Shown here: in pieces, positions 1 to 64,000 of the stretch
How the letters are laid out: every line of letters begins with the position of its first letter
How positions within the stretch are numbered: position 1 is the first letter of the stretch
Assembly: GCA_013791585.1 (NCBI GenBank)
Contig: VMTK01000018.1
Coordinates: 7,316-71,315, forward strand
From: Candidatus Falkowbacteria bacterium
GTDB lineage: Bacteria > Patescibacteriota > Patescibacteriia > Patescibacteriales > VMTK01
Direction: 5' to 3'
Length of the DNA stretch: 64,000 nucleotides
Notes under the pieces: model-generated
What the model was told of the DNA's origin: nothing
Seen by the model: the letters and a program-made list of their open reading frames with translations, nothing else
Databases searched by the model: none
Position numbers and translations under genes: made by a program

Positions 1-53
1 TCAGCGCCGATGGTACTTGGGCATTAGCCCTGGGAGAGTAGGCCGCCGCCAGA
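1..53 (+). rRNA. rrf: 5S rRNA, 3' portion (partial, starts outside window)
   Basis: CCGATGGTAC..CTGGGAGAGTAGGCCGCCGCCAG resembles the conserved 3' half of bacterial 5S rRNA (GAGAGTAGG..GCCGCCA); exact 3' end approximate. Confidence 0.6.
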
Positions 54-103
54 ACAATGATGTTTTTTTGTTTGCTTAAAAGCGTTAAAAATGATAGAAT
101 TTC

Positions 104-143
104 TTTGTTAGGTTTGTTAGGATGGGTTTTAAAACCCATCCTA
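104..143. repeat. 40-nt palindromic element, copy 1 (core GGATGGGTTTTAAAACCCATCC)
   Basis: Perfect hairpin; reverse-complement copy at 2857-2900; related palindrome inside topA at 45587-45626. Confidence 0.8.
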
Positions 144-159
144 GCTAAATATATTATTT

Positions 160-1134
160 ATGAAAAAAGCCAAGCAAAAAATAGTTACAATCGGGGGCGG
201 CACGGGAAGCTTCACTTTGCTATCCGGATTAAAAGATTATCCGGTTGAATTGTCAGCTATCGTAAGCATGGCTGACGATGGCGGCTCAACCGGAATTTTG
301 CGCGATGAGCTGGGCGTCCTGCCGCCGGGAGATGTTAGGCAATGCTTGGTGGCTTTATCCGAATCAAGCCGGATACTGCGCGAGCTTTTTAATTATCGCT
401 ATGTTGGCGGCGGCTTAAGCGGGCACAGTTTCGGCAATATTTTTATCTCAACCTTGGAGAAAATTTCCGGCAATTTCAATCAGGCGATTAAAGAGGCAGG
501 GAAGATTTTGAGAATAAAAGGCAAAGTTATTCCGGTTACTTTGAGAAACACAAAACTCGCGGCGTTATTAAGCAGCGGCAAGAAAATAATAGGACAGCAC
601 AATATTGACGAATCTGACTTAACGAATTTAAAGCGGCTGCATTTTATTCCCCGCGCGGACGCTAACCCCGAAGCCATTAAGGCGATCATGGAAGCTGATA
701 AAATAATTATTAATCCGGGCAATTTTTTTTGCAGCATAATACCGAATTTTTTAACTCAAGGCCTTGCGGAAGCAATTGTTAAATCAAAAGCAAAAAAAAT
801 TTATGTGTGCAATTTAATGACAAAATTGGGCCACACTGATAATTTTACGGCGGTTGATTTTATTGCCAATATTAATAAATACGCTGGCGGTGATATTATA
901 GAATATGTAATTTACAACACGGAAAGACCGGAAGATCGGTTAATAAAAAAATATTCCCGCAAAGGGGAATATTTTGTTGAGACAGGAGATATTGATAATT
1001 TAAAAAATATTAAATTTATCGGCAAGGAATTATTAAGCCATAAAGATTATAAACAAAAAAAAGGCGATAAAATAAGGAGAACCTTAATACGCCATGACAG
1101 CCGTAAAATAGCTGAAATAATTTTAATGATTTAG
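160..1134 (+). CDS. YvcK/CofD-family (UPF0052) gluconeogenesis-factor-like protein
   Basis: IVTIGGGTGSFTLLSGLK and MADDGGSTGILRDELGVLPPGDVRQCLVAL match the YvcK signature. Confidence 0.85.
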   Translation: MKKAKQKIVTIGGGTGSFTLLSGLKDYPVELSAIVSMADDGGSTGILRDELGVLPPGDVRQCLVALSESSRILRELFNYRYVGGGLSGHSFGNIFISTLEKISGNFNQAIKEAGKILRIKGKVIPVTLRNTKLAALLSSGKKIIGQHNIDESDLTNLKRLHFIPRADANPEAIKAIMEADKIIINPGNFFCSIIPNFLTQGLAEAIVKSKAKKIYVCNLMTKLGHTDNFTAVDFIANINKYAGGDIIEYVIYNTERPEDRLIKKYSRKGEYFVETGDIDNLKNIKFIGKELLSHKDYKQKKGDKIRRTLIRHDSRKIAEIILMI

Positions 1135-1152
1135 GGATGCGTATAAGCTGTT

Positions 1153-1266
1153 TTACATTTGGCCGTATGAAAGCCAAGCCATAGCCATAATCGCGGAAAA
1201 GCAAACAGTAACAATGCCGATGATTACAGCATACGTAATAACATCATAGGGTTTTAATTTTTTCAT
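1153..1266 (-). CDS. possible 37-aa hydrophobic peptide (MKKLKPYDVITYAVIIGIVTVCFSAIMAMAWLSYGQM)
   Basis: Hand translation; below the ORF-track cutoff; one TM-like segment; no clear SD. Confidence 0.2.
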   Translation of the reverse strand: MKKLKPYDVITYAVIIGIVTVCFSAIMAMAWLSYGQM

Positions 1267-1404
1267 AGTTTTTTTTGGTTATTGTTAATTAATAAAAAGC
1301 GTATTTATATTATACATTATTTTCTAGATTTTGGGAAGTTGATGAAATTTGTTTAACATGGTAAGGTAGAGATATAAAATTTTTAAAAATGATAAGGTGA
1401 ATTC

Positions 1405-2760
1405 ATGAAACAAATAGCTGATTTGCATATTCATTCTAAATATTCCCGCGCCTGCTCTCCGCAATTGACTTTGGAAAATATTGATAAAACTTGCAGGATA
1501 AAAGGAATAGATATTATCGCTACTGGTGATTTTACTTATCCGGATTGGTTTTTTGATATAAAAAATGAATTACAGGAACTAAAGGGCTCGAAAGGGCTTT
1601 ATAAGTTAAAATCAGCAGAAGATGATAAGGTGAGATTTTTACTTTCTACTGAGTTGGCTTTAATTTATAAAAAAAATAACAAGTGCCGGCGGATTCATTT
1701 GGTTGTGCATGCGCCGAATATTAAAGCAGTGGAGGAGCTGAATAAATATTTAGATAAAAAATATAATATCCGCTCTGACGGCAGGCCGATTCTTGGCATG
1801 AGCGCCGAAGAGTTAATGAAATTATGCCTGTCTATCCATCCTAAATATTTAATTTATCCGGCGCATCTTTGGACACCATGGTTTGCCGTATTCGGCTCCA
1901 AGTCCGGTTTTGATTCCATGGGAGAATGTTTTGGAAAGTACACGGAAAATATTTATGCTTATGAAACCGGCTTATCTTCTGATCCTGAAATGAATTGGCG
2001 CTTGTCCTCTTTGGACAAATTAACATTGCTTTCCAATTCTGACGCGCACAGTTTGCCGAATATCGGCAGAGAGGCCAATGTTTTTAATTTAAAAGAGATT
2101 AGCTATGATGAGATATATAACGTGATTAAACACAAAAACACAAAAACACAAAAACACAAAAACAATGAAATGCAAGAACACGAGAACACTTGCCTTGCCG
2201 AATTAAGGTCGACGAAAACGATAAAACATAAATTAAATTCTTTTTTGGATTATACTATTGAATTTTATCCGGAAGAAGGAATGTATCATTATGACGGGCA
2301 TCGCGCTTGCGGAATCAGTTTTTGCCCGAAAGAAACCAAAAAACAAAAAGGAATTTGTCCGGTTTGCAAAAAACCGCTTACTGTCGGCGTTATGAACAGA
2401 GTTGAAGAGCTGGCTGATCGCCCGATTGGATTTAAGCCCAAAAACAAGCCTGGGTTTAAAAAGTTGGTTGAGCTGGACAAGATTATCTGCGAAGCTCTTA
2501 ATATCAAATCGCGCGCTTCAAAAGCAGTGCAGGCAGAATATAATAATTTAATAAATTGCCTTGGCAACGAGCTGGATATTTTAATGAATATTGATTTGAA
2601 TAAGATAAAACAAGCGGCGCGGCCGGAAATCGCTGAAGGCATTAAAAGAGTCCGCGCAGGCAAGCTGATTATTGAGCCGGGCTTTGACGGGCAATACGGC
2701 GCGGTTAAAATTTTCAGCGATGAGGAGAAGAGGGATAATAAACAAAAAAGTTTGTTTTGA
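1405..2760 (+). CDS. PHP-domain endonuclease Q-like protein (COG1379-type, PHP + Zn ribbon)
   Basis: DLHIHSKYSRACS PHP start, GDFTYPDW, CPVCKKPLTVGVMNRVEELA zinc ribbon; carries an in-frame CACAAAAA array (HKNTKTQKHKN, 2131-2164). Confidence 0.65.
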   Translation: MKQIADLHIHSKYSRACSPQLTLENIDKTCRIKGIDIIATGDFTYPDWFFDIKNELQELKGSKGLYKLKSAEDDKVRFLLSTELALIYKKNNKCRRIHLVVHAPNIKAVEELNKYLDKKYNIRSDGRPILGMSAEELMKLCLSIHPKYLIYPAHLWTPWFAVFGSKSGFDSMGECFGKYTENIYAYETGLSSDPEMNWRLSSLDKLTLLSNSDAHSLPNIGREANVFNLKEISYDEIYNVIKHKNTKTQKHKNNEMQEHENTCLAELRSTKTIKHKLNSFLDYTIEFYPEEGMYHYDGHRACGISFCPKETKKQKGICPVCKKPLTVGVMNRVEELADRPIGFKPKNKPGFKKLVELDKIICEALNIKSRASKAVQAEYNNLINCLGNELDILMNIDLNKIKQAARPEIAEGIKRVRAGKLIIEPGFDGQYGAVKIFSDEEKRDNKQKSLF

Positions 2761-2856
2761 GGGCAACCCATCTAAAAAAGAAGGCGCTCCGATGGACATC
2801 GGAGCGCCTTCTTCTTTTTAAAAACAAAAATAGGGCTTGCGTGCTTGAAAGATTTT

Positions 2857-2900
2857 TTTGTTAGGATGGGTTTTAAAACCCATCCTAACAAACCTAACAA
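2857..2900. repeat. 40-nt palindromic element, copy 2 (inverted relative to 104-143)
   Basis: Reverse complement equals TTTGTTAGGTTTGTTAGGATGGGTTTTAAAACCCATCCTA of copy 1; the pair brackets the two genes at 160-2760. Confidence 0.8.
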
Positions 2901-2955
2901 AAAAATTCCAGGCAAAGATCTAATATTTTCATGAAACGCGTAAATCCTAAAAACA

Positions 2956-3016
2956 AAAACTCCGCGTTTATTTACCAAGGAATTATTTTCACGGACAAAT
3001 AAACGCGGAGTTTTTT
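2956..3016. terminator. bidirectional hairpin terminator
   Basis: AAAAACTCCGCGTTTATTT ... AAATAAACGCGGAGTTTTT, A/T tracts on both sides, between convergent genes. Confidence 0.7.
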
Positions 3017-3026
3017 ATGGAAATTT

Positions 3027-3200
3027 TTATTTTTTTCTTTTTGCCGCTTTCTTTTTTCTTTTTGGCGCGGCCTTTTTTCTTTTTGCTACTTTCTTTTTTG
3101 GCGCGGCCTTTTTTCTTTTTGCCACTTTCTTTTTTGGCGCGGCCTTTTTTCTTTTTGGCGCGGCTTTTTTCTTTTTTACTGCTTTCTTTTTTGCTGTCAT
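3027..3200 (-). CDS. Lys/Ala-rich histone H1-like basic protein (57 aa from MTAKKK)
   Basis: Repeats KKAAPKRKK/KKVAKRKK; GGAGGTG SD at 3207-3213 supports the internal Met rather than the ORF-track start at 3248. Confidence 0.6.
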   Translation of the reverse strand: MTAKKKAVKKKKAAPKRKKAAPKKKVAKRKKAAPKKKVAKRKKAAPKRKKKAAKRKK

Positions 3201-3555
3201 AATTTTCACCTCCTTTCTTGAAAGCGGATTGCTAAAAAAGCATTCCACAATTTTATTTTATGAAGATTATATTTCTTAATTATATTTTACCATAAATAAA
3301 ATTAATTAACAATAGTTTCTATAAAAAGTTTTAAAATTAAATTTTTATTTTTAGAAATTGCGCACTTTTTTATTTTTATTATCAATAATGCCTTTTTCTG
3401 TCATTCCCGCGAAGCTTGTCCTCGACCTGATCGGGGAGCGGGAATCCAGAGCTACGAGCGCAAATTATAAATTATCAAACAAATCTTTTCAGGCAGTATT
3501 TTGATTTTTAATTTTTAAATAATTTTCAATGATTAAATTTCTAAATTTTCGCCGT

Positions 3556-3626
3556 GCCACAGTCTCCTCGCAAGGGACTGTGGCGGACAAATGATCGTCG
3601 CAGTCCTCTGCGGAGAGACTGCGACG
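3556..3626. repeat. two adjacent GC-rich hairpins (GCCACAGTC..GACTGTGGC and CGTCGCAGTC..GACTGCGACG)
   Basis: The second matches the elements found in-frame in pth (49199-49269) and valS (24504-24533). Confidence 0.75.
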
Positions 3627-3707
3627 AGGCGGGGGCAATAATATTCAAAAATTTAGTATTCAAATGCGTATTTTTCTTTAATATTAGCAAAGTTGAATGT
3701 AATTTGC

Positions 3708-3736
3708 TTGACTTTTTTTTCTTTGTATGTTAAGCT
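3708..3736 (+). promoter_or_regulatory. sigma70-like promoter TTGACT-17-TAAGCT
   Basis: Read directly; sits upstream of an ORF-free structured region. Confidence 0.4.
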
Positions 3737-3742
3737 GATTTA

Positions 3743-3933
3743 TTGGTTAAAAACATTAAAAAAATAAAGCTCAGTTTTAGCGGGCCAGGCACGACAAGCA
3801 TGGGGATTTTTAAGCAAGGTGTAATTTGGTTTTACTACTGAAGTATTCCTTGCAAAAATTTCTTGCCTGTCCCGCTCAAGCCGAGCTTTTAAAATTCCGC
3901 AGGCAACCATCACAAGACCTGCGGAATTTTTTT
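3743..3933 (+). ncRNA. candidate ~190-nt structured sRNA (long irregular hairpin, 6S-like shape; family not identified)
   Basis: 3769-3791 (GCTCAGTTTTAGCGGGCCAGGCA) pairs with 3864-3886 (TGCCTGTCCCGCTCAAGCCGAGC); inner GCAAGG/CCTTGC stem; hairpin + U-tract terminator at 3895-3933. Confidence 0.35.
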
Positions 3934-4220
3934 ATTCTTTTCTGTTTCGCTATAGTTTTCATGAAACGGACTTTGGCAATAACATCACATAAATCGCTAT
4001 TTTCGCCGCCCAGCCATAAATAGTAGGGTTAGTTTATTGGATTTTCAATCTCGCCAAGGCGGGATATATTTGAAAATGTTAATAGCAATATCCCGCTTCA
4101 GCGGGATTTAAAAATTAAAATATAACCCAGTTATTTATGACTGGGCGGCGAAAGCAAAGTTGTCGTTATTAATTCACAGTTTATGTGTAAAACTAATAAA
4201 TATTGGCGATGTTAATTTTT

Positions 4221-6131
4221 TTATTCTTCTGTTTCTTCTTCTGTTTTATTATCCTCGTTATTAGTTCCCGTCGTTTGTTCATCTCCGTTTATTTTTTCTT
4301 CCTCGCTCAATTTTTCCACGCCGATCAAGCAAACTTCCTGCCATGGTATGTAATGCGATGAAATTTTTTCTTCTTTTACTTCTCCGCCAGCGTAAGTGAC
4401 TTTGTAGTCAAAATAAGCGTCGGCTCCGTTGTGCGCGCGCTCGGTGCATTTTTCTTTGCCGACAGGCAAGTCCAATGTTTCTATGTATTTTGTCGGTCCT
4501 GGTTTTACAATATTATATATAGTTGGTTCTGTTTTTTCCACTACGCGACCATCTTTGGTTCCCCAAAAATCAAAATATAAATTATCGCCTTCAATGCGCG
4601 ATTGTATCAGAATATGGCTTCCGGTGTCATTAATAAAGCGCATATCCGGCCAGGGGCTGTAAATAGTCGCGTCGGTTCCAGCCGGCTCATAATATGAAAC
4701 GCGGTAAGAATGGCTTCGCCTTTGGGTAATCGGCAGGCCTGAGGATAGAGCCGCGCGGAAGATTGTCGTGCCGATCTGGCAAAGTCCGCCTCCGTATTCC
4801 GGTATGGTTTTGTTGCCTTTAATTACCAGCTCGGGCAGATACCCGCTTTCCGCGTCTATTTCTCCTAAAGCGCTGTTTATGGAAAATTCTTCATCCGGCT
4901 TTATCAGCGCTCCGTTCAAAGAATCAGCGCCTGTTTTAATATTGTGGCGCCTATTTTGCGGAGAGCCGGAAAAGTTTGATTCGCCTATGCCGATAATTTC
5001 GTTAATGCCGAGACTATTAACATCGTTAGTGTTAACAGAGCTTTTTAAATCTTTTACCACCAATTCAATTTTATTTTCCTTTGTTTCGTCAAAGCTATAA
5101 TTAGTTAATTTATAATTTATTTTCTCAAAACTGTCTTCAATTTTTAATTTAATGCCGTCTCGGCTGGCTTGGAATTCGGCTACGCGGCCGTCTTTTATTT
5201 CAAATTTAGCGTTAATCGGCTCCTGGTCTATGTCCGGAGCTATTTTTTCTTTTAAAAATTGCTCAACTATATTTTTGTTCAGCCCGATATTAACTAAATC
5301 TTGATTTTTTGCTTCGCTCTTTATTTTTAAGCTCAGCCATTGAGCCAGCTGTTCTTTGTCCACTTCCCATTTATTATCTTCAAAAATTAAAGTTATCGGC
5401 GCTAAAGATAAAATATTTTTTGCTTTAGCTTCTATGTTTAAGCAGTCTTTTTTGTAAATTTCAGGATAATCTGTTTCAGTAGACAGCTGTATCGGCGAGC
5501 TGTTTAGTTTTGATAAATTTATTTTTAATAATTCAAGCGCTTTTTCATAGTTTATAATTTTGCCCAATGTTTCTCCGTTAACAAAAAATTGATTATTTTG
5601 TTCTTTTAATATTAATTTAGCGTTTTCGGCCGGAATTTCAAATTCTGAAAAATTTTCTATTAATATTTTTTTAATTTCTTCTTCGTTCATGGAAAATGAC
5701 AAGCTAATTGCGCGCTTGCGGATTAAGCAGTTTATTTTATTGTTAAGATTTGAAAAAAAATCCTTATCGCGGCCGAGATTGTAAGCCTGATCAACGCTTT
5801 TTTCAGAATCAAAATTTATTATCTGGTAGGCGAAGTCGCTTTCCGTGGAAATTATCGTAGGCATAATAGGCGCTTTGTTTTTTTCATAATAAAATGTTAT
5901 GCCCGACCGGTTAATGTTATTTATTTCTTCATTGATTAAAGATTTTGCTTGTTCAACGGTTTTTCCGCCCAGATTGATTTCACCAATCCATACTCCGGGA
6001 TAAATTTTATCTTGATATTTTTTTTCAAAAACAAAATACAAAGAAGCGGTTATCAAACAAGCGATAAAAAAAACGATTGTCGCGTCAAGCAGCCAGCGGG
6101 GGATATTGATTTTAATTTTAATTCTACTCAT
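4221..6131 (-). CDS. VanW/YoaR-family membrane-anchored protein
   Basis: N-terminal TM segment; GGGLCQIGTTIFRAALSSGLPITQRRSHSYRVSYY is VanW-domain-like. Confidence 0.8.
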   Translation of the reverse strand: MSRIKIKINIPRWLLDATIVFFIACLITASLYFVFEKKYQDKIYPGVWIGEINLGGKTVEQAKSLINEEINNINRSGITFYYEKNKAPIMPTIISTESDFAYQIINFDSEKSVDQAYNLGRDKDFFSNLNNKINCLIRKRAISLSFSMNEEEIKKILIENFSEFEIPAENAKLILKEQNNQFFVNGETLGKIINYEKALELLKINLSKLNSSPIQLSTETDYPEIYKKDCLNIEAKAKNILSLAPITLIFEDNKWEVDKEQLAQWLSLKIKSEAKNQDLVNIGLNKNIVEQFLKEKIAPDIDQEPINAKFEIKDGRVAEFQASRDGIKLKIEDSFEKINYKLTNYSFDETKENKIELVVKDLKSSVNTNDVNSLGINEIIGIGESNFSGSPQNRRHNIKTGADSLNGALIKPDEEFSINSALGEIDAESGYLPELVIKGNKTIPEYGGGLCQIGTTIFRAALSSGLPITQRRSHSYRVSYYEPAGTDATIYSPWPDMRFINDTGSHILIQSRIEGDNLYFDFWGTKDGRVVEKTEPTIYNIVKPGPTKYIETLDLPVGKEKCTERAHNGADAYFDYKVTYAGGEVKEEKISSHYIPWQEVCLIGVEKLSEEEKINGDEQTTGTNNEDNKTEEETEE

Positions 6132-6306
6132 AGCTTGTGAGTTGAAAAACGGCTAATTATAATGTCAAGATTTAATTTCTAAATTATAAATTATAATTTC
6201 TAATAAAATTTCAAATGACTAATGCTTAAATAGCTAAAAAATAATTAGGCATTAGAAATTTTAGCATTAGGCATTTATTAGAAATTAGGAATTATAATTT
6301 AGAAAT

Positions 6307-6522
6307 TTAATCGGTATTCAATATCTCATTCAAAATATCCTTGGCTAATTGTTTTTTTTCTTTTTCCGCCTGAAGATTATCAGTGATATTAAAATTCAAA
6401 ACCATGCCTTCGCGCGCTTGTTCCGGCAGATTGTTTTTTGGCCAGATTATAGAAATGCCCTCCTCGGTTTTAAAGACAGCTTTGTCATTTTCAAAGCGGT
6501 CAATTGTTATTTTAATGTTCAT
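6307..6522 (-). CDS. DUF3006-like small protein (71 aa from MNIKITIDRFE)
   Basis: IDRFENDKAVFKTEEG...LPEQAREGMVL pattern; internal Met chosen because the longer ORF overlaps the upstream gene. Confidence 0.5.
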   Translation of the reverse strand: MNIKITIDRFENDKAVFKTEEGISIIWPKNNLPEQAREGMVLNFNITDNLQAEKEKKQLAKDILNEILNTD

Positions 6523-6541
6523 AGGGTTGATTTTTTTATTT

Positions 6542-7378
6542 TTAGGTTGATAATTTTTTTGTTTCCTTATTTTTAAGGAAATTATTTTTAGAAACGATTG
6601 GGCGCTTAATTCTTCTTTCAATTTGTTTTCTGGCAGTGCCGGCAACTTCACCTCCGGCGCGCGCGTCATCTTTTAATCTTGGCACTCCTTTTGAATTTTT
6701 TGTGCGGTGGATTTCGGTTGTTGTTTTTTCGCCGAGCATGGTTAAAATCAGTTCAAAGTCATCCATGTGGTCGCGCAAATTTTCTTTTTTTAATCCTTTT
6801 AACTTTTTATACTCGCCCGGCTTTATTCCGAATGCGGCTTGCGATATTTCAGCGGTAAGTATTTCATAATCGCGGTTAGTTTCCGCTCCGCGTTTTTGCC
6901 ATTCGCCAGTTAGTTCTTCGCGAATAGCGATTCCGCGCATTCTTTTTTCTATCCAGTCTTCAGGATATCCCTTAAGCTTGTATAATAATTTTGTCCGCTT
7001 GGTTGCCAGTTCAGGATCTTCTATTTCTTGTATCCTCTCATAGCCGACTTTAGCCAGCCAGCGCTTCAGCGGCTCTGCTTTTGGCGAGGGGATTGATTGG
7101 ACAATTCTAAACATGCCCTCGGTATTAGCGCAGTCTGTTTCACGCATTTTGCCATCCTCGGCTTGTAATTTCAACTGTTCCCAAAATGGGAACGGTTGGG
7201 ACATTCCCTTGTCCCTATCTTTCATTTTAGCCCAATAAGTTTTAGATTGCGGGCTGTCTGTTAGTATTCCAATAATATCAACAACAGAAAACCACCATTC
7301 TTTTTGAAAAATGGTTCTGCGAATTTTTTTGCCTTTAAACAAGGCAAGGTGGGTATTTTGATTTTGGATATTATTCAT
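6542..7378 (-). CDS. Bro-N/antirepressor-like DNA-binding protein
   Basis: IRRTIFQKEWWFSVVDIIGILTDS N-terminus; C-terminus resembles the DinD-like protein at 28834. Confidence 0.55.
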   Translation of the reverse strand: MNNIQNQNTHLALFKGKKIRRTIFQKEWWFSVVDIIGILTDSPQSKTYWAKMKDRDKGMSQPFPFWEQLKLQAEDGKMRETDCANTEGMFRIVQSIPSPKAEPLKRWLAKVGYERIQEIEDPELATKRTKLLYKLKGYPEDWIEKRMRGIAIREELTGEWQKRGAETNRDYEILTAEISQAAFGIKPGEYKKLKGLKKENLRDHMDDFELILTMLGEKTTTEIHRTKNSKGVPRLKDDARAGGEVAGTARKQIERRIKRPIVSKNNFLKNKETKKLST

Positions 7379-7422
7379 TTATTTGGCTGGGCTTGATTCG
7401 CTCGGGAGCGTTAAGAAAGGAA

Positions 7423-7935
7423 TTATTTATTTGGATTCACGCTTCCCAATAAAACATAGTAAAAAATACGTTTAATTATTTCAAAAGTAATTAATATTAC
7501 AAATAGTCCTGTAAATAAGTATAAAAATGCAATTTCCAAATTACCAACTGATTTATAAAAAGAAATTAACTGATAATTTTTGGTTTTAGGGGCAATTTTT
7601 GATTCGAACATAAGTTGTGAAAATGATATTTTGCCATTGTTTATTATTGTTGGGTCATTAGGGTCGTAAGAACATAATAATTTGAATTTTTTATCGTTAG
7701 ATAATGATATATAACCGTTTGATCCAAGCAATATATTGTTTTCCTCTAAATTAAATTTTCTTTCATTATCACATAAAATATATGATTTATTATTGTCAAA
7801 AGTTTTTATAGGTACAAAGATAAAGTAAACGCCGAATAAAAATATAATTACCGCTGTTAAAAAACAAAAAATATAACAAATTTTTAATAGTCTATACCAC
7901 CATTTTTTATTAAGTGTTTTTATTGTTATTTCCAT
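7423..7935 (-). CDS. hypothetical membrane protein (2 TM)
   Basis: Long ORF with hydrophobic segments near both ends. Confidence 0.5.
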   Translation of the reverse strand: MEITIKTLNKKWWYRLLKICYIFCFLTAVIIFLFGVYFIFVPIKTFDNNKSYILCDNERKFNLEENNILLGSNGYISLSNDKKFKLLCSYDPNDPTIINNGKISFSQLMFESKIAPKTKNYQLISFYKSVGNLEIAFLYLFTGLFVILITFEIIKRIFYYVLLGSVNPNK

Positions 7936-7994
7936 ATGTTTGTGTTTAAAGATAAAAAATAATTTTATTAAATTCGCCTGAGATAGATTTAATT

Positions 7995-8402
7995 TTAAAA
8001 TTTTAATAATGATAATATAAAAAATAAAATATCAATAATAAAAATTATGTATAAAGTTTCTGGCCAGTGAGCGCTACTTTTAGGTTTTGGCGTATCAAAA
8101 TCTTGCCCAAGTTTTTTAATTTTCATTTCTTGCATTACATTAATAAGATAATACATATTTTCACGTGTTTGATCAATGTAAATAGCAAGGCTTACAAGCG
8201 TTATAAATAAAAAAATAGAAAGCGACATACCTGCTAAAATAGAATTTTGAATTATATTTGTTAGAGTAAAAATAAATCCAAAAATTGCCATAGAGATAGA
8301 ACTAACAATAGCAAGTATTTCAAATCTCAAAATCCCCATTTGTTTTAATTGATTATTGCAATCTAAAATAAGTTGGTATTTTATTTTATTTTCATCATTC
8401 AT
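7995..8402 (-). CDS. hypothetical membrane protein
   Basis: Long ORF with several hydrophobic segments. Confidence 0.5.
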   Translation of the reverse strand: MNDENKIKYQLILDCNNQLKQMGILRFEILAIVSSISMAIFGFIFTLTNIIQNSILAGMSLSIFLFITLVSLAIYIDQTRENMYYLINVMQEMKIKKLGQDFDTPKPKSSAHWPETLYIIFIIDILFFILSLLKF

Positions 8403-8481
8403 AAATTTTTTACCGACAGAATCCTCTACTGAGGAGGTATCTATTGTCTGTCGTCTGCTGTCTGTCGTCTGTCGTCTAAAA

Positions 8482-8943
8482 TTACTTCTCTCTCACCTTG
8501 ATAGAAATCTGTTTTGACACTTTGGCTTTTGGCAGGACAATGGTTAAGACTCCGTTTTCCAGCGACGCTTCTATCTCCTGGGCTTTTATTTCAACCGGCA
8601 GGATTATTGACCGCGAGAAGCTGCCCCAATAGCATTCCCGGTATAAATAATCGTCAGCGTCAATATTTTCCTGCGTTTCTCTCTTGCCTCTTATGGTGAG
8701 CATGTCGTTGTTGATGGAGATGTCAATGTCTTCCGGCTTGACTCCGGCAATGGTTGAGGTGACTATCAGCTTGTCGGGAGTTTGGTAGACATCAATAGAC
8801 AGCTGGCCTTCTTCGTAATCATTTTCAAGCCATTCCTCGCCGGCGTTGCTTTCCGCTGAATCATCAATTTCTTCATCATTGCCTCCGCGGCCTGATAATT
8901 TTTTGTCGGAAAATCCCGCTAATTTTTTAAAAAAGTTGCCCAT
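8482..8943 (-). CDS. Hsp20/alpha-crystallin small heat-shock protein
   Basis: SIDVYQTPDKLIVTSTIAGVKPEDIDISINNDMLTIRGKRE ... ASLENGVLTIVLPK. Confidence 0.9.
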   Translation of the reverse strand: MGNFFKKLAGFSDKKLSGRGGNDEEIDDSAESNAGEEWLENDYEEGQLSIDVYQTPDKLIVTSTIAGVKPEDIDISINNDMLTIRGKRETQENIDADDYLYRECYWGSFSRSIILPVEIKAQEIEASLENGVLTIVLPKAKVSKQISIKVREK

Positions 8944-8993
8944 ATTGTTTTTAGTTTTTAAAATTAATTATGCTGTTATTATAAAATTTTTTA

Positions 8994-9027
8994 GAAAATT
9001 AAGCAAGGGATAGCGGTTAATAAAAAA
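8994..9027. repeat. 34-nt direct repeat, left copy (GAAAATTAAGCAAGGGATAGCGGTTAATAAAAAA)
   Basis: 33/34 identical to 18382-18415, same orientation. Confidence 0.8.
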
Positions 9028-9171
9028 TAGTTTTAGGAGCAGCCGCATTTAAAATAAAAAAATCGCTTGAAAATTATTCAGAATTAGGTAAAATGTAAGT
9101 AGTAATATTATGTTTAATGTAAAGGAATTTCAATATTACCATTCGTATGTCCCGCTGTTATGCCTTCGGCA

Positions 9172-9201
9172 GTCCCACTACAAATGGGACACATTCAAAT
9201 A
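9172..9201 (+). promoter_or_regulatory. hairpin-family copy 1: GTCCCA|CTACAAA|TGGGAC + ACAT TCAAATA
   Basis: 6-bp stem, 7-nt loop and tail shared with copies at 12.3 and 14.4 kb; lies in the 5' leader of the 779-aa gene. Confidence 0.6.
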
Positions 9202-9225
9202 GCGGGTTCGCGAAGCGAATAACTT

Positions 9226-11565
9226 ATGATAAAAGAGCAGAGTTTGCCAAATATAAACAATTTTGAAAAGCAGCCGGTGGAGGCTGAAGGGTTTGATATG
9301 GAAGAAAAGAATCGTGATTACGAATTACCGCTGGAAAAAGAAAAAGAAAGTTCAATGGAAATAATGAAGCAAATGGCAGAATATTACAATAAACTAAAGG
9401 AGCTAAAAGGCAAAAGCGGCACGGAAAAAATTAATAAAATAAAAAATTTTATTGGCGGCTCTAAAAATCAACAAGCAAAAATAAACCGTGTAAAAGCATT
9501 TTTGTCGCTTGAGCAAGATCCGGATATGGGAGATAGGATTATGCATTTAGGCGAGCGATTAAAAGAAAAACCAAAATTAGCGGATAAAGTATTTGCTGAA
9601 TACGCGGCAAATGTGGATAGCGCTGAAAAAAATGCCGATGAATTGGCGAAACTGTATAATGAAATATTTTTTGAAAAACAAATTGATCGTAATAAAGCTA
9701 AAATGGCTATGCTGAAAAATGCTGGAAATTTGTTGTATTGGGCGAATGAAGGATTATTCAGCTGTGAAGAGCAAGAAAAGGAAGATATGATTAATGATTT
9801 AATTTTACAGCTTAGGAGACAGGAAAAAGCGCAAAAAGCAATTTTAAATGATTTAAAAAGTTTGGCTGCAACATTAAACAAGAAGTATAAAGAGATTAAT
9901 GATTTATGGCGAAAAAAAGATTGGGATGAAGAGATAGAACTTCAAGCGCATTTTTTGGAGCAAGATGGATTTTCAAAAAAAGAGATTGAATCTCACATAG
10001 AGGCTATGGATGAACCTATAGAAAATTATATAGCTAGCATAGAAGAAAAAGATGAAATAGATAAACAAAAAAAATATGACAGTGAAAGAATTAAAAAAAT
10101 TATTAATAAATTAGAAAATTATTATAGAGAAAATTTATATCTTGATTCAATTTTAAAGTTAAGTGATTTTGCTAAAATTTGGCAAGTTGATGAAAGTCAA
10201 GCCAAAAAGATATTGGAAGATAAACGATTATATCAAGAAGAAAGATATAAGCCGTTTGTTGGCAAGTTTAAAATTTTATTAAAATTTCAACAAAGTTTTG
10301 AACAAAAGATAGATCAATTTATTTATGGTGATGGAATGCCGGAGTTGCCAGAAGGAGTAAAACAGGAAGCGGCTGATTTAATTTTTCAAAAATACCAGGA
10401 AATTATTGATCAAACTAAAATTACTAAGATTCAGCTTAAAGCTTTATTCAAAAATAAGAAAAAAGTTAGTGATGAGGAGATAGATCAAGCCACGGAAATT
10501 ATTATTAAAAAAGCTGACAACTTATTACATAATTTTGCACAGAGATTTAGCCAAGATGAAAAAATTGACGAGAAAGAAATAATAAATGAATTAGAAAACT
10601 ATAAAGCCAATTTAATCTTAACGGCCAGTGTTTGGAAAGCAGCTGATAAAGAAGGCATTAATTTTGAAGACTTGGAAGACGTTAGCTCTGAGCGGAAAAC
10701 AGCAGGTGAAATTACGGAGCATGGCAAGACCATGAAACTGGTTAATGAAATATACGATAGAGAAACAAGTAAAAAACAGCCTTTTATTCCCGGAGGCAAT
10801 ATAAGAAGCGCGATTTCACAATACGCGGCAGAAGCCAGTCCGGAGGAAAGGGAAAGAGCCGGCGAGATTTTAGAGATGATAAATATTTACAGCAAACAAT
10901 ACGCCCATAAACCGAAACTGCGGGAAAAATTAATACAAGGATTTATAGATAAATTAAATACGGCCGGAGACAAAACCGCGATTTATTCTTTTAAGAAAGG
11001 CGGCCATGTTTTAGCCTTTGACAGGTTTGACGATTTGGGAAAAGGCAAAAAATATTTTGGGTCATTCAACGTCCTGCCCGCGCTTACTGATTCGGCTATT
11101 GGCTCGGCTTTGTTGCGGGCAAGCTTGGACAAAGAAGCGGAGCAGTCAGCAGAAATAGAGGCGGACTGCGAGCCTGAAAAATTAATTAGCTCATATTATA
11201 TTGAAAAAGCCGGGTTTGTGGTAAAAAAAATAATCCCAGATTATGGAGACGCGGGGATTACAGCATTTAATATTTCCAGAAAAAAAGAAAACAGCAAGTA
11301 TTATTACAGGGATTACAAGGCGGAAGATTTAAAGAAAGAGCATGAAAATAATTTTTCTAACAATAAATTTAACAAAGACGATCAATATATAATATTAAAA
11401 TTTGAATCAAACGACGGCAAGCCGATAGAAAACGAACAGCAGATTAAAGAAATACTGGATCAAGCGGGCGATTTGATTAATAGCAATGGCTATGTGATGA
11501 CGAGATATATTTTCAGCAAAGACAGGCGGGCAGTTTACTGCGCGTTAGAAAGAGAAGGAAGCTGA
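9226..11565 (+). CDS. large hypothetical protein, coiled-coil N-terminal region, GNAT-like C-terminal region
   Basis: C-terminal SAIGSALLRASL and YYIEKAGFVV resemble GNAT motif A and the YEK.GF motif; rest unassigned. Confidence 0.55.
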   Translation: MIKEQSLPNINNFEKQPVEAEGFDMEEKNRDYELPLEKEKESSMEIMKQMAEYYNKLKELKGKSGTEKINKIKNFIGGSKNQQAKINRVKAFLSLEQDPDMGDRIMHLGERLKEKPKLADKVFAEYAANVDSAEKNADELAKLYNEIFFEKQIDRNKAKMAMLKNAGNLLYWANEGLFSCEEQEKEDMINDLILQLRRQEKAQKAILNDLKSLAATLNKKYKEINDLWRKKDWDEEIELQAHFLEQDGFSKKEIESHIEAMDEPIENYIASIEEKDEIDKQKKYDSERIKKIINKLENYYRENLYLDSILKLSDFAKIWQVDESQAKKILEDKRLYQEERYKPFVGKFKILLKFQQSFEQKIDQFIYGDGMPELPEGVKQEAADLIFQKYQEIIDQTKITKIQLKALFKNKKKVSDEEIDQATEIIIKKADNLLHNFAQRFSQDEKIDEKEIINELENYKANLILTASVWKAADKEGINFEDLEDVSSERKTAGEITEHGKTMKLVNEIYDRETSKKQPFIPGGNIRSAISQYAAEASPEERERAGEILEMINIYSKQYAHKPKLREKLIQGFIDKLNTAGDKTAIYSFKKGGHVLAFDRFDDLGKGKKYFGSFNVLPALTDSAIGSALLRASLDKEAEQSAEIEADCEPEKLISSYYIEKAGFVVKKIIPDYGDAGITAFNISRKKENSKYYYRDYKAEDLKKEHENNFSNNKFNKDDQYIILKFESNDGKPIENEQQIKEILDQAGDLINSNGYVMTRYIFSKDRRAVYCALEREGS

Positions 11566-12320
11566 TCGTATGCCTTTGAGCGATTCCATGTAAACTTAAA
11601 TAATGATTTATTGAATTGATAAATATTTTTATCATTTATAATCATTGATATAATGCCTTTCGTTGAAAGGGAAATATAGGCTACTTTTCCATCGTAAATT
11701 TCAACAATAGAGTTAAAAGGATATTTTAAATGGTCAATAAAACGAAACTCGCTAACTTTCGGGTGATAGTCTTTGAGATAATTTCTAGCGAACAACGTAT
11801 CAATTACTATAATTTTTTTCATAATATTCAGTTGCTCTCTTTTTTTCGCGTGTTCTCTGTTCAGCTTCTCCATATATTTAACAACCGCTTCAACATCCGC
11901 GAAAGTGCAAATTGTTTCTTTGGCGGTCAGCATATCGTCCAAAACTATTTTTAAGCCGTTTATTCCCTCAAAATACCTTACTCCCGGCTTGCCGGAAACC
12001 AGATTAAAATCCGAAACAATGCCAGATAGATTCGCTTCCAGGGTATTTTTCGCTTTTTTAAATTCGCTTTCTTTCTGCTCGGCAAAATCACGCAGTTTTT
12101 CAGGATGGTCCGGGCTGAAATAAGCGACTTTATCCTTGGTTTTCTGCGATGCCAGCCCCTTTTTAACTAATGCTGTTAAGGCATTATAAACAACTCCGCG
12201 CTTAAGCGGGGTTTTTTTAATGATTTTCCCGGCCGAAGATTCGCCGTTCTTTAATAGATATTCATAGACAACGGCTTCATTGGCCGACAGCCCTATTTGA
12301 GTAAAAATGTCTTTATACAT
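11535..12320 (-). CDS. TrmB-family winged-HTH regulator-like protein
   Basis: IGLSANEAVVYEYLLKNGESSAGKIIKKTPLKRGVVYNALTALVKKGL; 3' end overlaps the convergent 779-aa gene by 31 nt. Confidence 0.7.
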   Translation of the reverse strand: MYKDIFTQIGLSANEAVVYEYLLKNGESSAGKIIKKTPLKRGVVYNALTALVKKGLASQKTKDKVAYFSPDHPEKLRDFAEQKESEFKKAKNTLEANLSGIVSDFNLVSGKPGVRYFEGINGLKIVLDDMLTAKETICTFADVEAVVKYMEKLNREHAKKREQLNIMKKIIVIDTLFARNYLKDYHPKVSEFRFIDHLKYPFNSIVEIYDGKVAYISLSTKGIISMIINDKNIYQFNKSLFKFTWNRSKAYDQLPSLSNAQ

Positions 12321-12520
12321 GTTGTTTGCTTCGCAAAGCCCGGCTGCAAATCGGGCGCATGCGAATTAATGTTTTTTGCTTCGCAAAGCCCGGCTACGAA
12401 TCGGGCACATGCGAATTAATGTTTTTTGCTTCGCAAAGCCCGGCTACGAATCGGGCACATGCGAATTAATGTTTTTTGCTTCGCAAAGCCCGGCTACGAA
12501 TCGGGCACATGCGAATTAGC
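12321..12520. repeat. 4 x 50-nt head-to-tail tandem repeat, each unit a nested hairpin
   Basis: Units start at 12321, 12371, 12421, 12471. TTCGCA AA GCCCGG CTACGAA TCGGGC ACA TGCGAA; unit 1 has loop CTGCAAA. The array fills the whole intergenic gap, from the NTase stop codon to the TrmB-like start codon. Confidence 0.95.
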
Positions 12521-13130
12521 TTATGTTTTCTAGAATATTTTTTCTTAATTTTGCCATTTGCTGATTATTTATTTTTAGCTCTTCAGCCTTGCTTGCCTTG
12601 GTTAAAATTTCTTCAATTTCATTATATAAATTAGTTATCTTATATTCTTGGCTTAATTTTTTGAAAAATTTCCAGTCAATATCAACAGCATCCAACATGC
12701 TGATTATGTCAATTTTATCTTTTTCTCCTTTGATTGAATTTTTACGGTCTTGATAGGCAAATAATTTCAGCAGTAAAAGAACCTCAATTTTAGGAACAAT
12801 AAAACCCTCTATGTTTTGCGCGCAGCCGCTTATCTTTTCCAATGGAAAGCCGATTTTTGAATAATGCGGCAGATAAATATCAATATCAAATTCGCCTAAT
12901 TTTATTTCATATTTTTTCAGCCGCTCATTTTTAATGACTTGGTATTTTTCTTTCAGCTTTCCAAGCTCATTATAATCAATAACTATGTCAATATCTTTTG
13001 ACTTCATTTTTTTTGTCCAAAGATAAACAGCCCAGCCGCCGATTAAAATAAAATTAAATTTTTCATTTAATTCCCGCAGGGCTTGATAGCTTTTATCTGT
13101 TATATTGTCATGCCAAAATTGTTTGGTCAT
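12516..13130 (-). CDS. nucleotidyltransferase-fold protein (AbiEii/MenT-like toxin candidate)
   Basis: FILIGGWAVYLW..KSKDIDIVI..FDIDIY (GG..., DxD pattern); 4-nt overlap with the upstream HTH gene. Confidence 0.55.
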   Translation of the reverse strand: MTKQFWHDNITDKSYQALRELNEKFNFILIGGWAVYLWTKKMKSKDIDIVIDYNELGKLKEKYQVIKNERLKKYEIKLGEFDIDIYLPHYSKIGFPLEKISGCAQNIEGFIVPKIEVLLLLKLFAYQDRKNSIKGEKDKIDIISMLDAVDIDWKFFKKLSQEYKITNLYNEIEEILTKASKAEELKINNQQMAKLRKNILENIS

Positions 13131-13708
13131 ATTTTAATTCTTTCTTTTAATTTTTTTAAAAATTCCTGCGCGCACCAGCTATCATCATTCCATAAGTCAA
13201 CGAAAATCTGCCCCAATGTTCCGCATTGGCCGTAATCCTTTAAATATTCATCCTGCTTTAAAACATAAAGATTTTCAGGGCCTTTTTTCGCTGGAAATCT
13301 TTTTTTGATTTCATCAATGTTGGAGCCGTAAATATAAACTTTGCCATAGTCAGACGGCGTTTCCTTGAATTTATATTTATAAGCGCTAAAACTCGCCCAG
13401 ATAATATCCGAGGGCATATTAGCTTCAATTTTTTCAATCGGCTCGCCAACAAAGGTTTTATAGATTATATCTTTACTAAGCTTCCTGTGCGTTCCCCATA
13501 AATAAAGCATTTTTTCAATATTTATCAGCTTAAAGCCGCTGCCGGATACTTGAATCGCTTTAATTTCACGGGGGATTTTTAAGGCGTTAAAGACAGTTGA
13601 TAAGGAAAAATTGAATTTTTTAGCCAGTTCCTGTTGTTGAAAGTTAAAATTGTTTTTTTCTATTGATTGGTAAAGCATTTCGCGCCAAATCACTTCTTTT
13701 TTGAACAT
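13127..13708 (-). CDS. HTH protein, AbiEi-like antitoxin candidate
   Basis: QQELAKKFNFSLSTVFNALK HTH; coupled to the NTase gene. Confidence 0.5.
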   Translation of the reverse strand: MFKKEVIWREMLYQSIEKNNFNFQQQELAKKFNFSLSTVFNALKIPREIKAIQVSGSGFKLINIEKMLYLWGTHRKLSKDIIYKTFVGEPIEKIEANMPSDIIWASFSAYKYKFKETPSDYGKVYIYGSNIDEIKKRFPAKKGPENLYVLKQDEYLKDYGQCGTLGQIFVDLWNDDSWCAQEFLKKLKERIKI

Positions 13709-13750
13709 ATAATTAAGTTGTTTCTAAAATTGATAATAAAATATAGCTTT

Positions 13751-13770
13751 ATTTCTATTATAGTAGAAAT
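13751..13770. promoter_or_regulatory. palindrome ATTTCTA-N6-TAGAAAT upstream of the HTH/NTase operon (possible operator)
   Basis: Read directly, about 45 nt upstream of the start at 13708. Confidence 0.3.
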
Positions 13771-14007
13771 AGAATAAATGTCAAGTTTATTTTAAAGTGT
13801 TCTATAAAAAATGTGAATCAAGGTATTGGCTGTGCAATTAATTATATCACATCTAAAATAATTGTCAAGAAAAAATGATAAATATAATTATTTGATTGTT
13901 TTATATTGTCATTGAAATATGATAAAAATAGCAAAAATATAAATAATCTATTTAAGCTAAAATTAGCTTAATATTATCGCATTTGACAGAAATAAAGTCA
14001 TATACTC

Positions 14008-14036
14008 TTGACAAGATATAAAGGGTATGCTATACT
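14008..14036 (+). promoter_or_regulatory. near-consensus sigma70 promoter TTGACA-17-TATACT
   Basis: Exact -35, 17-nt spacer, 5/6 -10; fires into the ORF-free region 14.04-15.26 kb. Confidence 0.55.
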
Positions 14037-14160
14037 GGTATATCAAGCTAAAAAGATAGCTTTGATAAAAACAGCACTTTAAATTAAAATAAAATACTTT
14101 TCAGTCTTCTGCTTAGCGGGTTAGAGTGGTAATAGCTATAAATAATTATGGCTTTATCCA

Positions 14161-14323
14161 TTAGACTTGCCGCGTAATTAGTTTCTACTGCAATTTCCAT
14201 ATTTTGGCCAAATTTCCCAAAAATTTTTTCAGCTTAGCTCAGGCTAAACCTCAAAAATTGTTTGAAAAATTTGACTCAAAATCTGAAAATTTCGTTACAA
14301 AACTAATTACGCGGCAAGTCTAA
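14161..14323. mobile_element. MITE-like 163-bp element with 24-bp perfect terminal inverted repeats
   Basis: TTAGACTTGCCGCGTAATTAGTTT (14161-14184) and its exact reverse complement (14300-14323); arms continue imperfectly; flanked by TCCA at 14157-14160 and 14324-14327. Confidence 0.45.
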
Positions 14324-14410
14324 TCCAAAAGGCATAAAATTGAAAAATGCTAGCGAGTGGCATTTCTTTCAAGCCAAATGCTTGTCGGCTTGAAAGAAGT
14401 CCAGTCTCTG

Positions 14411-14497
14411 GGATTTGAAACGCGGCGCTACAAATGCCGCCCATCCGAATAAACGGATTTGAAACGCGGCGCTACAAATGCCGCTCGTGCGAATAGA
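14411..14497 (+). repeat. two 44-nt-spaced units GGATTTGAAAC GCGGCG|CTACAAA|TGCCGC + (CCAT CCGAATA / TCGT GCGAATA)
   Basis: Hairpin-family copies 6 and 7 (stems 14422-14440 and 14466-14484). Confidence 0.85.
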
Positions 14498-14552
14498 ACA
14501 GGGATTAAATAGCACATTAAATTAAAATATTATTGTTCTTTATAAATAAAAC

Positions 14553-14727
14553 GCAATCAAGGAAACTAATGAAGAAGATTATTTATAACTATGATTTATG
14601 GCCAAGGCCTAAGTTAAGGTTATAAAGATCAATAAAATAAGTGCATAAAACAGCAAGGGATATCAAATAATAACTAAGCTCTTTAATAATTCATCTATTG
14701 CTCTTCTTCATCATTTTCTTTGATTGC
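14553..14727. repeat. 26-nt imperfect inverted repeats enclosing about 120 nt
   Basis: GCAATCAAGGAAACTAATGAAGAAGA vs TCTTCTTCATCATTTTCTTTGATTGC, 23/26 complementary. Confidence 0.7.
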
Positions 14728-15140
14728 AAAATCAGCTAAAAGCGATTGCTGTAAATTTTAGAATAAAAGCAGATTAAGCCATGCTTGTAATCTGCTTCCT
14801 AAGATATAATAGCCGCTTTAGTTCGTCCCGCTCCAATATAAATTTGGGCGGGAGATGGAATTAATTTTTGAATTATTATTTTAAATAATTATTCAAAAAA
14901 AGCGTAATCTAAATTGCACGAACCAATTTTGATAACGCGCCGCTTGAGTAAATTGTGATTCAGTTGTCTTTAAAAGATGATGAAATCCATTTTAAAGCGA
15001 TTCTGTCAACTGATGTGTTTGCCTCTCGAAAATCCCGAGGGAAGGACATTGGCTGGACGCAAAGTCTTGAACCCGCTTTGTGTCTAGAAATGTCTTAGCT
15101 AATAATTTAGAGCAATCCCGTTATTTATGACGGAGTAAGC

Positions 15141-15261
15141 GTTCTTTAAAACAAAATTTAAACTGAGGCAAAATGGAAATTAAATTTTTTAGTTTTTATT
15201 TTGTCTCAGTTTAGAGGCATAAACATTGAGCCCAGCCCGAGGGGAAATTCGGGCAAGGAGG
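15141..15261 (+). promoter_or_regulatory. 121-nt structured leader, copy 1 (ends in the SD AAGGAGG)
   Basis: 118/121 identical to 17024-17144; 15-bp stem 15160-15174/15198-15212; CCCGA..TCGGG hairpin 15236-15253 next to the SD. Confidence 0.8.
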
Positions 15262-15265
15262 AAAA

Positions 15266-16219
15266 ATGAATTTTTTTCAAATTGATCCGCGACCTGTCGG
15301 CCGTGGAGCGAATGAAAAGTTTTTTTCCGAGAACAGCAATGTCCTCGGAATTGAAGTAACTATTCCTGAGTGGGCATCTCGATGTTCATTTGGGAATATA
15401 GATCATCACGGCTCACAAGACACGGCGGAAACTCCGTCGGCTTGTGAACAAGCCATAAAGTATGGGACGCGATTTTTCGGTCGCCCCTGTTGCGGCGGTG
15501 GCTGGGATACTTATTCGTGTCCCAAATGTGACGGGGCTGATTGTCCTCCGGTTAAACCGGAGGCAATAGTCACTGTTCGCCCTGATGCGGATTCTGTGAC
15601 GGCAATGGCAGTTGTTTTTTCTTGCCTTTTAGGGGGTGGGCGAGAGATTGATCGCGACCTTGTAAAAATGGTCGGAACATTCGACCGACTTGGACATCAT
15701 GCCGAGCAACGCGATGACCGAGTTGTCGCCATTGCCCGAGTCTCCGCAGATTTCAAGCGTTCGCTCACAGAGCGAGTCGCTTGGGTGCAGGGATTGCTCG
15801 CTGGAAACAGTGAGCAGATGGCTGAGGTGGCTGAACTTGTTGCGGAACGCGATAAAGAATTTGCTGAGGCCAAAGTGGCGAGTGAGATTAATCTTGTCGC
15901 TAACGGTCGGATTGCTACGGTTGTTTCGTCGCATCGTTTTGCGACAAACTTGGGTTATGAGTATGCGACAGTTGTCGTAGCTCAAAACCCTGAAATGCCC
16001 GTGAATTTTCGTGACCCGTTCGCTGGTACATACAATAAATTTACGGTGTGTCGGTATAATTCGCACACACCGTGTAATTTACCGGCGGCACTTGCTGAGC
16101 TCCAAGTATTGGAGCCCGGCTGGGGCGGTCGAGGGGATATCTTCGGATCTCCTCAAGGAGTAAACTCTAAACTAACCCTCAACCAAGTGGTTGAGGTGGT
16201 TCAGAAACACCTCAAATAA
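15266..16219 (+). CDS. hypothetical protein with DHH/DHHA1-like motifs in non-canonical order and a Cys cluster
   Basis: GNIDHHG (aa 43-49), VRPDADS (aa 104-110), GWGGRGDIFGSPQG near the C-terminus; RPCCGGGWDTYSCPKCDGADC; strong SD; higher G+C than its surroundings. Confidence 0.7.
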   Translation: MNFFQIDPRPVGRGANEKFFSENSNVLGIEVTIPEWASRCSFGNIDHHGSQDTAETPSACEQAIKYGTRFFGRPCCGGGWDTYSCPKCDGADCPPVKPEAIVTVRPDADSVTAMAVVFSCLLGGGREIDRDLVKMVGTFDRLGHHAEQRDDRVVAIARVSADFKRSLTERVAWVQGLLAGNSEQMAEVAELVAERDKEFAEAKVASEINLVANGRIATVVSSHRFATNLGYEYATVVVAQNPEMPVNFRDPFAGTYNKFTVCRYNSHTPCNLPAALAELQVLEPGWGGRGDIFGSPQGVNSKLTLNQVVEVVQKHLK

Positions 16220-16286
16220 TATTCATCTCTCCCAAGTAAACGCGCGCTTGGGAGAGTAAAAAAATAGCGCTAAAAAAGGTTCACTT

Positions 16287-16325
16287 CGGGTAGGGATAAG
16301 TAGTTTTATTCCTACCCGCTTTTTC
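16287..16325 (+). terminator. rho-independent terminator
   Basis: CGGGTAGG..CCTACCCG followed by CTTTTT. Confidence 0.6.
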
Positions 16326-16494
16326 CAAGATTATCATTTTTATATTTAATAGTTAAATAATATTTTCATACTGCGGTTTTTGCCACAGGGTAATTTACTT
16401 AATTTAGCAAAAAATATAAATGGTGATTTTAGAGGAAGTAATTCTTTAGATTGTTCTTTATAATTAAATAATACATATTAAAAATTTTCATTGA

Positions 16495-16606
16495 TTTCTC
16501 CCTTTCTTTATAAATTCATTTACCTTTTAAGCTGATAAATATTTTTTAGCTTAAAAGGTAAATGAATAAAAATGCTACATTTTTGGCAAAAAAAGAAAGG
16601 GGGAAA
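16495..16606 (+). promoter_or_regulatory. SD-sequestering leader structure upstream of the 109-aa ORF
   Basis: 16495-16509 (TTTCTCCCTTTCTTT) pairs with 16592-16606 (AAAGAAAGGGGGAAA, includes the SD; one G-U); perfect 20-bp inner hairpin 16514-16533/16548-16567. Confidence 0.5.
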
Positions 16607-16608
16607 AA

Positions 16609-16938
16609 ATGAAAAAAGACAGAAAATTTGAAAGCCTCTTGCGTGAGATTCTTGGAGACCCAAATTTTTGGGTTCCTGGAGTTGGAAATGGAGGAATTGA
16701 GGGCGTCCTTGATGCCCTCAATTCTTTAAACGATGCGGAGATAATCCGCATCATTAGGGGAGGAGACAAAGCTAAATCCACCGCTTCGGTGGATTTTGAG
16801 AAAGAGCTCTCTTTAATAGAAGAGAGCATAAAGCGTCAGACAGCAGGAAGTGATCCTGCTTATGACACCCTCTATTACGCGTATGCCAACGCGTATGGAG
16901 AAGTTTGTGCCCTCATAGAAAACCTGCTAAGGGGTTAA
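16609..16938 (+). CDS. hypothetical protein (109 aa)
   Basis: ORF with a GGGGG SD and its own terminator; no recognisable motif. Confidence 0.6.
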   Translation: MKKDRKFESLLREILGDPNFWVPGVGNGGIEGVLDALNSLNDAEIIRIIRGGDKAKSTASVDFEKELSLIEESIKRQTAGSDPAYDTLYYAYANAYGEVCALIENLLRG

Positions 16939-16948
16939 TTGGTTTAAC

Positions 16949-16984
16949 GGGGAGTTTTTCTTGGTAAAAACTCCCCATCTTTCC
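16949..16984 (+). terminator. hairpin terminator GGGGAGTTTTT..AAAAACTCCCC
   Basis: 11-bp stem, 6-nt loop, T-rich tail. Confidence 0.5.
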
Positions 16985-17023
16985 AAATTCACCAATATGA
17001 TTGGCGGATTTAGAAAGGTGATT

Positions 17024-17144
17024 GTTCTTTAAAACAAAATTTAAACTGAGGCAAAACGGAAATTAAATTTTTTAGTTTTTATTTTGTCTCAATTTAGAGA
17101 CATAAACATTGAGCCCAGCCCGAGGGGAAATTCGGGCAAGGAGG
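17024..17144 (+). promoter_or_regulatory. 121-nt structured leader, copy 2
   Basis: 3 substitutions relative to 15141-15261; ends in AAGGAGG 6 nt before the ATG at 17151. Confidence 0.8.
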
Positions 17145-17150
17145 TGAAAA

Positions 17151-17510
17151 ATGAAGAAGAAGTATTTAGAAATTTTTTTTGATAAATGTACTTTTTCTGC
17201 AGAGGATATTGTTTCTTTAGCAGAAGAGGTAAGAAAGAATTTTACTGAGATAAGAATCGTCCCATCCTCAGTATATTCTTATCAAGGAGGAGAGCACGGT
17301 AGCAATCCTCCTAAAACTCGACCAGATGATTGGTCGGGAGTTATTCCTCGTATAAGTGACGGGGATACCCGTGACGGAGATTATCTTCTGTGCCTCGGCA
17401 CTGAGGATAGATACGGATATGTAGACGAGCGAGGGCTTGTCTACAAAAAGGCTTCCTCAATTGAGGAAGCAAAAAAATTTTTAAAGGGGGTGAATAATGC
17501 AAAAACATAA
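17151..17510 (+). CDS. hypothetical protein (119 aa)
   Basis: Strong SD; no recognisable motif; 14-nt overlap with the next ORF. Confidence 0.6.
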   Translation: MKKKYLEIFFDKCTFSAEDIVSLAEEVRKNFTEIRIVPSSVYSYQGGEHGSNPPKTRPDDWSGVIPRISDGDTRDGDYLLCLGTEDRYGYVDERGLVYKKASSIEEAKKFLKGVNNAKT

Positions 17511-18255
17511 AATTTACCCCTCAGGTCTAGAGCAGTATGAACATGCTCTAGGCCTGTACCAGCCTGTGTCGTATTGGCTGGCGCCAGAAGAGCAGACCTG
17601 CCGAGTGGTCTGCAATTTGCGAAGCCGGACTCATGAAGTATGGCTGAGTGAGCCGGCCTATAGGAGTCCGGAGCTTTTGCTCCCAGACATTGTCCATAAA
17701 CTTTGCCATTGCGCTCTGGCGGAACGAGTGGACACGGCTTTTTCCACGATTTGGTTCACTGAAAAATGGAATCAAATCAGCCGGAAAGAGCCGGGACGGT
17801 TCAGTCAGTCCGCCCGGATGCTCTACTTGGCATGGTGCCATGTGGACATTTGGGTCAATGATCTCCGGCACAAACATTGGCCGGAGTTAATCGCTCAGGA
17901 GCACTCCACCTTTGCTCAAGGAGTTGTTATTTTACTCCAAAGGCATGAGTGGGGCATGCTCTCCAGATCTGAGACGCTTCTCGGCTTGGCTCAGCACCAG
18001 GCCGAGCGGGAGCGGCACGGCCTATCTAAATCAGCTGACCTTTTTGCCGTTTTGTCAGCCCATGGCATAGAGGTTGAAAAAAAGATTAAAGGGCTGGCAG
18101 AATTTTTTAAATTTTTGCCGCGCTTGCGTTTTAAGCCGCGCAAGGATTTGAAAATTTTGGAAAGTTCAGTTGTAGAAGTTGCGCGCCGGCTGGAATTTCC
18201 AATTAGTCCCAAACTCGTGTTTAAAAACGGACTATGGGTTTGGGATTTGGGTTAA
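17497..18255 (+). CDS. hypothetical protein (252 aa) with an HExxH-like HKLCH motif
   Basis: IVHKLCHCALAE (Lys where a metalloprotease Glu would sit); SD AGGGGG upstream; translationally coupled. Confidence 0.6.
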   Translation: MQKHKIYPSGLEQYEHALGLYQPVSYWLAPEEQTCRVVCNLRSRTHEVWLSEPAYRSPELLLPDIVHKLCHCALAERVDTAFSTIWFTEKWNQISRKEPGRFSQSARMLYLAWCHVDIWVNDLRHKHWPELIAQEHSTFAQGVVILLQRHEWGMLSRSETLLGLAQHQAERERHGLSKSADLFAVLSAHGIEVEKKIKGLAEFFKFLPRLRFKPRKDLKILESSVVEVARRLEFPISPKLVFKNGLWVWDLG

Positions 18256-18328
18256 AGATTACTTCGTCCACCCGAGGTTTTGGGTTTAACAGCAAGCAAG
18301 GAGCGGATAAGCTTGCAAGGGTTTTAAA

Positions 18329-18358
18329 AAGGAGACATAATGGATTGTCTCCTTTTTT
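18329..18358 (+). terminator. rho-independent terminator AAGGAGACA..TGTCTCCTT + T-tract
   Basis: Read directly, after the last cassette gene. Confidence 0.7.
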
Positions 18359-18381
18359 ATGATTTTTAAGTTTATTTTTAT

Positions 18382-18415
18382 GAAAATTAAGCAAGGGATG
18401 GCGGTTAATAAAAAA
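18382..18415. repeat. 34-nt direct repeat, right copy
   Basis: GAAAATTAAGCAAGGGATGGCGGTTAATAAAAAA; 33/34 identical to 8994-9027. Confidence 0.8.
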
Positions 18416-18502
18416 GGGCTAAACCGCTCGCAGACGATTTAGCCCCTTTACCGTTTCAAATATCTGATCTGAAATCTGAAATCCGACATCAGAAATCCGA
18501 AA

Positions 18503-18613
18503 TGGTGGGCGACACAAGATTTGAACTTGCGACCTCCACGATGTCAACGTGGCGCTCTAATTTACTCCGGTACGCCCCGCTGGGCTACCGGAGCGAGCTG
18601 AGCTGCTTGTTGT
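18503..18613 (-). pseudogene. tRNA-Val(GAC)-like gene with a 37-nt hairpin inserted in the D-loop and no matching 5' acceptor strand
   Basis: 3' half is canonical (CCACG TTGACAT CGTGG AGGTC GCAAG TTCAAAT CTTGT GTCGCCC A CCA). D arm is GCTC AG[CTCGCTCCGGTAGCCCAGCGGGGCGTACCGGAGTAAA]TTA GAGC. The upstream 7 nt do not pair with GTCGCCC. Confidence 0.4.
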
Positions 18614-18618
18614 TTTTG

Positions 18619-18692
18619 TGGACGACACTGGACTCGAACCAGTGACCTCTTCGATGTCAACGAAGCGCTCTAACCAGCTGAGCTAGCCGTCC
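18619..18692 (-). tRNA. tRNA-Val (anticodon GAC)
   Basis: Hand-folded 74-nt cloverleaf: GGACGGC TA GCTC AGCTGGTTA GAGC G CTTCG TTGACAT CGAAG AGGTC ACTGG TTCGAGT CCAGT GTCGTCC A. Confidence 0.85.
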
Positions 18693-18774
18693 GTATCGGA
18701 TGTCAGATTTCGGATATCTGAAATCAGATTGTTAATTTATCCGAAATCCGAGATCTGAAATCCGATATCCGAAA

Positions 18775-18922
18775 TGGTGGGCATAGATGGATTTGAAGCT
18801 CCTCGGCGCTATCCTCGGTGCCGAAACTGGGAAACGGGGCGACATCCACGTTATAAGCGTGGCGCTCTAATTTACTCCGGTACGCCCCGCTGGGCTACCG
18901 GAGCGAGCTGAGCTAGCCGCCC
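18775..18922 (-). pseudogene. aberrant tRNA-like gene (UAU anticodon loop) with the same D-loop insertion, no foldable T arm, plus a stray tRNA 3' fragment
   Basis: GGGCGGC TA GCTC AG[37-nt insert]TTA GAGC G CCACG CTTATAA CGTGG AT GTCGCCC. GTCGCCC pairs with the 5' acceptor directly after the anticodon arm. The gene then ends ..TTCAAATCCATCTATGCCCACCA. Confidence 0.35.
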
Positions 18923-18939
18923 ATTTTTGAAATCTGAAA

Positions 18940-19015
18940 TGGTGCGCCCAGATGGACTTGAACCATCGACCCCCGGCTTATAAGGCCGGTGCTCTAACCA
19001 CTGAGCTATGGGCGC
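18940..19015 (-). tRNA. tRNA-Ile (anticodon UAU as encoded)
   Basis: Hand-folded 76-nt cloverleaf: GCGCCCA TA GCTC AGTGGTTA GAGC A CCGGC CTTATAA GCCGG GGGTC GATGG TTCAAGT CCATC TGGGCGC A CCA. Confidence 0.8.
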
Positions 19016-19188
19016 GGAAAATAAAAAAAGGATTTTTTATCCTTGTGCTATTTTAAATTTATCACTATATTTACTTTTTTTCAAGCCGTATAAAAATAAT
19101 AAAGTAATAAAATAACAAAATAAGATAATCAAGAGAGATGAAATTTTATTTTATTATTTTTTTTATTTCTATTATTTTGTTATTTTAA

Positions 19189-20397
19189 TTATATCGGCAG
19201 CTTGTTTAATTTTTCTTCTATGGAGCTGATGATTTGTTTTTCCGCTTCTTGAATCGGCGCGTCTAAGGAAGCGAATGCCAGATTTCTATCGCCTTGAGGG
19301 TTGTATTCTTTTATTATGTTTAATGAGTTTATATTTTTTATAGAATGGACTAGTACGTTGGTTTTAAGTTTTGGCGTTTCTCGGCCTTCTTGTTTTATTA
19401 TTTTTTCATAGATTATGATAATAATTTTCGCCTGCGGTATGTTAATAATCAGCTCGTCAATCACATCAGGCAGATCTTTTTCGCTGGAACATGTTTTTTT
19501 AAAATCCGCGGACGACAAAGCGGACCAGACCAATTTATTGTCCAAAGAGCTGGACAGCCGCGCCAAAACTCTGCCCCATAATTTCAGCACGCTTAACGGC
19601 CTGGAGCGGTAAAGATGATTAACGATTTCCTCGCGGCGCGCGCCCATGGAAATTAACTGCGAAGCGGCCAGCAAACAGGCAGGAGTTATATTTGAAGTTT
19701 TAAAGCTTTTGGTTTCGTAAATCATGCCGGCCAGCAGGCAGGTGGCGATATCCTCGTCCATTAAATCCCTGGAGCAGCTGTTGAAAAGAGAAAACAGGAT
19801 TTCTCCTGACGCGACCGCGGTAAGATCCGTATAATTGATTTGCCCGAAATCTTCATTGTTGGAATTGCGGTCAATATTAATGATAGGCATTTTGTAGAAA
19901 AATTCCGTGTCGTTGTCGTAGATTTTTCCCAGCGATTCCAGATCAGGCGAGCCGATAACAATAATCAAGTCATATTTAAATCCGCTTGAATGCGATGTTA
20001 TGTCTTCTTCGGTAAAAAATCCGTCCCGCGGAGAAACTATGAAATTCAGAGAATTCTCTTCCATTTTGTATTTTATCTGGCTTACTTTAGTGTCGGTTAT
20101 ATCCAGGGAAATAATGAATTTGCGCAGATTTTCCAAGGAATTTTTTATCTCGCCGAAGCCGGGAAGAAACGAGAATGTCCGTCCGTCATTGAATTTTTCA
20201 GCAACCAGGTCGGCATTTTTGCCCAGCTTTTTCAAAAAAAGATGCATAGCCAAAGCAGAAGCGACAGCATCGCCGTCCCATGTTTTCTTGAATGTTATTA
20301 AAATATTTTCAGCTTTTTTGATTTGTTCAAAAATCTGCTGTTCCTGGGTTAGCATAGAAAATAATGCGAATCTGCGAATTATATCCAAATACTCCAA
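19189..20397 (-). CDS. DHH/DHHA1-family phosphoesterase (NrnA-like) with a degenerate DHH motif
   Basis: KKTWDGDAVASALAM (motif I/II); IDRN in place of IDHH. The start may be the MLTQEQQ Met at 20355. Confidence 0.65.
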   Translation of the reverse strand: MEYLDIIRRFALFSMLTQEQQIFEQIKKAENILITFKKTWDGDAVASALAMHLFLKKLGKNADLVAEKFNDGRTFSFLPGFGEIKNSLENLRKFIISLDITDTKVSQIKYKMEENSLNFIVSPRDGFFTEEDITSHSSGFKYDLIIVIGSPDLESLGKIYDNDTEFFYKMPIINIDRNSNNEDFGQINYTDLTAVASGEILFSLFNSCSRDLMDEDIATCLLAGMIYETKSFKTSNITPACLLAASQLISMGARREEIVNHLYRSRPLSVLKLWGRVLARLSSSLDNKLVWSALSSADFKKTCSSEKDLPDVIDELIINIPQAKIIIIIYEKIIKQEGRETPKLKTNVLVHSIKNINSLNIIKEYNPQGDRNLAFASLDAPIQEAEKQIISSIEEKLNKLPI

Positions 20398-20618
20398 ATG
20401 CGAATTATCCGAATAACTTTAATTCGATTTACAGTTATTCGGAGCATTAGGATTATAATAGAATTAGTATTTCAATATATCCTATATTTTTATTAGTGTC
20501 AAGCATAAATGGCTTTGACATAGCTGGTTTTTACATTTTTAGCGCTGTTTTTTGCTAATTTTTAAAAAATCTTGCAAGAAAGTAAAAAGTATGATATTAT
20601 ACAAATAGATTAACATAA

Positions 20619-21197
20619 TTGTTAACCTTTATGTCTAATATCACTAAAAAAATATTAAAATTAGCGATTTCAAAAAAATCAGTTTTTACCGCTGATGAGT
20701 TGGCATTGGCATGGAAAATTACAAACAAGAATGTTTTGAGAGTGATGATCAATAGAAGCACTAAAAGCAATATTCTAAAAAAAATCAGGAGAGGAATTTA
20801 TTCGTTGAATGAAAAAGATGTTAATGTTTTTGAGTTAGCGTGCAAGCTTAAAAAAAGATCGTATATTAGTTTTGAAACAGTCCTAAGTAAAGCCGGAATA
20901 ATATTTCAATGGCAGGATAAAATATTTTTAGCCAGCAATAGGACATCGGAGATTAAAAATAAATATGGAAAATTTGTTTATAGAAAAATACCCGATAAAG
21001 CTCTGCATAGCAACGACGGGATAATTAGCAAAGGGAATTATTTTATTGCCACGGAAGAAAGGGCTTTGTGCGATAAAGTCTATAAAGACGGCATAAGTTA
21101 TTTTGACGATTTATCAGGAATAGACAGAAAGAAAATATTGCCAATAGCTAAATTATATAACAAAAGATTAGAGAAAGATATTAGAAAAATAATATGA
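20619..21197 (+). CDS. AbiEi-like type IV TA antitoxin
   Basis: N-terminal wHTH, 4-nt overlap with the AbiEii-like gene. Confidence 0.55.
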   Translation: MLTFMSNITKKILKLAISKKSVFTADELALAWKITNKNVLRVMINRSTKSNILKKIRRGIYSLNEKDVNVFELACKLKKRSYISFETVLSKAGIIFQWQDKIFLASNRTSEIKNKYGKFVYRKIPDKALHSNDGIISKGNYFIATEERALCDKVYKDGISYFDDLSGIDRKKILPIAKLYNKRLEKDIRKII

Positions 21198-21916
21198 AAA
21201 CAGATAAAGAAAAACATAAAAAAATAATGCTGAATATATTGGCTGATATTTCCAAAGATCCTGAATTGTCTGTTAATCTTGGCTTTAAAGGCGGAACTTG
21301 TTGTTATTTTATTTATGGCTTGGATAGATTTTCCGTAGATTTGGATTTTGATTTGCTGAATATGGAGGCAAAAGATTTAGTTATGAAAAAAATGAATGAG
21401 TTATTAAAAAAATATGGAACAGTTAAAAAGGAGGGTGGAGAATCGCGCATGAAATTAAAATATTCAGATGATAGCAGCGCCTTAAAGGTTGATATATCTT
21501 CAAGAGATGAATTAAATTATTTAAATAGCTATGAAATTAAAGATATTGTTTCAAGTGTTCCTTTAAATATATTAAAAAAGGAAGATATTTTTGCCAACAA
21601 GCTTGTGGCTGTTAAAGATAGATTTGAGAATAAATTAGCAAATAAAATAATAGCAAATAGGGATATTTATGATATTAATTTTTTCTTTAATAAAAATTGG
21701 GGGATTAATTATGAAATAATCGCGCTCAGAAGAAAAAAAGACGCGAAATCATACCTTAAAGAATTAATAGAATTTATAGAAAAAAAAGTTGATAATAAAA
21801 GAATTCTAGACGGAATCGGGGCTTTGGTTAGCGATGAAAAAAGAGAATGGGTAAAAAATGAATTAAAAAATGAGGTTATCAAGCAGTTAGCTATTCAAAT
21901 TAAGTCAATGGAGTAA
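21194..21916 (+). CDS. AbiEii/AbiGii-family nucleotidyltransferase toxin
   Basis: FKGGTCCYFIYGLDRFSVDLDFD matches the GGTAL..R.S.DIDF signature. Confidence 0.75.
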   Translation: MKTDKEKHKKIMLNILADISKDPELSVNLGFKGGTCCYFIYGLDRFSVDLDFDLLNMEAKDLVMKKMNELLKKYGTVKKEGGESRMKLKYSDDSSALKVDISSRDELNYLNSYEIKDIVSSVPLNILKKEDIFANKLVAVKDRFENKLANKIIANRDIYDINFFFNKNWGINYEIIALRRKKDAKSYLKELIEFIEKKVDNKRILDGIGALVSDEKREWVKNELKNEVIKQLAIQIKSME

Positions 21917-21926
21917 AATAAATTTT

Positions 21927-24803
21927 ATGATCAAAGAACTGCCAAAGGCGTATGAGCCGTCCAAATATGAAGACGGGATTTATAAAAAATGGGAAAAGTC
22001 CGGTTTTTTTAATCCTGATAATTTAGATTTGCCCAAAAACGCGCCAAGCTATACTATTATTTTGCCGCCGCCAAACATTACTGACAAACTGCATTTAGGG
22101 CATTCTTCCATGCTTGCCATAGAAGATTTGCTGATCCGCTATCATAGGATGAAAGGATTTAGAACACTTTGGCTGCCGGGCACGGATCACGCCGCAATTG
22201 CCACGCAGAATGTTGTTGAAAAAAAGCTATTAAAAGAAGAGGGGAAAACAAGGCAAGATTTGGGCAGGGAAAAATTCTTAGAAAAAGTCTTGGAATTCGT
22301 AAAAATTACCCAGTCTGTTATTTTGCGTCAAACCAGAAAAATGGGAGCTTCTCTGGATTGGTCGCGTGAAGCATTTACTTTGGATAAGCCCAGAGAAGAG
22401 GCAGTCAAGAAAATGTTTATTGATATGTATGAGGCAGGAGTGATTTACCGCGGAGAGAGGATTGTTAATTGGTGTCCGCGCTGCCATTCAACATTGGCTG
22501 ATGATGAAGTGGAATACAAAGACCAACAAGCGAAATTGTACACTTTTAAATATAGCAAGGACTTTCCTTTTACTATTGCCACAACTCGGCCGGAAACAAA
22601 GCTTGGCGATACGGCGGTTGCGGTGAATCCAAAAGACAAAAGGTACAAAAAATATATTGGCAAGGTTTATGAAGTGGATTTTGTCGGGATAAAATTAAAA
22701 CTGAAAATTATCGCTGATCGGCATGTTGAAATGGATTTTGGCACAGGCGCGCTGGGCGTGACGCCGGCGCATTCTATGGCTGATTGGCAGATGGCGGAAG
22801 CAAACGGTTTGGAAATTATAAAAGTAATCGGCGAGGACGGGAAAATTAATAATAACTTCAAAAAATATTCAGGCAAGACAGTTGAGGAAGCTCGGGAGAT
22901 GATTGTTAAAGAGTTAAGAAAAAATAATCTTTTGGAGAAAGAGGAAGAGATAGAAAATAATTTGTCTATTTGCTACAGGTGCAATACTCCCATAGAGCCG
23001 TTGCCGTCTAAGCAGTGGTTTGTAAGTGTTGATAAAAAATTAAAGCGGCTTGGAGGCGAAACACAAAAACACAAAAACACAAAAACACAAAAACACAAAT
23101 TAGATATTGAAGGCAAAACGCTTAAAGAAGCCGCCATAGAAGCTGTTAAATCCGGAAAGATTAAGTTTATTCCGGACAGGTTTGAAAAAAGATATATTGA
23201 TTGGATGGAAAATTTGCATGATTGGTGCATTTCAAGGCAGATTTGGTTTGGGCATAGGATTCCGGTATGGCATAGAACACGAAAACACGAAAACACGAAA
23301 ACACAAAAACACGAAAACACAAAAACACGAAAACACAAAAACACGAAAACACAAAAACACGAAATAGAGGAAATTTATGTCGGGATTGAACCGCCGAAAG
23401 GTGAAGGATGGGTTCAAGATCCGGATTCTTTAGATACTTGGTTTTCTTCTGGGATGTGGACTTTTTCTACATTGGGCTGGCCTGATAATTTTAAAAATGG
23501 GAAAAAGAAAGGGGATCTATCAAGGTTTCATCCTACTCAGGTTTTGGAAACCGGCTATGATATTCTTACGCTTTGGGTTTCTCGCATGATAATGATGTCT
23601 TTGTTCGCTTTGCGGGAAATACCTTTTGAAAATGTTTATCTGCACGGCATGGTTTTGGACGAGCATGGCAAGAAAATGAGCAAGTCAAAAGGCAATGGCA
23701 TTGATCCTGTTGATATGATTGATAAATTCGGCGCGGACGCGGCGCGCCTGTCTTTGCTTATAGGCAATACTCCGGGAAATGATTTGCGGTTAAGCGAAGA
23801 GAAAATCGCCGGGTTTAGGAATTTGGTTAATAAGATTTGGAATGTTTCGAGGTATGTAATTTCAGATTTCAGATTTCAGACCCCGCCCAGCTCCGCTGAC
23901 CGGGGCTGGGTTTCAGATTTCAGATTTAATCAAAAAAATTTAACAGTATCCGACAAATGGATTTTAGGCAAGATGGAAAATCTAATTAAGGAAACAGGCG
24001 ATGATCTGGATAATTACAGATTTTCGCAGGCAGGCGAAAGATTGCGGGAATTTACTTGGAATGATTTCGCGGATTGGTATTTGGAAGTCAGCAAGTTTGA
24101 AAAAAATAAAGAAAAAGGAAAAATACTATCGGTAATTTTAAATGATTTATTGAAATTATGGCATCCTTTTATTCCGTTTGTGACGGAAAAAATTTGGGAA
24201 GAGATGGGGAATGATAAATTTTTAATGATTGAAAAGTGGCCGGTAACCCCCCACCCCCAACCCCTCCCCCACTCCTGTTGTCGCGGGAGAGGGGAGATAG
24301 ATTTTGAATTGATAAAAGATGTTATCACAGCCATACGCAACGCGCGGGCGGAAAACAAGATTGAGCCGGCGCGGAAAATCAAGGCGGTAATTTACGGAGG
24401 CAAATCAGCGGATTTAATCAAGTCGCAGGAGTATTTGATTAAAAACATGCGGACAGGGATTAAAGAATTAGAAATTAAGGAAAAAGCAGATAAAATAAAG
24501 AATCGCCGCAGTCCTCTGCGAGAGGCTGCGGCGGGGCAGAGAATGTGGCATTGTCTTGTTCCTAAAGATGCCATTCATATTGCCGTTGCCGGCATTGAAA
24601 TTTATCTGATCGGCGCGGTTGATGAGGAAAAAGAAAAAATCAGAATTAAAAAAGAACGCGAGAATTTGGAAAAATTAATTATTATGGCAGAAAAAAAATT
24701 ATCCAATAAAGAGTTTGTGGAAAAAGCGCCGGAAAAAATCGTGAAACAGGAAAAAGAGAAATTGAAATTGCGAAAAGAGGAATTGAAAAAGCTAACCAAG
24801 TAA
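21927..24803 (+). CDS. valS: valyl-tRNA synthetase with multiple repeat-derived in-frame inserts
   Basis: PPPNITDKLHLGHS (HIGH), KMSKSKGN (KMSKS), C-terminal coiled coil; inserts at 23060-23099, 23277-23364, 23859-23928, 24245-24296, 24504-24533. Confidence 0.95.
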   Translation: MIKELPKAYEPSKYEDGIYKKWEKSGFFNPDNLDLPKNAPSYTIILPPPNITDKLHLGHSSMLAIEDLLIRYHRMKGFRTLWLPGTDHAAIATQNVVEKKLLKEEGKTRQDLGREKFLEKVLEFVKITQSVILRQTRKMGASLDWSREAFTLDKPREEAVKKMFIDMYEAGVIYRGERIVNWCPRCHSTLADDEVEYKDQQAKLYTFKYSKDFPFTIATTRPETKLGDTAVAVNPKDKRYKKYIGKVYEVDFVGIKLKLKIIADRHVEMDFGTGALGVTPAHSMADWQMAEANGLEIIKVIGEDGKINNNFKKYSGKTVEEAREMIVKELRKNNLLEKEEEIENNLSICYRCNTPIEPLPSKQWFVSVDKKLKRLGGETQKHKNTKTQKHKLDIEGKTLKEAAIEAVKSGKIKFIPDRFEKRYIDWMENLHDWCISRQIWFGHRIPVWHRTRKHENTKTQKHENTKTRKHKNTKTQKHEIEEIYVGIEPPKGEGWVQDPDSLDTWFSSGMWTFSTLGWPDNFKNGKKKGDLSRFHPTQVLETGYDILTLWVSRMIMMSLFALREIPFENVYLHGMVLDEHGKKMSKSKGNGIDPVDMIDKFGADAARLSLLIGNTPGNDLRLSEEKIAGFRNLVNKIWNVSRYVISDFRFQTPPSSADRGWVSDFRFNQKNLTVSDKWILGKMENLIKETGDDLDNYRFSQAGERLREFTWNDFADWYLEVSKFEKNKEKGKILSVILNDLLKLWHPFIPFVTEKIWEEMGNDKFLMIEKWPVTPHPQPLPHSCCRGRGEIDFELIKDVITAIRNARAENKIEPARKIKAVIYGGKSADLIKSQEYLIKNMRTGIKELEIKEKADKIKNRRSPLREAAAGQRMWHCLVPKDAIHIAVAGIEIYLIGAVDEEKEKIRIKKERENLEKLIIMAEKKLSNKEFVEKAPEKIVKQEKEKLKLRKEELKKLTK

Positions 24804-24860
24804 TTAAAATAATTTTGTGTTACGCGTTCCCCCGCCCGTTTTTCGCGCGGCGGGGCAGGC

Positions 24861-25952
24861 ATGTTATGCGTTATGCGATATAAATTTATGTTCAACCAAT
24901 TCATCATCAACAATCCATTTTTGCAAATTGAAATTTTTAATAATACGGCATTTGTTTGGCTAAAGGCGATTGCTGTTTTTTTTATTGTCTTGTTGATTTT
25001 AAAACTTTTCCAATCAATTTTGATTGTCCGGCTCAAAAAAACATTTGCCAAAACCAAAACCCGGATTGATGATTTGGTCATCAATGCAATAGACGCGATT
25101 TATTGGCCGTTTTATGTTTTTGCTTCCCTGTATATCGCTATGCAGTTTATCGTTGCTCCGGAAATTATCAGCAAGTGGTCTTTTTATGTTTTTATGGTTG
25201 TTGTCGCCTACTACGCGATCAAATTTTTAGCAGAATTGATTGATTTTGGCGCCAAAATGATTATTAAGAAAAAAGGCGGAGAGCAGGATGTTGAAATAAT
25301 CAAACTAATAAGTTCGGTGGCAAAGGTTTTATTATGGCTGGGCGCGGCTGTTTTAGTCCTCGCCAACATGGGCTATAATGTGACTTCGTTAATAACCGGC
25401 TTGGGCATCGGCGGAATTGCTATTGCTTTGGCTTTGCAGAATATTCTGGGGGATTTGTTCAGCTCTTTGGCTATATATTTTGACAAGCCGTTCAAGGTCG
25501 GGGACTTTATTGTCCTGGGAGACAAGATGGGCTCGGTGAAAAAAATAGGCATCAAGACAACCAGAATCCAGACTCCGCAAGGCGAGGAGCTGGTGGTGCC
25601 GAACAGCGAATTAACAAAATCGCAAATTCAAAATTTTGGCGTGATGGAGCGTCGGCGCAATCTCCAGCTTATCGGCGTAACTTATAATACTCCGGCGGAG
25701 AAGCTAAAGCGCATCCCGGATATTATTAAAACAGCTATAGAAAACACAGGCAATCTGGAATTTGACCGCGTTAATTTTAAATCGTTTGGGGATTCCAGTT
25801 TGGTTTTTGAATCTGTTTATTATGTGCTGTCCGGCGATTACAAGGAATTTATGGATATGCAGGAAAAGGTTAATCTGGCTATTGTTGAGAAGTTTGAACA
25901 GGAGAATATTGAGATTGCTTATCCTACGCAGACGGTTTATTTGAAGAAGTAA
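24861..25952 (+). CDS. MscS-family mechanosensitive channel
   Basis: TM segments, then FKVGDFIVLGDKMGSVKKIGIKTTRIQTPQGEELVVPNSEL; the true start may be a downstream Met. Confidence 0.85.
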   Translation: MLCVMRYKFMFNQFIINNPFLQIEIFNNTAFVWLKAIAVFFIVLLILKLFQSILIVRLKKTFAKTKTRIDDLVINAIDAIYWPFYVFASLYIAMQFIVAPEIISKWSFYVFMVVVAYYAIKFLAELIDFGAKMIIKKKGGEQDVEIIKLISSVAKVLLWLGAAVLVLANMGYNVTSLITGLGIGGIAIALALQNILGDLFSSLAIYFDKPFKVGDFIVLGDKMGSVKKIGIKTTRIQTPQGEELVVPNSELTKSQIQNFGVMERRRNLQLIGVTYNTPAEKLKRIPDIIKTAIENTGNLEFDRVNFKSFGDSSLVFESVYYVLSGDYKEFMDMQEKVNLAIVEKFEQENIEIAYPTQTVYLKK

Positions 25953-26000
25953 TAGGCGGTAATTTGAAATTAGAAATTAGAAATTTGGTTTTTGAGATAT

Positions 26001-26043
26001 AAAAAACCGCTCCGAGATGTGTGAACTGGGAGCGGTTTTTGGT
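26001..26043. terminator. bidirectional hairpin terminator (A6 CCGCTCC .. GGAGCGG T5)
   Basis: Read directly downstream of the MscS gene. Confidence 0.7.
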
Positions 26044-26056
26044 TTATGCGTAAAAT

Positions 26057-26112
26057 CAGGGTGTTTTTTGTATGTTAAAACTCGGTTATTTTGGTGCAAA
26101 TCAGCCGAGTTG
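26057..26112. repeat. 56-nt module CAGGGTGTTTTTTGTATGTTAAAAC + hairpin with loop TTTGGTGCAAA, copy 1
   Basis: Second copy at 57087-57142 has a different but still complementary stem. Confidence 0.7.
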
Positions 26113-26152
26113 CGCTATGGTTTATGGAAGGCGTTTAATGTCTTGTTTGGAT

Positions 26153-26180
26153 TGAAAAATTTTAGGGGAAATGGTAGAGT
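26153..26180 (+). promoter_or_regulatory. shared promoter TTGAAA-16-(TGg)TAGAGT, copy A
   Basis: TTGAAAAATTTTAGGGGAAATGGTAGAGT; near-identical copies at 31241 and 58009. Confidence 0.55.
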
Positions 26181-26207
26181 GGAGGTAATCATCTAATTAA
26201 CAAAATT

Positions 26208-27311
26208 ATGGCAAACAGCAATCTTACAAACGCAAAAAGAGCGAAGAACGACGAGTTTTATACTCAGTATGGCGATATTCAAAAAGAGATTGGAGCGTAT
26301 TTGGAATACAACGGAGATGTATTTCGCGGCAAAGTGGTGTATTGCAACTGCGACGATCCGTTTGAGAGCAATTTCTTTCGCTATTTCGCGCTTAATTTCA
26401 ACAAGATTGGATTAAAACAGCTGATCACCACCAGCTATAAACCCTCGCCCGTAGCCAACACGCAATTGAGTTTGTTCGGCGATGATAAAACTCTCACACG
26501 AAATCACCTGTGCGCCTCTGGCGCAAAAGGCCGTCCAAAGGTAACCGCCAACAAATTTATTATCAACGAGGCGCGCGACATAGACGGCGACGGAGAGTTC
26601 AATTTGAAGGACATTGCCAAGCAGTTAAAAGCGAACAAAAACAATGAATGGACGCCGTTAGAAAATGACGGCGATTTCCGCAGTGATGAATGTATAAAAT
26701 TACTTAAGCAATCCGACATCGTGATTACCAATCCTCCGTTCAGTTTGTTTCGCGAATATGTTAAGCAACTTTTTGATTACAATAAAAAGTTCGTCATTAT
26801 CGGCAGTATGAACGCGATTACTTACAAAGAAATATTTCCACTGATTAAAAATAATAAGATGTGGCTGGGAAATGGTTTTCGCGCCGGCAACGCATATTTT
26901 TTTACGCCAAACGCAAGGGAATACGCCAGCGGCGTACTTGATGACAAAACAGGGCTTGTCAAATTTCGTAATTGCCATTGGTTCACCAACCTTGACCACG
27001 GCCGTCGCCATCAATCATTGCAATTAATGACAATGAAAAATAATTTGAAATACAGCAAGCACAAAGAAATTCAAGGCAAAAAAGCGTATGATAAATACGA
27101 TAATTACAATGCCATAGAAGTGCCGTTTACCGATTCTATCCCGAGCGATTATGACGGCGTGATGGGCGTGCCGATTAGTTTTTTGGATAAATATTGTCCG
27201 GAGCAGTTTGAGATTGTAAAATTTAGACACGGAAACGATGATAAGGATTTGAGATTAAAAGATGGAAAATGTCCGTATTTTAGAGTTTTAATTAAACATA
27301 AGAAGAAATAA
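26208..27311 (+). CDS. N6-adenine DNA methyltransferase, EcoRI-methylase-like family
   Basis: KNDEFYTQYGDIQKEI..VYCNCDDPFESNFFRYF N-terminus and the TNPPF catalytic motif. Confidence 0.75.
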   Translation: MANSNLTNAKRAKNDEFYTQYGDIQKEIGAYLEYNGDVFRGKVVYCNCDDPFESNFFRYFALNFNKIGLKQLITTSYKPSPVANTQLSLFGDDKTLTRNHLCASGAKGRPKVTANKFIINEARDIDGDGEFNLKDIAKQLKANKNNEWTPLENDGDFRSDECIKLLKQSDIVITNPPFSLFREYVKQLFDYNKKFVIIGSMNAITYKEIFPLIKNNKMWLGNGFRAGNAYFFTPNAREYASGVLDDKTGLVKFRNCHWFTNLDHGRRHQSLQLMTMKNNLKYSKHKEIQGKKAYDKYDNYNAIEVPFTDSIPSDYDGVMGVPISFLDKYCPEQFEIVKFRHGNDDKDLRLKDGKCPYFRVLIKHKKK

Positions 27312-27316
27312 TTTTT

Positions 27317-27805
27317 ATGAATAAATATCTCTTCCAGCGAACTGCTAAATATTGGAATGATTGGGCTTGTCAGTCAGTTAAACTAGTTAAAGATTTTCTA
27401 GTGAGCGACATTACCGAAGACGAACCCCGTTTCAGGTCATATTATATTTTACTTTCATACGCTTTTGAATTGATGCTTAAATCTAGATTGGTAATGGTTA
27501 CTAACATTTCCGAAGATGAACTCATCAAAATATACGGACACGATGTCAAAAAAATATTACAGAAGTTGAAAGATTTAAACGAATTAAAAAATATAGGGAT
27601 TAAGGATTTACCCGAAGTAATAAAGCAATATATCTATAAAATCGAAACAACCGATAGTAAAATATTCTATATCTATGATTTCACCAATATCAGGTATTAT
27701 CCCAAAGAAGACAAAGATTCTTGGGAAACAGCAAATATCATTCTTTGTACGGCTGATATAATGTTAAGCATTTCAAATAAAATTCGTGCAATTGAAGTAA
27801 AATAA
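27317..27805 (+). CDS. hypothetical helical protein coupled to the methylase
   Basis: 5-nt gap after the methylase; YAFELMLKSRL...YGHDVKKILQKL is loosely HEPN-like, but no Rx4-6H motif. Confidence 0.5.
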   Translation: MNKYLFQRTAKYWNDWACQSVKLVKDFLVSDITEDEPRFRSYYILLSYAFELMLKSRLVMVTNISEDELIKIYGHDVKKILQKLKDLNELKNIGIKDLPEVIKQYIYKIETTDSKIFYIYDFTNIRYYPKEDKDSWETANIILCTADIMLSISNKIRAIEVK

Positions 27806-27837
27806 AATAACATGACAAGTTGCATTAAAATAAAAAT

Positions 27838-28734
27838 ATGAACGATTTAATAAACATAAAAGTTATCCAAAAAGATTTTAATGGTGAAAAGAAAAGGTTT
27901 GTTAATGCGCGCGAATTGCACAACTGGCTTAAAGTCGGCAGAGATTTTTCCACTTGGATAAAAGACAGGATAGAAAAATATGATTTTACAGAAAATTTGG
28001 ATTATTTTATAGCCTTCCCCCAATTTGGGGATGGACTAAAACCCAATAAAACAGGGAGAATTGTGGATTCTAAAAAAGGAACTATTTTACCAAAAGAATA
28101 CATTTTATCAGTGGATATGGCCAAAGAATTGGCTATGATTGAAAATAGCGAAATCGGCAAGCAAGTAAGAAAATATTTTATCCGAGTAGAGGGCGAATTT
28201 AAAAAAGTCATGCGGATCGCCACCATGGATCCCAAAACGATCAATCAATTGACTGAACAATTTTGGGAAACCAGAAATGAAACCAAAGAATACCGCCGAG
28301 ATTTTACTGACTGCATCAAAGATTTTGTGGCTGTTAAAAATTATGGAACTTATACCGATATGTTCTATAAATTTTTATTTTTGGAAAGAGCTAAAGAATA
28401 CAGAAAACTTTTAAGATTGATTAAAAAAGATTTTACCCGCAATTATATGTATGAGGAAATTTTATTGATTATCGGCGCGTTTGAAACAGGATTAGCAGGC
28501 GAGGTTGAAAAAGAATTTAAAAAATTGAAAAGACATCTAACCCAAAAAGAATTTGAAAAAATATTTAAAGAATTTTCGTCGCAGAGAAATTGGAAAGTTT
28601 ACCAAAAACGCGCCAGAAATATTATGGCTACTTATGATGAGGAATTAAGAAATATCAAGCATCCGAAATTGATTGATTATAAAAAGGAATTTAGCCAGGA
28701 AGACATTCAAAAATTAATTGGCAAGGAAAAATAA
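27838..28734 (+). CDS. AntA/AntB-type phage antirepressor-like protein
   Basis: RFVNARELHNWLKVGRDFSTWIKDRIEKYDFTENLDY. Confidence 0.65.
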   Translation: MNDLINIKVIQKDFNGEKKRFVNARELHNWLKVGRDFSTWIKDRIEKYDFTENLDYFIAFPQFGDGLKPNKTGRIVDSKKGTILPKEYILSVDMAKELAMIENSEIGKQVRKYFIRVEGEFKKVMRIATMDPKTINQLTEQFWETRNETKEYRRDFTDCIKDFVAVKNYGTYTDMFYKFLFLERAKEYRKLLRLIKKDFTRNYMYEEILLIIGAFETGLAGEVEKEFKKLKRHLTQKEFEKIFKEFSSQRNWKVYQKRARNIMATYDEELRNIKHPKLIDYKKEFSQEDIQKLIGKEK

Positions 28735-28833
28735 TATGAAAATTAAAATGCGTTTAGTTTATATCTCGCTTGCCAATATAAACAAAATAGCCCAAAACGT
28801 TTACATTACTAAGACCAATATAAACTAAAATAT

Positions 28834-29649
28834 ATGAAAGAAAATCAATTCGAAAAGATAAAGAGATTAGACGAAAACGGTAAAGAGTACTGGTCGTCTC
28901 GGGAACTTGCCAAAGAGCTTGATTATGTTGATTACCGTAATTTTTTGACCGCAGTTAATAAGGCTAAAACTGCTTGTGAAAATAGCGGCGAAGTTATCCA
29001 CAACCATTTCGTTGACGCCAACGAGATGGTTCAAATTGGCTCTGGAGCGGAAAAACCGCTGGAAACCATATATCTCTCGCGATATGCCTGCTATCTGATA
29101 GTCCAAAACTCTAACCCGACAAAAGTTGTTGTGGCAAAAGGACAAACATATTTTGCGATTCAAACTCGTCGACAGGAAAAGACAGATAATCTAATTGAAG
29201 ATCACAACCGCGTTTTCTTGCGTGAGGAAATGAAGAAGCACAATATAAACTTGATGCATACTGCTTCCGAGGCTGGAGTCGAAAGTTATGCAATTTTTCA
29301 AAATTATGGTTATAAAGGGCTGTATGGCGGATTAACAATGCAAGATATTCATGCAAAAAAGAAGTTAAAGAAACCGCAAAAAATTCTTGACCATATGAAT
29401 AGCGAAGAGCTAGCGGCCAATCTATTCCGCGCCACTCAAACAGATGCAAAGATAAAACGTGAAAATATAAAAGGGCAGGGAAATGCAAACCTTGCGCATT
29501 ATGAAGTTGGCCAAAAAGTTCGAAATACAATCACGGCTTTAGGTGGAACTATGCCAGAAAAACTTCCAACCCCAGATGCTATTGGAAAAGCGCAAACGAG
29601 AATAAAGAAATCAAAAAATAAGAAATTATTAGGTGGAAATAAAAAATAA
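28834..29649 (+). CDS. DNA damage-inducible protein D (DinD)-like
   Basis: FEKIKRLDENGKEYWSSRELAKELDYVDYRNFLTAVNKAKTACENSG..HFVD. Confidence 0.65.
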   Translation: MKENQFEKIKRLDENGKEYWSSRELAKELDYVDYRNFLTAVNKAKTACENSGEVIHNHFVDANEMVQIGSGAEKPLETIYLSRYACYLIVQNSNPTKVVVAKGQTYFAIQTRRQEKTDNLIEDHNRVFLREEMKKHNINLMHTASEAGVESYAIFQNYGYKGLYGGLTMQDIHAKKKLKKPQKILDHMNSEELAANLFRATQTDAKIKRENIKGQGNANLAHYEVGQKVRNTITALGGTMPEKLPTPDAIGKAQTRIKKSKNKKLLGGNKK

Positions 29650-29793
29650 TTATGGCAAAAATAAAACATCCAATTAAAGAATTTTGGGAATCAGACAAAA
29701 AATCTAATTATCTTGAAGTATCAAAAACAAAAGATAGTTCGGTAAAGATAGTGAAATTTATAAAACCAAAATCGAAAAACAAGAAAAAATAAT

Positions 29794-30960
29794 ATGAAAA
29801 CAATTTTAAAAACCGACATCACTGTTAAAGATATTTGCGAGGGGTTCGTCTATAACGAACTGGAAGGCAAGGGTTTGTTTGGCTTGTCCGGCAAGTTGAC
29901 TATTCAGCCGGAGTATCAGCGAAATTACATCTATGCGTCTGACGGCGGAAAAAGAGAGATGGCTGTTATTGAATCACTGCTTAAAGATTACCCGATAGGT
30001 TTGATTTATTTTAATAAGGTTTCTGAAAATAATTTGGAAGTTTTGGACGGACAGCAGCGCATCACCAGTGTTGGGCGTTTTGTGACTGACAAATTTGCAA
30101 TAAAAGATGAAAACGGGATGCAATATTTTGGCGGCATGGCAAAAGACAAGAAAGCCAAGATTTTGGAAACAAAACTGCTCATTTATGAATGCGAAGGCAC
30201 GGAAAGCCAGATAAAAGAGTGGTTTAAGACGATTAATATTGCCGGAGTTCCGCTCGTCTCCCAAGAATTGTTAAATGCGATCTATTCCGGACCATTCGTT
30301 ACTCTGGGCAAAGAAGAGTTCAGCAACAGCCAAAATGCCAATATTCAAAAATGGAGCGCGTATGTAAAGGGCAGCGCAAACCGACAGGCATTTTTTGAGA
30401 GGGCTTTAGACTGGGCGAGTAAAGGAAATATTGATGATTATATGAGCATTCATCGCCACGACAAAAATATCAATGAGTTAAAAAAATATTTCAACAGCGT
30501 GATTGACTGGGTTTCCGGTGTATTTATTGATGTAGAAAGCGAGATGCGCGGACTTGAGTGGGGACGAATGTATGAGCAGTATCACAAGAAAGCATATAAC
30601 CCTGCAAAAGTGTCGGCAGAAGCTCAAAAACTCTACGGCGATCCTTATATTAAAAATCGCAAGGGCATCTTTGAGTATATTCTCGGCGGCTCCATTGACA
30701 CAAAATTGCTTGAAGTTCGCGTTTTTGATGACGCGACCAAAAAAGCAGTTTATGCAGCGCAAACTGCCAAAGCAAAGAAAAAAGGCAAGTCAAATTGCCC
30801 GCATTGCGCTATTGGACACGACGCAAACAAAGAGAAAATTTGGAGTTTAAGCGATATGGACGCCGACCATGTTGCGGCTTGGAGCAAGGGCGGCGCGACT
30901 TCGGCAAAGAATTGTCAGATGCTTTGCAAGACGCATAATAGGGCAAAGGGAAATCGTTAA
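29794..30960 (+). CDS. DUF262 (GmrSD N-terminal-like) + C-terminal HNH nuclease
   Basis: [12 protein letters not shown] (DGQQR) and [32 protein letters not shown] (HNH). Confidence 0.8.
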
Positions 30961-31240
30961 AATACTAAAAGCGTAAAAATGAAAACTTAATGGTCATTTT
31001 GTTTCAGTTTACCTCAAACATATTCGCGCAATGCGACAAATTGATTTTGAAAAAATTTGGAAAAATAAAGATGGAGACTTAGAATTATTAGAAAATAAAT
31101 TGTATAAAATGAAGAAAAAATAATGAGTTTATGGGCAAGTGGCAACTCACCTCCTTAGTTTTTCTATGTTTAATAAATAAAAATTAAAATACATCAAAAA
31201 AAATACCCTAATCTCAGGGTGTTTTTATTTTTGCCACGCA

Positions 31241-31269
31241 TTGAAAAATTTTAGGGAAAATGGTAGAGT
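31241..31269 (+). promoter_or_regulatory. shared promoter, copy B (upstream of tyrS)
   Basis: TTGAAAAATTTTAGGGAAAATGGTAGAGT. Confidence 0.55.
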
Positions 31270-31304
31270 ATAGGCAGGAGATTATTAAAATAACATATAT
31301 CATT

Positions 31305-32513
31305 ATGCCAAAAATCATAACGGACAAGAATAAAATCAAGGAATTATTAACAAGGGGGGTTGTTGATGTTATTGTTAAAAAAAGTTTGGAGAAAAAGCTG
31401 ATGAGCGGCAAGCAGTTGAGGATAAAGCACGGCGTTGATCCCACAGGGCCTAAAATTCATCTTGGCAGGGCTTCCACTTTGCGCAAGCTGGCAAAATTTC
31501 AGGAGCTTGGCCATAAGGTGGTTTTAATTATAGGCGACTTTACAGCTTTAATCGGGGATGCGTCTGATAAAGATGAAGAGCGGACAATGCTTACTCGCGC
31601 GCAAGTCAAAGAAAACATGAAAGGGTATCTTAAGCAAATGGGGAATATTTTTAATATAGAAAAGGCGGAAATTCATTATAACAGCGAATGGCTGAGCAAA
31701 CTGAATTATTATGATATATGCAGACAGGCAAACGCTTTTTCAGCCGCGCAGATATTGGATAGGGATAATTTTTCAAAGCGCTTTAAAGCAGGCGAGAGGA
31801 TTTCTTTGCGTGAAATGTTTTATCCTTTAATGCAGGGCTATGACAGCGTCGCGATAAAATCCGACATTGAAATAGGAGGAAGCGACCAGTTGTTTAATGT
31901 TTTGGCAGGCAGGGAATTGCAGCGGCTGTATAAGCAGGAGCCGCAGGATATTATTACTTTTAAATTAATGGATGGCATTGACGGAAGGAAAATGAGCACG
32001 AGCTGGGGCAATGTTATCTGCGTTGTTGAAGATCCAAAAGATATTTACGGCAAGATTATGTCAATGCGCGATGAAATTATCGCGCAATATTTTGAATTAG
32101 CCACGGATATTTTTTTAAGCGAAATTAAAAAGTATGAGCAAGAAATGAAAGCTAACAAAATCAATCCCCGTGATTTAAAAATGAAATTGGCGCGTGAAAT
32201 TGTAAGAATTTACCATGGCGATAAAAAAGCGAAACAAGCGGAAGAGCATTTTATCAAAACAGTTCAGAAAAAAGAAGCGCCGGACGAAGTAAGAAGTAAG
32301 AAGTTAGAAGTAAGAAGTATGAATATAATTAATTTACTAATGGAAGTAAAATTAGTCGGCAGCAAAGGAGAAGCAAGGCGTTTAATAGCGCAGAACGGAA
32401 TTAAAGTTGACGGTAAAATAGTTGAAGATGCTAACAGGGAAATTAAAATAAGCAAAAAAGAAATGTTATTGCAAAGAGGCAAGAGGCAATTTGTTAAAGT
32501 AATTGGAAATTAG
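31305..32513 (+). CDS. tyrS: tyrosyl-tRNA synthetase (start taken at MPKIITDK)
   Basis: HGVDPTGPKIHLGRA, KMSTSWGN, C-terminal S4-like RRLIAQNGIKVDG; the -10 box lies inside the longer ORF-track start; in-frame 7-nt repeat at 32286-32320. Confidence 0.85.
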   Translation: MPKIITDKNKIKELLTRGVVDVIVKKSLEKKLMSGKQLRIKHGVDPTGPKIHLGRASTLRKLAKFQELGHKVVLIIGDFTALIGDASDKDEERTMLTRAQVKENMKGYLKQMGNIFNIEKAEIHYNSEWLSKLNYYDICRQANAFSAAQILDRDNFSKRFKAGERISLREMFYPLMQGYDSVAIKSDIEIGGSDQLFNVLAGRELQRLYKQEPQDIITFKLMDGIDGRKMSTSWGNVICVVEDPKDIYGKIMSMRDEIIAQYFELATDIFLSEIKKYEQEMKANKINPRDLKMKLAREIVRIYHGDKKAKQAEEHFIKTVQKKEAPDEVRSKKLEVRSMNIINLLMEVKLVGSKGEARRLIAQNGIKVDGKIVEDANREIKISKKEMLLQRGKRQFVKVIGN

Positions 32514-32561
32514 AAATTGGCGATTTGGATATAAAATAGAATTTTATTTTTGCGTTTTTTT

Positions 32562-35500
32562 ATGAGCGGTTTAACGGAAAAATTAAATAAAGAACAATCG
32601 CAGGCCGTTACTCATAGAGAAGGGCCGCTTTTAATAGTGGCGGGCGCCGGGACAGGAAAAACCACTGTCATAACTCAGCGCATCGCTTATATCATAGAGC
32701 GGGGCTGGGCAAAATCAGATGAGATTTTGGCTTTAACTTTTACGGAAAAAGCAGCCGGCGAGATGGAGGAAAGAGTTGATCGGCTTCTGCCGATGGGTTA
32801 TCTGGATTTGTGGATTTCAACTTTTCACAGCTTTGGCGAACGGATTTTAAAAGAGCATGGGCTGGAGATCGGCTTGCCGGCTGATTTTAAATTGCTTAAT
32901 GAATTTGAGCAGTGGTCGCTGGTTAGAAAAAATTTGGATAAATTCAACTTGGATTATTACCGGCCAATGGGCAACCCGGCCAAGTTTATCCATGCTTTAA
33001 TCAAGCATTTTTCCCGCGCCAAAGATGAAGATATTTCGCCGGCGGATTACCTCCAATACGCGGAAGGGTTGAGGGAGAATTTGGACGGGATGTTGAGCGG
33101 AGCAATTACAAAAAACACAAAAACACAAAAACACAAAAACACAAAAACAAATATAGACGGAGAGAATAGTAAAGAAATTGCGGAGCAGGAAATTTTAAGG
33201 ATTAATGAGGTTGCGAACGCATATCATGTTTATCAGCAGTTATTATTGGACAACAGCGCTTTGGATTTTGGGGATTTGATAAATTATTCTTTGAAATTAT
33301 TCAGGGAGCGGCCGGCAGTGCTGGAAAAATACAGGAAGCAATTTAAATATATTTTGCTTGACGAATTTCAGGACACGAATTGGGCGCAGTATGAATTGAT
33401 AAAAATACTGGCTCAGCCAAGGAATAATTTGGCGGTTGTTGGAGACGATGATCAGAGCATTTATAAATTCCGCGGGGCGTCAATATCAAATATTCTGCAG
33501 TTTAAAAAAGATTTTCCAAAGTCCAAAGAGATTTTTTTGGTTAATAATTACCGCAACAAGCAGAATGTGCTGGATTTGTCTTATGAATTTATTAAATTAA
33601 ATAATCCAAATAGATTGGAATATCAGTTGAACACGAAAACACGAAAACACAAAAACACGGAAAACACGAAAACACTCGGCCTGCGGCCTCAAAACACAAA
33701 AACACTCAGCTTCGCCTCAAAACACGAAAACACGAAAACACGAAAACACGAAAACACTGAAACACATGAGTTAAATAAAAAGTTGTTGGCGCAGGGAAAG
33801 GGCGAGGGCGTGATTGAGGTGATTCAGGGAAGTGATTTGCAGGATGAGGTTGGCCGAGTGGTGGAAAAAATTGCCGATTTAAAAATTCAGAGCAAGAACT
33901 CCAGCTGGAATGATTTTGCCATATTGGTTCGGGCGAATGACAGCGCCAAGGATTTTTGCAACGCGCTGGAAATTGCCGGCTTGCCTTACCAATTTTTATC
34001 TTCCCGCGGGCTTTATGCCAAGCCGGTGATTATGGATTTGACGGCTTACTTGAAATTGCTTGACGACTATCATGAAAGCGCGGCTGTGTACAGAATTTTA
34101 AATTTGCCTGTTTTAGATTTTTCTTATCAGGAATTGGTTAATTTTAATTATATCGCCAGAAAAAAAGCTTGGTCGCTTTATACTGTTTTGCGCGATTCGC
34201 GCGGCAGATTAGGCAGCGCAATTCAGCAAAAGATTGATAGAATTTTATCTTTGATAGGCAAGCATACCGCTTTGGCAAGAGAGAAAAGCGTTAGTGAAAT
34301 TATTATAGCTTTTTTAAACGATAGCGGCTATTTAAAATATTTGACCTCACCCCCCGCCCCCTCTCCTTCGCATGTCCCTGGCTTGAACAGGGAAGAGGGG
34401 GAATATGAGCGGGAAAGCAGAGAGAACATGAATTTGCTTAACCAATTTATGAAAAGAATAAAAAAGTTTGAATCAGCAAGCGACGATAAAAGCGTTAAAG
34501 CGTTTTTGGCTGAACTGAATATGGAGATTGATTCCGGTGAGCAGGGCTCTTTGTCTCCGGATATTGAATCCGGTCCGGAAGCGATTAAGATTATGACAAT
34601 ACACGGATCTAAAGGCCTTGAATTCAAATATGTGTTTATCGCCAATATGGTTGACAAGCGGTTCCCGACAATAGAGCGTCAAGAGCAGATTTTGATTCCG
34701 GACGCTTTGATCAAGGAAATTCTGCCGGAAGGGGATATTCACCTTGAAGAAGAGCGCCGGCTTTTTTACGTGGCCATGACGCGGGCTAAAAATGACCTTT
34801 ATTTTTCCTGGGCGCCTGATTATGGAGGGGTTCGGAAAAAGAAACCTTCAAGGTTTTTGGCGGAATGCGGGTTGATTCACGAAAACACGAAAACACTAAA
34901 ACACTCGGCTTCGCCTCAAAACACGAAAACACTCGGCTTCGCCTCAAAACACGAAAACACAAAAACACGAAAACACGAAAACACGAAAACAGCAATATCA
35001 GATATTGGCGAGAGCGCAAAGCGCAAAGTACAAATTACTAAAACCGAAACGGAGATGCAAATTCCAAATTATTTTTCCTATACTCAGCTGGCGGCGTTTT
35101 CAAATTGTCCGTACCAATACCGCTTTGCGCATATTTTGCGGGTTCCGATGACAGGCAAGCCGGTTTTTTCATTCGGCAAAACCATGCACTCTGTTTTGCA
35201 GAAGACATTTGAGCTGGTTAATGAAAAGAAGGGATTGGGGCAGGGGGATTTGTTTTCCCTCACCCCCCAGCCCCCTCTCCCGGCTGGGAGAGGGGGAGGC
35301 GATTCCAGCTCCGCGCCTCGTCGCGCAGCCGCCTCTGCTAAACAGTATATGGGGAGTATTGAAAATAGTCCCCCCTCCTGTTTAGGAGGGGCAGGGGGAG
35401 GTATAAATATTAGCTTGGAAGAAATTTTGAAATTATACGAACAAAGCTGGATTGATGACTGGTATGAATCTGACAAGCAAAAGCAGGAATACAAAAAGAA

Positions 35501-36050
35501 AGGCAGGGAAATTTTGAAAGAGTTTTACGCAAAGCATCAGGATAACTGGCCGCACGCGGCATATTTGGAAAAGGGATTTAATATTAAGCTGCGCGGAACA
35601 CGAAAACACGAAAACACGAAAACACAAAAACACGAAAACACGAAAACACAAAAACACGAAAACATTGGGACAACAGCGGTTGGAGGCGAGGTGTATACTG
35701 TGCGCGGCGTGATAGACAGAATTGACGAGGAGGACGGCAAGTTGAAAATTGTTGACTACAAAACAGGAAGCCCGAAAGACAAATTAACTTTTAATGAAAA
35801 AGAGCAATTGCTTATTTATCAAATGGCGGTAAGCGAAATATTCAGGCAAGAAATCAGTTCGCTGGCTTTTTATTATTTGAATAATAATTCAGAAGTTGAA
35901 TTTTTGGGCACAGATGAGGAATTAGACAAAACTAAAGATAAAATTTTAAATATTATTAAAGATATTAAAAAAGGAGAATTCCCGGCCAAGCCCAGCCAAT
36001 TGTGCAAGTTTTGCGATTTTTATAGTATTTGCGAATTTCGGAAAAGTTAA
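32562..36050 (+). CDS. UvrD/PcrA-type helicase fused to a PD-(D/E)XK Cas4/AddB-like nuclease, with large repeat inserts
   Basis: AGAGTGKTTV, LLDEFQDTN, VVGDDDQSIY; C-terminal CPYQYRF, DRID..DYKTG, CKFCDFYSIC; inserts at 33108-33150, 33631-33775, 34347-34401, 34878-34991, 35258-35402, 35598-35664. Confidence 0.85.
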   Translation: MSGLTEKLNKEQSQAVTHREGPLLIVAGAGTGKTTVITQRIAYIIERGWAKSDEILALTFTEKAAGEMEERVDRLLPMGYLDLWISTFHSFGERILKEHGLEIGLPADFKLLNEFEQWSLVRKNLDKFNLDYYRPMGNPAKFIHALIKHFSRAKDEDISPADYLQYAEGLRENLDGMLSGAITKNTKTQKHKNTKTNIDGENSKEIAEQEILRINEVANAYHVYQQLLLDNSALDFGDLINYSLKLFRERPAVLEKYRKQFKYILLDEFQDTNWAQYELIKILAQPRNNLAVVGDDDQSIYKFRGASISNILQFKKDFPKSKEIFLVNNYRNKQNVLDLSYEFIKLNNPNRLEYQLNTKTRKHKNTENTKTLGLRPQNTKTLSFASKHENTKTRKHENTETHELNKKLLAQGKGEGVIEVIQGSDLQDEVGRVVEKIADLKIQSKNSSWNDFAILVRANDSAKDFCNALEIAGLPYQFLSSRGLYAKPVIMDLTAYLKLLDDYHESAAVYRILNLPVLDFSYQELVNFNYIARKKAWSLYTVLRDSRGRLGSAIQQKIDRILSLIGKHTALAREKSVSEIIIAFLNDSGYLKYLTSPPAPSPSHVPGLNREEGEYERESRENMNLLNQFMKRIKKFESASDDKSVKAFLAELNMEIDSGEQGSLSPDIESGPEAIKIMTIHGSKGLEFKYVFIANMVDKRFPTIERQEQILIPDALIKEILPEGDIHLEEERRLFYVAMTRAKNDLYFSWAPDYGGVRKKKPSRFLAECGLIHENTKTLKHSASPQNTKTLGFASKHENTKTRKHENTKTAISDIGESAKRKVQITKTETEMQIPNYFSYTQLAAFSNCPYQYRFAHILRVPMTGKPVFSFGKTMHSVLQKTFELVNEKKGLGQGDLFSLTPQPPLPAGRGGGDSSSAPRRAAASAKQYMGSIENSPPSCLGGAGGGINISLEEILKLYEQSWIDDWYESDKQKQEYKKKGREILKEFYAKHQDNWPHAAYLEKGFNIKLRGTRKHENTKTQKHENTKTQKHENIGTTAVGGEVYTVRGVIDRIDEEDGKLKIVDYKTGSPKDKLTFNEKEQLLIYQMAVSEIFRQEISSLAFYYLNNNSEVEFLGTDEELDKTKDKILNIIKDIKKGEFPAKPSQLCKFCDFYSICEFRKS

Positions 36051-36188
36051 ATGTGATGCGAGATTGAGGCTAAAGCCTCAAAACCTGACTTAAAAGTCGG
36101 TAGAAGTTTTTGATTTGCGCATATTTTAATCAGGGGTTGAAAATTCGCAAAGAAAATGATAAAGTAGTATCATATAACGCGCAACAAA

Positions 36189-36644
36189 ATGACTTTAAAA
36201 GCATATTTAATCATAATGTCAATAACAACTCTGCTTTGCTGGCTGGCTTTTGGGTTTATTCTGCGGAGCATTGATCCGTATGTTACTAACTGGGTTGGAT
36301 TTTTGCTGTTTTACGGCTCTTTATTTTTAACCATGGCGGGAACAAGCGCGATAATCGGCTTTTTGATCAGATTCGCCCCGCACCCTTTTGGCAGTATTAT
36401 TCCGAAATGTTTTAGAAAGGCAAACACTGAACTCTGCCAAAAGGGTGCGGGGTTAAAGCATGAGCTTGTTTTTAATTCAGTTAGAAATGCTTTTCGCCAG
36501 TCATTTTTTTTCGCTTTTTTAATTATAGCGGCTTTGATTTTACTGTCAAAGGATTTGTTTACATGGGGTAATTTGATTTTATTAATATCAAGCTTGTCGG
36601 TTTTGGAATTTTTTATGATAAGCTATGGATCGCGTAATGCGTAG
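36189..36644 (+). CDS. hypothetical membrane protein interrupted by a 19-bp-arm palindrome
   Basis: 4 TM-like segments; CCCCGCACCCTTTTGGCAG (36376-36394) and its exact reverse complement (36434-36452) lie in-frame. Confidence 0.55.
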   Translation: MTLKAYLIIMSITTLLCWLAFGFILRSIDPYVTNWVGFLLFYGSLFLTMAGTSAIIGFLIRFAPHPFGSIIPKCFRKANTELCQKGAGLKHELVFNSVRNAFRQSFFFAFLIIAALILLSKDLFTWGNLILLISSLSVLEFFMISYGSRNA

Positions 36645-36942
36645 CGCATAACGCGTAACGCGTAAAACTTTATTGTCATTCCTCCGTACATTGTCATCCC
36701 GTAAAAATTTTGCGTGTGAGCAAAATTTTATACGGGATCCAGGGTTAAAATCAACGAATTATATTTTAGAATACGCAAGTTAAAAGCTATAAATACGATT
36801 AACAAAGCATTAAGCTTAAGCGTGTCTAATCCTGTATTCCGCATCATTTAATAATAAAAAAAATAATGAGTGTGCGGGATGACAAAAAAATCATATAAAT
36901 CATATAAATCCCTGCTAAATAAAAGGGCAGAGATATAAGATA

Positions 36943-37986
36943 ATGAAAGAGAGACTATTACAACTTAAACAAGAAATATTGGATAATTTGGGCAAGGCAA
37001 AAGACTTGTCAGTTTTGCGTAATTTAGAAACTAAATATTTAGGGCGCAAAGGAGAACTGACCAAAATATTGCGGGGCATTTCCAGCATGGCAGGGGAAGA
37101 AAAAAAGAATATCGGCAAATTAGCCAATGAAATTAAAACAGAATTGCGAAATAAATTTGAACAAGTTGAAAGATCCTTGAGCGGAAGCGCTGACAAAGCC
37201 GGTTTTTTAGATGTAACTTTGCCGGGCAAAAAAATAAAACAGGGCCATCTTCACCCCATAACCATAATTCAAAATGAATTGGAAGACTTATTCACTTCCA
37301 TGGGATTTATGGTGCTGGACGGCCCTGAGCTGGAAAGCGATTATTATAATTTTGAAGCATTGAACATACCCGGCAATCATCCGGCCAGAGATATGCAGGA
37401 TACTTTTTATGTTGCCCCCGGCCCCTCCCCCGCTGGCGCGGGAGAGTGGAGGAGCGATATGGTGATGCGGACGCATACTTCGCCGGTGCAGATTCGGGCT
37501 ATGCGGAAATACGGCGCGCCGTTAAGGTGCGTGGTTCCCGGCAGGGTTTTCAGATGCGAAGCGACAGACGCCTGCCATGACACCACTTTTGATCAGCTGG
37601 AAGGTTTTATGATTGATAAAAATATTTCAATTTCAAACCTTATTTCAGTGTTGAAAGAAATGCTTTCCGGAATTTTCAAGCAGGAAGTAAAAATCAGAGT
37701 GCGGCCGGGATATTTTCCTTTTGTTGAGCCGGGATTGGAAGTTGATGTGAACTGTACGATTTGCGATGGGAAAGGGTGCCCGAGCTGCAAACATAGCGGC
37801 TGGCTGGAAATGATTGGCGCCGGCATGATCCATCCCAATGTTTTAAAATACGGCGGAATAGATTCAAAGGAATATTCCGGCTTTGCTTTCGGCTTGGGAT
37901 TGACCAGATTAGCCATGATGAAATACGGCATTGATGATATTAGATTATTTAATAGCGGGGATTTGAAATTTTTGGAGCAATTTTAA
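36943..37986 (+). CDS. pheS: phenylalanyl-tRNA synthetase alpha subunit
   Basis: HPARDMQDTFY, VPGRVFRCEATDACHDTTFDQLEG, GAGMIHPNVL; GC-rich insert APGPSPAGAGEWRS. Confidence 0.95.
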   Translation: MKERLLQLKQEILDNLGKAKDLSVLRNLETKYLGRKGELTKILRGISSMAGEEKKNIGKLANEIKTELRNKFEQVERSLSGSADKAGFLDVTLPGKKIKQGHLHPITIIQNELEDLFTSMGFMVLDGPELESDYYNFEALNIPGNHPARDMQDTFYVAPGPSPAGAGEWRSDMVMRTHTSPVQIRAMRKYGAPLRCVVPGRVFRCEATDACHDTTFDQLEGFMIDKNISISNLISVLKEMLSGIFKQEVKIRVRPGYFPFVEPGLEVDVNCTICDGKGCPSCKHSGWLEMIGAGMIHPNVLKYGGIDSKEYSGFAFGLGLTRLAMMKYGIDDIRLFNSGDLKFLEQF

Positions 37987-38047
37987 TCGCATAACTCATA
38001 TCGCATATCGCATAACGCATAACGCATAACGCATAACATAAATATAT

Positions 38048-38791
38048 ATGGAAACAAAAAAAATCGTAAAATATTGCGAGGATTATCTTAAAGTCAAAGA
38101 TTTTGAAGATTATTGCGTTAATGGCCTTCAGGTTGAAGGCGCGCCAAAAGTAAGCAAAATTATTACCGGAGTCAGCTTGTCGGAGAAATTAATCAGAGAA
38201 GCAATCAAGAAGCAAGCCAAGATGATAATGGTCCATCACGGTTTATTTGTTAAGCAAATCGGCAAGCCGCCATGCGTCAAAGCCGTTGTCAGAAATAGAT
38301 TAAAATTGCTTTTGGAAAACGATATTAATCTTTGCGGCTTTCACCTGCCGCTTGACGCGCATCCGGTGATTGGCAATAATATCAGCTTGTGCAAACTGTT
38401 TAACATTCAAAAAACCGAGCCGTTTGATGTTGGATTCGTGGGCGAGTTAAAGCAAGCGATAGCGCTTGAAGATTTTTATAATTTAATTTGCGATGAATTG
38501 GAAACTCAGCCCTATATAATACCGGCAGGTCCGAAGAAAATAAAGAAAATCGGCGTTATTTCCGGCGGAGCTTCTCCCGACTTTCAACAAGCGGTTGAGC
38601 TTGGCGCGGATACTTATTTATGCGGCGACGCGCGCGAGGAAGTGGTTGAAGCGGTCCAAGAAGCAAAAATTAATTTTATCAATGCCGGACATTATAATAC
38701 AGAGAAGCTTGGCATTCAGAATTTGGGAAATTTAATCGCCAAGAAGTTTAAAATAAAAGTTGAATTCGTTGATGTGCCTTGCGATGTATAA
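38048..38791 (+). CDS. Nif3-like dinuclear metal centre protein
   Basis: NGLQVEG, MIMVHHG, CGFHLPLDAHP, NAGHYNTE. Confidence 0.8.
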   Translation: METKKIVKYCEDYLKVKDFEDYCVNGLQVEGAPKVSKIITGVSLSEKLIREAIKKQAKMIMVHHGLFVKQIGKPPCVKAVVRNRLKLLLENDINLCGFHLPLDAHPVIGNNISLCKLFNIQKTEPFDVGFVGELKQAIALEDFYNLICDELETQPYIIPAGPKKIKKIGVISGGASPDFQQAVELGADTYLCGDAREEVVEAVQEAKINFINAGHYNTEKLGIQNLGNLIAKKFKIKVEFVDVPCDV

Positions 38792-38874
38792 GGAGTTATT
38801 CTTTATTGGTATTTGACATATTCACCAAAAGGATATATATTTAAGTGAGTATATTCACCTAAATACTATTTTTT

Positions 38875-39999
38875 ATGAACATAAAAAGACAAATACAAAA
38901 GAATATAGAACAAAACCTTTTTAAAGGTAAAATAATTATTATTTATGGGGCAAGGCAGGTAGGAAAGACAACTTTAGTTAAGGAGATACAAAAAAAATAT
39001 TTTGCTAAAGCTAACTATTTTAATTGCGACGAAATAGACATAAGAGATGCTTTGACGGATAAAACATCTACTGAAATTAAAGCGTTTTTAGGACATAAGA
39101 AATTGATTATTCTTGATGAAGCTCAAAGAGTAAAAAATATCGGTTTAACTTTAAAATTGATTATTGATAATTTTCCTGATTTGCAAATAATAGCTACGGG
39201 ATCATCTTCTTTTGATTTGTCCAATAAAATCGTTGAGCCGCTAACCGGCAGAAAAATAGAGTATTATTTATACCCTTTTTCATTAGGTGAATTAAGATCA
39301 ATTTATTCAGCCATAGAAACTGATCGGCTTTTGGAAACAAGAATGATTTTCGGGATGTATCCTGAAATCGCGCAAAACCAAGATAATATCGCGCAAAATT
39401 TAAAAAGCGTTGCCAGAAGTTACGCGTATAAAGATGTTTTGCAATATCAAAATATAAAAAATCCTGAAATATTGGAAAAATTATTGCAAGCGATAGCCTT
39501 GCAGATTGGAAATGAGGTCTCTTATAATGAATTGTCAAATATAATAGGCATTGATAAAAACACGGTTTCAAATTACATCTCAATTTTAGAAAAATCTTTT
39601 ATTATATTTCGCTTAAATCCATTTAGCAGAAATTTAAGAAATGAATTAAAAAAATTAAGAAAAATATATTTTTATGACAACGGAATCAGAAACGCGCTTA
39701 TTAATAATTTAAACCCTTTAAATTTAAGGCAAGATGTCGGCGCTTTATGGGAAAATTTTATGATTAGCGAAAGATTAAAATATAATAATAATTATAATAT
39801 AGATCAGAATATTTATTTTTGGAGAACAAAACAGAAGCAAGAGATTGATTATTTAGAGGAGAGAGGCGGAAAATTGCAAGGTTTTGAATTTAAGTGGAAT
39901 AAAGGCGGTTTTAAAAAACCGAAAATTTTTTTATCCGCTTACCCGGAAAGTTCCATTGAACTAGTTAACAGAGAAAATTATAAAAATTTTGTTTTGTAA
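38875..39999 (+). CDS. AAA-type ATPase (COG1373-like, AAA_14 + DUF4143)
   Basis: IYGARQVGKTTL Walker A, ILDEAQ Walker B. Confidence 0.75.
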   Translation: MNIKRQIQKNIEQNLFKGKIIIIYGARQVGKTTLVKEIQKKYFAKANYFNCDEIDIRDALTDKTSTEIKAFLGHKKLIILDEAQRVKNIGLTLKLIIDNFPDLQIIATGSSSFDLSNKIVEPLTGRKIEYYLYPFSLGELRSIYSAIETDRLLETRMIFGMYPEIAQNQDNIAQNLKSVARSYAYKDVLQYQNIKNPEILEKLLQAIALQIGNEVSYNELSNIIGIDKNTVSNYISILEKSFIIFRLNPFSRNLRNELKKLRKIYFYDNGIRNALINNLNPLNLRQDVGALWENFMISERLKYNNNYNIDQNIYFWRTKQKQEIDYLEERGGKLQGFEFKWNKGGFKKPKIFLSAYPESSIELVNRENYKNFVL

Positions 40000-40008
40000 A
40001 TAAAACAT

Positions 40009-42543
40009 ATGTATCTATCGCTAAACTGGCTAAAAGATTTTGTTAATATTCCGAAATCAATAACTCCGGAAGAGTTAGGTTTGCGCTTAACTATGCATAC
40101 GGTGGAGATTGACGGAGTGGAAAAGCAGGCAGATAAGCTTGCTCATATTGTTGTGGGAAAAATTTTAGAAATCAAGAAACACCCTGATGCTGATCGCTTG
40201 CAACTGGTTAAAGTTGATATTAAGGATAAAAAATTAGATATAGTTTGCGGCGCTTCAAACATTGAAATAGGACAGTCAGTTCCAGTGGCTTTGGCAGGCG
40301 CTATTTTACCTAATGGAGCGGAAATTAAAGAAACTGAGGTGAGGGGAGAAAAATCTTTCGGCATGCTTTGCGCTGAAGATGAATTGGGGCTGGGCGATGA
40401 TCATAGAGGTATTATGATATTGGACAAGGGCGCAAAGATCGGACAGAGTTTAGGAGAGTATTTGAAATTAAAAGATGTTATTTTTGAAGTTGACAATAAG
40501 TCAATTACCAATCGCCCTGATCTGTGGGGGCATTACGGAATGGCGCGGGAGATCGCGGCTTTTTTAAGTGTTAAATTAAGACCTCACCCCGTCCCTCTCC
40601 TTAGTAAGGAGAGGGTGCCTGATAAGGCGGGTGAGGTTAAGATAGATGTTAAGGTTGAGAATTTTAAATTATGCCCTCGCTATATGGCGGTATGCTTGGA
40701 CGGAATCAAGATTGAAGATTCGCCCAAATGGATGCGGGAGCGGCTGATAGCCGTAGGCATGCGGCCGATAAATAATATTGTTGATATAACCAATTATGTG
40801 ATGCTGGAATTGGGACAGCCCTTGCATGCGTTTGATGTTAGAACAATCTTAGGCGATGAAATTCCAAATAACAAATTTCAAATAACAAACCCCGCAACAT
40901 CGCTGCGCGACAACGGGGCAGGTAAATCTCAAATTCCAAATCTCAAATTCCAAAATGATATTAAGATAGTTGTGAGGCGGGCTAAAAAAGGCGAGGTGAT
41001 GGAAACTTTAGACGGGGAGAAAAAAGAATTAGACAATGAAATGCTGGTGATAGCCGATGATAAAAAGCCGATTGCCATAGCCGGTGTAATGGGAGGCGCC
41101 AACAGCGAGATAAGAAATGAAACCAATTCCATTATCATGGAATGCGCCAATTTTGACTTTGCTTCAATCAGAAAAACATCGCAGAAACTGGGTTTGCGCA
41201 CGGAATCTTCAATGCGATTTGAAAAAGGGCTGGATCCTAATCTTTGCGAATTGGCTTTGGCGCGCGCCGTTGAGCTGGTTAAAAAAATATGCCCTAAAGT
41301 AAAAGTCGTCAGTGAATTAGCGGATGAAAAAAAGTTTACGATAAATCAAGGCCCGATTAAGCTGAATTTAGACTGGCTGAATCAGAGTTTAGGCGAAATA
41401 ATTGAAGAAAAAAAAGCAGTAAATATTTTAGAAAATCTGGGTTTTGGCGTTAAGAAGATTAAAGATGAGCTGGATGTTACAATTCCAACATGGCGCGCCG
41501 GCCGGGACATTTCCATTCCCGAGGACTTGCTTGAGGAAGTCGCGAGGATTTTCGGCTATAACAATTTAAAGCCCGCTATGCCCAAGGTTGCCATGAAAGC
41601 TCCTGAACTTAATCAAGAGCGGTTGTTTGAGCGCGAGATAAAAAATATTTTGTCCAACGGCGCGGGCTTGTCGGAAGTTTATAATTATTCTTTTGTCGGA
41701 GAAGATCAGCTCACAAAGCTTGGCATTGATTTTTCTTCGCACATTAAATTGGCCAATCCGATAGCTGTTCATCAAACATTGCTCCGCCAGAATTTGGCTC
41801 CGAATTTGATCAATAATATCAAAACAAATCAAGCTAAATTTGAGCAGTTTGGCTTTTTTGAAATAGGCAGTGTTTATTTAAGCACTCCGGGGGATATTAA
41901 CAAAGACAATAGCGGCAAAGAGCATCTTCCTTATCAGGAAAAACGGATCGGCATTGTTTTGGCGGCTGATAAAAAAACAGATGTTTTCAGCCAAGCCAAA
42001 GGAGCGGTTGAATATTTGTTGTCATCGTTGAACTTGCCGGTTGATTTTACAGCGATTGAATCCGGCCCGGGCTGGGCTGATGAAAATATCGCCGCGGATA
42101 TTAATTGCCAAAAAAATAAAATAGGAATAGCGGCCAAGCTGAATGAAAAATCAGCCAAAGCTTTGGGCGTGAAAAAAGAAGCCGCGATAGTTGAGATAAT
42201 TTTGAGCGAGCTGTATAAACTAGCCGGCAAGCAAGCCGTTAAGAAATATCAGGAGTATGAAAAATATCCGCCGCTTGTCAGGGATTTGGCTTTTGTGGTT
42301 AGCGAGAAAATATTGTATAATAACATCAGGAATGATATAATTAATTTTAGTGAATTAATAAGGAGCGCTGAATTGTTTGATGTTTATTATGGCGGCAAGC
42401 TGGGATTTGGCAAAAAAAGCTTGGCGTTTCACATTGTTTATCAAGCCGGCAGAACATTAACAACGGAAGAAATTGATATTTTGCAAAAACAGTTAATTCA
42501 GAGGTTGGAAGAGAAATTTGACGCGAAGATTAGGGACTTTTGA
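40009..42543 (+). CDS. pheT: phenylalanyl-tRNA synthetase beta subunit
   Basis: N-terminal tRNA-binding domain (HPDADRLQLVKVD), B3/4, B5 and C-terminal FDX-ACB-like regions; inserts at 40582-40636 and 40860-40960. Confidence 0.95.
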   Translation: MYLSLNWLKDFVNIPKSITPEELGLRLTMHTVEIDGVEKQADKLAHIVVGKILEIKKHPDADRLQLVKVDIKDKKLDIVCGASNIEIGQSVPVALAGAILPNGAEIKETEVRGEKSFGMLCAEDELGLGDDHRGIMILDKGAKIGQSLGEYLKLKDVIFEVDNKSITNRPDLWGHYGMAREIAAFLSVKLRPHPVPLLSKERVPDKAGEVKIDVKVENFKLCPRYMAVCLDGIKIEDSPKWMRERLIAVGMRPINNIVDITNYVMLELGQPLHAFDVRTILGDEIPNNKFQITNPATSLRDNGAGKSQIPNLKFQNDIKIVVRRAKKGEVMETLDGEKKELDNEMLVIADDKKPIAIAGVMGGANSEIRNETNSIIMECANFDFASIRKTSQKLGLRTESSMRFEKGLDPNLCELALARAVELVKKICPKVKVVSELADEKKFTINQGPIKLNLDWLNQSLGEIIEEKKAVNILENLGFGVKKIKDELDVTIPTWRAGRDISIPEDLLEEVARIFGYNNLKPAMPKVAMKAPELNQERLFEREIKNILSNGAGLSEVYNYSFVGEDQLTKLGIDFSSHIKLANPIAVHQTLLRQNLAPNLINNIKTNQAKFEQFGFFEIGSVYLSTPGDINKDNSGKEHLPYQEKRIGIVLAADKKTDVFSQAKGAVEYLLSSLNLPVDFTAIESGPGWADENIAADINCQKNKIGIAAKLNEKSAKALGVKKEAAIVEIILSELYKLAGKQAVKKYQEYEKYPPLVRDLAFVVSEKILYNNIRNDIINFSELIRSAELFDVYYGGKLGFGKKSLAFHIVYQAGRTLTTEEIDILQKQLIQRLEEKFDAKIRDF

Positions 42544-42697
42544 ATTAAATAATAAAATAGTAAAATAATAAAATAATTAACTAAATTTGAGTCTAAAATT
42601 TAACGCAACACTCTTTATTAAAGCAGTATTAAAATGTTCGTTGAAGCTAATTAAATTAATTTTATTATTTTATTATTTTACTATTTAATTATTTTTT

Positions 42698-43018
42698 ATG
42701 TTTGAAACAACTCAAGATTTATTAAACACAGTCAAAGCCGTTTCTATCTTCGGCTTGGCTTTTTTCGCCTGCTGGGCGATTTTTTATCTGGCAATGATTT
42801 TGCGCCAAGGGTTTAAAATCATAAAAGACACCAGAGAGCGCCTGCATAAAGTTGACGAAGTAATCAAGGCGCTGAAAGAAAAAATAGAGCACAGCGCTTC
42901 GTATTTGCTGTTGATTGGCGAAGGGGTCAAGAAATTGGTTGACATGGCCAAGGAGTATTCTGGCAAGGGGGAGAAGAAAGCAAGAAGCAAGAAGCAAGAA
43001 GTGAGAAGCAAGAAGTGA
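42698..43018 (+). CDS. hypothetical small membrane protein
   Basis: One TM segment; the C-terminal tail is encoded by the 7-nt repeat AGAAGTG/AGAAGCA. Confidence 0.45.
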   Translation: MFETTQDLLNTVKAVSIFGLAFFACWAIFYLAMILRQGFKIIKDTRERLHKVDEVIKALKEKIEHSASYLLLIGEGVKKLVDMAKEYSGKGEKKARSKKQEVRSKK

Positions 43019-43068
43019 GAAGTGAGAAGTGAGAAAAAATAGTTAAATGCGTAAAATTATTTTTTATT

Positions 43069-43118
43069 ATGCTGGAATTTTTGCAGGAGAATTTTAATTT
43101 GTATAAGGAGCTGTATTA
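43069..43118. repeat. 50-nt direct repeat, left copy, flanking the DUF433/DUF5615 cassette
   Basis: ATGCTGGAATTTTTGCAGGAGAATTTTAATTTGTATAAGGAGCTGTATTA; 49/50 identical to 43779-43828. Confidence 0.9.
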
Positions 43119-43163
43119 AGAATTTTGACAATAAAAAATATTTGTGATAGTTTTATAAATAAT

Positions 43164-43415
43164 ATGATAAATAAATATAAAAATAGAATAATTATTGATC
43201 CTGAAATAATGGTCGGCAAGCCGATTATTAAAGGGACTAGGATTACCGTGGAATTGATTTTAAAATTACTTGCCCAAGGGCAACCCACTGAAGAGATTCT
43301 AAATGCTTATCCTCATCTTAAAAATAAGGATATTTACGCATGCTTAGAATATGCCGGCGGGATTGTTGAAGAAGAAAGAGTTTTGCCTTTAAGCCGTAAA
43401 TTAAAATTCGCATAG
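43164..43415 (+). CDS. DUF433-family antitoxin-like protein
   Basis: IIIDPEIMVGKPIIKGTRITVELILKLLAQG. Confidence 0.7.
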   Translation: MINKYKNRIIIDPEIMVGKPIIKGTRITVELILKLLAQGQPTEEILNAYPHLKNKDIYACLEYAGGIVEEERVLPLSRKLKFA

Positions 43416-43417
43416 TT

Positions 43418-43768
43418 ATGAAATTTCTTTTTGATGAAAATATAGGATGGCGCGTTGTTGAATTTTTCAAGATGCAAGATTATGACATTAAATCAGCATT
43501 AGATGAATTAAGAGGCGAGAGCGATAAAAAAATATTAAAAATCGCTTATCAAGAAAAGAGAATTATTGTGACATTGGATAAGGATTTTTGTAGTTTTATT
43601 TTCAAGGATTTTATCCATTGCCACGGGGTAATTTTATTAAGATTGTCCAACGAATCGCAGGAAAATATTATTAACGCGCTAAAAAATGTTTTAGAAAATA
43701 CAGGCGATGAGCTTCATGGCAGCTTCTTGGTTGTCAATGATGATAATGTGAGAATCCGCAAGATATGA
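43418..43768 (+). CDS. DUF5615 (PIN/Mut7-C-like) toxin-like protein
   Basis: MKFLFDENIG...IIVTLDKDF pattern, adjacent to the DUF433 gene. Confidence 0.65.
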   Translation: MKFLFDENIGWRVVEFFKMQDYDIKSALDELRGESDKKILKIAYQEKRIIVTLDKDFCSFIFKDFIHCHGVILLRLSNESQENIINALKNVLENTGDELHGSFLVVNDDNVRIRKI

Positions 43769-43778
43769 TTTTATATTA

Positions 43779-43828
43779 ATGCTGGAATTTCTGCAGGAGA
43801 ATTTTAATTTGTATAAGGAGCTGTATTA
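43779..43828. repeat. 50-nt direct repeat, right copy
   Basis: One T/C difference from 43069-43118. Confidence 0.9.
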
Positions 43829-43851
43829 GTTTGAACTAATAGAATAATATA

Positions 43852-43970
43852 AACACGAAAACACGAAAACACGAAAACACACGGTCTAACGGCCTAAACA
43901 CAAAAAACACTATTTATTTTTTTAGTGTTTTCGTGTTTTGAGGCGAAGCCGAGTGTTTTCGTGTTTTTTT
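43852..43970. repeat. intergenic inverted pair of CACGAAAA arrays (hairpin between convergent genes)
   Basis: AAACACGAAAACACGAAAACACGAAAACAC ... GTGTTTTCGTGTTTTGAGGCGAAGCCGAGTGTTTTCGTGTTTTT; same words as the intragenic arrays. Confidence 0.85.
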
Positions 43971-46215
43971 ATTTCGCATACCCGCATCCCTTGGCCGAAC
44001 ACTTAACCCCTCCCTCTTTGCCCTCAACCAGCAGCGCTTCGCAGTCAGGGCATTTTTCGCCGGTCGGCTTGCCCCAAAAAGCGGTTTTGCAGTCCGGGTA
44101 TTGGTCGCAGGCGTAGAAAATTCCGCGCTTGCTTCTTTTTTGCACGATTTCGCCTTGGCCGCAGACAGGGCATTTTACTCCGGTTGAATTATTATTTTCT
44201 TTGATGTTTTTGATGTTTTTGCAGTTTGGATAAGCCGTGCAGGCGAGGAAAGGGCCGAATTTGCCGCTTTTGATCGCCATATCAGCTCCGCATTTTTCGC
44301 ATTTTTCTCCGTTATATTTTTCTTCCAGCTTCTTGATGTCCTCGCTTTTTTCTTTACCGCCGCTGTTTTTATTCCCGTTTAAACCTTTTATATTTTTACA
44401 GTCAGGGAAAGCGCCGCAGGCAAGGAATTTGCCGTAGCGTCCGATTTTAATTATCATGTTCGCGCCGCATTTGTCGCAAACTTCTTTTGATTTTTCTTCA
44501 GGCATAATGTCTTTTTTATTAAGTTTATTATACTTATTAGTTAAATTTTCGTGGAATGGCTGGTAAAAATCATTTATAACCGGCTGCCATTGGACTTTGC
44601 CGCGGGCAATGTCGTCTAAATTATTTTCCAGCTTGGCCGTAAACTCATAATCAACAATATGCGGAAAATGCGCGACTAACAAATCAATAACAACAAACGC
44701 AATGTCAGTCGGGGCTAATTTTTTATTTTCATCCCGGTTTACGTAATTTCTTGCTTCAATCGTGGAAATGGTCGGCGCGTAAGTGGAAGGCCGGCCGATT
44801 CCGTATTTTTCTAATTCTTTAACTAATCCGGCGTCGCTATATCTTGCCGGCGGCTTGGTAAAATGCTGTTCCGGATTTAATTTAATCAAATCAAGCTGTT
44901 CGTCTTTCTCTACATCCGGCATTTCAATCTCCTTGCTCTTCTCCGGATAAATTTTTAAGTAGCCGTCAAATTTTAAAATTTGGCCGGTAGCGCGGAATTG
45001 GTATTTTGTATTGTTAGCGTCAATGTCAATGACAGTAGCGTCAACAATAGCTTCAGGCATTTGGCCGGCCAAGCTTCTTTGCCAGATCAATTTGTATAAT
45101 CTGTATTGGTTATTATCAAGCTTTGATTTAAGCGCTTCAGGATCATTCGCGGCTTCAGTCGGACGGATTGCTTCATGCGCTTCTTGCGCGCCTTTGCTTT
45201 TGGTTTTGAATTCGCGCGGTTCCGCCAAGCTGTAATTTTGGCCCAAATTTTTAATTAAAAATTCTTTCGCTTCTCGCAAAAACTTGTTAGACAGATTAAG
45301 CGAATCAGTCCTCATGTATGTAATCAAGCCGTTTTCATAAAGCCGCTGGGCAAGCATCATGGTTTGCTTGGCGGAAAAGCCCAGCCAGCGGTTGGCGGTT
45401 TGCTGAAGAGTTGAAGTGGTAAACGGCTTGGGCGGATTTTTTTTTGTTTGCTTTTTTACAATGTCAGAAATGACATATTCGGCATTTTTTAAATCAGATA
45501 AAATTTTATCAGCTTGCTCTTTATTTTTTATTTCCAATTTGCTTATGGTTTTATTATTGATTTTGTTTAACTGTGCTTCAAATTCAAAAATGTTAGCTTG
45601 GGTTTTAAAACCCAAGCTAACATTTTTTCGCAGCAACGCCGCAATACCCCAATATTCTTTAGAATCAAAAGTTTGTATTTCGCGCTCGCGCTCCACCACC
45701 AAGCGCACGGCAACGCTCTGCACTCGTCCGGCAGACAGTCCTCTGGCGACTTTTTTCCACAAGAAAGGCGACATTTCATAGCCGACCAGCCGATCTAAAA
45801 TGCGGCGCGCTTGCTGGGCGTCCACCATTTTCATATCAATTTTTCGCGGATTAGCCAGCGCGTTTTGGATAGCGTCTTTGGTTATTTCGTGGAAAGCAAT
45901 CCGCTCAATTTTGCTTTTAGGCAGGTCAAGAGCTTTTGCCAAATGCCAGGCGATAGCTTCTCCCTCCCGGTCTTCATCCGGCGCAAGTATTACTTTGTCG
46001 GCTTTCGCCGCGCCGCTTTTCAGCTTCGCGACTGTTTTAAGGCATTTGTCAGGTATGATGTATTCCGGCTCAAAATTATTTTCTATATCAATGCCCATTT
46101 TGCTTTTCGGCAAGTCGCGGATATGCCCGAAAGACGATTCAATTTTGTATTCTTTGCCCAAAAACTTGGTAATAGTTTTTGCTTTGGTCGGACTTTCCAC
46201 GATAACTAGATTCAT
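43969..46215 (-). CDS. topA: DNA topoisomerase I with C-terminal zinc ribbons
   Basis: MNLVIVESPTKAKTI, Toprim DEDREGEAI, YMRTDS active-site region, repeated C..C zinc ribbons; 40-nt palindrome in-frame at 45587-45626. Confidence 0.95.
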   Translation of the reverse strand: MNLVIVESPTKAKTITKFLGKEYKIESSFGHIRDLPKSKMGIDIENNFEPEYIIPDKCLKTVAKLKSGAAKADKVILAPDEDREGEAIAWHLAKALDLPKSKIERIAFHEITKDAIQNALANPRKIDMKMVDAQQARRILDRLVGYEMSPFLWKKVARGLSAGRVQSVAVRLVVEREREIQTFDSKEYWGIAALLRKNVSLGFKTQANIFEFEAQLNKINNKTISKLEIKNKEQADKILSDLKNAEYVISDIVKKQTKKNPPKPFTTSTLQQTANRWLGFSAKQTMMLAQRLYENGLITYMRTDSLNLSNKFLREAKEFLIKNLGQNYSLAEPREFKTKSKGAQEAHEAIRPTEAANDPEALKSKLDNNQYRLYKLIWQRSLAGQMPEAIVDATVIDIDANNTKYQFRATGQILKFDGYLKIYPEKSKEIEMPDVEKDEQLDLIKLNPEQHFTKPPARYSDAGLVKELEKYGIGRPSTYAPTISTIEARNYVNRDENKKLAPTDIAFVVIDLLVAHFPHIVDYEFTAKLENNLDDIARGKVQWQPVINDFYQPFHENLTNKYNKLNKKDIMPEEKSKEVCDKCGANMIIKIGRYGKFLACGAFPDCKNIKGLNGNKNSGGKEKSEDIKKLEEKYNGEKCEKCGADMAIKSGKFGPFLACTAYPNCKNIKNIKENNNSTGVKCPVCGQGEIVQKRSKRGIFYACDQYPDCKTAFWGKPTGEKCPDCEALLVEGKEGGVKCSAKGCGYAK

Positions 46216-46378
46216 ATATTTTTTTTAAATTAATTATTATTTAGTTAACGGGTTAGCGAGTTAACGGGTTGTTATTTTATTATCGCTTCGCTATTTATTA
46301 AAATTAATAAACTAATACATTAATAAAATATCTATATTTTTATTATTTAATTAACCCGTTAATTCGTTAACTAAAAAA

Positions 46379-47467
46379 TTAAACAATAATATACTGCATC
46401 CCTCCCAAATTTTTCACCATTCCCTTCATCTCCATCATGGCCAGGGCGCTGTTGATAATTGATGTGTTAAGTTCGGTTTTGCGCACCAGTTCATTTATAT
46501 GCTCCGGCTCGCGCGTCAGGCATGATAATATTTTTTCTTCTTCCGCTGATTCCGGGATTATTTTTTTATTGTCAATATAGGCGCTAACTTGATTTAAGTC
46601 AAGCGCCTCCATAATATCGGCCGCGTTTTTTACCGGCTTGGCGCCCAGCTCTATCAGCTTGTTCGGCCCTTTTGACGTTTCGGAATAGATGCTGCCCGGC
46701 ACGGCGAAAACATCACGATTTTGCTCCAGGGCGCAGTTGGCCGTGATAAGCGCGCCTGATTTCTCGCCTGCCTCAACAACCAATACGCCAAGGGAAATTC
46801 CGGCAATAATTCTGTTGCGCTGGGGAAAATTATACCTGAGCGGCTGAGTGCCCAAAGGGAATTCGGAAATTATCGCTCCGCCGGATTCCGCGATTTTTTC
46901 CGCCAGATAGCGGTTGGCTGAAGGGTAGATGCTTTCCTTGTCTATTCCGGAGCCAAGCACGGCGATAGTTTTGCCGCGCGCTTCTACTGCCGCGGAATGC
47001 GCGATCGCGTCAATTCCCAGCGCCAGGCCGCTTATGATGGTCAAATTGTTTTTTGCCAAATCCCCGGTTATTTCTTCGGCGGCTCTTTTGCCGTAGCCGG
47101 TGTATTTTCTGGAGCCGACTACGGCCAATGATAATTCATTGCCGCTTTCCAACTCTCCTTTATAATAAATAATCTGCGGCGGATTGTAAATTTCCAAAAG
47201 CAATTTAGGATAATTTGCGTCATCAACAGTTATAATTTTAATATTTTCTTTATTTAATCTTTCCGCCAGTTCATCGGGATTAATGCTTATTCTGGCAGAT
47301 ACAAATTCTTCGGCAATATTTTTTTCAATCCCGGCTTTTTCCAGTTCGCTTGAGGACGCGTTAAAAGCATGCTCGTATTCCGCGAAATATTTTTTTATTT
47401 TTTTTAATCTTACCGGCCCGAATTTAGGGAAATGGCTCAAGCCAACCCAGTATTTTAATTTGTCCAT
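46379..47467 (-). CDS. dprA: DNA processing protein DprA/Smf
   Basis: AVVGSRKYTGYG, ISGLALGIDAIAHSAAV, C-terminal wHTH. Confidence 0.9.
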   Translation of the reverse strand: MDKLKYWVGLSHFPKFGPVRLKKIKKYFAEYEHAFNASSSELEKAGIEKNIAEEFVSARISINPDELAERLNKENIKIITVDDANYPKLLLEIYNPPQIIYYKGELESGNELSLAVVGSRKYTGYGKRAAEEITGDLAKNNLTIISGLALGIDAIAHSAAVEARGKTIAVLGSGIDKESIYPSANRYLAEKIAESGGAIISEFPLGTQPLRYNFPQRNRIIAGISLGVLVVEAGEKSGALITANCALEQNRDVFAVPGSIYSETSKGPNKLIELGAKPVKNAADIMEALDLNQVSAYIDNKKIIPESAEEEKILSCLTREPEHINELVRKTELNTSIINSALAMMEMKGMVKNLGGMQYIIV

Positions 47468-47714
47468 AGTTTAGAAATTAGAAATTATGGCTCCCTGTCA
47501 TTGCGAGTGGAGCGATAGCGGAACGAAGCAATCTCGCGAAAAGCAGGCAGTTCGTAATACACGGGATTGCTTCGTCGCTTCCAGTAAATATTATTTTTGC
47601 GTATTAGCTGTATTTAGCGCAAAAATAAAATAAAACTTTTAAAAATATAACGCTCCTCGCAATGGGCATAAAGCGCGTCCCTTGACTAAAAATGTTAAAT
47701 GTGATAATGTGGTA

Positions 47715-47860
47715 TATCGCGCGATACAAATACCATTCAGCTTGCTGTTTGCCTAGAGGCGCTGATTTTATAAATAAACTTCCTCCTTGATTATTTATAA
47801 ATGAATTGTCCTTAACGGGGGCAACCCCTGAAGGCAAGCGGCAAATTGGATGGTATTTTG
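47715..47860 (+). ncRNA. candidate structured RNA (family unknown)
   Basis: TTGACT-15-TGtGATAAT at 47682-47708. The 21-bp stem 47733-47753/47833-47853 has four G-U pairs that exist only on the plus strand. Inner GGGG-GCAA-CCCC GNRA hairpin. Confidence 0.3.
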
Positions 47861-48150
47861 CGGGAATTAGGAATATTGAATATCAAATTTTTTAAATTTG
47901 CCATAATCCATTATTCATAATTCCTTATTCCTAATTCATTTTTTATAATAGCATATTTTGATTATTTAAAATAGTTTTCAGATTTTTGCCTAGGAGTGAT
48001 GAAAGCCAAGCCACCCTCCTGGCGCGGCCGGAGTCTTCGCGCGGGGCCTTGTGCCCCTGCTCCTAGGCAATAATTTGGAGGGTATTTAAAAGCCCCTCAT
48101 CGCAGTATTGATGAGGGGCTTTTATTTTTTAAAATAATATAAACATTTTT

Positions 48151-48489
48151 CTACCGAAAACTAACCACCAATTCCTTGTTAAGCGCAAAAGCTATTTTTT
48201 GTAAAGTTTCAATGGTGAGGTTTTGCTTGCCGGCTTCAATCCTGCCGACAGCGCTTTGCTTCATCCCGATTTTTTCAGCCAGCTTTGCCTGGCTTACTTT
48301 TTTCTTTTTGCGCAAATTGATTATAGACAAAGACATTTCCAGCTTTTTCTTTTCCATTTCAAACCCTCTCCTAAATTCAGGATCTTTTAATTCTTCCTTG
48401 ATTATTTTACCAAAATCAATTAATGTCGCCCCGCCAATTTTTACCAATGGCGGATTTTTCATATATTCTTTTAATTTTTTAGTGCTCAT
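48151..48489 (-). CDS. XRE-family HTH antitoxin (HigA-like)
   Basis: KKKVSQAKLAEKIGMKQSAVGRIEAGKQNLTIETLQKIA. Confidence 0.75.
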   Translation of the reverse strand: MSTKKLKEYMKNPPLVKIGGATLIDFGKIIKEELKDPEFRRGFEMEKKKLEMSLSIINLRKKKKVSQAKLAEKIGMKQSAVGRIEAGKQNLTIETLQKIAFALNKELVVSFR

Positions 48490-48854
48490 AATTTTATAAA
48501 GTTTAAATTATCAATAAAGTCATCATAGTTATTTTTAGCTTTTTTAATTTCTTTAGACGGTGTTTTATTGGTTTTTTTATTAAAGCCGTGAAGAAAGACA
48601 ATTTGTTTTCCGGTAAAGATGAAATAAAATATTCTGTAGTAATTTTTATCAAAATCAACACGCAATTCCCATATTTTATCAAGAATATGCCTGGAATACG
48701 GCATACCTAATTTGCCATTATTTTCTATAAGCAGTGAAATATACAATGCAATTTTTATTTTTTTATCTAAATTTTTATAATAATCAAAAATTGGAGACTT
48801 GCCGTTTGAGTTGCGATAAAAAAGTAAATTTTCTAAAATTTTATTTATATCCAT
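48486..48854 (-). CDS. Gp49/HigB-like RelE-superfamily toxin
   Basis: LDKIWELRVDFDKNYYRIFYFIFTGKQIVFLHGFNKKTNKTP; 4-nt overlap with the HTH gene. Confidence 0.7.
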   Translation of the reverse strand: MDINKILENLLFYRNSNGKSPIFDYYKNLDKKIKIALYISLLIENNGKLGMPYSRHILDKIWELRVDFDKNYYRIFYFIFTGKQIVFLHGFNKKTNKTPSKEIKKAKNNYDDFIDNLNFIKL

Positions 48855-48908
48855 AATAATAACATATATGTTATAAAAGTCAAGTAGGGGCAGAACAATG
48901 TTCTGCCC

Positions 48909-49553
48909 CTACTTTGATTCAGCGATTATTTCCAAAATTAAATTATTAATAATTTCCATCTCTTCTTCGCTAAATTTTTGCAAGACAAATTTCTCTACAG
49001 GTATTTTATCAGCCGTTTCTGTTTTAATTCCGATTCTAATTCGTTTAAATTTTTTGGTTTTAAGATGATTGATAATTGACTGTACTCCGTTGTGCCCGGC
49101 GCTTCTTGAATCAGTTGAGATTTTATATTTGCCCAGCTCAATGTCAATATCATCGTGGATTACCGTGAGGATATCGGATAGATTAACCTTTTTCGCCTCG
49201 TCGCAGTCTCTCCGCAGAGGACTGCGACGGAACAGGAATCGCCGCAGTCCCCTTCGGGAGACTGCGGCGGAGCAGTGGGAGGGTAGTAATTTATAATAAG
49301 ACAAAATCGCTTGAACCGCTTGTCCGGAATTATTCATAAAAGTTTGCGGTTTGGCAAGAATTAATCTCCCGCTTTCTCCCTCTCCTTGCGAAGGAGAGGG
49401 TTGGGGCGAGGTAATATCAGCGTTGAATTTTTTATTAAATTTCCAAACTGAATTATATTTTTCAGCCAGAGCGTCAACTGCCATAAAACCGGCATTGTGG
49501 CGGGTGAGTTTGTATTTTTCGCCCGGGTTGCCCAGGCCGATTATTATTCGCAT
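48909..49553 (-). CDS. pth: peptidyl-tRNA hydrolase with two palindrome-derived inserts
   Basis: MRIIIGLGNPGEKYKLTRHNAGF, PQTFMNNSG, SAGHNGVQSI; inserts encoded at 49199-49269 and 49366-49411. Confidence 0.9.
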   Translation of the reverse strand: MRIIIGLGNPGEKYKLTRHNAGFMAVDALAEKYNSVWKFNKKFNADITSPQPSPSQGEGESGRLILAKPQTFMNNSGQAVQAILSYYKLLPSHCSAAVSRRGLRRFLFRRSPLRRDCDEAKKVNLSDILTVIHDDIDIELGKYKISTDSRSAGHNGVQSIINHLKTKKFKRIRIGIKTETADKIPVEKFVLQKFSEEEMEIINNLILEIIAESK

Positions 49554-49681
49554 AACGCGTAACTTATAAATAATTAAAATATTATTTAGTTAGCGAGTTA
49601 ACGGGTTAACGAGTTATTGTTTAAAATTTGATTAACTCGTTAACTCTTTAACCCGTTAATTAAAAAACTAAATAATTTTCG

Positions 49682-51109
49682 TTATGCGTTGCGCGCCACG
49701 CTCTCGTCATGCATGCCATGGACAACCCGGCCCTTTGTTATTCTGGTGGTGAGGGGAGTGCCCATGAAGCCGTATTGCTCCCGCAGGCGGTTTTCTATGA
49801 ACCGGACATAAGAAAAATGCAGAGTGTCTTTCGGCCCGATGCGCAGCTCAAATTTCGGCGGATCCGAGCGCGTTTGCTTTAATTCATAAATTCTAGGGTG
49901 TTTTGTCCCCTTGGCTTTGGCCGGCTTGTGCCTTTTTACGATTTTTACCAAAAATTTATTCAATTGGGAATCGCCGAGCTTTTTTCCTCTTTGCTCCTTG
50001 ATTTCCAAAACAAGATCAAGGACTTTTTTTGTTTTTTCTCCGGTCAGCGCGGAAGTGAATTGTATGGGCGCGAAATGCGCGAAAGGAAATTGAGCGTAAA
50101 TATATTTAGTATATCTTTTCGTGTCCCGTTCTTCAATCAAATCCCACTTATTGGCCACAATGATTAAGCTTTTTTTTCTGTCAAATATTTCTTCCACCAA
50201 TTTAGCGTCTTGATGGGTGATGTTTTTATTGATATCCAAAATAAGAAGCGCTATGTCAGCTTTATTCAGGGCGGATAGCGATTTTTCAATGCCGTATTTT
50301 TCCAGGCCGTCGGTTTTGGCTCCTTTTCTGTTTATTCCCGCTGTGTCAATTAAATTTATAATTTGATTATTGTATTCTATTTTAGTGTCTTGCGGCTCCC
50401 GCGTAGTGTGCGGCGCGGCGCTTACGATAACTCTTTCATATCCTAATATTGAATTAATCAAGCTGGATTTGCCGACATTCGGCTTGCCGATGATGCAAAC
50501 ATTTACCGGATGTCGGATGTCGGATGTCGGATGTCGGATGTCGGATGTTGATTTAATTTTAAGGTTTTTAATAATAATATCTAAAAGGTCGCCAGTGCCG
50601 GAGCCGCTGGACGCTGACACAGGAATCGGCTCTCCCATGGATAATTTATGGAATTCGGCTGTTTTCGCCCTTTGTTTCGGGCTGTCTACTTTATTGGCGG
50701 TCAGAATAATTTTTTTCTGCTGTTTTTTTGGCAGATTTTTTTTAAGGAATAGCGCCATTTGCTTGTCCTGCGGCAATAGCCCTGTTTTGTTGTCAACCAT
50801 AAACAGAATTAAATTTGCTTTATTCAAATATTCCAGCGCTTGTTTTTGAACCTTGGATTCAACATCTTCGGTTTTGTCTTTTTTGCCGGTTAAATATTTC
50901 AGATCAATTATTCCGCCGGTGTCAATTAAATCAAAAGTTTTTCCTCCCCAGCTTACCTGGCCGATATTGCTGTCTCTGGTAACGCCCTCTTGGTCGGCAA
51001 CCAGCGCCTGCCTTTTTTCCGTAAGGCAGTTAAACAACGTTGATTTGCCGACATTGGTGCGGCCGAATATTACCACTAAGGGCATTTTTTTATTATTTAT
51101 ATAACTCAT
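49682..51109 (-). CDS. der: GTPase Der/EngA (two G domains + KH-like)
   Basis: GRTNVGKSTLFN and GKPNVGKSSLIN P-loops; linker carries the TCGGATGT array (SDIRHPTSDIRHP, 50505-50550). Confidence 0.9.
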   Translation of the reverse strand: MSYINNKKMPLVVIFGRTNVGKSTLFNCLTEKRQALVADQEGVTRDSNIGQVSWGGKTFDLIDTGGIIDLKYLTGKKDKTEDVESKVQKQALEYLNKANLILFMVDNKTGLLPQDKQMALFLKKNLPKKQQKKIILTANKVDSPKQRAKTAEFHKLSMGEPIPVSASSGSGTGDLLDIIIKNLKIKSTSDIRHPTSDIRHPVNVCIIGKPNVGKSSLINSILGYERVIVSAAPHTTREPQDTKIEYNNQIINLIDTAGINRKGAKTDGLEKYGIEKSLSALNKADIALLILDINKNITHQDAKLVEEIFDRKKSLIIVANKWDLIEERDTKRYTKYIYAQFPFAHFAPIQFTSALTGEKTKKVLDLVLEIKEQRGKKLGDSQLNKFLVKIVKRHKPAKAKGTKHPRIYELKQTRSDPPKFELRIGPKDTLHFSYVRFIENRLREQYGFMGTPLTTRITKGRVVHGMHDESVARNA

Positions 51110-51161
51110 AACTCATAACTCATAATCGGTTTAAGACGAGTTATAAGTTATAAGTTATGGG

Positions 51162-51545
51162 TTATTTTTTATTATTATTCATTTGAATTTTTGTGTTGCA
51201 TATTAAGCCATTAATTTTGCTATCAACTTTTTCAATTTGTTTTATAAATCTGCTAAACATTTCTTTACTAATATAGCCAACATCATAACTTAAATGAATA
51301 TCGCTTTTAACTTCGCGCAAGCATCCTTGAGCAATATCATAAAATCTCATACTTTCTCTATAAAAATATCTGCCGAACCCCTCGCCAATATTGCCCATTA
51401 CGCCTCTTCCGCTTTCCCTTAAATGCTTAACTATATTATACTTTTCAGATTTAGGAAATGTTTTAGTGATTTCATAAATACCTTTACATAATTTTTTTGC
51501 TTCCTGCCACGCCTCTAAGTCTTCTAATCTTCTTATAGTGGCCAT
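51162..51545 (-). CDS. four-helix-bundle protein (23S rRNA intervening-sequence protein family)
   Basis: LEAWQEAKKLCKGIYEIT..NIGEGFGRYFYRESMRFYDIAQGCLREV. Confidence 0.8.
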   Translation of the reverse strand: MATIRRLEDLEAWQEAKKLCKGIYEITKTFPKSEKYNIVKHLRESGRGVMGNIGEGFGRYFYRESMRFYDIAQGCLREVKSDIHLSYDVGYISKEMFSRFIKQIEKVDSKINGLICNTKIQMNNNKK

Positions 51546-51646
51546 AGAATATTTACATTTAACATTTTATAACTAATAACCCATAACTCATAACTATTCT
51601 TTAAGCTAACTATAGGTTATATTTTAATTCATAGTCATATTATAAG

Positions 51647-53149
51647 CTATTTTTCAGTATTTTCTACTCCCGACGCTGTCGGATCCGCGTTTTGGCCTAA
51701 AATCAAGATAAAGTCCGGCTGGACAGGATTTGCTTCCTCCGCCAATTCTTCCGCTATTTCATCAATCAGCCATTGTGGCAGGCCGAATGAAACATTAGCG
51801 TTTGTTTTTTCTTTCAGCACGGTTAATGATTTCATTTTTTCGCCGTAAGTAAGGTCGTAGATAACTGATTTTTGAAAATCCTGCCGGCTGCAGCCGCCGA
51901 CGCGGATGACATTGAAGCCGTATTTTTCTATATCCAAAGCGGCTTGGCTGGCCAGCCCGTTAATCCATGTTCCGTTTCGCACTTCAACGGAAGAGTTTTC
52001 GTTAAGCACAACCTCTTTTATTCTAATCGGCGCGTCGGAAAATATATTGCTTACCATATATTGAATTTCCGCGAAATCGCCGCTTCTGGGGACCAATATA
52101 TACGCTCCGTCTTCATTGATCATATCAATTAGCAGGCCGTTCGCGCTGTTATCAAGAGCCTTGTTTGAAATATCGCTTTCCTTAACATCCTTGAACATGT
52201 CCCATAATTTTACAATTTCCCAAATTTTTAAATTAGCGCTGAAATGCGCCTGCGCTTCACTGATAATATTCATTATTTTATTGGGTTGAAATAAAAAGTT
52301 CGTTGAAAGCATTTTTTCTTTTACCGCTCCCAGTACTTTTTGCTGGCGCCGCCCGCGCCCGAAATCAGATCCTTCAACTCCGGGCGTGTGCCTGGAGCGG
52401 GCGTATTTGAGCGCTAAATCGCCGTTCATTTTTTGCAGGCCTTTTTCAATATAAAGATGCTCAAATCTTGATTCATACGGCTCGGCTTCTTCCATGCCCA
52501 TGACAGGGTAGCTGTAGTCGTCTATGGTATTTTCAACATTTATTTCCACTCCGCCCAATTCGTCAATAATTTTTACAAAGCCGGCAAAATCAATCCTTAT
52601 GTAATAATCAATCGGGATATCCAAAACATCGCTTATGGCCTGGCTCACGGCCATGCCGCCGCTGCCCGGATTTTTCGTTTCGGCAAAAGCATTGATATTG
52701 TTTATTTTCCTCCAACCCATATCTTCCATGGGAATAGTCGTATCCCGCGGAATGGACAGCATGGCGGCTTTTTTCGCGGACGGCTGCAGGCTGGCTAAAA
52801 TTATCGTGTCTGTCAGATAGCCGCCTTGGTGGTTTTTGCCGCCCATGCCAAGCAAAAGAATATTAATCCTGTCTTCTGACTCGCCTTTTAATTCCTTGTC
52901 AGCGCTTTCAACCAAATGCTTGAATTTTCCAATAATAGGTATTTTATCAATCCATGATGATGTGTTTTGTTCTGAAATGTTGGCATTGGCTGAAAACAAC
53001 ACAAAAGCGACAATAAAAAAAACAGAAACATAAGCGAACAATTTCCTTTTTCTTTTAGGTTTTTCACGCTTTTCTTCTTGGTTATTTTTATTGAATTTAT
53101 TTATTTCTTCTTTTTCCATTAGATCAAGAAGGTTAATGTCTTTGGGCAT
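51647..53149 (-). CDS. LytR-CpsA-Psr (LCP) family protein with a LytR_C domain
   Basis: INILLLGMGGKNHQGGYLTDTIILASL; membrane anchor. Confidence 0.85.
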   Translation of the reverse strand: MPKDINLLDLMEKEEINKFNKNNQEEKREKPKRKRKLFAYVSVFFIVAFVLFSANANISEQNTSSWIDKIPIIGKFKHLVESADKELKGESEDRINILLLGMGGKNHQGGYLTDTIILASLQPSAKKAAMLSIPRDTTIPMEDMGWRKINNINAFAETKNPGSGGMAVSQAISDVLDIPIDYYIRIDFAGFVKIIDELGGVEINVENTIDDYSYPVMGMEEAEPYESRFEHLYIEKGLQKMNGDLALKYARSRHTPGVEGSDFGRGRRQQKVLGAVKEKMLSTNFLFQPNKIMNIISEAQAHFSANLKIWEIVKLWDMFKDVKESDISNKALDNSANGLLIDMINEDGAYILVPRSGDFAEIQYMVSNIFSDAPIRIKEVVLNENSSVEVRNGTWINGLASQAALDIEKYGFNVIRVGGCSRQDFQKSVIYDLTYGEKMKSLTVLKEKTNANVSFGLPQWLIDEIAEELAEEANPVQPDFILILGQNADPTASGVENTEK

Positions 53150-53501
53150 AGTTTATGAATAATGAATTAGGAATAATGAATTATGAATTATGAATTATGA
53201 ATAAAATTTTAAAACCCTAATTCCTAATTCATAATTCTTTATTCAAGTTAATTATACAAGTGTTTTTCTTTTTTGACAAATTTTTTTCAATTTGCTTTTT
53301 TTCCACTAGCTTGTTATAATGCCATTATAGACAGTTTCCAAGAATCGTGGGCTTGTTAAAGCAAATTAATAAGCCCAAGTTATTGTTTTGAGAATTAGAA
53401 ATAATAAAATAATAAAATAACAAAAATAATAAAATAACAAAAAAAGTATAAAAAATTTTAAAATAATATTTTTTTATTTTTTTATTTTATTATTTTAATC
53501 T

Positions 53502-54065
53502 ATGATAAGAAATTTTTTCAGCTTTACTTTTGAATTGATTAAAGTGGTGATAATATCGTTAGTGATTATTATTCCAATCAGGTATTTTTTGATTCAGCCG
53601 TTTTACGTCAAAGGCGCTTCAATGGAGCCGAGTTTTTTTGACCATGAATATTTAATCATTGACGAAATAAGCTACCGGCTTAATGATCCGGAAAGAGGAG
53701 ATATCGTGGTTTTTCGCTATCCCAAGAATCCCCAGGAATATTTTATCAAACGAGTAATCGGCTTGCCCGGAGAAAGAGTGCAGATTAAAGAAGGGCAGGT
53801 TTATGTGTACAACCAAGAAAATCCGGACGGCGTAAAGCTGTGGGAGCCGTACTTGACTGATGGCATTAAGACTTACAGCTTGAGCGAGGAGATAATTATT
53901 TTAGCCGAAGATGAATATTACCTTTTGGGCGACAACAGAAACTCTTCAAAAGATTCTAGGAGTTTCGGCCCGGTGAAACAAAGCTTTGTCATAGGCAAAG
54001 TGCTGCTGCGCGGCTGGCCGTTCAACCGCATCAAGCTATTTGAAACTTTGGAGTATCAATATTAA
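53502..54065 (+). CDS. lepB: signal peptidase I
   Basis: KGASMEPSF, GDIVVF, IKRVIGLPGE, GDNRNSSKDSR. Confidence 0.9.
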   Translation: MIRNFFSFTFELIKVVIISLVIIIPIRYFLIQPFYVKGASMEPSFFDHEYLIIDEISYRLNDPERGDIVVFRYPKNPQEYFIKRVIGLPGERVQIKEGQVYVYNQENPDGVKLWEPYLTDGIKTYSLSEEIIILAEDEYYLLGDNRNSSKDSRSFGPVKQSFVIGKVLLRGWPFNRIKLFETLEYQY

Positions 54066-54224
54066 GGAAATTTGAAATTAGAAATTGGAAATTGGAAATT
54101 TGGGCATTAGTTTTTGTTTAATAAAACATATTTTAGCGGTTTTAAAATTCAGTTCTTTTTTATATTTTTCTTTATTTCTAATTTCAAATTTCTAATTACA
54201 AACATATTTCTAATTTCAAAAATT

Positions 54225-54626
54225 ATGGCAAATCAAAACTATATTACTCTAGGTAATTTGCAAGTTTATCAATTATCAAGGCAATTATCAAGACAGGCAT
54301 GGACAGTTTATAAAAACATGGATTGGCAAATAAAGAAAGTGATCGGAGATCAATTTATTAGAGCAACTGATTCAATAGGAGCTAATATCGCGGAAGGATA
54401 CGGCAGGTATCATTATTTAGACAAAATCAAATTTTATTATAACGCAAGAGCATCGCATTATGAAGCTATAGCTCATTGGCTGGATTTGTTATTTGAAAGA
54501 TTATTAATAGAAAAAAAAGATTATTTAAGTATATTAAAAATATCAAGTGAACTTGCGCCAAAGCTTAATGGCTTTATTTCATCAACTTATAATGCTAAAC
54601 AAAATTATCAAATTTCTAATTTCTAA
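54225..54626 (+). CDS. four-helix-bundle protein (23S IVS protein family), start at MANQNY
   Basis: LQVYQLSRQLSRQAWTVY..SIGANIAEGYGRYHYLDKIKFYYNARAS; the upstream part of the ORF-track ORF is repeat-derived. Confidence 0.8.
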   Translation: MANQNYITLGNLQVYQLSRQLSRQAWTVYKNMDWQIKKVIGDQFIRATDSIGANIAEGYGRYHYLDKIKFYYNARASHYEAIAHWLDLLFERLLIEKKDYLSILKISSELAPKLNGFISSTYNAKQNYQISNF

Positions 54627-54646
54627 TTTCTAATTTCCGTAAATAT

Positions 54647-56002
54647 ATGCCAAAAATAAATTTTAAAAAGAAAAATATTAAAAAAGACGGCCAGATGAAA
54701 GATAACGGCAAGAGAAAAAGAAGGTTCGCCCGGCTCAGGGGCATGAGGGATGTTTTGCCTGACGAATATAAATATTGGAATTTGGTGCTTTGCAAAGCGG
54801 CCAAATTGGCTGAAACGTACAGCTTCAACCGAATTGACATTCCGGTTTTGGAGCAGATGGATTTATACGAACGTTCAAGCGGAAAAACCAGCGATATCGT
54901 CACCAAGGAGATGTTTTCCTTTGTTGACAAAAGCGGGGACAGGATCGCTTTGCGCCCGGAAGCGACTCCCGGCATGGTCAGATCCTATATTGAGCATGGA
55001 ATGTTCAATCTTCCCCAGCCGGTGAAATTATTTCTGCTCGGGCCGCTGTTCCGCCACGAAAAGCCCCAGTCCGGCAGGTACAGGCAGCATAACCAGTTTG
55101 ATTTGGAAATATTCGGCGAAAGCAATCCGGCGGCTGACGCGCAGTTGATTTTAATAGCTTATAATTTTTTCCGCGAATTGCAAATTGAAGTCCAGATTCA
55201 AATCAACAGCATCGGATGCGAAGAATGCCGGGAAGAGTATTGCCGGCAGCTGGTTGAATTTTATAAAGAAAGGGGCAAAAGAGCCAAGCTGTGCAATGAC
55301 TGCAAAAAAAGATTGGCTAAAAATCCTTTGCGCCTGCTGGACTGCAAAGAAGCGCCATGCATTGAGCTGAAAGAGGAAGCCCCGCAAATAGTTGATTCCT
55401 TGTGCGATAATTGCCGCAACCATTTTATCAAAGTTTTGGAATACTTGGACGAGCTGGATGTCGCTTATAATCTGGACCCGCATTTGGTAAGAGGATTGGA
55501 TTATTACAACAAAACAGTTTTTGAAATTTTTCCGCTCAACAGCGAAGATCAGGGCAGGCAGATTTCTTTGGGCGGAGGCGGGCGCTATGACGGATTGGTT
55601 GAGCAAATGGGAGGCAGGCCCACGCCTGCTTGCGGCTTTGGCATAGGGATTGAGCGCGCGGTTTCGCAAGTTAAAGAAAAAAATATACCAATCAAAGAAA
55701 ACAACAAGGCGGATATTTTTTTGGCCCAATTGGGAGAGCAGGCCAGGCAGAAGGCCATGGTTTTGTTTGAAGAATTGCGCCGGGCGGGATTTCAAATCAG
55801 GGAAGCGTTCACCAAAGACAGCTTAAGGTCCCAGCTTGAAATAGCCAACCGCATGGGAGTAAAATTCAGCTTGATTTTGGGGCAGAAAGAAATAATGGAC
55901 AAGACTATTTTAATTAGGGATATGGAATCAGGCATTCAGGAAGTGGTTGACTGCAAAAAGCTGATTTTGGAAATTGAAAAAAGATTAAATAATGGGAAAT
56001 AG
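54647..56002 (+). CDS. hisS: histidyl-tRNA synthetase
   Basis: RGMRDVLP, ALRPEATP, GPLFRHEKPQSGRYRQHNQFD, GGGRYDGL; the start may be a downstream Met. Confidence 0.9.
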   Translation: MPKINFKKKNIKKDGQMKDNGKRKRRFARLRGMRDVLPDEYKYWNLVLCKAAKLAETYSFNRIDIPVLEQMDLYERSSGKTSDIVTKEMFSFVDKSGDRIALRPEATPGMVRSYIEHGMFNLPQPVKLFLLGPLFRHEKPQSGRYRQHNQFDLEIFGESNPAADAQLILIAYNFFRELQIEVQIQINSIGCEECREEYCRQLVEFYKERGKRAKLCNDCKKRLAKNPLRLLDCKEAPCIELKEEAPQIVDSLCDNCRNHFIKVLEYLDELDVAYNLDPHLVRGLDYYNKTVFEIFPLNSEDQGRQISLGGGGRYDGLVEQMGGRPTPACGFGIGIERAVSQVKEKNIPIKENNKADIFLAQLGEQARQKAMVLFEELRRAGFQIREAFTKDSLRSQLEIANRMGVKFSLILGQKEIMDKTILIRDMESGIQEVVDCKKLILEIEKRLNNGK

Positions 56003-56237
56003 ATGATTTTAATGACCTTGTTTGATTATAAAAAGTTCATTGATTTTAATGCGGTTTTGTTAAATTAGTTCTTAGTTAAAGGATGGTAAAATAAAACATA
56101 AAAATCAAGAATATAGAATTAATTTAACGTATTTAACTAAGAACAAAAACTGTAATTAAAATAATTAAATTATTACTTGTTAATAATATGCGGTTTACAT
56201 AATGTGAACCTTGATTTTCTAGATCGGAGGTATTTTT

Positions 56238-56474
56238 ATGGTAGAGTTTAAAAGAAAAAAAGGCGAAAGCTTTGAGGCCTTTTTAAGAAGATTCAATAAG
56301 CGGCTGCAGCAAAGCGGCAAGCTGTACCTTGCGCGCCAGATTCAGTATTTGCAGCCGGAAAAAAGCAGAGACGAAAAAAAGAAAAGCGCTTTGATCAGAA
56401 AAAAATTTCGCGAAGGCAAGGAATATTTAAGAAAAATCGGAAAATTAAAAGAAGAGAATACCAGACGATGGTAA
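56238..56474 (+). CDS. rpsU: ribosomal protein bS21
   Basis: MVEFKRKKGESFEAFLRRFNKRLQQSGKL. Confidence 0.85.
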   Translation: MVEFKRKKGESFEAFLRRFNKRLQQSGKLYLARQIQYLQPEKSRDEKKKSALIRKKFREGKEYLRKIGKLKEENTRRW

Positions 56475-56582
56475 GAAATTTTCTACCGCTCTTTAGAGCG
56501 GGTTCAAGAGGCTTTAGCCTCTTTCGGTTTTGATGCTAAAGCATCTTGAACCCGAACTAAAATTCGGTAGAAGAATAAAAAT

Positions 56583-57044
56583 ATGCCTAAATTGCGACAA
56601 CAAATAAATAATGACTTAAAGCAGGCAATGCTCAACAAGGAAGCTGAAACATTGTCTGTTTTAAGGATGCTGATCAGCTCAATCAGAAACCAGGAAATCG
56701 CTTTGAGAAAAGGCGAGGATGTGAGTTTGACCGACGAACAGATTGTCAAAGTTTTAAGAAGTGAAATAAAAAAAAGAAAAGATTCTGTTTTAGCGTATGA
56801 ACAAGGCAACCGGCAGGACTTGGCTGAAAAAGAAAAGAGTGAAATGCAAATTCTGGAAAAATATTTGCCGCCGGAATTAAGCGATGAAGAAGTAGAAAAA
56901 ATTATCAAAGAAGTTTTGTCGGGATGCGCCGGCGCGTCCATGAAAGCATTTGGCAAAATCATGGGGCAGGTTATGGCGAAAGTAAGCGGCAAGGCGGACG
57001 GGGGCATGGTTGGCGGGAAGATTAAGGAGATGTTGGAAAAGTAA
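56583..57044 (+). CDS. GatB/YqeY-domain protein
   Basis: INNDLKQAMLNKEAETLSVLRMLISSIRNQEI..LTDEQIVKVL..KYLPPELSDEEVEKII. Confidence 0.85.
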   Translation: MPKLRQQINNDLKQAMLNKEAETLSVLRMLISSIRNQEIALRKGEDVSLTDEQIVKVLRSEIKKRKDSVLAYEQGNRQDLAEKEKSEMQILEKYLPPELSDEEVEKIIKEVLSGCAGASMKAFGKIMGQVMAKVSGKADGGMVGGKIKEMLEK

Positions 57045-57086
57045 AAGAATAAATACAGGAAAATATATAAAAAAGCACCCTAAACC

Positions 57087-57142
57087 CAGGGTGTTTTTTG
57101 TATGTTAAAACTTGTATCATTTGGTGCAAATGATACAAGTTG
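57087..57142. repeat. 56-nt module, copy 2 (stem AACTTGTATCA/TGATACAAGTT, loop TTTGGTGCAAA)
   Basis: Shares the 26-nt 5' part and the loop with 26057-26112. Confidence 0.7.
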
Positions 57143-57144
57143 TT

Positions 57145-57981
57145 TTATTTGCTATTTACCGGTTTGTAGAATATGTTTGACTTTGCGCCAAACCTGATTA
57201 ATTTTCCTTGTTTTTTTAATATATTAAGGTAGCGGACAGCTTGAACATGCTTTACTCCGGTCAACCTCTCCACATCATCATTTGTTATTCTTTGTGTTTC
57301 TTTGCCGTATTCCATTATTTTATCCAAGTTTTTTTGTACTTTTTCGCTTCGTTTTTGATTAGCTTGTTGCCTGAATTCAGTTAGTTTGTTTTTGAATTTG
57401 GTTATAAAAGGCACTGTTGGCTCTGCGGCCGGCCCGCCTTCACTTTGTTTCGGCGTGGCAAGTTGGACTGTTTGGATTGGTTTAGTTGGCTGGACTGGAG
57501 TAGTTTGAATGGGTGGTTGAGCGGTTGGCTCGGTTGATTTGTCGGTTTTAATTTCAGCAGGTGGTATTGGTTTAATCTCTTCAGTAGGCCCGCCTTCACT
57601 TTGTTTCGGCGTGGCAAGTAATTCAGTTTTTTGCTTTTCAGACAATTCTTCTACAACCTGCGGCTGTTTTTCTTCTGCTTGTTCAGTTTTTTCTTGGGTT
57701 GGTGTCGCAAGTTGCGGTTCTGGTTCAATAGCTTGTTTTAGTTCTGCTTCCGCGGGCAAGGCGGCTGGCTCTTCTGCTGGGACAATTGGTTTTGATATTT
57801 CTGCTTTTGTTGGCGCGGGAGGAGATGGCGCGGGAGTTGGTGGGTTATCAGCAGGGGATTGCGCTGGTTCCGGTGTAGGATTGTTTACTGGTGCGGGTTC
57901 ACTCCCGCCTTCACTTTGTTTCGGCGTGGCAAGCGCAACAGGATTATTTTCTGTTTGAATTGTTTTGTTTTCTTCGGTCAT
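57145..57981 (-). CDS. Pro/Thr/Glu-rich repeat protein with a C-terminal wHTH-like domain
   Basis: Three LATPKQSEGG(P/S) copies encoded by the repeat CTTGCCACGCCGAAACAAAGTGAAGGCGGG; C-terminal ITNDDVERLTGVKHVQAVRYLNILKKQGKL. Confidence 0.6.
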   Translation of the reverse strand: MTEENKTIQTENNPVALATPKQSEGGSEPAPVNNPTPEPAQSPADNPPTPAPSPPAPTKAEISKPIVPAEEPAALPAEAELKQAIEPEPQLATPTQEKTEQAEEKQPQVVEELSEKQKTELLATPKQSEGGPTEEIKPIPPAEIKTDKSTEPTAQPPIQTTPVQPTKPIQTVQLATPKQSEGGPAAEPTVPFITKFKNKLTEFRQQANQKRSEKVQKNLDKIMEYGKETQRITNDDVERLTGVKHVQAVRYLNILKKQGKLIRFGAKSNIFYKPVNSK

Positions 57982-58008
57982 GCTTATAGTTTAGCAGATT
58001 TGCGGGGG

Positions 58009-58038
58009 TTTGAAAAATTTTAGGGGAAATGGTAGAGT
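58009..58038 (+). promoter_or_regulatory. shared promoter, copy C
   Basis: TTGAAAAATTTTAGGGGAAATGGTAGAGT. Confidence 0.55.
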
Positions 58039-58080
58039 AGAGGTAGGAGATTGATCGCGGTTTCCCCAATATTTTTAAAT

Positions 58081-58905
58081 ATGGCAGCAAAAAATAAAAT
58101 TTTAAGCAATATAAAAAATAAACCTTATTTCGTAAAGGATAATTTTGTATTGTATAAAAATGATTGTTTAAAAATCCTAGAACAAATTCCCGAGAATTCA
58201 ATTGATATGATTTTTGCCGATCCGCCTTATTTTTTATCATCAGGAACATTCAGCTGCCAAAACGGAAAAATGGTAAGTGTTAAAAAGGGGAACTGGGATT
58301 TAAGCAATGGACTGAAAAAGGATTTTGATTTTCATATAGCTTGGACTAAAGCTTGTCATAGAGTTTTAAAACCAGGCGGGACTATTTGGATTAGCGGAAC
58401 TTATCATTCAATTTATCAGTGCGGATTTGCTTTGCAAGTTAATAAATTTCATATTTTAAACGACATAGCATGGTTCAAGCCGAATGCGTCGCCGAATTTA
58501 AGCTGCCGTTTTTTTACTGCCAGCCATGAAACCTTAATTTGGGCTAGAAAAGACAAAAAAGGAAAGCATAAATTTAATTATAAATTAATGAAAGAGGGTA
58601 ATTGGCCTGAAGATTTTATTAAAAAGCCGGGACTTCAAATGAGAAGCGTTTGGGCGATGGGGACGCCAAAGCCGGCAGAAAAAAAATTCGGCAAGCATCC
58701 GACTCAAAAGCCGATAGATTTGTTGGTTAGAATAGTTATGGCAAGCACGGACAAGAATGATGTTGTGCTTGATCCGTTTGCAGGATCATCAACAACCGGC
58801 TTGGCGTCCGCTTTGAATAATAGAAAATTTATCGGGATTGATTTAGAAAAACAATATTTGGATTTGTCTGTGAAAAGATTTAAGGATTTAAAAAATATTA
58901 AATAA
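58081..58905 (+). CDS. beta-class N4/N6 DNA methyltransferase (start at MAAKNK)
   Basis: IFADPPYF (DPPY) early, HPTQKP and VLDPFAGSSTTG late. Confidence 0.85.
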   Translation: MAAKNKILSNIKNKPYFVKDNFVLYKNDCLKILEQIPENSIDMIFADPPYFLSSGTFSCQNGKMVSVKKGNWDLSNGLKKDFDFHIAWTKACHRVLKPGGTIWISGTYHSIYQCGFALQVNKFHILNDIAWFKPNASPNLSCRFFTASHETLIWARKDKKGKHKFNYKLMKEGNWPEDFIKKPGLQMRSVWAMGTPKPAEKKFGKHPTQKPIDLLVRIVMASTDKNDVVLDPFAGSSTTGLASALNNRKFIGIDLEKQYLDLSVKRFKDLKNIK

Positions 58906-58909
58906 AATT

Positions 58910-59548
58910 ATGCAAACAAATAAAAAACAAGAAAAAAATACTTTAAGCTTACTCGGCAATCTAGAAGTTATTCGTTGGTGCTATGAGGGAATTACGGATG
59001 TTACCATGAAAGATACCAGCAATCAAAATGTTTTAAATGAAGCAAAGATGATAGAAAAAAAATGGGGTAATGCTGCGGTTGGCGGCGACGGGGGCGGACA
59101 ATGGACAACTAAATTATGTGAAGATTTAGTTATGGAAGGATTGATTAAGCTGGGCAGAAAGAATGTGAGAAAAACCACGCCCATAAAAAGCTCATTAAGG
59201 AATAAAAAATACAATCCTGATTTGGAATGTGATGATTATGTCTACGAAGTAAAAGGCAGTAATTGGTGCGTTACCGGCACAGCTGGGGAAAAAATTCTTG
59301 GCGTTCCCTTAAAATATGGGGAAGTGCCGAGACTATTTAAAAAACCGCTGCAAATAATATTGGTAGGATATCAAGAATACGAAGCCCGAATGGGCTATGC
59401 TTTTGGTGATTTATTGGATGAGAATAATCAAACAAAAGAATTACATGCAAGTCTAGCTTTTTACAAAGAACAAGACATTGAATATGTTGCATTTACTGAT
59501 ATATTGCAAGCGATAGGGCTTAATGATGGCTGCTGGAATAATAATTAA
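58910..59548 (+). CDS. putative type II restriction endonuclease partner
   Basis: Directly follows the methylase; PDLECDDYVYEVKG gives a D..(D/E)xK-like motif; no family recognised. Confidence 0.4.
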   Translation: MQTNKKQEKNTLSLLGNLEVIRWCYEGITDVTMKDTSNQNVLNEAKMIEKKWGNAAVGGDGGGQWTTKLCEDLVMEGLIKLGRKNVRKTTPIKSSLRNKKYNPDLECDDYVYEVKGSNWCVTGTAGEKILGVPLKYGEVPRLFKKPLQIILVGYQEYEARMGYAFGDLLDENNQTKELHASLAFYKEQDIEYVAFTDILQAIGLNDGCWNNN

Positions 59549-59643
59549 ATTTTAAAAACACACCAAAAAAACACCCCCTCAGGGTGTTTTTGCATTTTCC
59601 CGCAACGTGAAAAAACCATATAACAATATAACTATATAAATAA

Positions 59644-61110
59644 TTATATCCCATGAATCAATCTTTTGATATTTTCCAGCCGTGAATGCGTAGCCGATTG
59701 CTTTATTTTGCTGCTGGCGCGGTGGGTTTTTACGAATTTCAGCCAGTCGCGGTTCGGGCCTTTTCTGTTTTTATCAATAATAATCTCCACCACATCGCCG
59801 TTTTTTAATTCTCGGTCAAGAGTCGCTATGCTGTTGTTGACCAGCGCCCCGCTTGCTTGGCTGCCGACATCAGTATGGACCGCGTAGGCGAAGTCAACCG
59901 GAGTCGCGTTTTCCGGCAGATCAAAGACATCGCCTTTCGGGGAAAAGACAAAAATGCGGCCGCGGAAAACATCAAATTTCATTTGCGCTATAAAGTCATT
60001 GGTATTTTCCGCGTTTCTTTGGATTTGCAGTATTTTTCTTATCCATTTCGGCTGGCTGTCCGCCTGTTTGGCCGAGCCGATTTTTTGCTTGTAATACCAA
60101 TGGGCGGCAATTCCATAATGCGCTTCCTCATCCATTTCCCGGGTTCTGATTTGGAATTCCGTTGCCTTGCCTTCTATGCCGAAGACGGTAGTGTGCAAGC
60201 TGCGGTATCCGTTGGGTTTTGGCACGGCAATATAATCTTTAAAGCGCTTGGTGTTCGGCTTCCACAAAGTGTGGATTGTGCCTAGTGTTTTATAACAGTC
60301 TGATATGGTGGGCACGATGATGCGCAGAGCGAACACATCTTGAATTTCATTGAATTTTCTTTCTTTCTTTTGCATTTTTTGGTAAATACTGTAAAGATGC
60401 TTGAATCTGCCTTGTATTTCATAAGAAATATCCGCTTCATTAAGCTTTTGGCCAAGTATATTTTTTATTTTTTGGATATATTGGTTGCGCTCAACTTTTT
60501 TTTCAACCTCGTATTTAAATTCCAGATTTTTATATTCTTCCGGATAAAGATGCTTGAAGCAGATGTCTTCCATCTGCCATTTCAGGCGCCAGATGCCGAG
60601 CAGGCCAGCTATCGGCGCGTAAATTTCCAGAGTTTCCTGGGCGATGCGCAGCCGCTTCTCGCGCGGCAGAGCGTCCAACGTCCTTAAATTATGCAGGCGA
60701 TCGGCAAACTTGATTAAAATAACCCTTAAGTCCCGCGCCATTGATAAAAACATTTTGCGCAGGCTTTCCCTATATCTTTCAATGCCGCGGTATTTTATCT
60801 TGCTTAATTTGGTTATTCCCTCAACTAAATTCGCCACTTCTCGCCCGAAGTTTTTTTCAACTTCTTCCAAAGTATATTCGGTGTCTTCAGGCACATCATG
60901 CAGAATGCCGGCGATTATCGTGTTCAAATCGGCTTTCATCCCGGCTAAAATAAAAGCAGTGTGCAAACTATGCTGGATATACGATTCGCCGCTTTTTCGC
61001 TTCTGGTTCTTATGGGCTTTTTGCGCGAATTCATGCGCCAGCTCCAGCATGGTAGTGTCTGCTTTGGGGTTGTTTTTTTTAACTTTGCCGATAATTTGGC
61101 CTATGGTCAT
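59644..61110 (-). CDS. RelA/SpoT-homolog bifunctional (p)ppGpp synthetase/hydrolase (HD + synthetase + TGS, short form)
   Basis: HSLHTAFILAG..GILHDVPEDT, DYIAVPKPNGYRSLHTTV, IFVFSPKGDVFDLPENATPVDFAYAVHTDVG. Confidence 0.9.
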   Translation of the reverse strand: MTIGQIIGKVKKNNPKADTTMLELAHEFAQKAHKNQKRKSGESYIQHSLHTAFILAGMKADLNTIIAGILHDVPEDTEYTLEEVEKNFGREVANLVEGITKLSKIKYRGIERYRESLRKMFLSMARDLRVILIKFADRLHNLRTLDALPREKRLRIAQETLEIYAPIAGLLGIWRLKWQMEDICFKHLYPEEYKNLEFKYEVEKKVERNQYIQKIKNILGQKLNEADISYEIQGRFKHLYSIYQKMQKKERKFNEIQDVFALRIIVPTISDCYKTLGTIHTLWKPNTKRFKDYIAVPKPNGYRSLHTTVFGIEGKATEFQIRTREMDEEAHYGIAAHWYYKQKIGSAKQADSQPKWIRKILQIQRNAENTNDFIAQMKFDVFRGRIFVFSPKGDVFDLPENATPVDFAYAVHTDVGSQASGALVNNSIATLDRELKNGDVVEIIIDKNRKGPNRDWLKFVKTHRASSKIKQSATHSRLENIKRLIHGI

Positions 61111-61419
61111 ATGTTTGTAATTAGTAATTTGAAATTTGAAATTTGGGCATTAGTTTTTGTTTAATAAAGCGCATTTTAGAATTTTGGAATTTTTTGTATT
61201 TTTCATTTTCATTTTTTAAAATAATAGAATAAATCCAAATTTCCAGTTTCCAGTTTCCAATTTCCAAACTTTTGCTTTCTTTTTGTATTTTATGTTATAA
61301 TAACATTATATATTAAACTGTGGATTAGTCAATTTCGCATAACGCATAATGCATAACGCATAACGCATAACGCATATAACATGTTATGTGTTGTGTGTTA
61401 TGCGTTATGCGCGTTCCCC

Positions 61420-63225
61420 ATGCTTAAATTATTAAAACTAAATAAACATTTTATAACAGGCATATTTATTGTCGCGATGTGCGCTGTTTTTTTATTGCCG
61501 AATTCAGTTCTCGCGCAAAATAATATTGATATTGGCATGGAATACGGCAATCAGCTGGGTTTGAGCAGCGAGGATCCGCGCATTATAATAGTAAAAATTA
61601 TTAGGATATTGCTGGGATTTTTAGGGCTGATCGCGGTCTCATTTATAATGTACGCCGGCTGGCTGTGGATGACCAGCGAAGGAGATGAGCAAAAGATAAG
61701 GAAAGCCAAGGATACATTAAAAAGCGCGATTATCGGGCTGGTTATCATGCTGGCGTCTTTTGCCATAGTTAGCTTTATTTTGCAACAAATGCAAGGCGCG
61801 CTGGGCGGCATCGGTCCGGGCGGCGCCCCCCCTGACCTAAGGGTTGGAATCAATGCTTTGGGCGGAGGCATAATTGAGGCGCATTACCCTTCGCGCAACC
61901 AGACAGATGTTCCGCGCAACACCAAAATAGCGATTACTTTCAAAGAGCCGATGCGGCTGGCTGATATTATCAGCGATACCAATGGCTCAGGCAGCTGGGG
62001 AGACTGGATTGACGACGGCGACAGCATAATGGAAGACGGGGAGTATGACAAGATTAATTCAAGCAATATTTTAATATACAAAACAGTTGTCGGCTCAGGC
62101 GGGCCTTTTACTGATGATTTATACGCCGCTTCAACCGCTGATAAAAAGTCATTTGTGTTCAGGCAGGTTGATCCGTCAAATTATATCGGCAGCCCGTCGG
62201 AAAACATCTGGTATTCCATAGCGCTCACCAAAGATATCAAGAAAGACAACGGAGACAGCGCTTTTCAAGGAGTCGTAGGGGATATTGCTTACGAATGGTC
62301 GTTTCAAGTAAGCACAATTATTGACATTACGCCCCCGCAGATCATAGATGTTATTCCGGAGCCGAATAATACTTACGCGCGCAATATAGTGGTTCAAATT
62401 AATTTTAATGAAGCGGTTGATCCTTTGCTATCAAGCGGCGAAACCATAAACGGCTTTACAAACATTGAAGTTCAGGATTTGGGTTCAGGTCTTAATACAG
62501 AAGGCGCATTTTATGTTTCAAACCAATACAAGACAGTTGAATTCTTGACAACCGATGCTTGCGGAGTTAATTCATGCGGCGGCACAATTTACTGCTTGCC
62601 CGGCAATGCCAATGTGCAAAGCTTGATTAAGGCCGCTGACTTAGCTTCGTTTTTGGGAGGCATAGCCGATATGGCTGACAATTCTCTAGACGGCAATGCT
62701 GACGGCACAGCCCAAGGCCCGGTGTCTGATTGCGATTTAGCCGGCTTGCCGGACAGGCCGACCTGCCTCGCTGATGGTGATAATGCTTTTTGGCAGTTCA
62801 GCACCAATAATACGATTGATTTGACTCCGCCGGAAATAGAAGCAATATTGCCGGCGAGCGGCCAGAGCGCGGTAAGCTTAAGCGCTGTTCCGGAAGCTAT
62901 TTTCAGCAAGTATCTTTTAAGCGCCACATTAAATACAACCAATATTATTATGAGCAGCGATCCGGTTCATTTGTTTAATCATTGGATCGGCAAAAATAAC
63001 GACACTGTCCTTGGCAGAACATCCGCTTATATTTACCACGACCAATTTGAAGAAGACACTGATTACGCGCCGCTGTTTTTTTCAGAGATTTTGGATGTCT
63101 ACCAGAATTGCTACAATCCGGCCGCTGGCCCGGGCTGCGCCCCAAACCCGCCGAGTCAGCCGTATTGCTGCCCCAACCCTTCCCTGCCAGGCAGTTTTAT
63201 TTTAAGCGCGAGTTCGTGCCCGTAG
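61420..63225 (+). CDS. secreted/surface protein with a TrbC/VirB2-type pilin-like N-terminus (start at MLKLLK)
   Basis: FIMYAGWLWMTSEGDEQKIRKAKDTLKSAIIGLVIMLASF; Ig-like middle region, Cys/Pro-rich end; the upstream part of the ORF-track ORF is a CGCATAAC palindrome. Confidence 0.55.
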   Translation: MLKLLKLNKHFITGIFIVAMCAVFLLPNSVLAQNNIDIGMEYGNQLGLSSEDPRIIIVKIIRILLGFLGLIAVSFIMYAGWLWMTSEGDEQKIRKAKDTLKSAIIGLVIMLASFAIVSFILQQMQGALGGIGPGGAPPDLRVGINALGGGIIEAHYPSRNQTDVPRNTKIAITFKEPMRLADIISDTNGSGSWGDWIDDGDSIMEDGEYDKINSSNILIYKTVVGSGGPFTDDLYAASTADKKSFVFRQVDPSNYIGSPSENIWYSIALTKDIKKDNGDSAFQGVVGDIAYEWSFQVSTIIDITPPQIIDVIPEPNNTYARNIVVQINFNEAVDPLLSSGETINGFTNIEVQDLGSGLNTEGAFYVSNQYKTVEFLTTDACGVNSCGGTIYCLPGNANVQSLIKAADLASFLGGIADMADNSLDGNADGTAQGPVSDCDLAGLPDRPTCLADGDNAFWQFSTNNTIDLTPPEIEAILPASGQSAVSLSAVPEAIFSKYLLSATLNTTNIIMSSDPVHLFNHWIGKNNDTVLGRTSAYIYHDQFEEDTDYAPLFFSEILDVYQNCYNPAAGPGCAPNPPSQPYCCPNPSLPGSFILSASSCP

Positions 63226-63267
63226 GATAGAAAGTAAAAAATTTTGTTTTAAATTTAATTTTTTAAT

Positions 63268-64000
63268 ATGACTCATTTAAATAAACCAAAAAATAGCGAA
63301 GTTGACGCTTATACATATATTAAAGAAGAATTAGAAAAACTTGGCTGGGTTGTTAAGAATCCGGCAAGGGTTGCCGGCGGTGAAGTTTATAAACAAAATG
63401 AAGCGCTTTACAACAAAGAGTTAAAAAAGTTTCTAATTAGAGATATGCCGGAAGCTGTTGTAAAACTTAGCGATGATGAATTTTGGGCAATTGAAAGCAA
63501 GAGAGACAGAGACAATATAGATCAGGCGCTTGATGAAGCAAAAAATCAGTATGCAAAAAAAATAAATCAAAGTAAAAAAGTAAGATGTGTTTTAATTTCA
63601 GGTGTTGCCGGCAATGATACGGATGGATATAAAGTAAGAAATCAGTATTTGAAAAATGGAAAATGGGAAGATGTTCTTTTGGAAAAAGGCAAGATAAAAA
63701 ATATTTTACTTTCTAAAAAACAAGCTCAATATATTTTAAAGCATGACACTTTTGATTGGCAAGAAGTCCCGGATCTTCCGGAAGAAAAATACATTGACTC
63801 CGCTTTAGAAATAAATGAAATTTTACATAATGCAGGAATAAATAAAAACAAAAGAGCAAGATTTATTGCAGGACTTGTTTTGTCGATGTCTGATAATTCT
63901 CCAATCAATTTAAGAGAGGATGACACTACAACTTTAGTTGAAAGTGTTAATTCTTTAATAAAAAAGAAATTAAGAGAAGTAAAAAAAGATAACTTTTACC
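63268..64000 (+). CDS. partial ORF (runs off window end), possible restriction-enzyme N-terminal PD-ExK-like domain
   Basis: Hand translation is open from the ATG at 63268 to the window end; LSDDEFWAIESKRD gives a D..ExK-like motif. Confidence 0.4.
   Translation, partial: MTHLNKPKNSEVDAYTYIKEELEKLGWVVKNPARVAGGEVYKQNEALYNKELKKFLIRDMPEAVVKLSDDEFWAIESKRDRDNIDQALDEAKNQYAKKINQSKKVRCVLISGVAGNDTDGYKVRNQYLKNGKWEDVLLEKGKIKNILLSKKQAQYILKHDTFDWQEVPDLPEEKYIDSALEINEILHNAGINKNKRARFIAGLVLSMSDNSPINLREDDTTTLVESVNSLIKKKLREVKKDNFY

Follow-up and report, generated by a model that had tools for sequence, protein, structure and literature searches.

In-frame CACRAAAA arrays in essential genes of Candidatus Falkowbacteria as a probable dispersed, satellite-like repeat family

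We analysed a window of 64,000 nucleotides from Candidatus Falkowbacteria, in which the word CACRAAAA was counted 60 times, while shuffled sequences gave 11.8 ± 3.8 (60 or more were reached in none of 100 shuffles). The arrays that a sequence-only reading of this DNA had reported are thus real. Uninterrupted runs lie at 2131-2162, 23062-23093, 23278-23357, 33116-33147, 33632-33655, 33723-33754, 34878-34893, 34950-34989, 35599-35662 and 43854-43877, and the results of Tandem Repeats Finder were concordant. As that reading held, every genic array sits in frame inside an intact ORF, namely those of an EndoQ-like protein (1405-2760), valS (21927-24803) and a UvrD/PD-(D/E)XK helicase-nuclease (32550-36050), and is translated as HKNTKTQK or HENTKTRK repeats. 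Orthologues without the arrays bear out that these are lineage-specific inserts in essential genes, although the insertion reading was incomplete as to their age, because some of them are not recent insertions but ancient ones, being found at the same site in orthologues of 63-68% identity.

In the EndoQ-like gene, of the PHP/TIGR00375 family, a (CACAAAAA)4.6 array (2128-2164, + strand) is followed by a degenerate array and core remnant, within a region of inserted sequence that spans about 120 nt (2131-2250) and over which the protein is a net 32 aa longer than its orthologue. Site 1 of valS (23055-23111, + strand) is an insert of 57 nt (19 aa), GETQKHKNTKTQKHKLDIE, which contains (CACAAAAA)5 at 23059-23099 and is confined to the lineage of the window and to the relative that is 88% identical to it. 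Site 2 (23276-23364, + strand) is a (CACRAAAA)11 array between PVWH and EIYVG, in a loop that is hypervariable among Patescibacteria, and is 24 nt shorter in three assemblies of 98-99% identity. The heptamer array of the same gene, previously noted as TTTCAGA, is also present (23859-23927, + strand) and consists of (ATTTCAG)3, a 30-nt GC hairpin and (ATTTCAG)2; the relative L004 has (ATTTCAG)5 without interruption at this site, and other lineages have different heptamers at that codon position.

When ValRS was modelled with AlphaFold (mean pLDDT 81.1), pLDDT fell below 50 in five segments alone, residues 378-393 (site 1), 454-478 (site 2), 650-664 (heptamer array), 776-786 and 856-877, and these are exactly the five inserts. 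The model supports the view that the arrays occupy variable loops predicted to be disordered, in agreement with the loop position proposed earlier for the array between VWH and EIYVG. In many of about 90 relatives, the ValRS loops with inserts hold differing 7- or 8-residue periodic peptides. Length polymorphism between strains, a possibility raised by the sequence-only reading, was found between near-identical genomes as a whole step of three units (24 nt, 8 aa) in one valS array; over 8.7 kb of 98% identity, no other coding indel occurs. Among 98%-identical genomes, 1 of about 8 arrays varied in length, and in the 88% relative array length is unchanged from the window at both valS sites, so that the arrays are not hypermutable on that scale. 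In that relative the A/G units are homogenised.

The helicase-nuclease gene carries its arrays on the + strand. Array A1 (33111-33149), (CACAAAAA)4.9, is common to a 68%-identical orthologue and is longer, with a hairpin core, in an 89% relative. A2 (33630-33775) is a composite of arrays and the cores CAC-TCGGCCTGCGGCCTC-AAAA and CAC-TCAGCTTCGCCTC-AAAA; it has no stable fold (z = 0.1), and heptamer arrays take its place in other lineages. In A3 (34878-34991), located in the helicase-nuclease linker, arrays are accompanied by two exact TCGGCTTCGCCTC cores, and an ENTKT(Q/R)KH array occupies the same site in the 63-68% identical orthologues. A4 (35597-35664), a (CACRAAAA)8.5 array in a loop of the PD-(D/E)XK domain, was absent from all helicase-nuclease orthologues examined.

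The earlier description of the window was incomplete in that a general bias towards repeats of period 7 or 8 exists. Among 17 perfect arrays with at least three copies, nine have period 7 and eight have period 8, all eight octamer arrays being CACRAAAA; no such array of period 6 or 9-12 was found in the window. The in-frame short-period array reported for der (engA) is indeed there (50507-50548, - strand), but it is a heptamer array, (CGGATGT)6, and not an 8-mer; the coding strand reads (ACATCCG)6, and the linker that joins the two GTPase domains thereby contains (TSDIRHP)2. The analogous array of tyrS (32286-32323, + strand; (GAAGTAA)5.4), in the linker that precedes the S4-like C-terminal domain, was also recovered, but its unit is not stop-free: units with a would-be in-frame TAA read TTA or TAT, and we count this avoidance by point changes as selection against stops. 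In pheT (40859-40954, + strand), heptamer arrays of the AAATNNC type surround the GC hairpin core CCCCGCAACATCGCTGCGCGACAACGGGGCAGG, which belongs to the same core family as that of valS.

The core AACACTCGGCTTCGCCTCAAAACACG occurs exactly at 34900 and 34928 (+ strand) and at 43932 (- strand), with a one-mismatch copy at 33701; it had been taken as unique, yet it is not confined to this genome. We confirmed the intergenic inverted pair (43851-43970), made up of an array and degenerate core, a loop, and an inverted core and array, which lies between two convergent genes, a PIN-like ORF (43418-43768) and topA (43969-46215). It forms a long hairpin, with a folding energy of -46.1 kcal/mol (z = -7.2) for 43845-43975. 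Folding is strong in intergenic pairs (z about -7) and lacking in genic arrays (z about 0); a simple terminator scan did not flag the intergenic hairpins. Array and core were found together at 49 loci in metagenomes, most of these being intergenic hairpins and none overlapping the window save the orthologous helicase, and there the higher-order 28-nt units reach 12 in tandem. Identical cores are seen in different genes of different species, and in core variants the loop changes but a GGC/GCC or GGCC/GGCC stem is retained. What had been described as microsatellites are, then, real arrays that are not isolated and belong to a dispersed, mainly intergenic composite family.

The CACRAAAA words lack stops in all six frames, as had been pointed out, but this is common to 46% of all octamers and is not special. 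Units that yield a fully hydrophilic, stop-free peptide amount to about 10% of octamers and 13% of heptamers. The codon phase of the CAC word is 0, 1 or 2 depending on the site and, as 8 and 3 have no common factor, the same octapeptide repeat results in each phase, so any reading frame is tolerated. The proposal that insertions are free in any frame and orientation therefore stands for frame only. Free orientation in genes is not supported: all 19 genic contexts found (from the window, 11 genome loci and five metagenome loci) are sense-oriented (HENTKTRK), with hosts that include IscS-like, NusA, MnmA, L4, MurG, GT4, PolA and ABC ATPase genes. The antisense strand would encode FSCFRVFV, which is strongly hydrophobic (Kyte-Doolittle hydropathy +1.75 to +3.2, versus -2.9 for sense).

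We favour, at a probability of roughly 55%, the reading of the CACRAAAA arrays as a slippage-driven, dispersed satellite-like DNA of this Patescibacteria group, filtered by selection. By analogy, the arrays are best read as akin to known heptamer repeats and Rickettsia palindromic elements. The basic module is a head-to-tail octamer array, often broken by a short GC-rich mini-hairpin core (CAC-TCGGCTTCGCCTC-AAAA or a variant), and array plus core may recur together as the 28-nt unit. Between genes, modules form inverted pairs folding into long hairpins directly past stop codons and tRNA genes, which resemble terminators or repetitive extragenic palindromes and may act in a terminator-like way. 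Within genes, only single-orientation arrays would survive, running through three frames to give the (H)(K/E)NTKT(Q/R)K octapeptide at any insertion phase. Such a filter would demand a total insert length that is a multiple of 3, no stop on the sense strand, a hydrophilic peptide (hence the sense orientation alone being seen) and a tolerant surface loop or linker. Copy number probably shifts through slipped-strand mispairing, with ±3 units (24 nt) as the only viable steps in ORFs, while arrays would undergo DNA-level homogenisation and gain and lose cores. The same process acting on 7-nt units would produce the 7-residue repeats that are pervasive in relatives. The repeat peptides may be nearly neutral, and new sites were probably colonised; arrays at the same site across 63-68% identity fit long vertical persistence, possibly with function, as well as repeated colonisation. 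In-frame arrays in disordered loops may thus be a little-described route by which simple repeats lengthen core proteins.

Contingency loci, the phase-variable repeats of pathogen surface and virulence genes, also have a tandem unit that is not a multiple of 3 inside an ORF, where a one-unit slip shifts the frame. Here, in contrast, the hosts are essential housekeeping genes; no out-of-frame alleles of the arrays were seen, the observed variant being the frame-preserving three-unit step, and a frame shift would be a cost instead of a switch. The Asn/Lys-rich low-complexity inserts in conserved proteins of Plasmodium are likewise hydrophilic, disordered, slippage-prone and placed in loops of housekeeping enzymes of an AT-rich genome. 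They are codon-based (period 3), whereas a DNA period of 7 or 8 makes the peptide period equal to the nucleotide period.

The most serious competitor, although we consider it doubtful, is that every genic copy was inserted separately as a miniature mobile element, a non-autonomous array with GC hairpin core served by a transposase in trans. Such an element would account for arrays with identical or near-identical cores in unrelated genes and intergenic regions (about 25 loci from a single metagenome), for the core TTTATCCGCCGAA..GGCGGAC adjoining arrays in both the L186 helicase and the L024 NusA, for the clean 57-nt gain at valS site 1 in one lineage only, for otherwise identical arrays with or without GC hairpin cores, and for the occurrence, in valS and pheT, of GC hairpins of a single family between heptamer arrays specific to each locus. 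In its strongest form, the 7/8-nt arrays would be target-site duplications piled up by repeated core insertion and excision, and at L197 and L206 a 20-nt palindrome within the core is flanked by a 9-nt direct duplication, GGCTTCGCC. However, the sole site with filled and empty alleles has five heptamer units either way, the core adding none, and copy number moves by whole repeat units, as expected under slippage. Genic copies are devoid of terminal inverted repeats and of a fold, arrays are kept at orthologous sites across 63-68% identity, and Pfam or NCBIfam scans of about 22 window ORFs revealed no transposase. MITEs and REP/BIME sequences, with the in-frame QMITE of Coxiella (PMC5896051), are comparable as small non-coding multi-copy elements that form intergenic hairpins beside gene ends and occasionally have in-frame genic copies, but here the hairpin arms are themselves tandem arrays, expanding and contracting, and neither terminal inverted repeats, clear target-site duplications nor a cognate transposase were demonstrated.

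Under the mobile-element view, the family would be a Patescibacteria counterpart of the Rickettsia palindromic elements, in-frame dispersed repeats (Ogata et al. 2000, summarised in PMC10969869). As far as that summary describes them, both are short dispersed repeat families in frame in unrelated housekeeping genes of a host with a reduced genome, translated as a conserved peptide at sites tolerated by the protein fold. The Rickettsia elements of the summary are palindromes of roughly 100-150 bp rather than tandem arrays. Our genic copies are octamer arrays of 32-145 nt, unstructured and variable in copy number, in a different host phylum and with no sequence relationship; their frame independence stems from the 8-nt period and not from element design.

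A purely local origin appears unlikely. At every array the polymerase would have slipped in place on an A-rich proto-repeat, and CACRAAAA and a few heptamers would recur by convergence because few units are stop-free and hydrophilic in three frames. The low fraction of units passing that filter is in its favour, as are the short AAAACACAAAAACAA seed that L108 has at site 2 of valS and the varied periodic peptides of ValRS loops. Viral contigs held CACRAAAA arrays at 19 loci, against 28 and 26 for composition-matched octamer arrays; being no commoner than these controls, the recurrence across phyla may be generic or convergent rather than due to common descent. Moreover, an excess of heptamers is known for long SSRs of 5-11 nt in bacteria, and the polymerase footprint has been offered as its cause (Mrazek 2007, as cited in PMC4692102); examples are the cyanobacterial short tandemly repeated repetitive (STRR) heptamers and the GGGAATC of Xanthomonas. 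Convergence does not explain, however, the complex non-repetitive cores common to unrelated loci and species. In addition, all eight octamer arrays of the window have one unit, and CACRAAAA is also found in intergenic copies, free of any peptide filter. The SSRs covered by that source share with ours the period-7 excess (here also period 8), genome-specific unit families, intergenic copies, some of them inverted, and slippage as the proposed engine. They are essentially intergenic, whereas many of our arrays are translated in essential genes, occupy identical loops across a whole clade and form higher-order 28-nt units with GC hairpin cores. By analogy, the arrays are best read as akin to known heptamer repeats and Rickettsia palindromic elements.

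We regard as improbable that the arrays are an adaptive signal, either Lys/His-rich octapeptides selected as appendages, such as the lysine-rich extensions that give eukaryotic tRNA synthetases extra nucleic-acid binding, or a polar 8-mer like Chi or the FtsK-orienting polar sequences (KOPS). Long retention at the same sites (helicase A3 and A1), the array length conserved in the 88% relative, the nucleic-acid binding of all window host proteins and the location of all copies on the coding strand, here also the strand of positive GC skew, are in line with such a role. Nevertheless, MurG, a GT4 glycosyltransferase, IscS and an ABC ATPase are among the hosts elsewhere, many close orthologues are wholly without arrays, and near-identical genomes differ in copy number. 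The units are identical as DNA, with no synonymous divergence, intergenic copies form hairpins in which both orientations are represented, and Chi and KOPS sites are not distributed as tandem arrays inside loops.

An assembly or sequencing artefact, the objection foreseen by the sequence-only reading, can practically be dismissed: several metagenome contigs have an end at, or close to, an array or GC insert, as with the partial proteins P0275, P0396 and P0399-P0401, but identical arrays in intact ORFs occur in at least seven independent assemblies, the window ValRS being identical in at least four NCBI assemblies (four accessions; five contigs in all) and a 950-aa allele being found in three others, and other species carry orthologous arrays.

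The window has 60 copies of the octamer CAC(A/G)AAAA (hereafter CACRAAAA), where dinucleotide-preserving shuffles give 11.8 ± 3.8, and nearly all of them fall into ten unbroken runs, all on the + strand. One exact run (2131-2162) lies within the intact ORF of an EndoQ-like protein of the PHP/TIGR00375 family (1405-2760), two (23062-23093 and 23278-23357) within the intact ValRS ORF (21927-24803), and six (33116-33147, 33632-33655, 33723-33754, 34878-34893, 34950-34989 and 35599-35662) within an intact ORF (32550-36050) encoding a UvrD-type helicase fused to a PD-(D/E)XK/Cas4-like nuclease. The last, at 43854-43877, is intergenic. The sequence-only reading had placed arrays in these three genes, and there they were indeed found, translated as HKNTKTQK/HENTKTRK repeats. 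Tandem Repeats Finder described the octamer arrays as 4.6-11 copies of period 8 with 90-100% matches; like simple sequence repeats in general, they are made up of head-to-tail units of at most 9 nt with high identity. The CAC word stands in codon phases 0, 1, 1, 2, 2, 0 and 1 across the seven genic arrays and, because the period is 8 nt, an array gives the identical peptide in any phase. Both octamers are free of stop codons in all six frames, as had been claimed, but this property is common to 46% of all octamers. In tyrS the heptamer unit GAAGTAA contains TAA, and precisely those units in which it would be in frame read TTA or TAT instead. The array of der is likewise made of heptamers, (CGGATGT)6, not of 8-mers.

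Alignment with orthologues bore out the view of the arrays as inserts, since orthologues of ValRS, the EndoQ-like protein and the helicase lack the segments in question. The first valS site (23055-23111) is a 57-nt insert limited to the lineage of the window and an 88%-identical relative, and the second (23276-23364, after PVWH) is missing from several homologues, such as P0017 and P0029. At its array the EndoQ-like protein exceeds its syntenic orthologue by 32 aa, and all four helicase arrays (A1, 33111-33149; A2, 33630-33775; A3, 34878-34991; A4, 35597-35664) correspond to gaps or unrelated short segments in orthologues of 61% identity or less. In the comparison with the Thermus thermophilus ValRS (1GAX) the inserts correspond to gaps; site 1 lies between the two blocks that align, and site 2 where alignment is poor. 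Moreover, in an AlphaFold model of ValRS based on 90 homologues (mean pLDDT 81.1; an earlier model on 13 sequences, with a mean of 47.8, was too poor for reading), the only segments below 50 were 378-393, 454-478, 650-664, 776-786 and 856-877, all predicted as coil. They coincide with both octamer arrays, with the heptamer array that contains a GC hairpin, and with two inserts rich in GC. The structural mapping thus agrees with insertion at tolerant surface sites, as in Rickettsia palindromic elements.

The arrays are not isolated microsatellites, as first supposed, but part of a dispersed family in which octamers are associated with a short GC-rich mini-hairpin, the core. In the window the core AACACTCGGCTTCGCCTCAAAACACG is found exactly at 34900 and 34928 (+) and at 43932 (-), and with one mismatch at 33701. 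A metagenome scan for array plus core recovered 49 loci, of which one metagenome supplied about 25; apart from the orthologous helicase, they do not overlap the window. Most copies are intergenic, immediately 3' of stop codons or of a tRNA gene, and organized as [array + core]n, loop and inverted array, with up to 12 tandem 28-nt units. The core had been regarded as unique, but similar ones occur at other loci and in other species: variants keep the stem GGC/GCC or GGCC/GGCC and differ in their loops, and next to CACRAAAA arrays a separate core, TTTATCCGCC...GGCGGAC, is found in two genes of different species, a helicase and NusA. GC hairpins of the type CCCCG...CGGGGC(A/T)GG lie inside locus-specific heptamer arrays in valS, in pheT and in the valS of a relative.

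The intergenic inverted pair noticed from the sequence folds strongly (43845-43975, -46.1 kcal/mol, z = -7.2), as do those at 49585-49662 (z = -7.2) and 51098-51162 (z = -6.7), whereas the genic arrays A2 (z = 0.1) and A3 (z = -0.9) show no structure relative to shuffles. We infer a terminator function for the intergenic array hairpins; a consensus terminator scan did not flag them, their loops and GC content being beyond its rules. No Rfam family overlapped or matched any array.

Perfect arrays of at least three copies in the window comprise nine of period 7, eight of period 8 and three of period 4-5, with none of period 6 or 9-12, and the pooled relatives show the same trend toward 7/8. All eight octamer arrays are CACRAAAA, while the heptamer units are diverse, although CGCATAA too is multi-copy. 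An excess of heptamer repeats in bacteria is mentioned in PMC4692102, citing Mrazek 2007, and the window shares with that class the excess of period 7 over neighbouring periods. It does not share a mainly intergenic location: of 17 perfect period-7/8 arrays, 11 lie wholly within ORFs and three more across ORF ends. The CACRAAAA and heptamer arrays carry the known excess into coding sequence.

The best-supported reading of these data is that the arrays form a dispersed octamer-satellite family with heptamer relatives. Such a family would reside mainly in intergenic hairpins and would also have settled in permissive loops of housekeeping genes. Its copy number would be altered by slippage, new sites may be reached by transposition, template switching or gene conversion between arrays, and selection would admit only sense, stop-free, hydrophilic inserts with a length multiple of three. 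Rickettsia palindromic elements, presented in PMC10969869 as in-frame selfish repeats in core genes, resemble this family in being dispersed, in frame in unrelated ORFs and translated as a conserved peptide. They differ in their palindromic hairpin unit of about 100-150 bp, which is absent here, the genic arrays being 32-145 nt long and dependent on copy number. Literature searches on Patescibacteria and the candidate phyla radiation gave no account of in-frame 7/8-nt arrays.

A true miniature mobile element is the alternative that survives best, although we consider it unlikely. Terminal inverted repeats like those of MITEs are absent: the genic copies have direct, not inverted, arrays on their flanks, and the intergenic copies are inverted array pairs that form the entire element. 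A nested palindrome at two other loci (L197 and L206) is bracketed by a 9-nt direct duplication. No transposase was found among about 22 ORFs scanned in the 64-kb window. A minority alternative regards the arrays as accumulated target duplications, but the one available pair of filled and empty alleles at the valS heptamer site (23859-23927) has the same unit count, with no extra unit in the filled one. Purely local slippage, with units alike by convergence, appears improbable.

As the strain comparison suggested by the sequence-only reading revealed, valS site 2 differs by 24 nt (three units, 8 aa) between the window and three 98-99% identical assemblies. This step is the sole coding indel in 8.7 kb of aligned sequence, and the remaining arrays in that stretch are unchanged, so that, on this scale, they are not hypermutable. 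The valS arrays of the 88% relative match those of the window in length at both sites, but every unit reads CACGAAAA, which indicates homogenisation at the DNA level. The helicase of an 89% relative has a longer A1 with a hairpin core, and an A2 with one core against two in the window. At 63-68% identity, orthologues hold A3 (ENTKT(Q/R)KH...) at the same linker position and one of them shares A1; the helicase DNA of locus L186 reads (CACRAAAA)6 plus core. Site 2 of valS holds (CACAAAAA)4 in a more distant syntenic genome (L074) and a short AAAACACAAAAACAA remnant in a Kuenenbacteria genome (L108), which has a full array at a different valS site. At the start of the ValRS anticodon-binding domain the heptamer differs by lineage at one codon position (ATTTCAG, ATTACGA, CAAAGTT and AACGCAT, among others), and this site and site 2 hold different 7-/8-residue periodic peptides in many of about 90 homologues. 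Such an occupancy fits either long-lived arrays in concerted evolution or repeated colonisation of a few permissive loops.

With respect to the unit itself, (CACRAAAA)3 was present at more than 106 genome loci from many phyla among the matches listed, the non-Patescibacteria ones among them being mostly intergenic inverted pairs. In viral contigs, CACRAAAA arrays occurred at 19 loci, against 28 and 26 for composition-matched octamer arrays. A special pan-bacterial motif was rejected on this ground, and given both results we take recurrence across phyla as generic or convergent rather than as homology. We do not claim that the unit is special beyond the lineage of the window. Elements of similar architecture were seen in an unrelated phylum: four Saprospiraceae/Bacteroidetes genomes (L023, L054, L062 and L093) have several intergenic copies per genome of (GTGTTTTT)n-GGCTTCGC, about 90 nt, and GCGAAGCC-(CACAAAAA)n, with arms fully complementary even to the position of a single G-variant unit. 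Their likeness to the arrays of the window may be due to either homology or convergence.

All arrays within long ORFs at the other Patescibacteria loci recovered are in sense orientation, making 19 of 19 gene contexts with the window included. Their hosts are IscS-like, NusA, MnmA, ribosomal protein L4, MurG, a GT4 glycosyltransferase, an SNase-like nuclease, PolA, ValRS and an ABC ATPase. With a KD of about -2.9 the sense peptide is strongly hydrophilic, and the antisense one (FSCFRVFV/FLCFCVFV) is hydrophobic; among octamer units, only some 10% encode a peptide free both of stops and of hydrophobic residues. Insertions are therefore tolerated in any frame, as had been proposed and as the use of phases 0, 1 and 2 shows, but not in either orientation. 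This test relied on DNA loci; a census by repeat peptide in a set of 5.8 billion proteins gave four short matches. That the arrays serve as an adaptive peptide or DNA signal is very improbable in our judgement.

Two other readings were rejected. Contingency loci likewise have repeats inside ORFs with a unit that is no multiple of 3 (in the window, 8 and 7 nt), but in dispensable or surface genes with ON and OFF alleles. Here the hosts include valS, tyrS, pheT, der and the helicase, and all eight full-length valS copies read as DNA were in frame, so that phase variation was discarded, the hosts being essential and no out-of-frame alleles seen. The 28-nt periodicity consists of core plus octamer units with no unique spacers, unlike CRISPR. 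An assembly or sequencing artefact has practically no chance of being the source: contigs do break at arrays in some assemblies, but the 958-aa ValRS of the window, which homologues place in Patescibacteria and an identical protein in Candidatus Falkowbacteria, is unchanged in at least four NCBI assemblies (four accessions, five contigs in all), a 950-aa allele occurs in three others (at least seven assemblies for the two alleles), and the helicase is present in four contigs.

A wider proposal, to which we tentatively assign a probability of about 0.3, is that a clade-wide process of 7-/8-nt tandem duplication in Patescibacteria seeds satellites with a period other than a multiple of 3, read through all three frames, with selection confining them to few permissive loops and with the intergenic versions acting as expandable terminator hairpins. 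The duplications might arise from polymerase stalling or slippage at GC mini-hairpins or, alternatively, as target duplications from a hairpin element repeatedly inserting and excising. Such confinement would lead the same loops, for example ValRS after PVW(H/Y), the start of its anticodon-binding domain and helicase A1-A3, to hold different 7-/8-residue periodic peptides, lineage after lineage. If true, this would amount to a general route, not described before, by which protein length evolves in the candidate phyla radiation, and core proteins there would owe part of their variability in length and loops to satellite DNA of non-multiple-of-three period. The arrays offer a natural experiment on insert tolerance: what essential enzymes accept is a peptide that is frame-independent, hydrophilic and disordered, in sense only. 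They also account for broken contigs and for spurious antisense ORFs in metagenome-assembled genomes of the group, and may be used to type strains of uncultured organisms. Given the tight 7/8-nt preference and its association with GC mini-hairpins, the question of why heptamer repeats are over-produced in bacteria becomes testable in a lineage where the phenomenon is extreme.

Other repeats abound in the window. The heptamer family CGCATAA/CGCGTAA has 20 matches against 0.8 expected (24864-24877(-), 36631-36665, 37988-38037, 49549-49562, 49682-49695(-), 61336-61377 and 61391-61411(-)), either just upstream of start codons or on both sides of intergenic regions, some as inverted pairs; the pair at 49549-49695 surrounds another repeat hairpin and that at 61336-61411 spans a start codon. 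This 37% GC genome also has short palindromic repeats rich in GC, of at least three families (CCCCTCTCC...GGAGAGGGG; CGCAGTCCTCTGCG(A/G)GAG(A/G)CTGCG; CCCCG...CGGGGCAGG), in valS (24235-24290 and 24505-24560), the helicase (34342-34400 and 35256-35420) and pheS (37408-37456), and at 3610-3636, 49230-49283 and 24828-24860. Several are in frame in essential genes, with peptides such as PQPPLPAGRGGG and RRSPLREAAAGQ, and are missing or different in orthologues; the helicase insert at 34342-34400 differs by 18 nt between strains. In a metagenome relative (L227) the 89%-identical helicase is interrupted, within the motif DDDQ|SIYKFRG, by an intein-like segment of about 360 aa (CLPGDSL to VVVHN), which the helicase of the window lacks.

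Over the stretches 18467-18503, 18739-18775, 18506-18612 and about 18790-18935, (ATCCGAA)n heptamer arrays adjoin tRNA genes and, beside tRNA-Val (18618-18692) and tRNA-Ile (18940-19015), two more tRNA-like sequences are present. Both have the same palindrome of about 35 nt, CTCCGGTACGCCCCGCTGGGCTACCGGAG, and one scores 28.5 bits against the tRNA model (threshold 29); perhaps these are tRNA genes that are interrupted or carry an intron. Two intergenic repeats were found at 12319-12518 (a 50-nt unit, 4.0 copies, 97% identity, with a CCCGGCT...AATCGGGC hairpin) and 14411-14495 (a 44-nt unit, 1.9 copies, with a GCGGCGCTACAAATGCCGCC hairpin). Between valS and tyrS (24861-31000) lie defence-type genes, namely an AbiEii neighbour, an EcoRI-like methylase (26208-27311) and a GmrSD/HNH gene (29794-30960). 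This stretch diverges after about 27220 from a 98%-identical strain (L001), which has RhuM/AntA genes there, and is a variable island. Finally, nested tandem repeats of period 21, 36 and 57 nt at 3031-3196, T/C-rich on the + strand, are codon-periodic, in contrast to the 7/8-nt arrays, and probably code on the - strand for a repeat protein rich in lysine and alanine.

Follow-up and report, generated by a model that had tools for sequence, protein, structure and literature searches.

A 34-nt direct repeat brackets a composite island without a recombinase at a terminator/promoter junction of a Candidatus Falkowbacteria genome

Among the described systems that come closest to the locus considered here, CIMEs are by definition elements that are flanked by att sites and from which the genes for integration and transfer are absent (PMC5704250). 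Tycheposons, whose att sites are partial tRNAs of about 40 nt, encode tyrosine or serine recombinases as well as replication genes (bioRxiv 10.1101/2020.12.28.424599). Finally, many hotspots contain no mobile-element genes, their turnover being due to homologous recombination, above all in transformable species (PMC5635113).

The locus lies in a 64-kb stretch of a Candidatus Falkowbacteria contig (henceforth the window), and its features are listed in Table 1. Like a CIME, the island has direct repeats at both ends, has no integrase or transfer genes, adjoins a tRNA locus, shows signs that multiple modules accreted at one site, and carries a stabilising pair of the toxin-antitoxin-like sort. 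It differs from a CIME in having no identifiable parental ICE or IME, integrase family or relaxase remnants, in having a repeat that spans the tail of a terminator and the -35 box of a promoter instead of the 3' end of a tRNA or other target gene, and in residing in a CPR bacterium. The position of the repeat, beyond the tRNA terminator and not overlapping a tRNA gene, also sets it apart from the sites of classical tRNA-targeting integrases. The locus resembles tRNA-proximal islands and tycheposons (bioRxiv 10.1101/2020.12.28.424599) in that a small genome carries a variable island beside tRNA genes, with tRNA copies close by that are partial or degraded, and in its stacked insertions of different ages, which consist mostly of cargo, but the island has no recombinase, and its att-like repeat lies 88 nt past the last tRNA-like gene. 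With integrase-free hotspots (PMC5635113) it shares core flanks (DHH and tRNAs at one end, Hsp20 at the other), cargo that differs in nearly every species, a lack of mobility genes at the site, and an organism that has DprA, which is encoded in the window. Flanking homologous recombination of that kind (PMC5635113) does not by itself make a 34-nt target duplication, however, so an additional event is needed.

Table 1. Features of the island and its flanks, in window coordinates.
Feature	Position	Strand	Remarks
Hsp20, conserved left-flank core gene	8482-8943	-	Pfam HSP20 9e-21; synteny in 23 loci
Hsp20 promoter -10 box TATAAT	8978-8983	-	17 nt downstream of left-copy -35 box
Left (Hsp20-proximal) 34-mer copy	8994-9027	-	minus strand reads TTTTTTATTAACCGCTATCCCTTGCTTAATTTTC
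Composite inserted island, 9,354 nt	9028-18381		absent in L060, L061, L064 and at this position in >20 other species
Island end adjoining left copy (…GCTGCTCCTAAAACTA)	9028-9042	-	homologous to sequence just downstream of DUF6036 in L076-L080
Block B	9043-12531		window lineage only; inserted into 3' end of module A
p779 (Block B)	9226-11565	+	near-orphan, 779 aa
TrmB-like regulator (Block B)	11535-12320	-	
50-nt tandem hairpin array (Block B)	12319-12518		
Module A	12532-13785	-	88.8% nt identity with L076-L080
DUF6036/AbiEii-like nucleotidyltransferase (module A)	12516-13130	-	
p193, HTH partner of DUF6036 (module A)	13127-13708	-	
Module A promoter TTGACA-16-TATAAT	13757-13784	-	
Block C	13786-18381	+	window lineage only
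126-nt leader, first copy (Block C)	15141-15266	+	
p317 (Block C)	15266-16219	+	DHH/DHHA1-fold phosphoesterase; ~50% GC
p109 (Block C)	16609-16938	+	
126-nt leader, second copy (Block C)	17024-17149	+	
p119 (Block C)	17151-17510	+	
p252 (Block C)	17497-18255	+	HExxH metallopeptidase-like family; ~50% GC
Terminator (Block C)	18326-18357	+	
Right (tRNA-proximal) 34-mer copy	18382-18415	-	minus strand reads TTTTTTATTAACCGCCATCCCTTGCTTAATTTTC
tRNA-Ile/Val operon intrinsic-terminator hairpin	18416-18446	-	GGGGCTAAATCGTCTGCGAGCGGTTTAGCCC
tRNA-Val-like pseudogene	18503-18604	-	3' two-thirds = intact second tRNA-Val(GAC) of L079, L062
tRNA-Val(GAC)	18618-18692	-	conserved right-flank tRNA operon
Ile-like pseudogene	~18775-18925	-	right-flank tRNA operon
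tRNA-Ile(TAT)	18940-19015	-	conserved right-flank tRNA operon

The repeat reads GAAAATTAAGCAAGGGAT(A/G)GCGGTTAATAAAAAA on the plus strand and occurs as two copies in the same orientation, identical at 33 of their 34 positions, with a sharp loss of identity beyond both repeat ends. An earlier note, made from the sequence alone, had reported this pair, and its coordinates, orientation and count of identities are all right. It had also judged the match unlikely to arise by chance, and indeed none is expected: 100 dinucleotide shuffles yielded 0 matches to the 34-mer. Nor is the 34-mer a common dispersed repeat, a possibility the note had proposed checking. There are two copies in the 64-kb window, with no third at three or fewer mismatches and no dispersed halves, and relatives have one copy per locus, always upstream of Hsp20, which is not the behaviour of a REP-like repeat. 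Exact scans of public genome and metagenome contigs for the 21-nt core found no instance, an absence that means little, as the collections evidently lack contigs of this population; a second metagenome scan, with the promoter part of the 34-mer, recovered only the L079 contig. A candidate decayed third copy inside the island (14651-14673) scored 24 against a null maximum of 20.1 +/- 1.9, the largest null value being 27, and was set aside as marginal and without supporting context. Separately, L076 contains ATAGCGGTTAATAA, a 14-nt exact inverted match to the left copy.

Read on the strand of Hsp20, the 34-mer joins the U-tract of the tRNA-Ile/Val operon terminator to the -35 region of the Hsp20 promoter, in that order. 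In the right copy, the T-run comes directly after the terminator hairpin, the same as in empty sites, so this copy stands in its native context. It has a -35 box with no -10 box behind it, and at the variable position it has the C that is also found in L060. A stable, conserved terminator hairpin adjoins the right copy only; it is kept in four lineages (dG -25.9 to -35.2, z -4.3 to -6.1), and in L061 both of its arms are changed (GAGGC...GCCTC). The left copy provides the -35 box (TTGCTT, 9001-9006) of the Hsp20 promoter, whose -35, spacer length and -10 are kept in L060, L061-L063, L064 and L076-L080. The 61 nt upstream of the left copy give a fold of dG -3.9 (z -0.1), leaving its T-run with no hairpin in front, and the left copy is therefore the orphaned duplicate. 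Between T-run and -35 box, L061 and L062 have different 10-nt stretches despite an identical Hsp20 protein.

The right copy lies beyond the operon terminator and overlaps no tRNA gene. The distance of 88 nt that the note had given between it and the 3' end of a tRNA-like gene is correct, measured to the CCA end, but the gene, tRNA-derived as it is, proves to be a degraded second tRNA-Val, a pseudogene in which the D-loop holds a 33-nt hairpin and the 5' acceptor strand has been replaced. Several assemblies break at window position 18885. A variable junction there was ruled out, the breaks being due to a 76-nt repeat common to the two tRNA pseudogenes.

Empty sites, for which the note had suggested a search, do exist. 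In L060, L064 and L061/L062 a single copy of the 34-mer joins the outer flanks of the right and left copies, and nt 301-326 of L060 align to both copies in the window. The order in three sister lineages (Hsp20 95%, 86% and 85% identical) is hairpin, one copy, -10 box and Hsp20, with nothing between. Because empty sites exist and the 34-mer is not dispersed, the repeats bracket an insertion relative to the sister lineages and to more than 20 species. The same-strain contigs (19 that bear Hsp20 and 23 that bear p252) all have the occupied junctions, and no alternative or circular junction was found in these assemblies.

The backbone of DHH, tRNA-Ile, tRNA-Val, Hsp20, DUF3006 and VanW is present in 23 loci, among which the interval from DHH to Hsp20 ranges from 295 to 6034 nt and holds unrelated cargo; none of the 23 has any gene of the island at this position. 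Since more than 20 other species of Falkowbacteria share the backbone of DHH, tRNA-Ile, tRNA-Val and Hsp20 and hold unrelated inserts of 0-6 kb there, the site is a hotspot, one at which strain-level variants are also found (L061/L062/L063 and L076-L080). Nine other species have inserts at this spot with no bracketing repeat of 16 nt or longer, and around the two further insertions in the window such repeats are missing too, so these cases give no sign of a general site-specific system. Among 43 related loci, no related element carrying an integrase was found at the site.

The inventory of the island given in the earlier note (a 779-aa ORF, a TrmB-like gene, a 50-nt hairpin array, an HTH/DUF6036 pair, a repeated leader of 126 nt and cassettes of about 50% GC) was borne out, apart from its description of p779 as GNAT-like, which finds a faint echo in a PDB acetyltransferase match (E=0.33) and no match in Pfam. 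The cargo is a compositional mosaic: p317 and p252 have a GC content of 50%, as compared to 38% for the window, and p779, TrmB, DUF6036 and p193 lie at 30-37%. Block C includes 1.4 kb with no ORF longer than 48 aa, and p193 and DUF6036 make up a toxin-antitoxin-like pair. The pair of p109 and p317 occurs at another chromosomal site in L065 (75-83% identity), and the pairing of TrmB with p317 is seen also in the unrelated genome L066; a 296-aa DHH-like ORF of L017, considered as a homologue of p317, received no support from BLASTP. No viral, phage or plasmid relatives of p317, p779 or p252 were found. As the note had stated, there is no recombinase inside: none was found in the island by searches of Pfam, PHROGs, NCBIfam, PADLOC and PDB sequences or with one structure model. 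In the 64-kb window as a whole no recombinase or transposase was found, and no Cas1 was found in island or window. The island also has no terminal inverted repeats, the best end-to-end alignment scoring 17 as compared to 16.8 +/- 2.6 for shuffles.

Five closer relatives (L076-L080, Hsp20 96-98% identical) have the same Hsp20-side junction as the island yet hold only 1.25 kb of it, the p193/DUF6036 pair, and are missing the second copy of the -35 part. The segment is therefore the product of accretion, with at least three modules, and a single 9.4-kb integration cannot be its full history. The near-perfect duplication must for the same reason be younger than the shared junction or independent of it; the orthologue of the left copy in L076-L080 has about 8 differences in 34 positions, against 1 in 34 between the two copies in the window. 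The note's likening of the repeats to the att sites of an integrated element thus holds insofar as they bracket an insertion relative to relatives, but not for the 9.4 kb as one element. Comparison with these relatives suggests that the p779-TrmB block and the DHH-phosphoesterase/metallopeptidase-like cassette are later additions than p193/DUF6036. An apparent similarity of the post-terminator sequence in L076 to what lies upstream of the p193 promoter in the window fell below the shuffle mean and was discarded.

I consider it probable (at about 0.6) that the 34-mers are an att-like target duplication around a composite, integrase-less, CIME-like island that arose by Campbell-type integration followed by accretion. 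One chromosomal target has been duplicated, with 9,354 nt of accessory DNA now between the copies. The tRNA operon still terminates, because the right copy stays attached to the terminator hairpin, and Hsp20 keeps its promoter, because the left copy is in register with the -10 box. With both signals kept, duplication of the target lets DNA enter a tight terminator/promoter junction without damage to it. The duplication, the empty sites, the working parts of the repeat, the composite make-up of the island and its lack of a recombinase are observed, and the chemistry of the integration and the order of events are what I infer from them. The most likely route would be reciprocal recombination (att x att) of the 34-mer in the chromosome with an identical one on incoming circular DNA, performed either by a site-specific tyrosine recombinase whose gene lies elsewhere or has since disappeared (a CIME-like state), or by the host's machinery for homologous recombination, making use of the short identity. 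To the older toxin-antitoxin-like pair p193/DUF6036, common to the closest relatives, two blocks would have been added later, one with p779, TrmB and the hairpin array and the other with the leader-p317-p109-leader-p119-p252 cassettes, the gene content being then remodelled through accretion at the hotspot. It is very unlikely that the locus represents an undescribed route of insertion in the CPR, by which cassettes that run from promoter to terminator enter terminator/promoter junctions, duplicating about 34 bp of target, roughly the size of a CRISPR repeat, with no element-encoded recombinase. Were that so, the element end (AAAACTA plus T-run) in two lineages would reflect independent site-specific events and not shared ancestry.

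The junction and module A shared with L076-L080, which must predate the blocks specific to the window, would also suit a history in two events with no 34-bp crossover, in which the copies have separate pasts. The left copy would then stem from the old insertion of module A, the right copy would be native or would have arrived together with Block C from another strain, through double homologous recombination, and their near-identity would be due to a hypervariable 10-nt patch having been replaced or gene-converted, and not to one integration. The variation of this patch between L061 and L062, whose Hsp20 protein is identical, is in keeping with such a history, as are the presence of DprA and the turnover of hotspots without mobile-element genes via flanking homologous recombination (PMC5635113). 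I nevertheless think it unlikely: it does not do away with the need for some event to put a second copy, from T-run to -35 box, on the island's far side, conversion between tracts of 34 nt that differ at 8 positions and lie 9 kb from each other is improbable, and the third decayed copy is marginal only. Host sequence makes up both copies, which stand precisely at either end of the island, and the duplication stops exactly at the insert, as might be expected of a transposase-like or Cas1/casposase-like integrase that made a staggered cut of 34 nt, the gaps then being filled. The length lies within the range of CRISPR repeat duplications, but it is much longer than the known target duplications of transposons or casposons. 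With no terminal inverted repeats, no transposase or Cas1 in island or window, and a composite island of which one junction is common to relatives without the duplication, an origin of this kind is highly improbable.

If the 34-mer were a regulatory motif (a promoter or operator, for example for the island's TrmB-like protein) that selection holds identical at both sites, it would be no insertion scar at all. There is a conserved -35 box inside it, and its CCCTTGCTTAATTTT part is kept across lineages. The idea is hard to credit, nonetheless, of a right copy that has no -10 box or gene behind it and leads straight into a terminator, of a left copy with an orphan T-run, of boundaries that match exactly those of the DNA missing in empty sites, and of relatives with one copy only, always before Hsp20. 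Had the island been ancestral and then deleted in the relatives through recombination of its direct repeats, exactly one copy would have been left, and the empty sites would look identical. I find this scarcely believable, since the compact arrangement, with no island genes at the site, occurs in many species across the clade, repeat-to-repeat deletion cannot yield the state of L076-L080, and parts of the cargo are of foreign composition and found at other loci elsewhere. IMEX elements have no recombinase of their own and are flanked by two dif-like direct repeats of about 28 nt. Insertion of such an element by host XerC/D at a dif-like site is the least probable of the readings considered: the 34-mer has only ATTAA...TTAAT in place of the 11-6-11 palindromic architecture, the cumulative GC skew climbs steadily through the region with no terminus-like switch, and the site is a terminator/promoter junction that is kept as such in relatives.

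The 34-nt repeats are a real insertion scar at a hotspot of gene exchange, of a kind that is broadly familiar, and the finding alone reveals no new mechanism. What it does provide is a documented series of empty, intermediate and full states, in which accessory genes enter a very small CPR genome at one tRNA-adjacent hotspot, with no visible mobility genes and with a duplicated target that preserves both terminator and promoter. This is of use for the annotation of genomes from the CPR, in which islands and pseudo-tRNAs readily escape notice, and for the question of gene flow in these organisms.

The two copies of the 34-mer that bracket the island (the 9,354-nt insert between them) lie where the earlier note had placed them and differ at one position; 100 dinucleotide-preserving shuffles produced no match. 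The concern that the sequence might be a dispersed repeat is answered for the 64-kb window, which has no third copy even with three mismatches allowed; the two halves of the 34-mer, taken singly, recur in it no more often than by chance. Identity between the copies ends abruptly at both edges when the flanks are aligned. The window is full of short tandem intergenic motifs, and the 34-mer is not among them. Arrays of the 8-nt unit AAACAC[A/G]A and of 7- to 8-nt units (CGCATAA, GAAATTT/GAAATCC) occupy many intergenic regions and flank tRNAs. Features are collected in the table.

Features of the island and its surroundings (window coordinates)
Feature	Positions	Strand	Remarks
34-mer GAAAATTAAGCAAGGGAT(A/G)GCGGTTAATAAAAAA	8994-9027; 18382-18415	plus	left (Hsp20-proximal) and right (tRNA-proximal) copies
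Putative -35 box TTGCTT	9001-9006	minus	in left copy; 17 nt upstream of TATAAT (8978-8983)
Terminator hairpin GGGGCTAAATCGTCTGCGAGCGGTTTAGCCC	18416-18446	minus	followed directly by T-run of right copy
tRNA-like genes	18503-18604; 18775-18925	minus	after tRNA-Val(GAC) and tRNA-Ile(TAT), respectively
Block B	9043-12531		p779, TrmB-like regulator, 50-nt hairpin array; inserted in last DUF6036 codons
Hairpin array	12319-12518		four tandem 50-nt units, each with a GC-rich hairpin; between TrmB start and DUF6036 stop
Block C	13786-18381		1.4-kb non-coding stretch, leader, p317, p109, leader, p119, p252
126-nt leader	15141-15266; 17024-17149		96% identical; immediately precedes p317 and p119-p252
p317	15266-16219		uncharacterised CPR (candidate phyla radiation) family; no Pfam match
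p252	17497-18255		family with conserved HExxH, consensus HELCHA
AbiEi/AbiEii	20619-21916		extra insertion between ValRS and DHH
p135, p170, Bro-N	6542-8402		extra insertion between Hsp20 and DUF3006
Tandem arrays (examples)	2120-2205; 23035-23392; 33097-33789; 34875-34999; 35562-35672

Hsp20 and the tRNA genes are encoded on the minus strand, where the repeat is TTTTTTATTAACCGC(C/T)ATCCCTTGCTTAATTTTC. A tRNA-like gene has its CCA end at the expected 88 nt from the right copy, which abuts a hairpin with a folding energy of -25.9 kcal/mol (z = -4.3), and hairpin and T-run are predicted to form a canonical intrinsic terminator closing the operon of tRNA-Ile(TAT), an Ile-like gene, tRNA-Val(GAC) and a Val-like gene. 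In the left copy, TTGCTT is followed after about 50 nt by the start codon of Hsp20, and no hairpin precedes the T-run (dG -3.9, z -0.1). From the hairpin context on the right and the -35/-10 spacing on the left, the 34-mer appears to combine the tail of a terminator with the -35 region of a promoter, so each copy would do one job only, the right copy as terminator tail and the left as -35 region. The duplication leaves both terminator and promoter intact.

The tRNA-like genes each carry the anticodon loop of their canonical partner and a hairpin of about 33 nt in the D-loop, and they share a 76-nt repeat (93% identity), within which, at 18885, several assemblies break. The Val-like copy, its 5' acceptor strand replaced, is the degraded form of a second tRNA-Val that two related contigs (L079 and L062) have intact. 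Both pseudogenes are present in L061 and absent from L060, two contigs considered next.

Empty sites were reached through the closest homologues of Hsp20, on contigs L060 (95% amino acid and 92% nucleotide identity to the window's gene), L064 (86% amino acid) and L061 (85% amino acid). The order in L060 is tRNA-Ile, tRNA-Val, hairpin, TTTTTGCTGTCCATCCCTTGCTTAATTTTC, TAAAAAATTTTATAAT, Hsp20. By BLAST, its nucleotides 143-326 correspond to window 18560-18374 and its nucleotides 301-840 to window 9011-8475, 26 nt aligning to both window copies. This layout recurs in L061, L062 and L064. In an alignment of the junctions (A2), the window agrees with the empty sites at its right junction from the tRNA side across the repeat, and at its left junction from the repeat into Hsp20. 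The single-copy, uninterrupted site that the earlier note proposed to look for is therefore present in L060, L061 and L064, and the inserted DNA is flanked by a duplicated target. Since the variable base of the right copy, C, is also that of L060, the right copy represents the ancestral state. Strain-level turnover at the same spot is seen in another species, where L061, L062 and L063 encode the same Hsp20 protein below different upstream content: the site is empty in L061, L062 holds a 211-aa gene, PfkB and a second tRNA-Val, and in L063 the 211-aa gene is fused straight to GCCCTTGCTT, without the terminator hairpin.

The idea that the bracketed segment is one integrated element stands as regards insertion relative to the empty sites and fails as regards unity: the insert is a mosaic assembled stepwise. 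Five contigs from members of the Hsp20 90% cluster (L076-L080; Hsp20 identity 96-98%) hold only the p193/DUF6036 pair, in the order tRNA-Val, hairpin, TCTTTAATTTATAGCGGTTAATAACGGC…, p193 homologue, DUF6036 homologue, …CTGCTTCCAAAACTA, TTTTTTGTTCAAAACATCCCTTGCTTAATTTTCC, -10, Hsp20. The pair corresponds to window 12532-13785 at 88.8% identity. In sample ERZ27247113, strains of the window type and of the L078 type occur together. Against these contigs, the window has two added blocks, B and C, and the right 34-mer. Homology on the Hsp20 side reaches 15 nt into the island (to 9042), so the window and the five contigs have that junction in common. This common junction, of AAAACTA with the T-run, may have been inherited from one ancestor, or related elements may have inserted site-specifically on two independent occasions. 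The -35 part occurs only once in L076-L080, where the counterpart of the left copy departs from the window's sequence at about 8 of the 34 positions, each of them within a 10-nt patch that also differs between L061 and L062 despite their identical Hsp20 protein; the near-perfect duplication is thus younger than the shared junction or independent of it. Homology boundaries recur just upstream of -35 boxes (the p193 promoter at 13785, the L063 rearrangement at GCCCTTGCTT), a pattern suggesting that the unit in which modules are exchanged, or survive, runs from promoter to terminator.

Several further repeats were seen. Just past the tRNA terminator of L076-L080 is a 14-mer, ATAGCGGTTAATAA (L076 3253-3266), the exact reverse complement of the left copy at window 9011-9024 and part of a near-palindrome, GCGGTTA-A-TAACGGC. 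In the non-coding stretch, TTATTATTTGATATCCCTTGCT (14651-14673, minus strand) matches the repeat at 18 of 22 positions in the same orientation and could be a decayed third copy, the match being only marginally above chance. The same stretch contains a pair of 44-nt units (14411-14495) related to the hairpin array, which has one unit fewer in L003 and L011. Within the 126-nt leader are two hairpins, one long (AAACTGAGGCAAAA…TTTTGTCTCAGTTT) and one of GC type, together with a Shine-Dalgarno sequence. No match to it at the DNA level precedes the homologues of p317 in L065, L066 and L068. A perfect 36-nt inverted repeat, CGTCGCAGTCCTCTGCGGAGAGACTGCGACGAGGCG, each arm a hairpin, occurs at 3596-3631 and 49194-49229, 45 kb apart.

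Patescibacteria/Falkowbacteria assemblies, GCA_018899175.1 among them, match the window at 100% identity, and 43 loci from other species were fetched with the DHH gene as anchor (51-73% identity). The backbone ValRS (minus strand), DHH, tRNA-Ile(TAT), tRNA-Val(GAC), Hsp20, DUF3006, VanW is found in 23 of the 43, the DHH-to-Hsp20 interval ranging from 295 nt (L020, L022) to 6,034 nt (L032). Inserts at this site are mutually unrelated (among them histidine kinase, ABC transporter, HAD hydrolase, GIY-YIG protein, AbiE, Bro-N), and none of the other-species loci has a window island gene at this site. The interval matches the definition of horizontal-transfer hotspots, which lie between core genes, many without mobility genes (PMC5635113). 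No related locus, that of the 97% relative L076 included, has the window's AbiEi/AbiEii pair between ValRS and DHH, and no repeat was found bracketing it. The Hsp20-DUF3006 interval is a second small hotspot, holding a GNAT acetyltransferase and Bro-N in the 96-98% relatives L077-L079 and an HTH_3 gene in L060 and L061, and empty in most species.

The island encodes no recombinase, as the earlier note had said: its eight ORFs, compared with Pfam, PHROGs, NCBIfam and PADLOC, gave no match to families of recombinases or transposases. Its 1.4-kb gap has no ORF longer than 48 aa, the island has no terminal inverted repeats, and p317, p779 and p252 have no viral, phage or plasmid relatives. Elsewhere in the window no recombinase was found among ORFs of at least 150 aa, those between 24.8 and 31 kb being covered by a separate search and one 1,166-aa ORF lying outside the scan; the remaining genes are housekeeping, DprA and topoisomerase I included. 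The p317 family, which spans more than 120 clusters of CPR proteins, has an invariant DHH motif, and a confident structural model of p317 (pLDDT 90) predicts the DHH/DHHA1 phosphoesterase fold of NrnA, GdpP and RecJ-like proteins. The p252 family (121 representative clusters) has faint matches to Peptidase_M78/SprT; the window's protein reads HKLCH, with Lys where the catalytic Glu is expected. p779 is a near-orphan, and DUF6036 and p193 look like an AbiE-type toxin-antitoxin pair. TrmB and p317 form a divergent pair in the window and in an unrelated genome, L066 (40% and 57% identity), and p109 and p317 occur together (75-83%) beside alaS and ribosomal genes in L065. GC content runs from 30% (DUF6036) to 50% (p317 and p252) around a window value of 38%. 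By these comparisons, some of the cargo is mobile over evolutionary time.

I favor, at a probability of about 0.6, a family of explanations in which the chromosomal 34-mer recombined reciprocally with its identical counterpart on a DNA circle entering the cell (Campbell-type att x att integration), the catalyst being a recombinase that acted in trans or has since been lost, or else host homologous recombination on short identity. A circular junction, which the earlier note had proposed to look for, appears in none of the 19 contigs with the exact Hsp20 or the 23 with the exact p252: these assemblies (not reads), from many samples, have identical occupied junctions throughout and no alternative one. 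A history of two events, giving the 34-mer copies separate origins, seems to me unlikely, though likelier than any of the readings that follow. What probability remains is shared by a long target duplication at a staggered cut, a purely regulatory repeat, ancestral presence followed by loss in relatives, and Xer-mediated insertion. By the features tested, the locus is not a transposon or MITE, nor a dispersed repeat, nor an IMEX (a Xer-exploiting element with dif-like flanks).

If integration was of the att x att kind, the island would resemble a CIME, or cis-mobilizable element, whose structural definition it fits (PMC5704250), and its hotspot would be like those reported for islands beside tRNA genes in streamlined genomes (bioRxiv 10.1101/2020.12.28.424599). 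The proposal of att-type repeats holds insofar as the locus behaves as an att-flanked genomic island, but two features that define classical integrative elements are absent: it has no integrase, and its 34-mer does not overlap a tRNA gene. What distinguishes it is the CPR host, a target composed of a putative terminator tail and -35 region, and a series of sites, from empty through intermediate to full, that is unusually complete.

Follow-up and report, generated by a model that had tools for sequence, protein, structure and literature searches.

Closest described repeat systems

Palindromic repeats that lie in frame within the genes of reduced genomes have been described as Rickettsia palindromic elements (RPE; reviewed in PMC10969869). 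These are short hairpin repeats that occur in tens of copies in the small genomes of host-dependent bacteria, both between genes and in frame in essential protein genes, to which they add a short conserved peptide, and they have no associated transposase (PMC10969869). TIGR arrays, which have been reported in phages and parasitic bacteria, consist of alternating 8–12 nt repeats and variable ~9-nt spacers beside a Nop-domain Tas protein (PMC12045711). REP and REPIN sequences are typically GC-rich hairpins outside genes; their stems show compensatory changes, and they occur in many copies per genome, cluster and make no target-site duplication. REPs are thought to act as single-stranded DNA (ssDNA) hairpins, and REP and REPIN are mobilised by RAYT proteins, which are Y1 HUH transposases. 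Other small elements are the PATEs, derived from IS200/IS605, and MITEs such as Correia, ERIC, BOX and RUP. IS200/IS605-type ssDNA elements insert on the 3' side of a fixed tetra- or pentanucleotide and depend on a TnpA (Y1) encoded in the genome, whereas MITEs carry terminal inverted repeats and are flanked by a target-site duplication.

In the 64-kb window (the whole stretch of DNA that was analysed) we identified hairpins that are not free-standing. Each is the second arm (hp2) of a two-hairpin unit of about 50 nt, with the layout GTTAT, hp1 (3–6 bp, usually with a TTC loop), hp2 and ACAT-NCGAAT. We consider it probable (about 70%) that these units constitute a new family of small non-autonomous mobile repeats, similar to RPE or REP, in Patescibacteria (CPR) and some of their phages. 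The family is large and apparently undescribed.

The unit shares with RPE all of the features given above, and occurs between genes as well as in frame in conserved genes (rplC, leuS, alaS and a homologue of window ORF 1405-2760). However, RPE are ~100–150 bp long and were described from Rickettsia, whereas the unit is ~50 nt, the two being set apart here by size and architecture rather than by sequence alignment. Also distinctive of the CPR unit are two separate hairpins, invariant unpaired flanking words, direct tandem arrays, nesting, phage copies and presence in several CPR classes. Because size and architecture differ, sequence homology to RPE-1 to RPE-10 is unlikely.

Like REPs, the units are short GC-rich imperfect palindromes with compensated stems, many per genome and mostly extragenic, and the conserved REP tetranucleotide GTAG is the reverse complement of CTAC. 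In the unit, however, CTAC/GTAG lies in the hp2 loop rather than at the 5' foot of the hairpin, some units lie in ORFs, and arrays are direct, unlike the inverted pairs that flank a RAYT gene in REP systems. Two subterminal hairpins, with no strict terminal inverted repeats and no target-site duplication, are shared with PATEs, and an ssDNA intermediate would fit both. Unlike PATEs, the unit has no conserved 4–5 nt target word on its 5' side and no TnpA or TnpB gene nearby (within the 8-kb loci described below), and its two hairpins are dissimilar. Like the unit, MITEs are non-autonomous and intergenic, are transcribed along with adjacent genes and in some cases lie within ORFs, and a subset of units has MITE-like imperfect inverted ends (GTTATTSG...CSGAATAAC). 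The unit differs from MITEs in being much smaller and in a conservation dominated by structure. It also lacks the target-site duplication: of 133 copies, 13 have flanks that match over 2 nt, seven over 3 nt and two over 4 nt, which is about chance.

Units in the window

Seven hairpins of the form N6-CTRCRAA-N6' had been reported in an earlier note on this DNA, and their coordinates, stems, loops and tails all proved correct. They lie on the plus strand between 9172 and 14484; a pattern scan of the minus strand of the window found none of this type. Dinucleotide-preserving shuffles of the window gave a mean of 0.14 and a maximum of two such hairpins, versus the seven seen. The loop octamer by itself is not enriched in the window (13 observed vs 12.4 expected). 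Only three stems are independent because four copies lie in a 50-bp array and two in a 44-bp array, the additional copies being tandem-array repeats. The window copies of hp2 have a 7-nt CUACGAA or CUACAAA loop on a 5–6 bp stem, and retain the sixth R-T 'pair' that gives this loop length. With a covariance model, no further copies were found in the 64 kb, except for an inverted partial unit at 9141-9225. The features are as follows:

9155..9202, plus strand: complete unit (copy 1 of the seven), R1 covariance model 51.8 bits, E=5.7e-13; GTTAT 9157-9161, hp1 GCC-TTC-GGC 9162-9170, hp2 GTCCCA-CTACAAA-TGGGAC 9172-9190, tail ACAT-TCAAAT 9191-9200
9141..9225 (9141-9156 plus 9201-9225), minus strand: eighth unit, outer, inverted and split by the inner unit, R1 match 9162-9225(-), 23 bits; reverse-complement tail ATTCGTATGT 9141-9150, hp2 arms CCCGCT 9151-9156 and AGCGGG 9201-9206, hp1 TTCGC-GAA-GCGAA 9207-9219, reverse complement of GTTA 9220-9223
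12319..12518, plus strand: tandem array of four complete 50-nt units (copies 2-5), TRF period 50, 4.0 copies, 97% matches; R1 scores 63.4 to 70.7 bits
14411..14495, plus strand: two tandem 44-nt units of an hp2-only subfamily (copies 6-7), TRF period 44, 1.9 copies; GGATTTGAAAC, then GCGGCG-CTACAAA-TGCCGC, then CCAT-CCGAAT or TCGT-GCGAAT, without hp1; R1 scores 32.9 and 24.1 bits

The inner unit at 9155-9202 occupies the hp2-loop position of the outer one, which stops 2 nt ahead of the ATG of ORF 9226-11565. The adjoining sequence (9120-9140) is the reverse complement of a subfamily extension, (GG)TAATATTGAAATTCCTTTA. As DNA, the composite is predicted to adopt a multi-branch fold (-17.8 kcal/mol, z=-4.4). 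Its identity is 94% with L261:7263-7352 and 93% with L225:3889-3971, against 64–71% for the flanking genes, and the nested type was seen again in three other loci (L307, L383, L384).

The 12319..12518 array spans the entire gap between the stop of a gene for an AbiEii-like nucleotidyltransferase (NTase; 12516-13130, minus strand), a weak match in Pfam/PADLOC results (E=5.7e-6), and the start codon of a TrmB-like gene (11535-12320, minus strand). Tandem arrays also occur in L157, L191, L231 and L232. The hp2-only architecture (GATTTGAAAC, hp2 and CCAT-GCGAAT) is found at L259:4412 and, minus the GATTTGAAAC 5' flank, in frame within alaS of L220.

Distribution and covariation of the unit family

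A 19-letter pattern matched at least 117 genome loci, versus an estimated ~26 chance matches; nearly all are in Patescibacteria MAGs, on many contigs per MAG. Model R1 identified 136 units in 100 of these loci (which were compared as 8-kb pieces) and 29 more units in 22 others. Pattern scans placed more than 130 further units in MAGs of Falkowbacteria, Moranbacteria and Parcubacteria (all Patescibacteria), frequently with many in one genome, and a few in phage contigs. Partial copies were also found. Searches of the window against Rfam 15 at gathering thresholds returned two tRNAs only and no match to the units; at E values up to 10, region 8900-15300 gave scattered miRNA/snoRNA noise, none of it on the units. 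ARAGORN called no tRNA at the units.

For 53 of 119 units, versus 8.8 expected, the nearest neighbour comes from the same MAG, which points to genome-specific subfamilies. Within MAGs, identical unit cores that have unrelated flanks are enriched 12-fold, and MAGs from different CPR classes share identical cores of 46–48 nt. This identity across classes is unusual for selfish repeats and could alternatively reflect a host function under strong constraint. GTTAT and the tail words ACAT-NCGAAT are extremely conserved across CPR classes, CAT and CGAAT having been forced by the scan pattern. This pattern required CTACRAAT, CAT, CGAAT and TTC, so the invariance of these words in alignment A2 is partly ascertainment.

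Both stems covary strongly. Of the cells in 134 distinct units, 94.2% are paired, versus 48–58% with the partners slid (29% in one control), 252 cells carry double changes, and the covariation score is 0.454 vs ~0.03. Mutual information is clearly highest for the helix pairs, the weaker signals being confined to adjacent hp1 columns. This covariation supports selected pairing in a single-stranded nucleic acid, as first suggested from the window copies.

Insertion sites and probable mobility

Clusters of the 798 ORFs neighbouring the units include ribosomal proteins, EF-Tu, IF-1, aminoacyl-tRNA synthetases, Hsp20 and similar. Units also adjoin murI and phage structural genes; taken together, such neighbours occur across dozens of genomes. 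Both flanking genes lie on the strand opposite to the unit in 35 cases and on the same strand in 25; seven pairs are convergent and seven divergent. There is no transcriptional polarity, and the unit occurs in either orientation to its neighbours. In 31 of 152 copies (~20%) the GTTAT end is 0–4 nt away from a start codon, an adjacency that could indicate a role in expression. Phage copies lie 8–12 nt upstream of terS-like and head-tail-connector-like genes.

In-frame units were identified in rplC (L187 and L203; absent from four other L3 genes), leuS (L245), alaS (L220) and the homologue of window ORF 1405-2760 (L213 and L260; L262 is empty). The host ORFs are continuous, their Pfam domains are intact, and there are orthologues without the insert. 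In these copies the loop is read as a Thr codon, ACG or ACA.

Three related phages (L009, L020, L030), with flanks 87–94% identical, differ in their units: at one site a unit is present in L009 and absent from L020 and L030, and at another it is present in L030 and absent from L009 and L020. A unit adjacent to infA in L207 is absent from L349, where the flanks are 83% identical; infA has no Shine-Dalgarno sequence whether or not the unit is present. These three comparisons of filled and empty sites show no consistent target-site duplication. The 4-mers that precede GTTAT are simply A/T-rich (ATAA, TTAT, TAAT, TAAC and others), with no conserved target word. Among the neighbouring ORFs within the 8-kb loci, we did not identify a transposase, a Y1-transposase-like (RAYT) cluster or any other recurrent protein. 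The unit is gained or lost as a discrete block. It occurs in both orientations, forms tandem arrays and nests inside other copies. It tolerates in-frame translation inside essential genes, and both stems are kept by compensatory changes.

By analogy with REP, RPE or IS200/IS605-type elements, the unit may spread via a folded single-stranded intermediate, most likely DNA; we rely on analogy because the insertions display neither a target-site duplication nor a conserved target word. A putative trans-acting enzyme would read both hairpins and the unpaired words GTTAT, the CTACRAA loop (in the main subfamily) and ACAT-NCGAAT. The unit would land in A/T-rich spacers, often right beside start codons, without duplicating the target site. 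On this reading, the window copies ride as passengers in the 9–14.5 kb portion of a variable island and have no part in a tRNA-related system. Of the three candidate roles in the earlier note, the recognition site for a mobile element of ssDNA type comes near to this reading; the mimic or decoy role also named there did not survive the family-wide comparison of loops.

Loop sequence and alternative explanations

Among 57 units sampled by hp1 sequence only, 34 have the CTACRAA loop and ~40% lack it. The other 23 have another 7-nt loop (four), a 3–5 nt loop (six), an extra hairpin between CTAC and CGAAT (eight) or a whole inverted unit inside (three), and two belong to no class. In a sample not chosen by loop, the pair closing the 7-nt loop is mismatched in 7 of 17 units, and therefore hp2 is, family-wide, a 5-bp stem with a 9-nt loop. 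One subfamily has one extra loop nucleotide. The loop heptamer TACRAAT is in essence the word TGCGAAT, which stands unpaired in the tail.

These loops bear on the proposal that hp2 mimics a tRNA anticodon stem-loop (Arg-ACG or Cys-GCA) and serves as decoy or substrate for a nearby tRNA-targeting enzyme (NTase toxin, anticodon nuclease or TadA deaminase). The seven window copies do obey the loop rules (7 nt, U at position 2, AA at positions 6–7), CUACGAA equals what we take to be the tRNA-Arg(ACG) anticodon loop, the weakly matched AbiEii-like gene adjoins, and a TadA-type A-to-I edit would recode the Thr codon of in-frame copies. Across the family, however, the rules fail with the varied loops, mismatched closing pairs and extra nucleotide described above, and the loop word is repeated unpaired in the tail. 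Half of the loops contain ACA, which to our knowledge is not a bacterial anticodon. The hp1 and flanks have no tRNA counterpart, ARAGORN and Rfam being silent there, and the family is not linked to tRNA-acting genes: the 798 neighbouring ORFs include no recurrent nuclease or deaminase cluster. We consider mimicry very improbable and judge the match to tRNA-Arg(ACG) to be a coincidence of a 7-letter word. A specific tie to the adjacent NTase, HTH and TrmB genes or to 'cassettes' is likewise not supported: the unit adjoins unrelated genes across dozens of genomes and also lies within rplC, leuS and alaS. Still less credible is that tandem arrays are precursors of small processed RNAs (a ToxI-like type III antitoxin, a TIGR/CRISPR-like guide array or another repeat-RNA system of an AbiE-like pair), as the four head-to-tail 50-nt units beside a toxin-like NTase gene and the arrays in other loci might suggest. 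Most members are solitary and beside unrelated genes. A ToxI-like array would precede an endoribonuclease toxin gene and share its strand, whereas the window array runs antisense to its two neighbours, and the gene that begins at its edge encodes a TrmB-type HTH protein. The units of the array are identical and lack the variable unpaired spacers of TIGR arrays, and their variable parts pair with each other; Pfam and PADLOC results include no Nop/Tas or ToxN-like protein. We give almost no credence to the units being double-stranded operator sites for the TrmB-like or HTH regulators, which the earlier note had itself discounted. The array does lie directly upstream of the TrmB-like gene, and ORF 9226 has the 9141-9225 composite upstream, but the half-sites (stems) vary with compensation around a conserved centre, the reverse of a palindromic operator, and the family occurs genome-wide beside unrelated genes and within ORFs.

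A host-functional cis-acting module is possible, though we regard it as unlikely. In RNA or ssDNA, the two hairpins would present the unpaired TRCRAAT words to a conserved CPR protein, whose binding would set the mRNA stability, processing or translation of neighbours; the module would have spread secondarily or been recruited from a mobile element. The extreme conservation of GTTAT and ACAT-NCGAAT across CPR classes, the proximity to start codons and to phage genes, highly expressed housekeeping neighbours, and the free words and solitary boxes noted below are consistent with this. However, the near-even orientation to transcription is unexpected for a one-strand RNA signal, copies lie inside ORFs, close relatives have empty alleles (and infA lacks a Shine-Dalgarno sequence either way), and tandem and nested copies fit regulators poorly. 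The free ATGCGAAT box is also not enriched in the window (8 observed vs 5.7 expected). We favour a mobile repeat. An extension of this preferred reading, to which we assign little probability, is that the unit is a 50-nt hairpin transposon shuttled by phages across CPR classes. A putative conserved ssDNA- or RNA-acting enzyme would read GTTAT and TRCRAAT, in-frame copies would remodel L3, LeuRS and AlaRS, and CUACGAA loops in mRNA would perhaps be TadA-type A-to-I sites. If so, editing would recode Thr to Ala, and the unit would be more than junk.

Leaders upstream of rplC are full of free xCRAAT words. Solitary ATGCGAAT boxes, at 20364 and 20398 in the window, are kept upstream of orthologous genes there and in L239.

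The repeat unit in the window

Seven hairpins with 6-bp stems and the loop CTRCRAA had been described in an earlier note, and reading of positions 8800-14800 combined with a scan of both strands recovered their count, positions and strand. Exactly seven N6-CTRCRAA-N6' hairpins with six of six pairs were identified, starting at 9172, 12338, 12388, 12438, 12488, 14422 and 14466 (seven on the + strand, none on the - strand). In dinucleotide-shuffled versions of the window, such hairpins numbered 0.14 on average and 2 at most. The loop word by itself occurs at chance level in the window (13 observed vs. 12.4 expected). Thus, the signal resides in the stems. The number of independent events is below seven, as four copies fall in a 50-bp array and two in a 44-bp array.

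A scan of viral contigs for the loop plus tail returned five true matches with new, fully paired stems, in which a conserved GTTAT and another hairpin, upstream of the first, became apparent. The complete unit (~50 nt) consists of GTTAT, hairpin 1 (hp1, a 3-6 bp stem with a loop that is mostly TTC), 1-2 nt, hairpin 2 (hp2, the hairpin noted earlier) and ACAT-NCGAAT. The covariance-model check proposed with the original observation was run using 67 units (model R1), and further copies and covariation were found in relatives. Applied to the window without filters, R1 identified the known copies and one inverted partial unit, with no further matches at E<0.1 within the 64 kb:

9155-9202 (+), unit with all parts present
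9162-9225 (-), inverted partial unit
12319-12518 (+), tandem array of four 50-bp units, 97% identical, all parts present
14411-14495 (+), tandem array of two 44-bp units, a subfamily with hp2 only

By our reading of the sequence, the 9155-9202 unit sits exactly at the hp2-loop position of the inverted partial unit. The nested composite (85-90 nt) stops 2 nt short of the ATG of ORF 9226-11565. Among the database loci compared with the window (L numbers), L261:7263-7352, upstream of murI, matches the 90-nt composite at 94% identity, and L225:3889-3971 matches it at 93% and carries a compensated stem change. The genes flanking these relatives are merely 64-71% identical to those of the window.

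Elsewhere in the window, the two ends of the unit occur without hairpins at 49544-49565 (-) (AAGTTA-N6-ATGCGAATAA, 14.7 bits). Around the start of ORF 19189-20397, solitary ATGCGAAT boxes are present at 20364-20371 (+) and 20398-20405 (+). In L239, the counterpart of one box is conserved in the orthologous position and is followed by a full unit.

Structure and covariation

Across 134 distinct units, standard pairs occur in 94.2% of cells, compared with 48-58% in slid controls with partners moved by 1-3 columns (29% in one control). Double changes were found at 10 of 11 pairs (252 cells), and the covariation score is 0.454, vs. ~0.03 for slid controls and 0.144 for shuffles. Therefore, both hp1 and hp2 are selected as structures in one strand, which bears out and greatly extends the earlier suggestion of a selected single-strand structure. 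In mutual information the helix pairs rank clearly highest, which gives no indication of a pseudoknot, and tertiary pairs were rejected on the same grounds. The invariance of CTACRAAT, CAT, CGAAT and TTC is partly ascertainment because the scan pattern fixed these words. Most positions of the unforced GTTAT and first A of ACAT are more than 90% conserved (the A of GTTAT, 83%). An attempt to infer the strand from G-U vs. A-C at the hp2 closing pair was dropped, as the pattern had fixed the T. A likeness of UACRAAU to a T-loop was rejected because its register is at odds with the covarying pairs.

Mimicry of a tRNA anticodon stem-loop had been one of the candidate roles proposed earlier for hp2. 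For a loop-unbiased sample, metagenomes were scanned with an anchor solely on the commonest hp1, GTTATTCGCTTCGCGAA, which gave 57 units with the tail:

CTACRAA loop: 34/57
other 7-nt loops (CCACGAA, TCACGAA, TTGCGAA, CTATGAA): 4/57
loop of 3-5 nt: 6/57
additional hairpin between CTAC and CGAAT: 8/57
entire inverted unit inside, like the window composite: 3/57
no class fits: 2/57

The anticodon interpretation is not supported, given that CTACRAA accounts for just 34 of the 57 loops and that 7 of 17 cases in this sample have a mismatch at the R-T "pair" needed to close a loop of 7 nt. When the whole family is considered, hp2 consists of 5 bp and a loop of 9 nt, with the loop word being characteristic of a subfamily. 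Loop (TACRAAT) and tail (TGCGAAT) represent one heptamer, TRCRAAT. The fetched loci contain no tRNA-Arg(ACG) genes for direct comparison of the loop.

Distribution and genomic placement

The hairpins of the window are better classed as members of a dispersed repeat family than as a tRNA mimic in a defence island. A survey of species-representative genomes with a 19-letter pattern (estimated chance hits ~26) identified at least 117 loci, almost all in Patescibacteria (CPR) MAGs. These MAGs are assigned to Falkowbacteria, Moran(ii)bacteria and Parcubacteria, with some labelled "uncultured Gammaproteobacteria" whose genes resemble those of the window. Many contigs per MAG carry units; Falkowbacteria CSMAG_518, for example, contributed 17 loci or more. 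R1 counted 136 units in 100 of the survey loci listed; another 22 loci yielded 29 additional units, among them one or two per phage contig. A two-gap pattern search of viral contigs returned chance matches, with no true copy added among the matches listed. No Rfam family matched the unit at gathering or permissive thresholds, and we found no described CPR repeat of this kind in the literature.

The unit has no uniform orientation relative to its neighbours: the two flanking genes are both on the strand opposite the unit in 35 cases and on the same strand in 25, and flanking genes are convergent in 7 and divergent in 7. The neighbours are ordinary housekeeping genes (S10-operon proteins, EF-Tu, IF-1, LeuRS, TrpRS, Hsp20, murI), with no recurrent transposase among them. 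For 31 of 152 copies, the distance between the GTTAT end and a start codon on the opposite strand is 0-4 nt. Units also occur in frame within conserved genes, mostly in one reading frame:

rplC of L187 and L203, insert ISFRESRATNAAHAN; four other L3 genes lack the insert
leuS of L245
alaS of L220
homologue of window ORF 1405-2760 in L213 and L260; site empty in L262

At the equivalent site of window ORF 1405-2760 (2128-2164) there is a (AAACACAA)n array between GTGATT... and ...GCCGAATTA that, from its sequence, looks like a decayed unit. Upstream of rplC in L187, L203 and L238, a canonical terminator-like hairpin is followed by leaders made up of runs of xCRAAT words. These runs precede their own reverse complements, resulting in long imperfect hairpins.

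Gain, loss and spread

Empty sites were sought by joining the flanks of each unit, searching all loci for uninterrupted matches and aligning the best cases. Units are gained or lost as discrete blocks. Around two sites, identity among the phage contigs L009, L020 and L030 is 87-94%. At the first, L009 carries a unit, and L020 and L030 are empty; at the second, 8 nt upstream of a head-tail-connector-like gene, L030 carries a unit, and L009 and L020 are empty. Similarly, a unit abuts infA in L207, and L349 is empty there (flanks 83% identical). The inserted block extends from GTTAT to about GCGAAT and takes the place of a few A/T bases. Neither unit flanks nor aligned filled and empty sites show a consistent target-site duplication, and insertion sites share no target word. 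The nearest relative lies within the same MAG for 53 of 119 units (8.8 expected), and units in the same MAG as well as in different MAGs can have identical cores despite unrelated flanks.

Interpretation

In its properties, the unit matches a small non-autonomous mobile repeat. Movement may involve a single-stranded DNA intermediate and a putative trans-acting enzyme that would read GTTAT and TRCRAAT. The closest precedents are Rickettsia palindromic elements (RPE), which include in-frame copies within essential genes in reduced genomes (PMC10969869), and REP/IS200-type hairpin elements. The latter share compensated stems, the lack of target-site duplication and, if the proposed intermediate is correct, a single-stranded DNA substrate. 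A function for the host, compatible with mobility, is possible: cores are near-identical across CPR classes, and start codons frequently abut units.

Several specific roles were considered and rejected. A peptide-coding reading of the array (MFFASQSPATNRAHAN, TAATG overlap) fails as most units lack the initial ATG, and substitution for a Shine-Dalgarno sequence fails as infA lacks one in the empty allele too. Riboswitches or ribozymes (guanidine-II ACGR loops, preQ1, pistol, twister) have no Rfam match, and the polarity of units relative to genes is not consistent. A TIGR-Tas array would require variable spacers and a Nop protein, and neither is present.

CPR genomes are regarded as streamlined, with scarce mobile DNA. 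A structured 50-nt repeat at tens of copies per ~1-Mb genome, common to CPR and phages and tolerated within ribosomal-protein and aminoacyl-tRNA synthetase genes, would alter this picture. The interest of the element rests on its host range, phage occurrence and insertion in essential genes. It would constitute a second, independent case of the rare RPE phenomenon and offer a handle on horizontal transfer among CPR lineages. It also complicates annotation in practice, since ORFs are spuriously extended and marker proteins acquire odd insertions. The invariant single-stranded words point to a putative enzyme worth finding.

Surroundings of the repeats in the window

The copies occupy the initial 5.5 kb of a variable segment bounded at its end by tRNA-Val; the syntenic locus L261 lacks this segment. 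A nucleotidyltransferase gene (AbiEii-like/DUF6036) and a TrmB-type HTH gene are separated by a gap taken up exactly by the four-unit array, which is antisense to both. The specific link to these proteins raised previously found no support, because the family adjoins unrelated genes everywhere else.

At 12516-13708 (-), a 193-aa ORF overlaps by 4 nt a 204-aa ORF (DUF6036/weak AbiEii nucleotidyltransferase); these probably form an AbiE-like toxin-antitoxin or abortive-infection pair. ORFs 15266-16219 and 17497-18255 have ~50% GC (window, 38%) and no Pfam or PADLOC matches. This, together with the adjacent tRNA-Val/tRNA-Ile and absence from L261, suggests that they are part of an integrated foreign island. 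Immediately 5' of the 14411-14495 units, a 1.5-kb gene-free stretch contains a near-consensus promoter (TTGACA 14008-14013, 17 nt, TATACT 14031-14036) and then a 25-bp perfect inverted repeat (14160-14184 and 14300-14324). The 14008-14324 region could be a non-coding RNA or MITE; Rfam returned merely weak miRNA-like noise there.

The sequence at ~18504-18610 (-) looks like a third tRNA-like gene (TGG and an acceptor/T-arm-like start) interrupted by an internal hairpin; ARAGORN and Rfam called no tRNA there. CPR tRNA genes reportedly can contain introns (PMC13011429).

Microsatellite arrays of 7-8 nt are abundant in intergenic DNA (AAACACAA, AACACGAA x11, CGCATAA x7, CGCGTAA, CGGATGT x6). Arrays occur at 2128-2164, 23059-23099, 23276-23364, 33630-33765, 35597-35664, 36631-36665, 37988-38037, 50507-50548 and other positions. 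CGGATGT is the reverse complement of ACATCCG, the start of the unit tail. On either side of tRNA-Val are (ATCCGAA)n arrays (18467-18503 and 18739-18775). The tail variant ACATCCGAAT contains this heptamer, and free ATCCGAAT copies are also found around units in L191.
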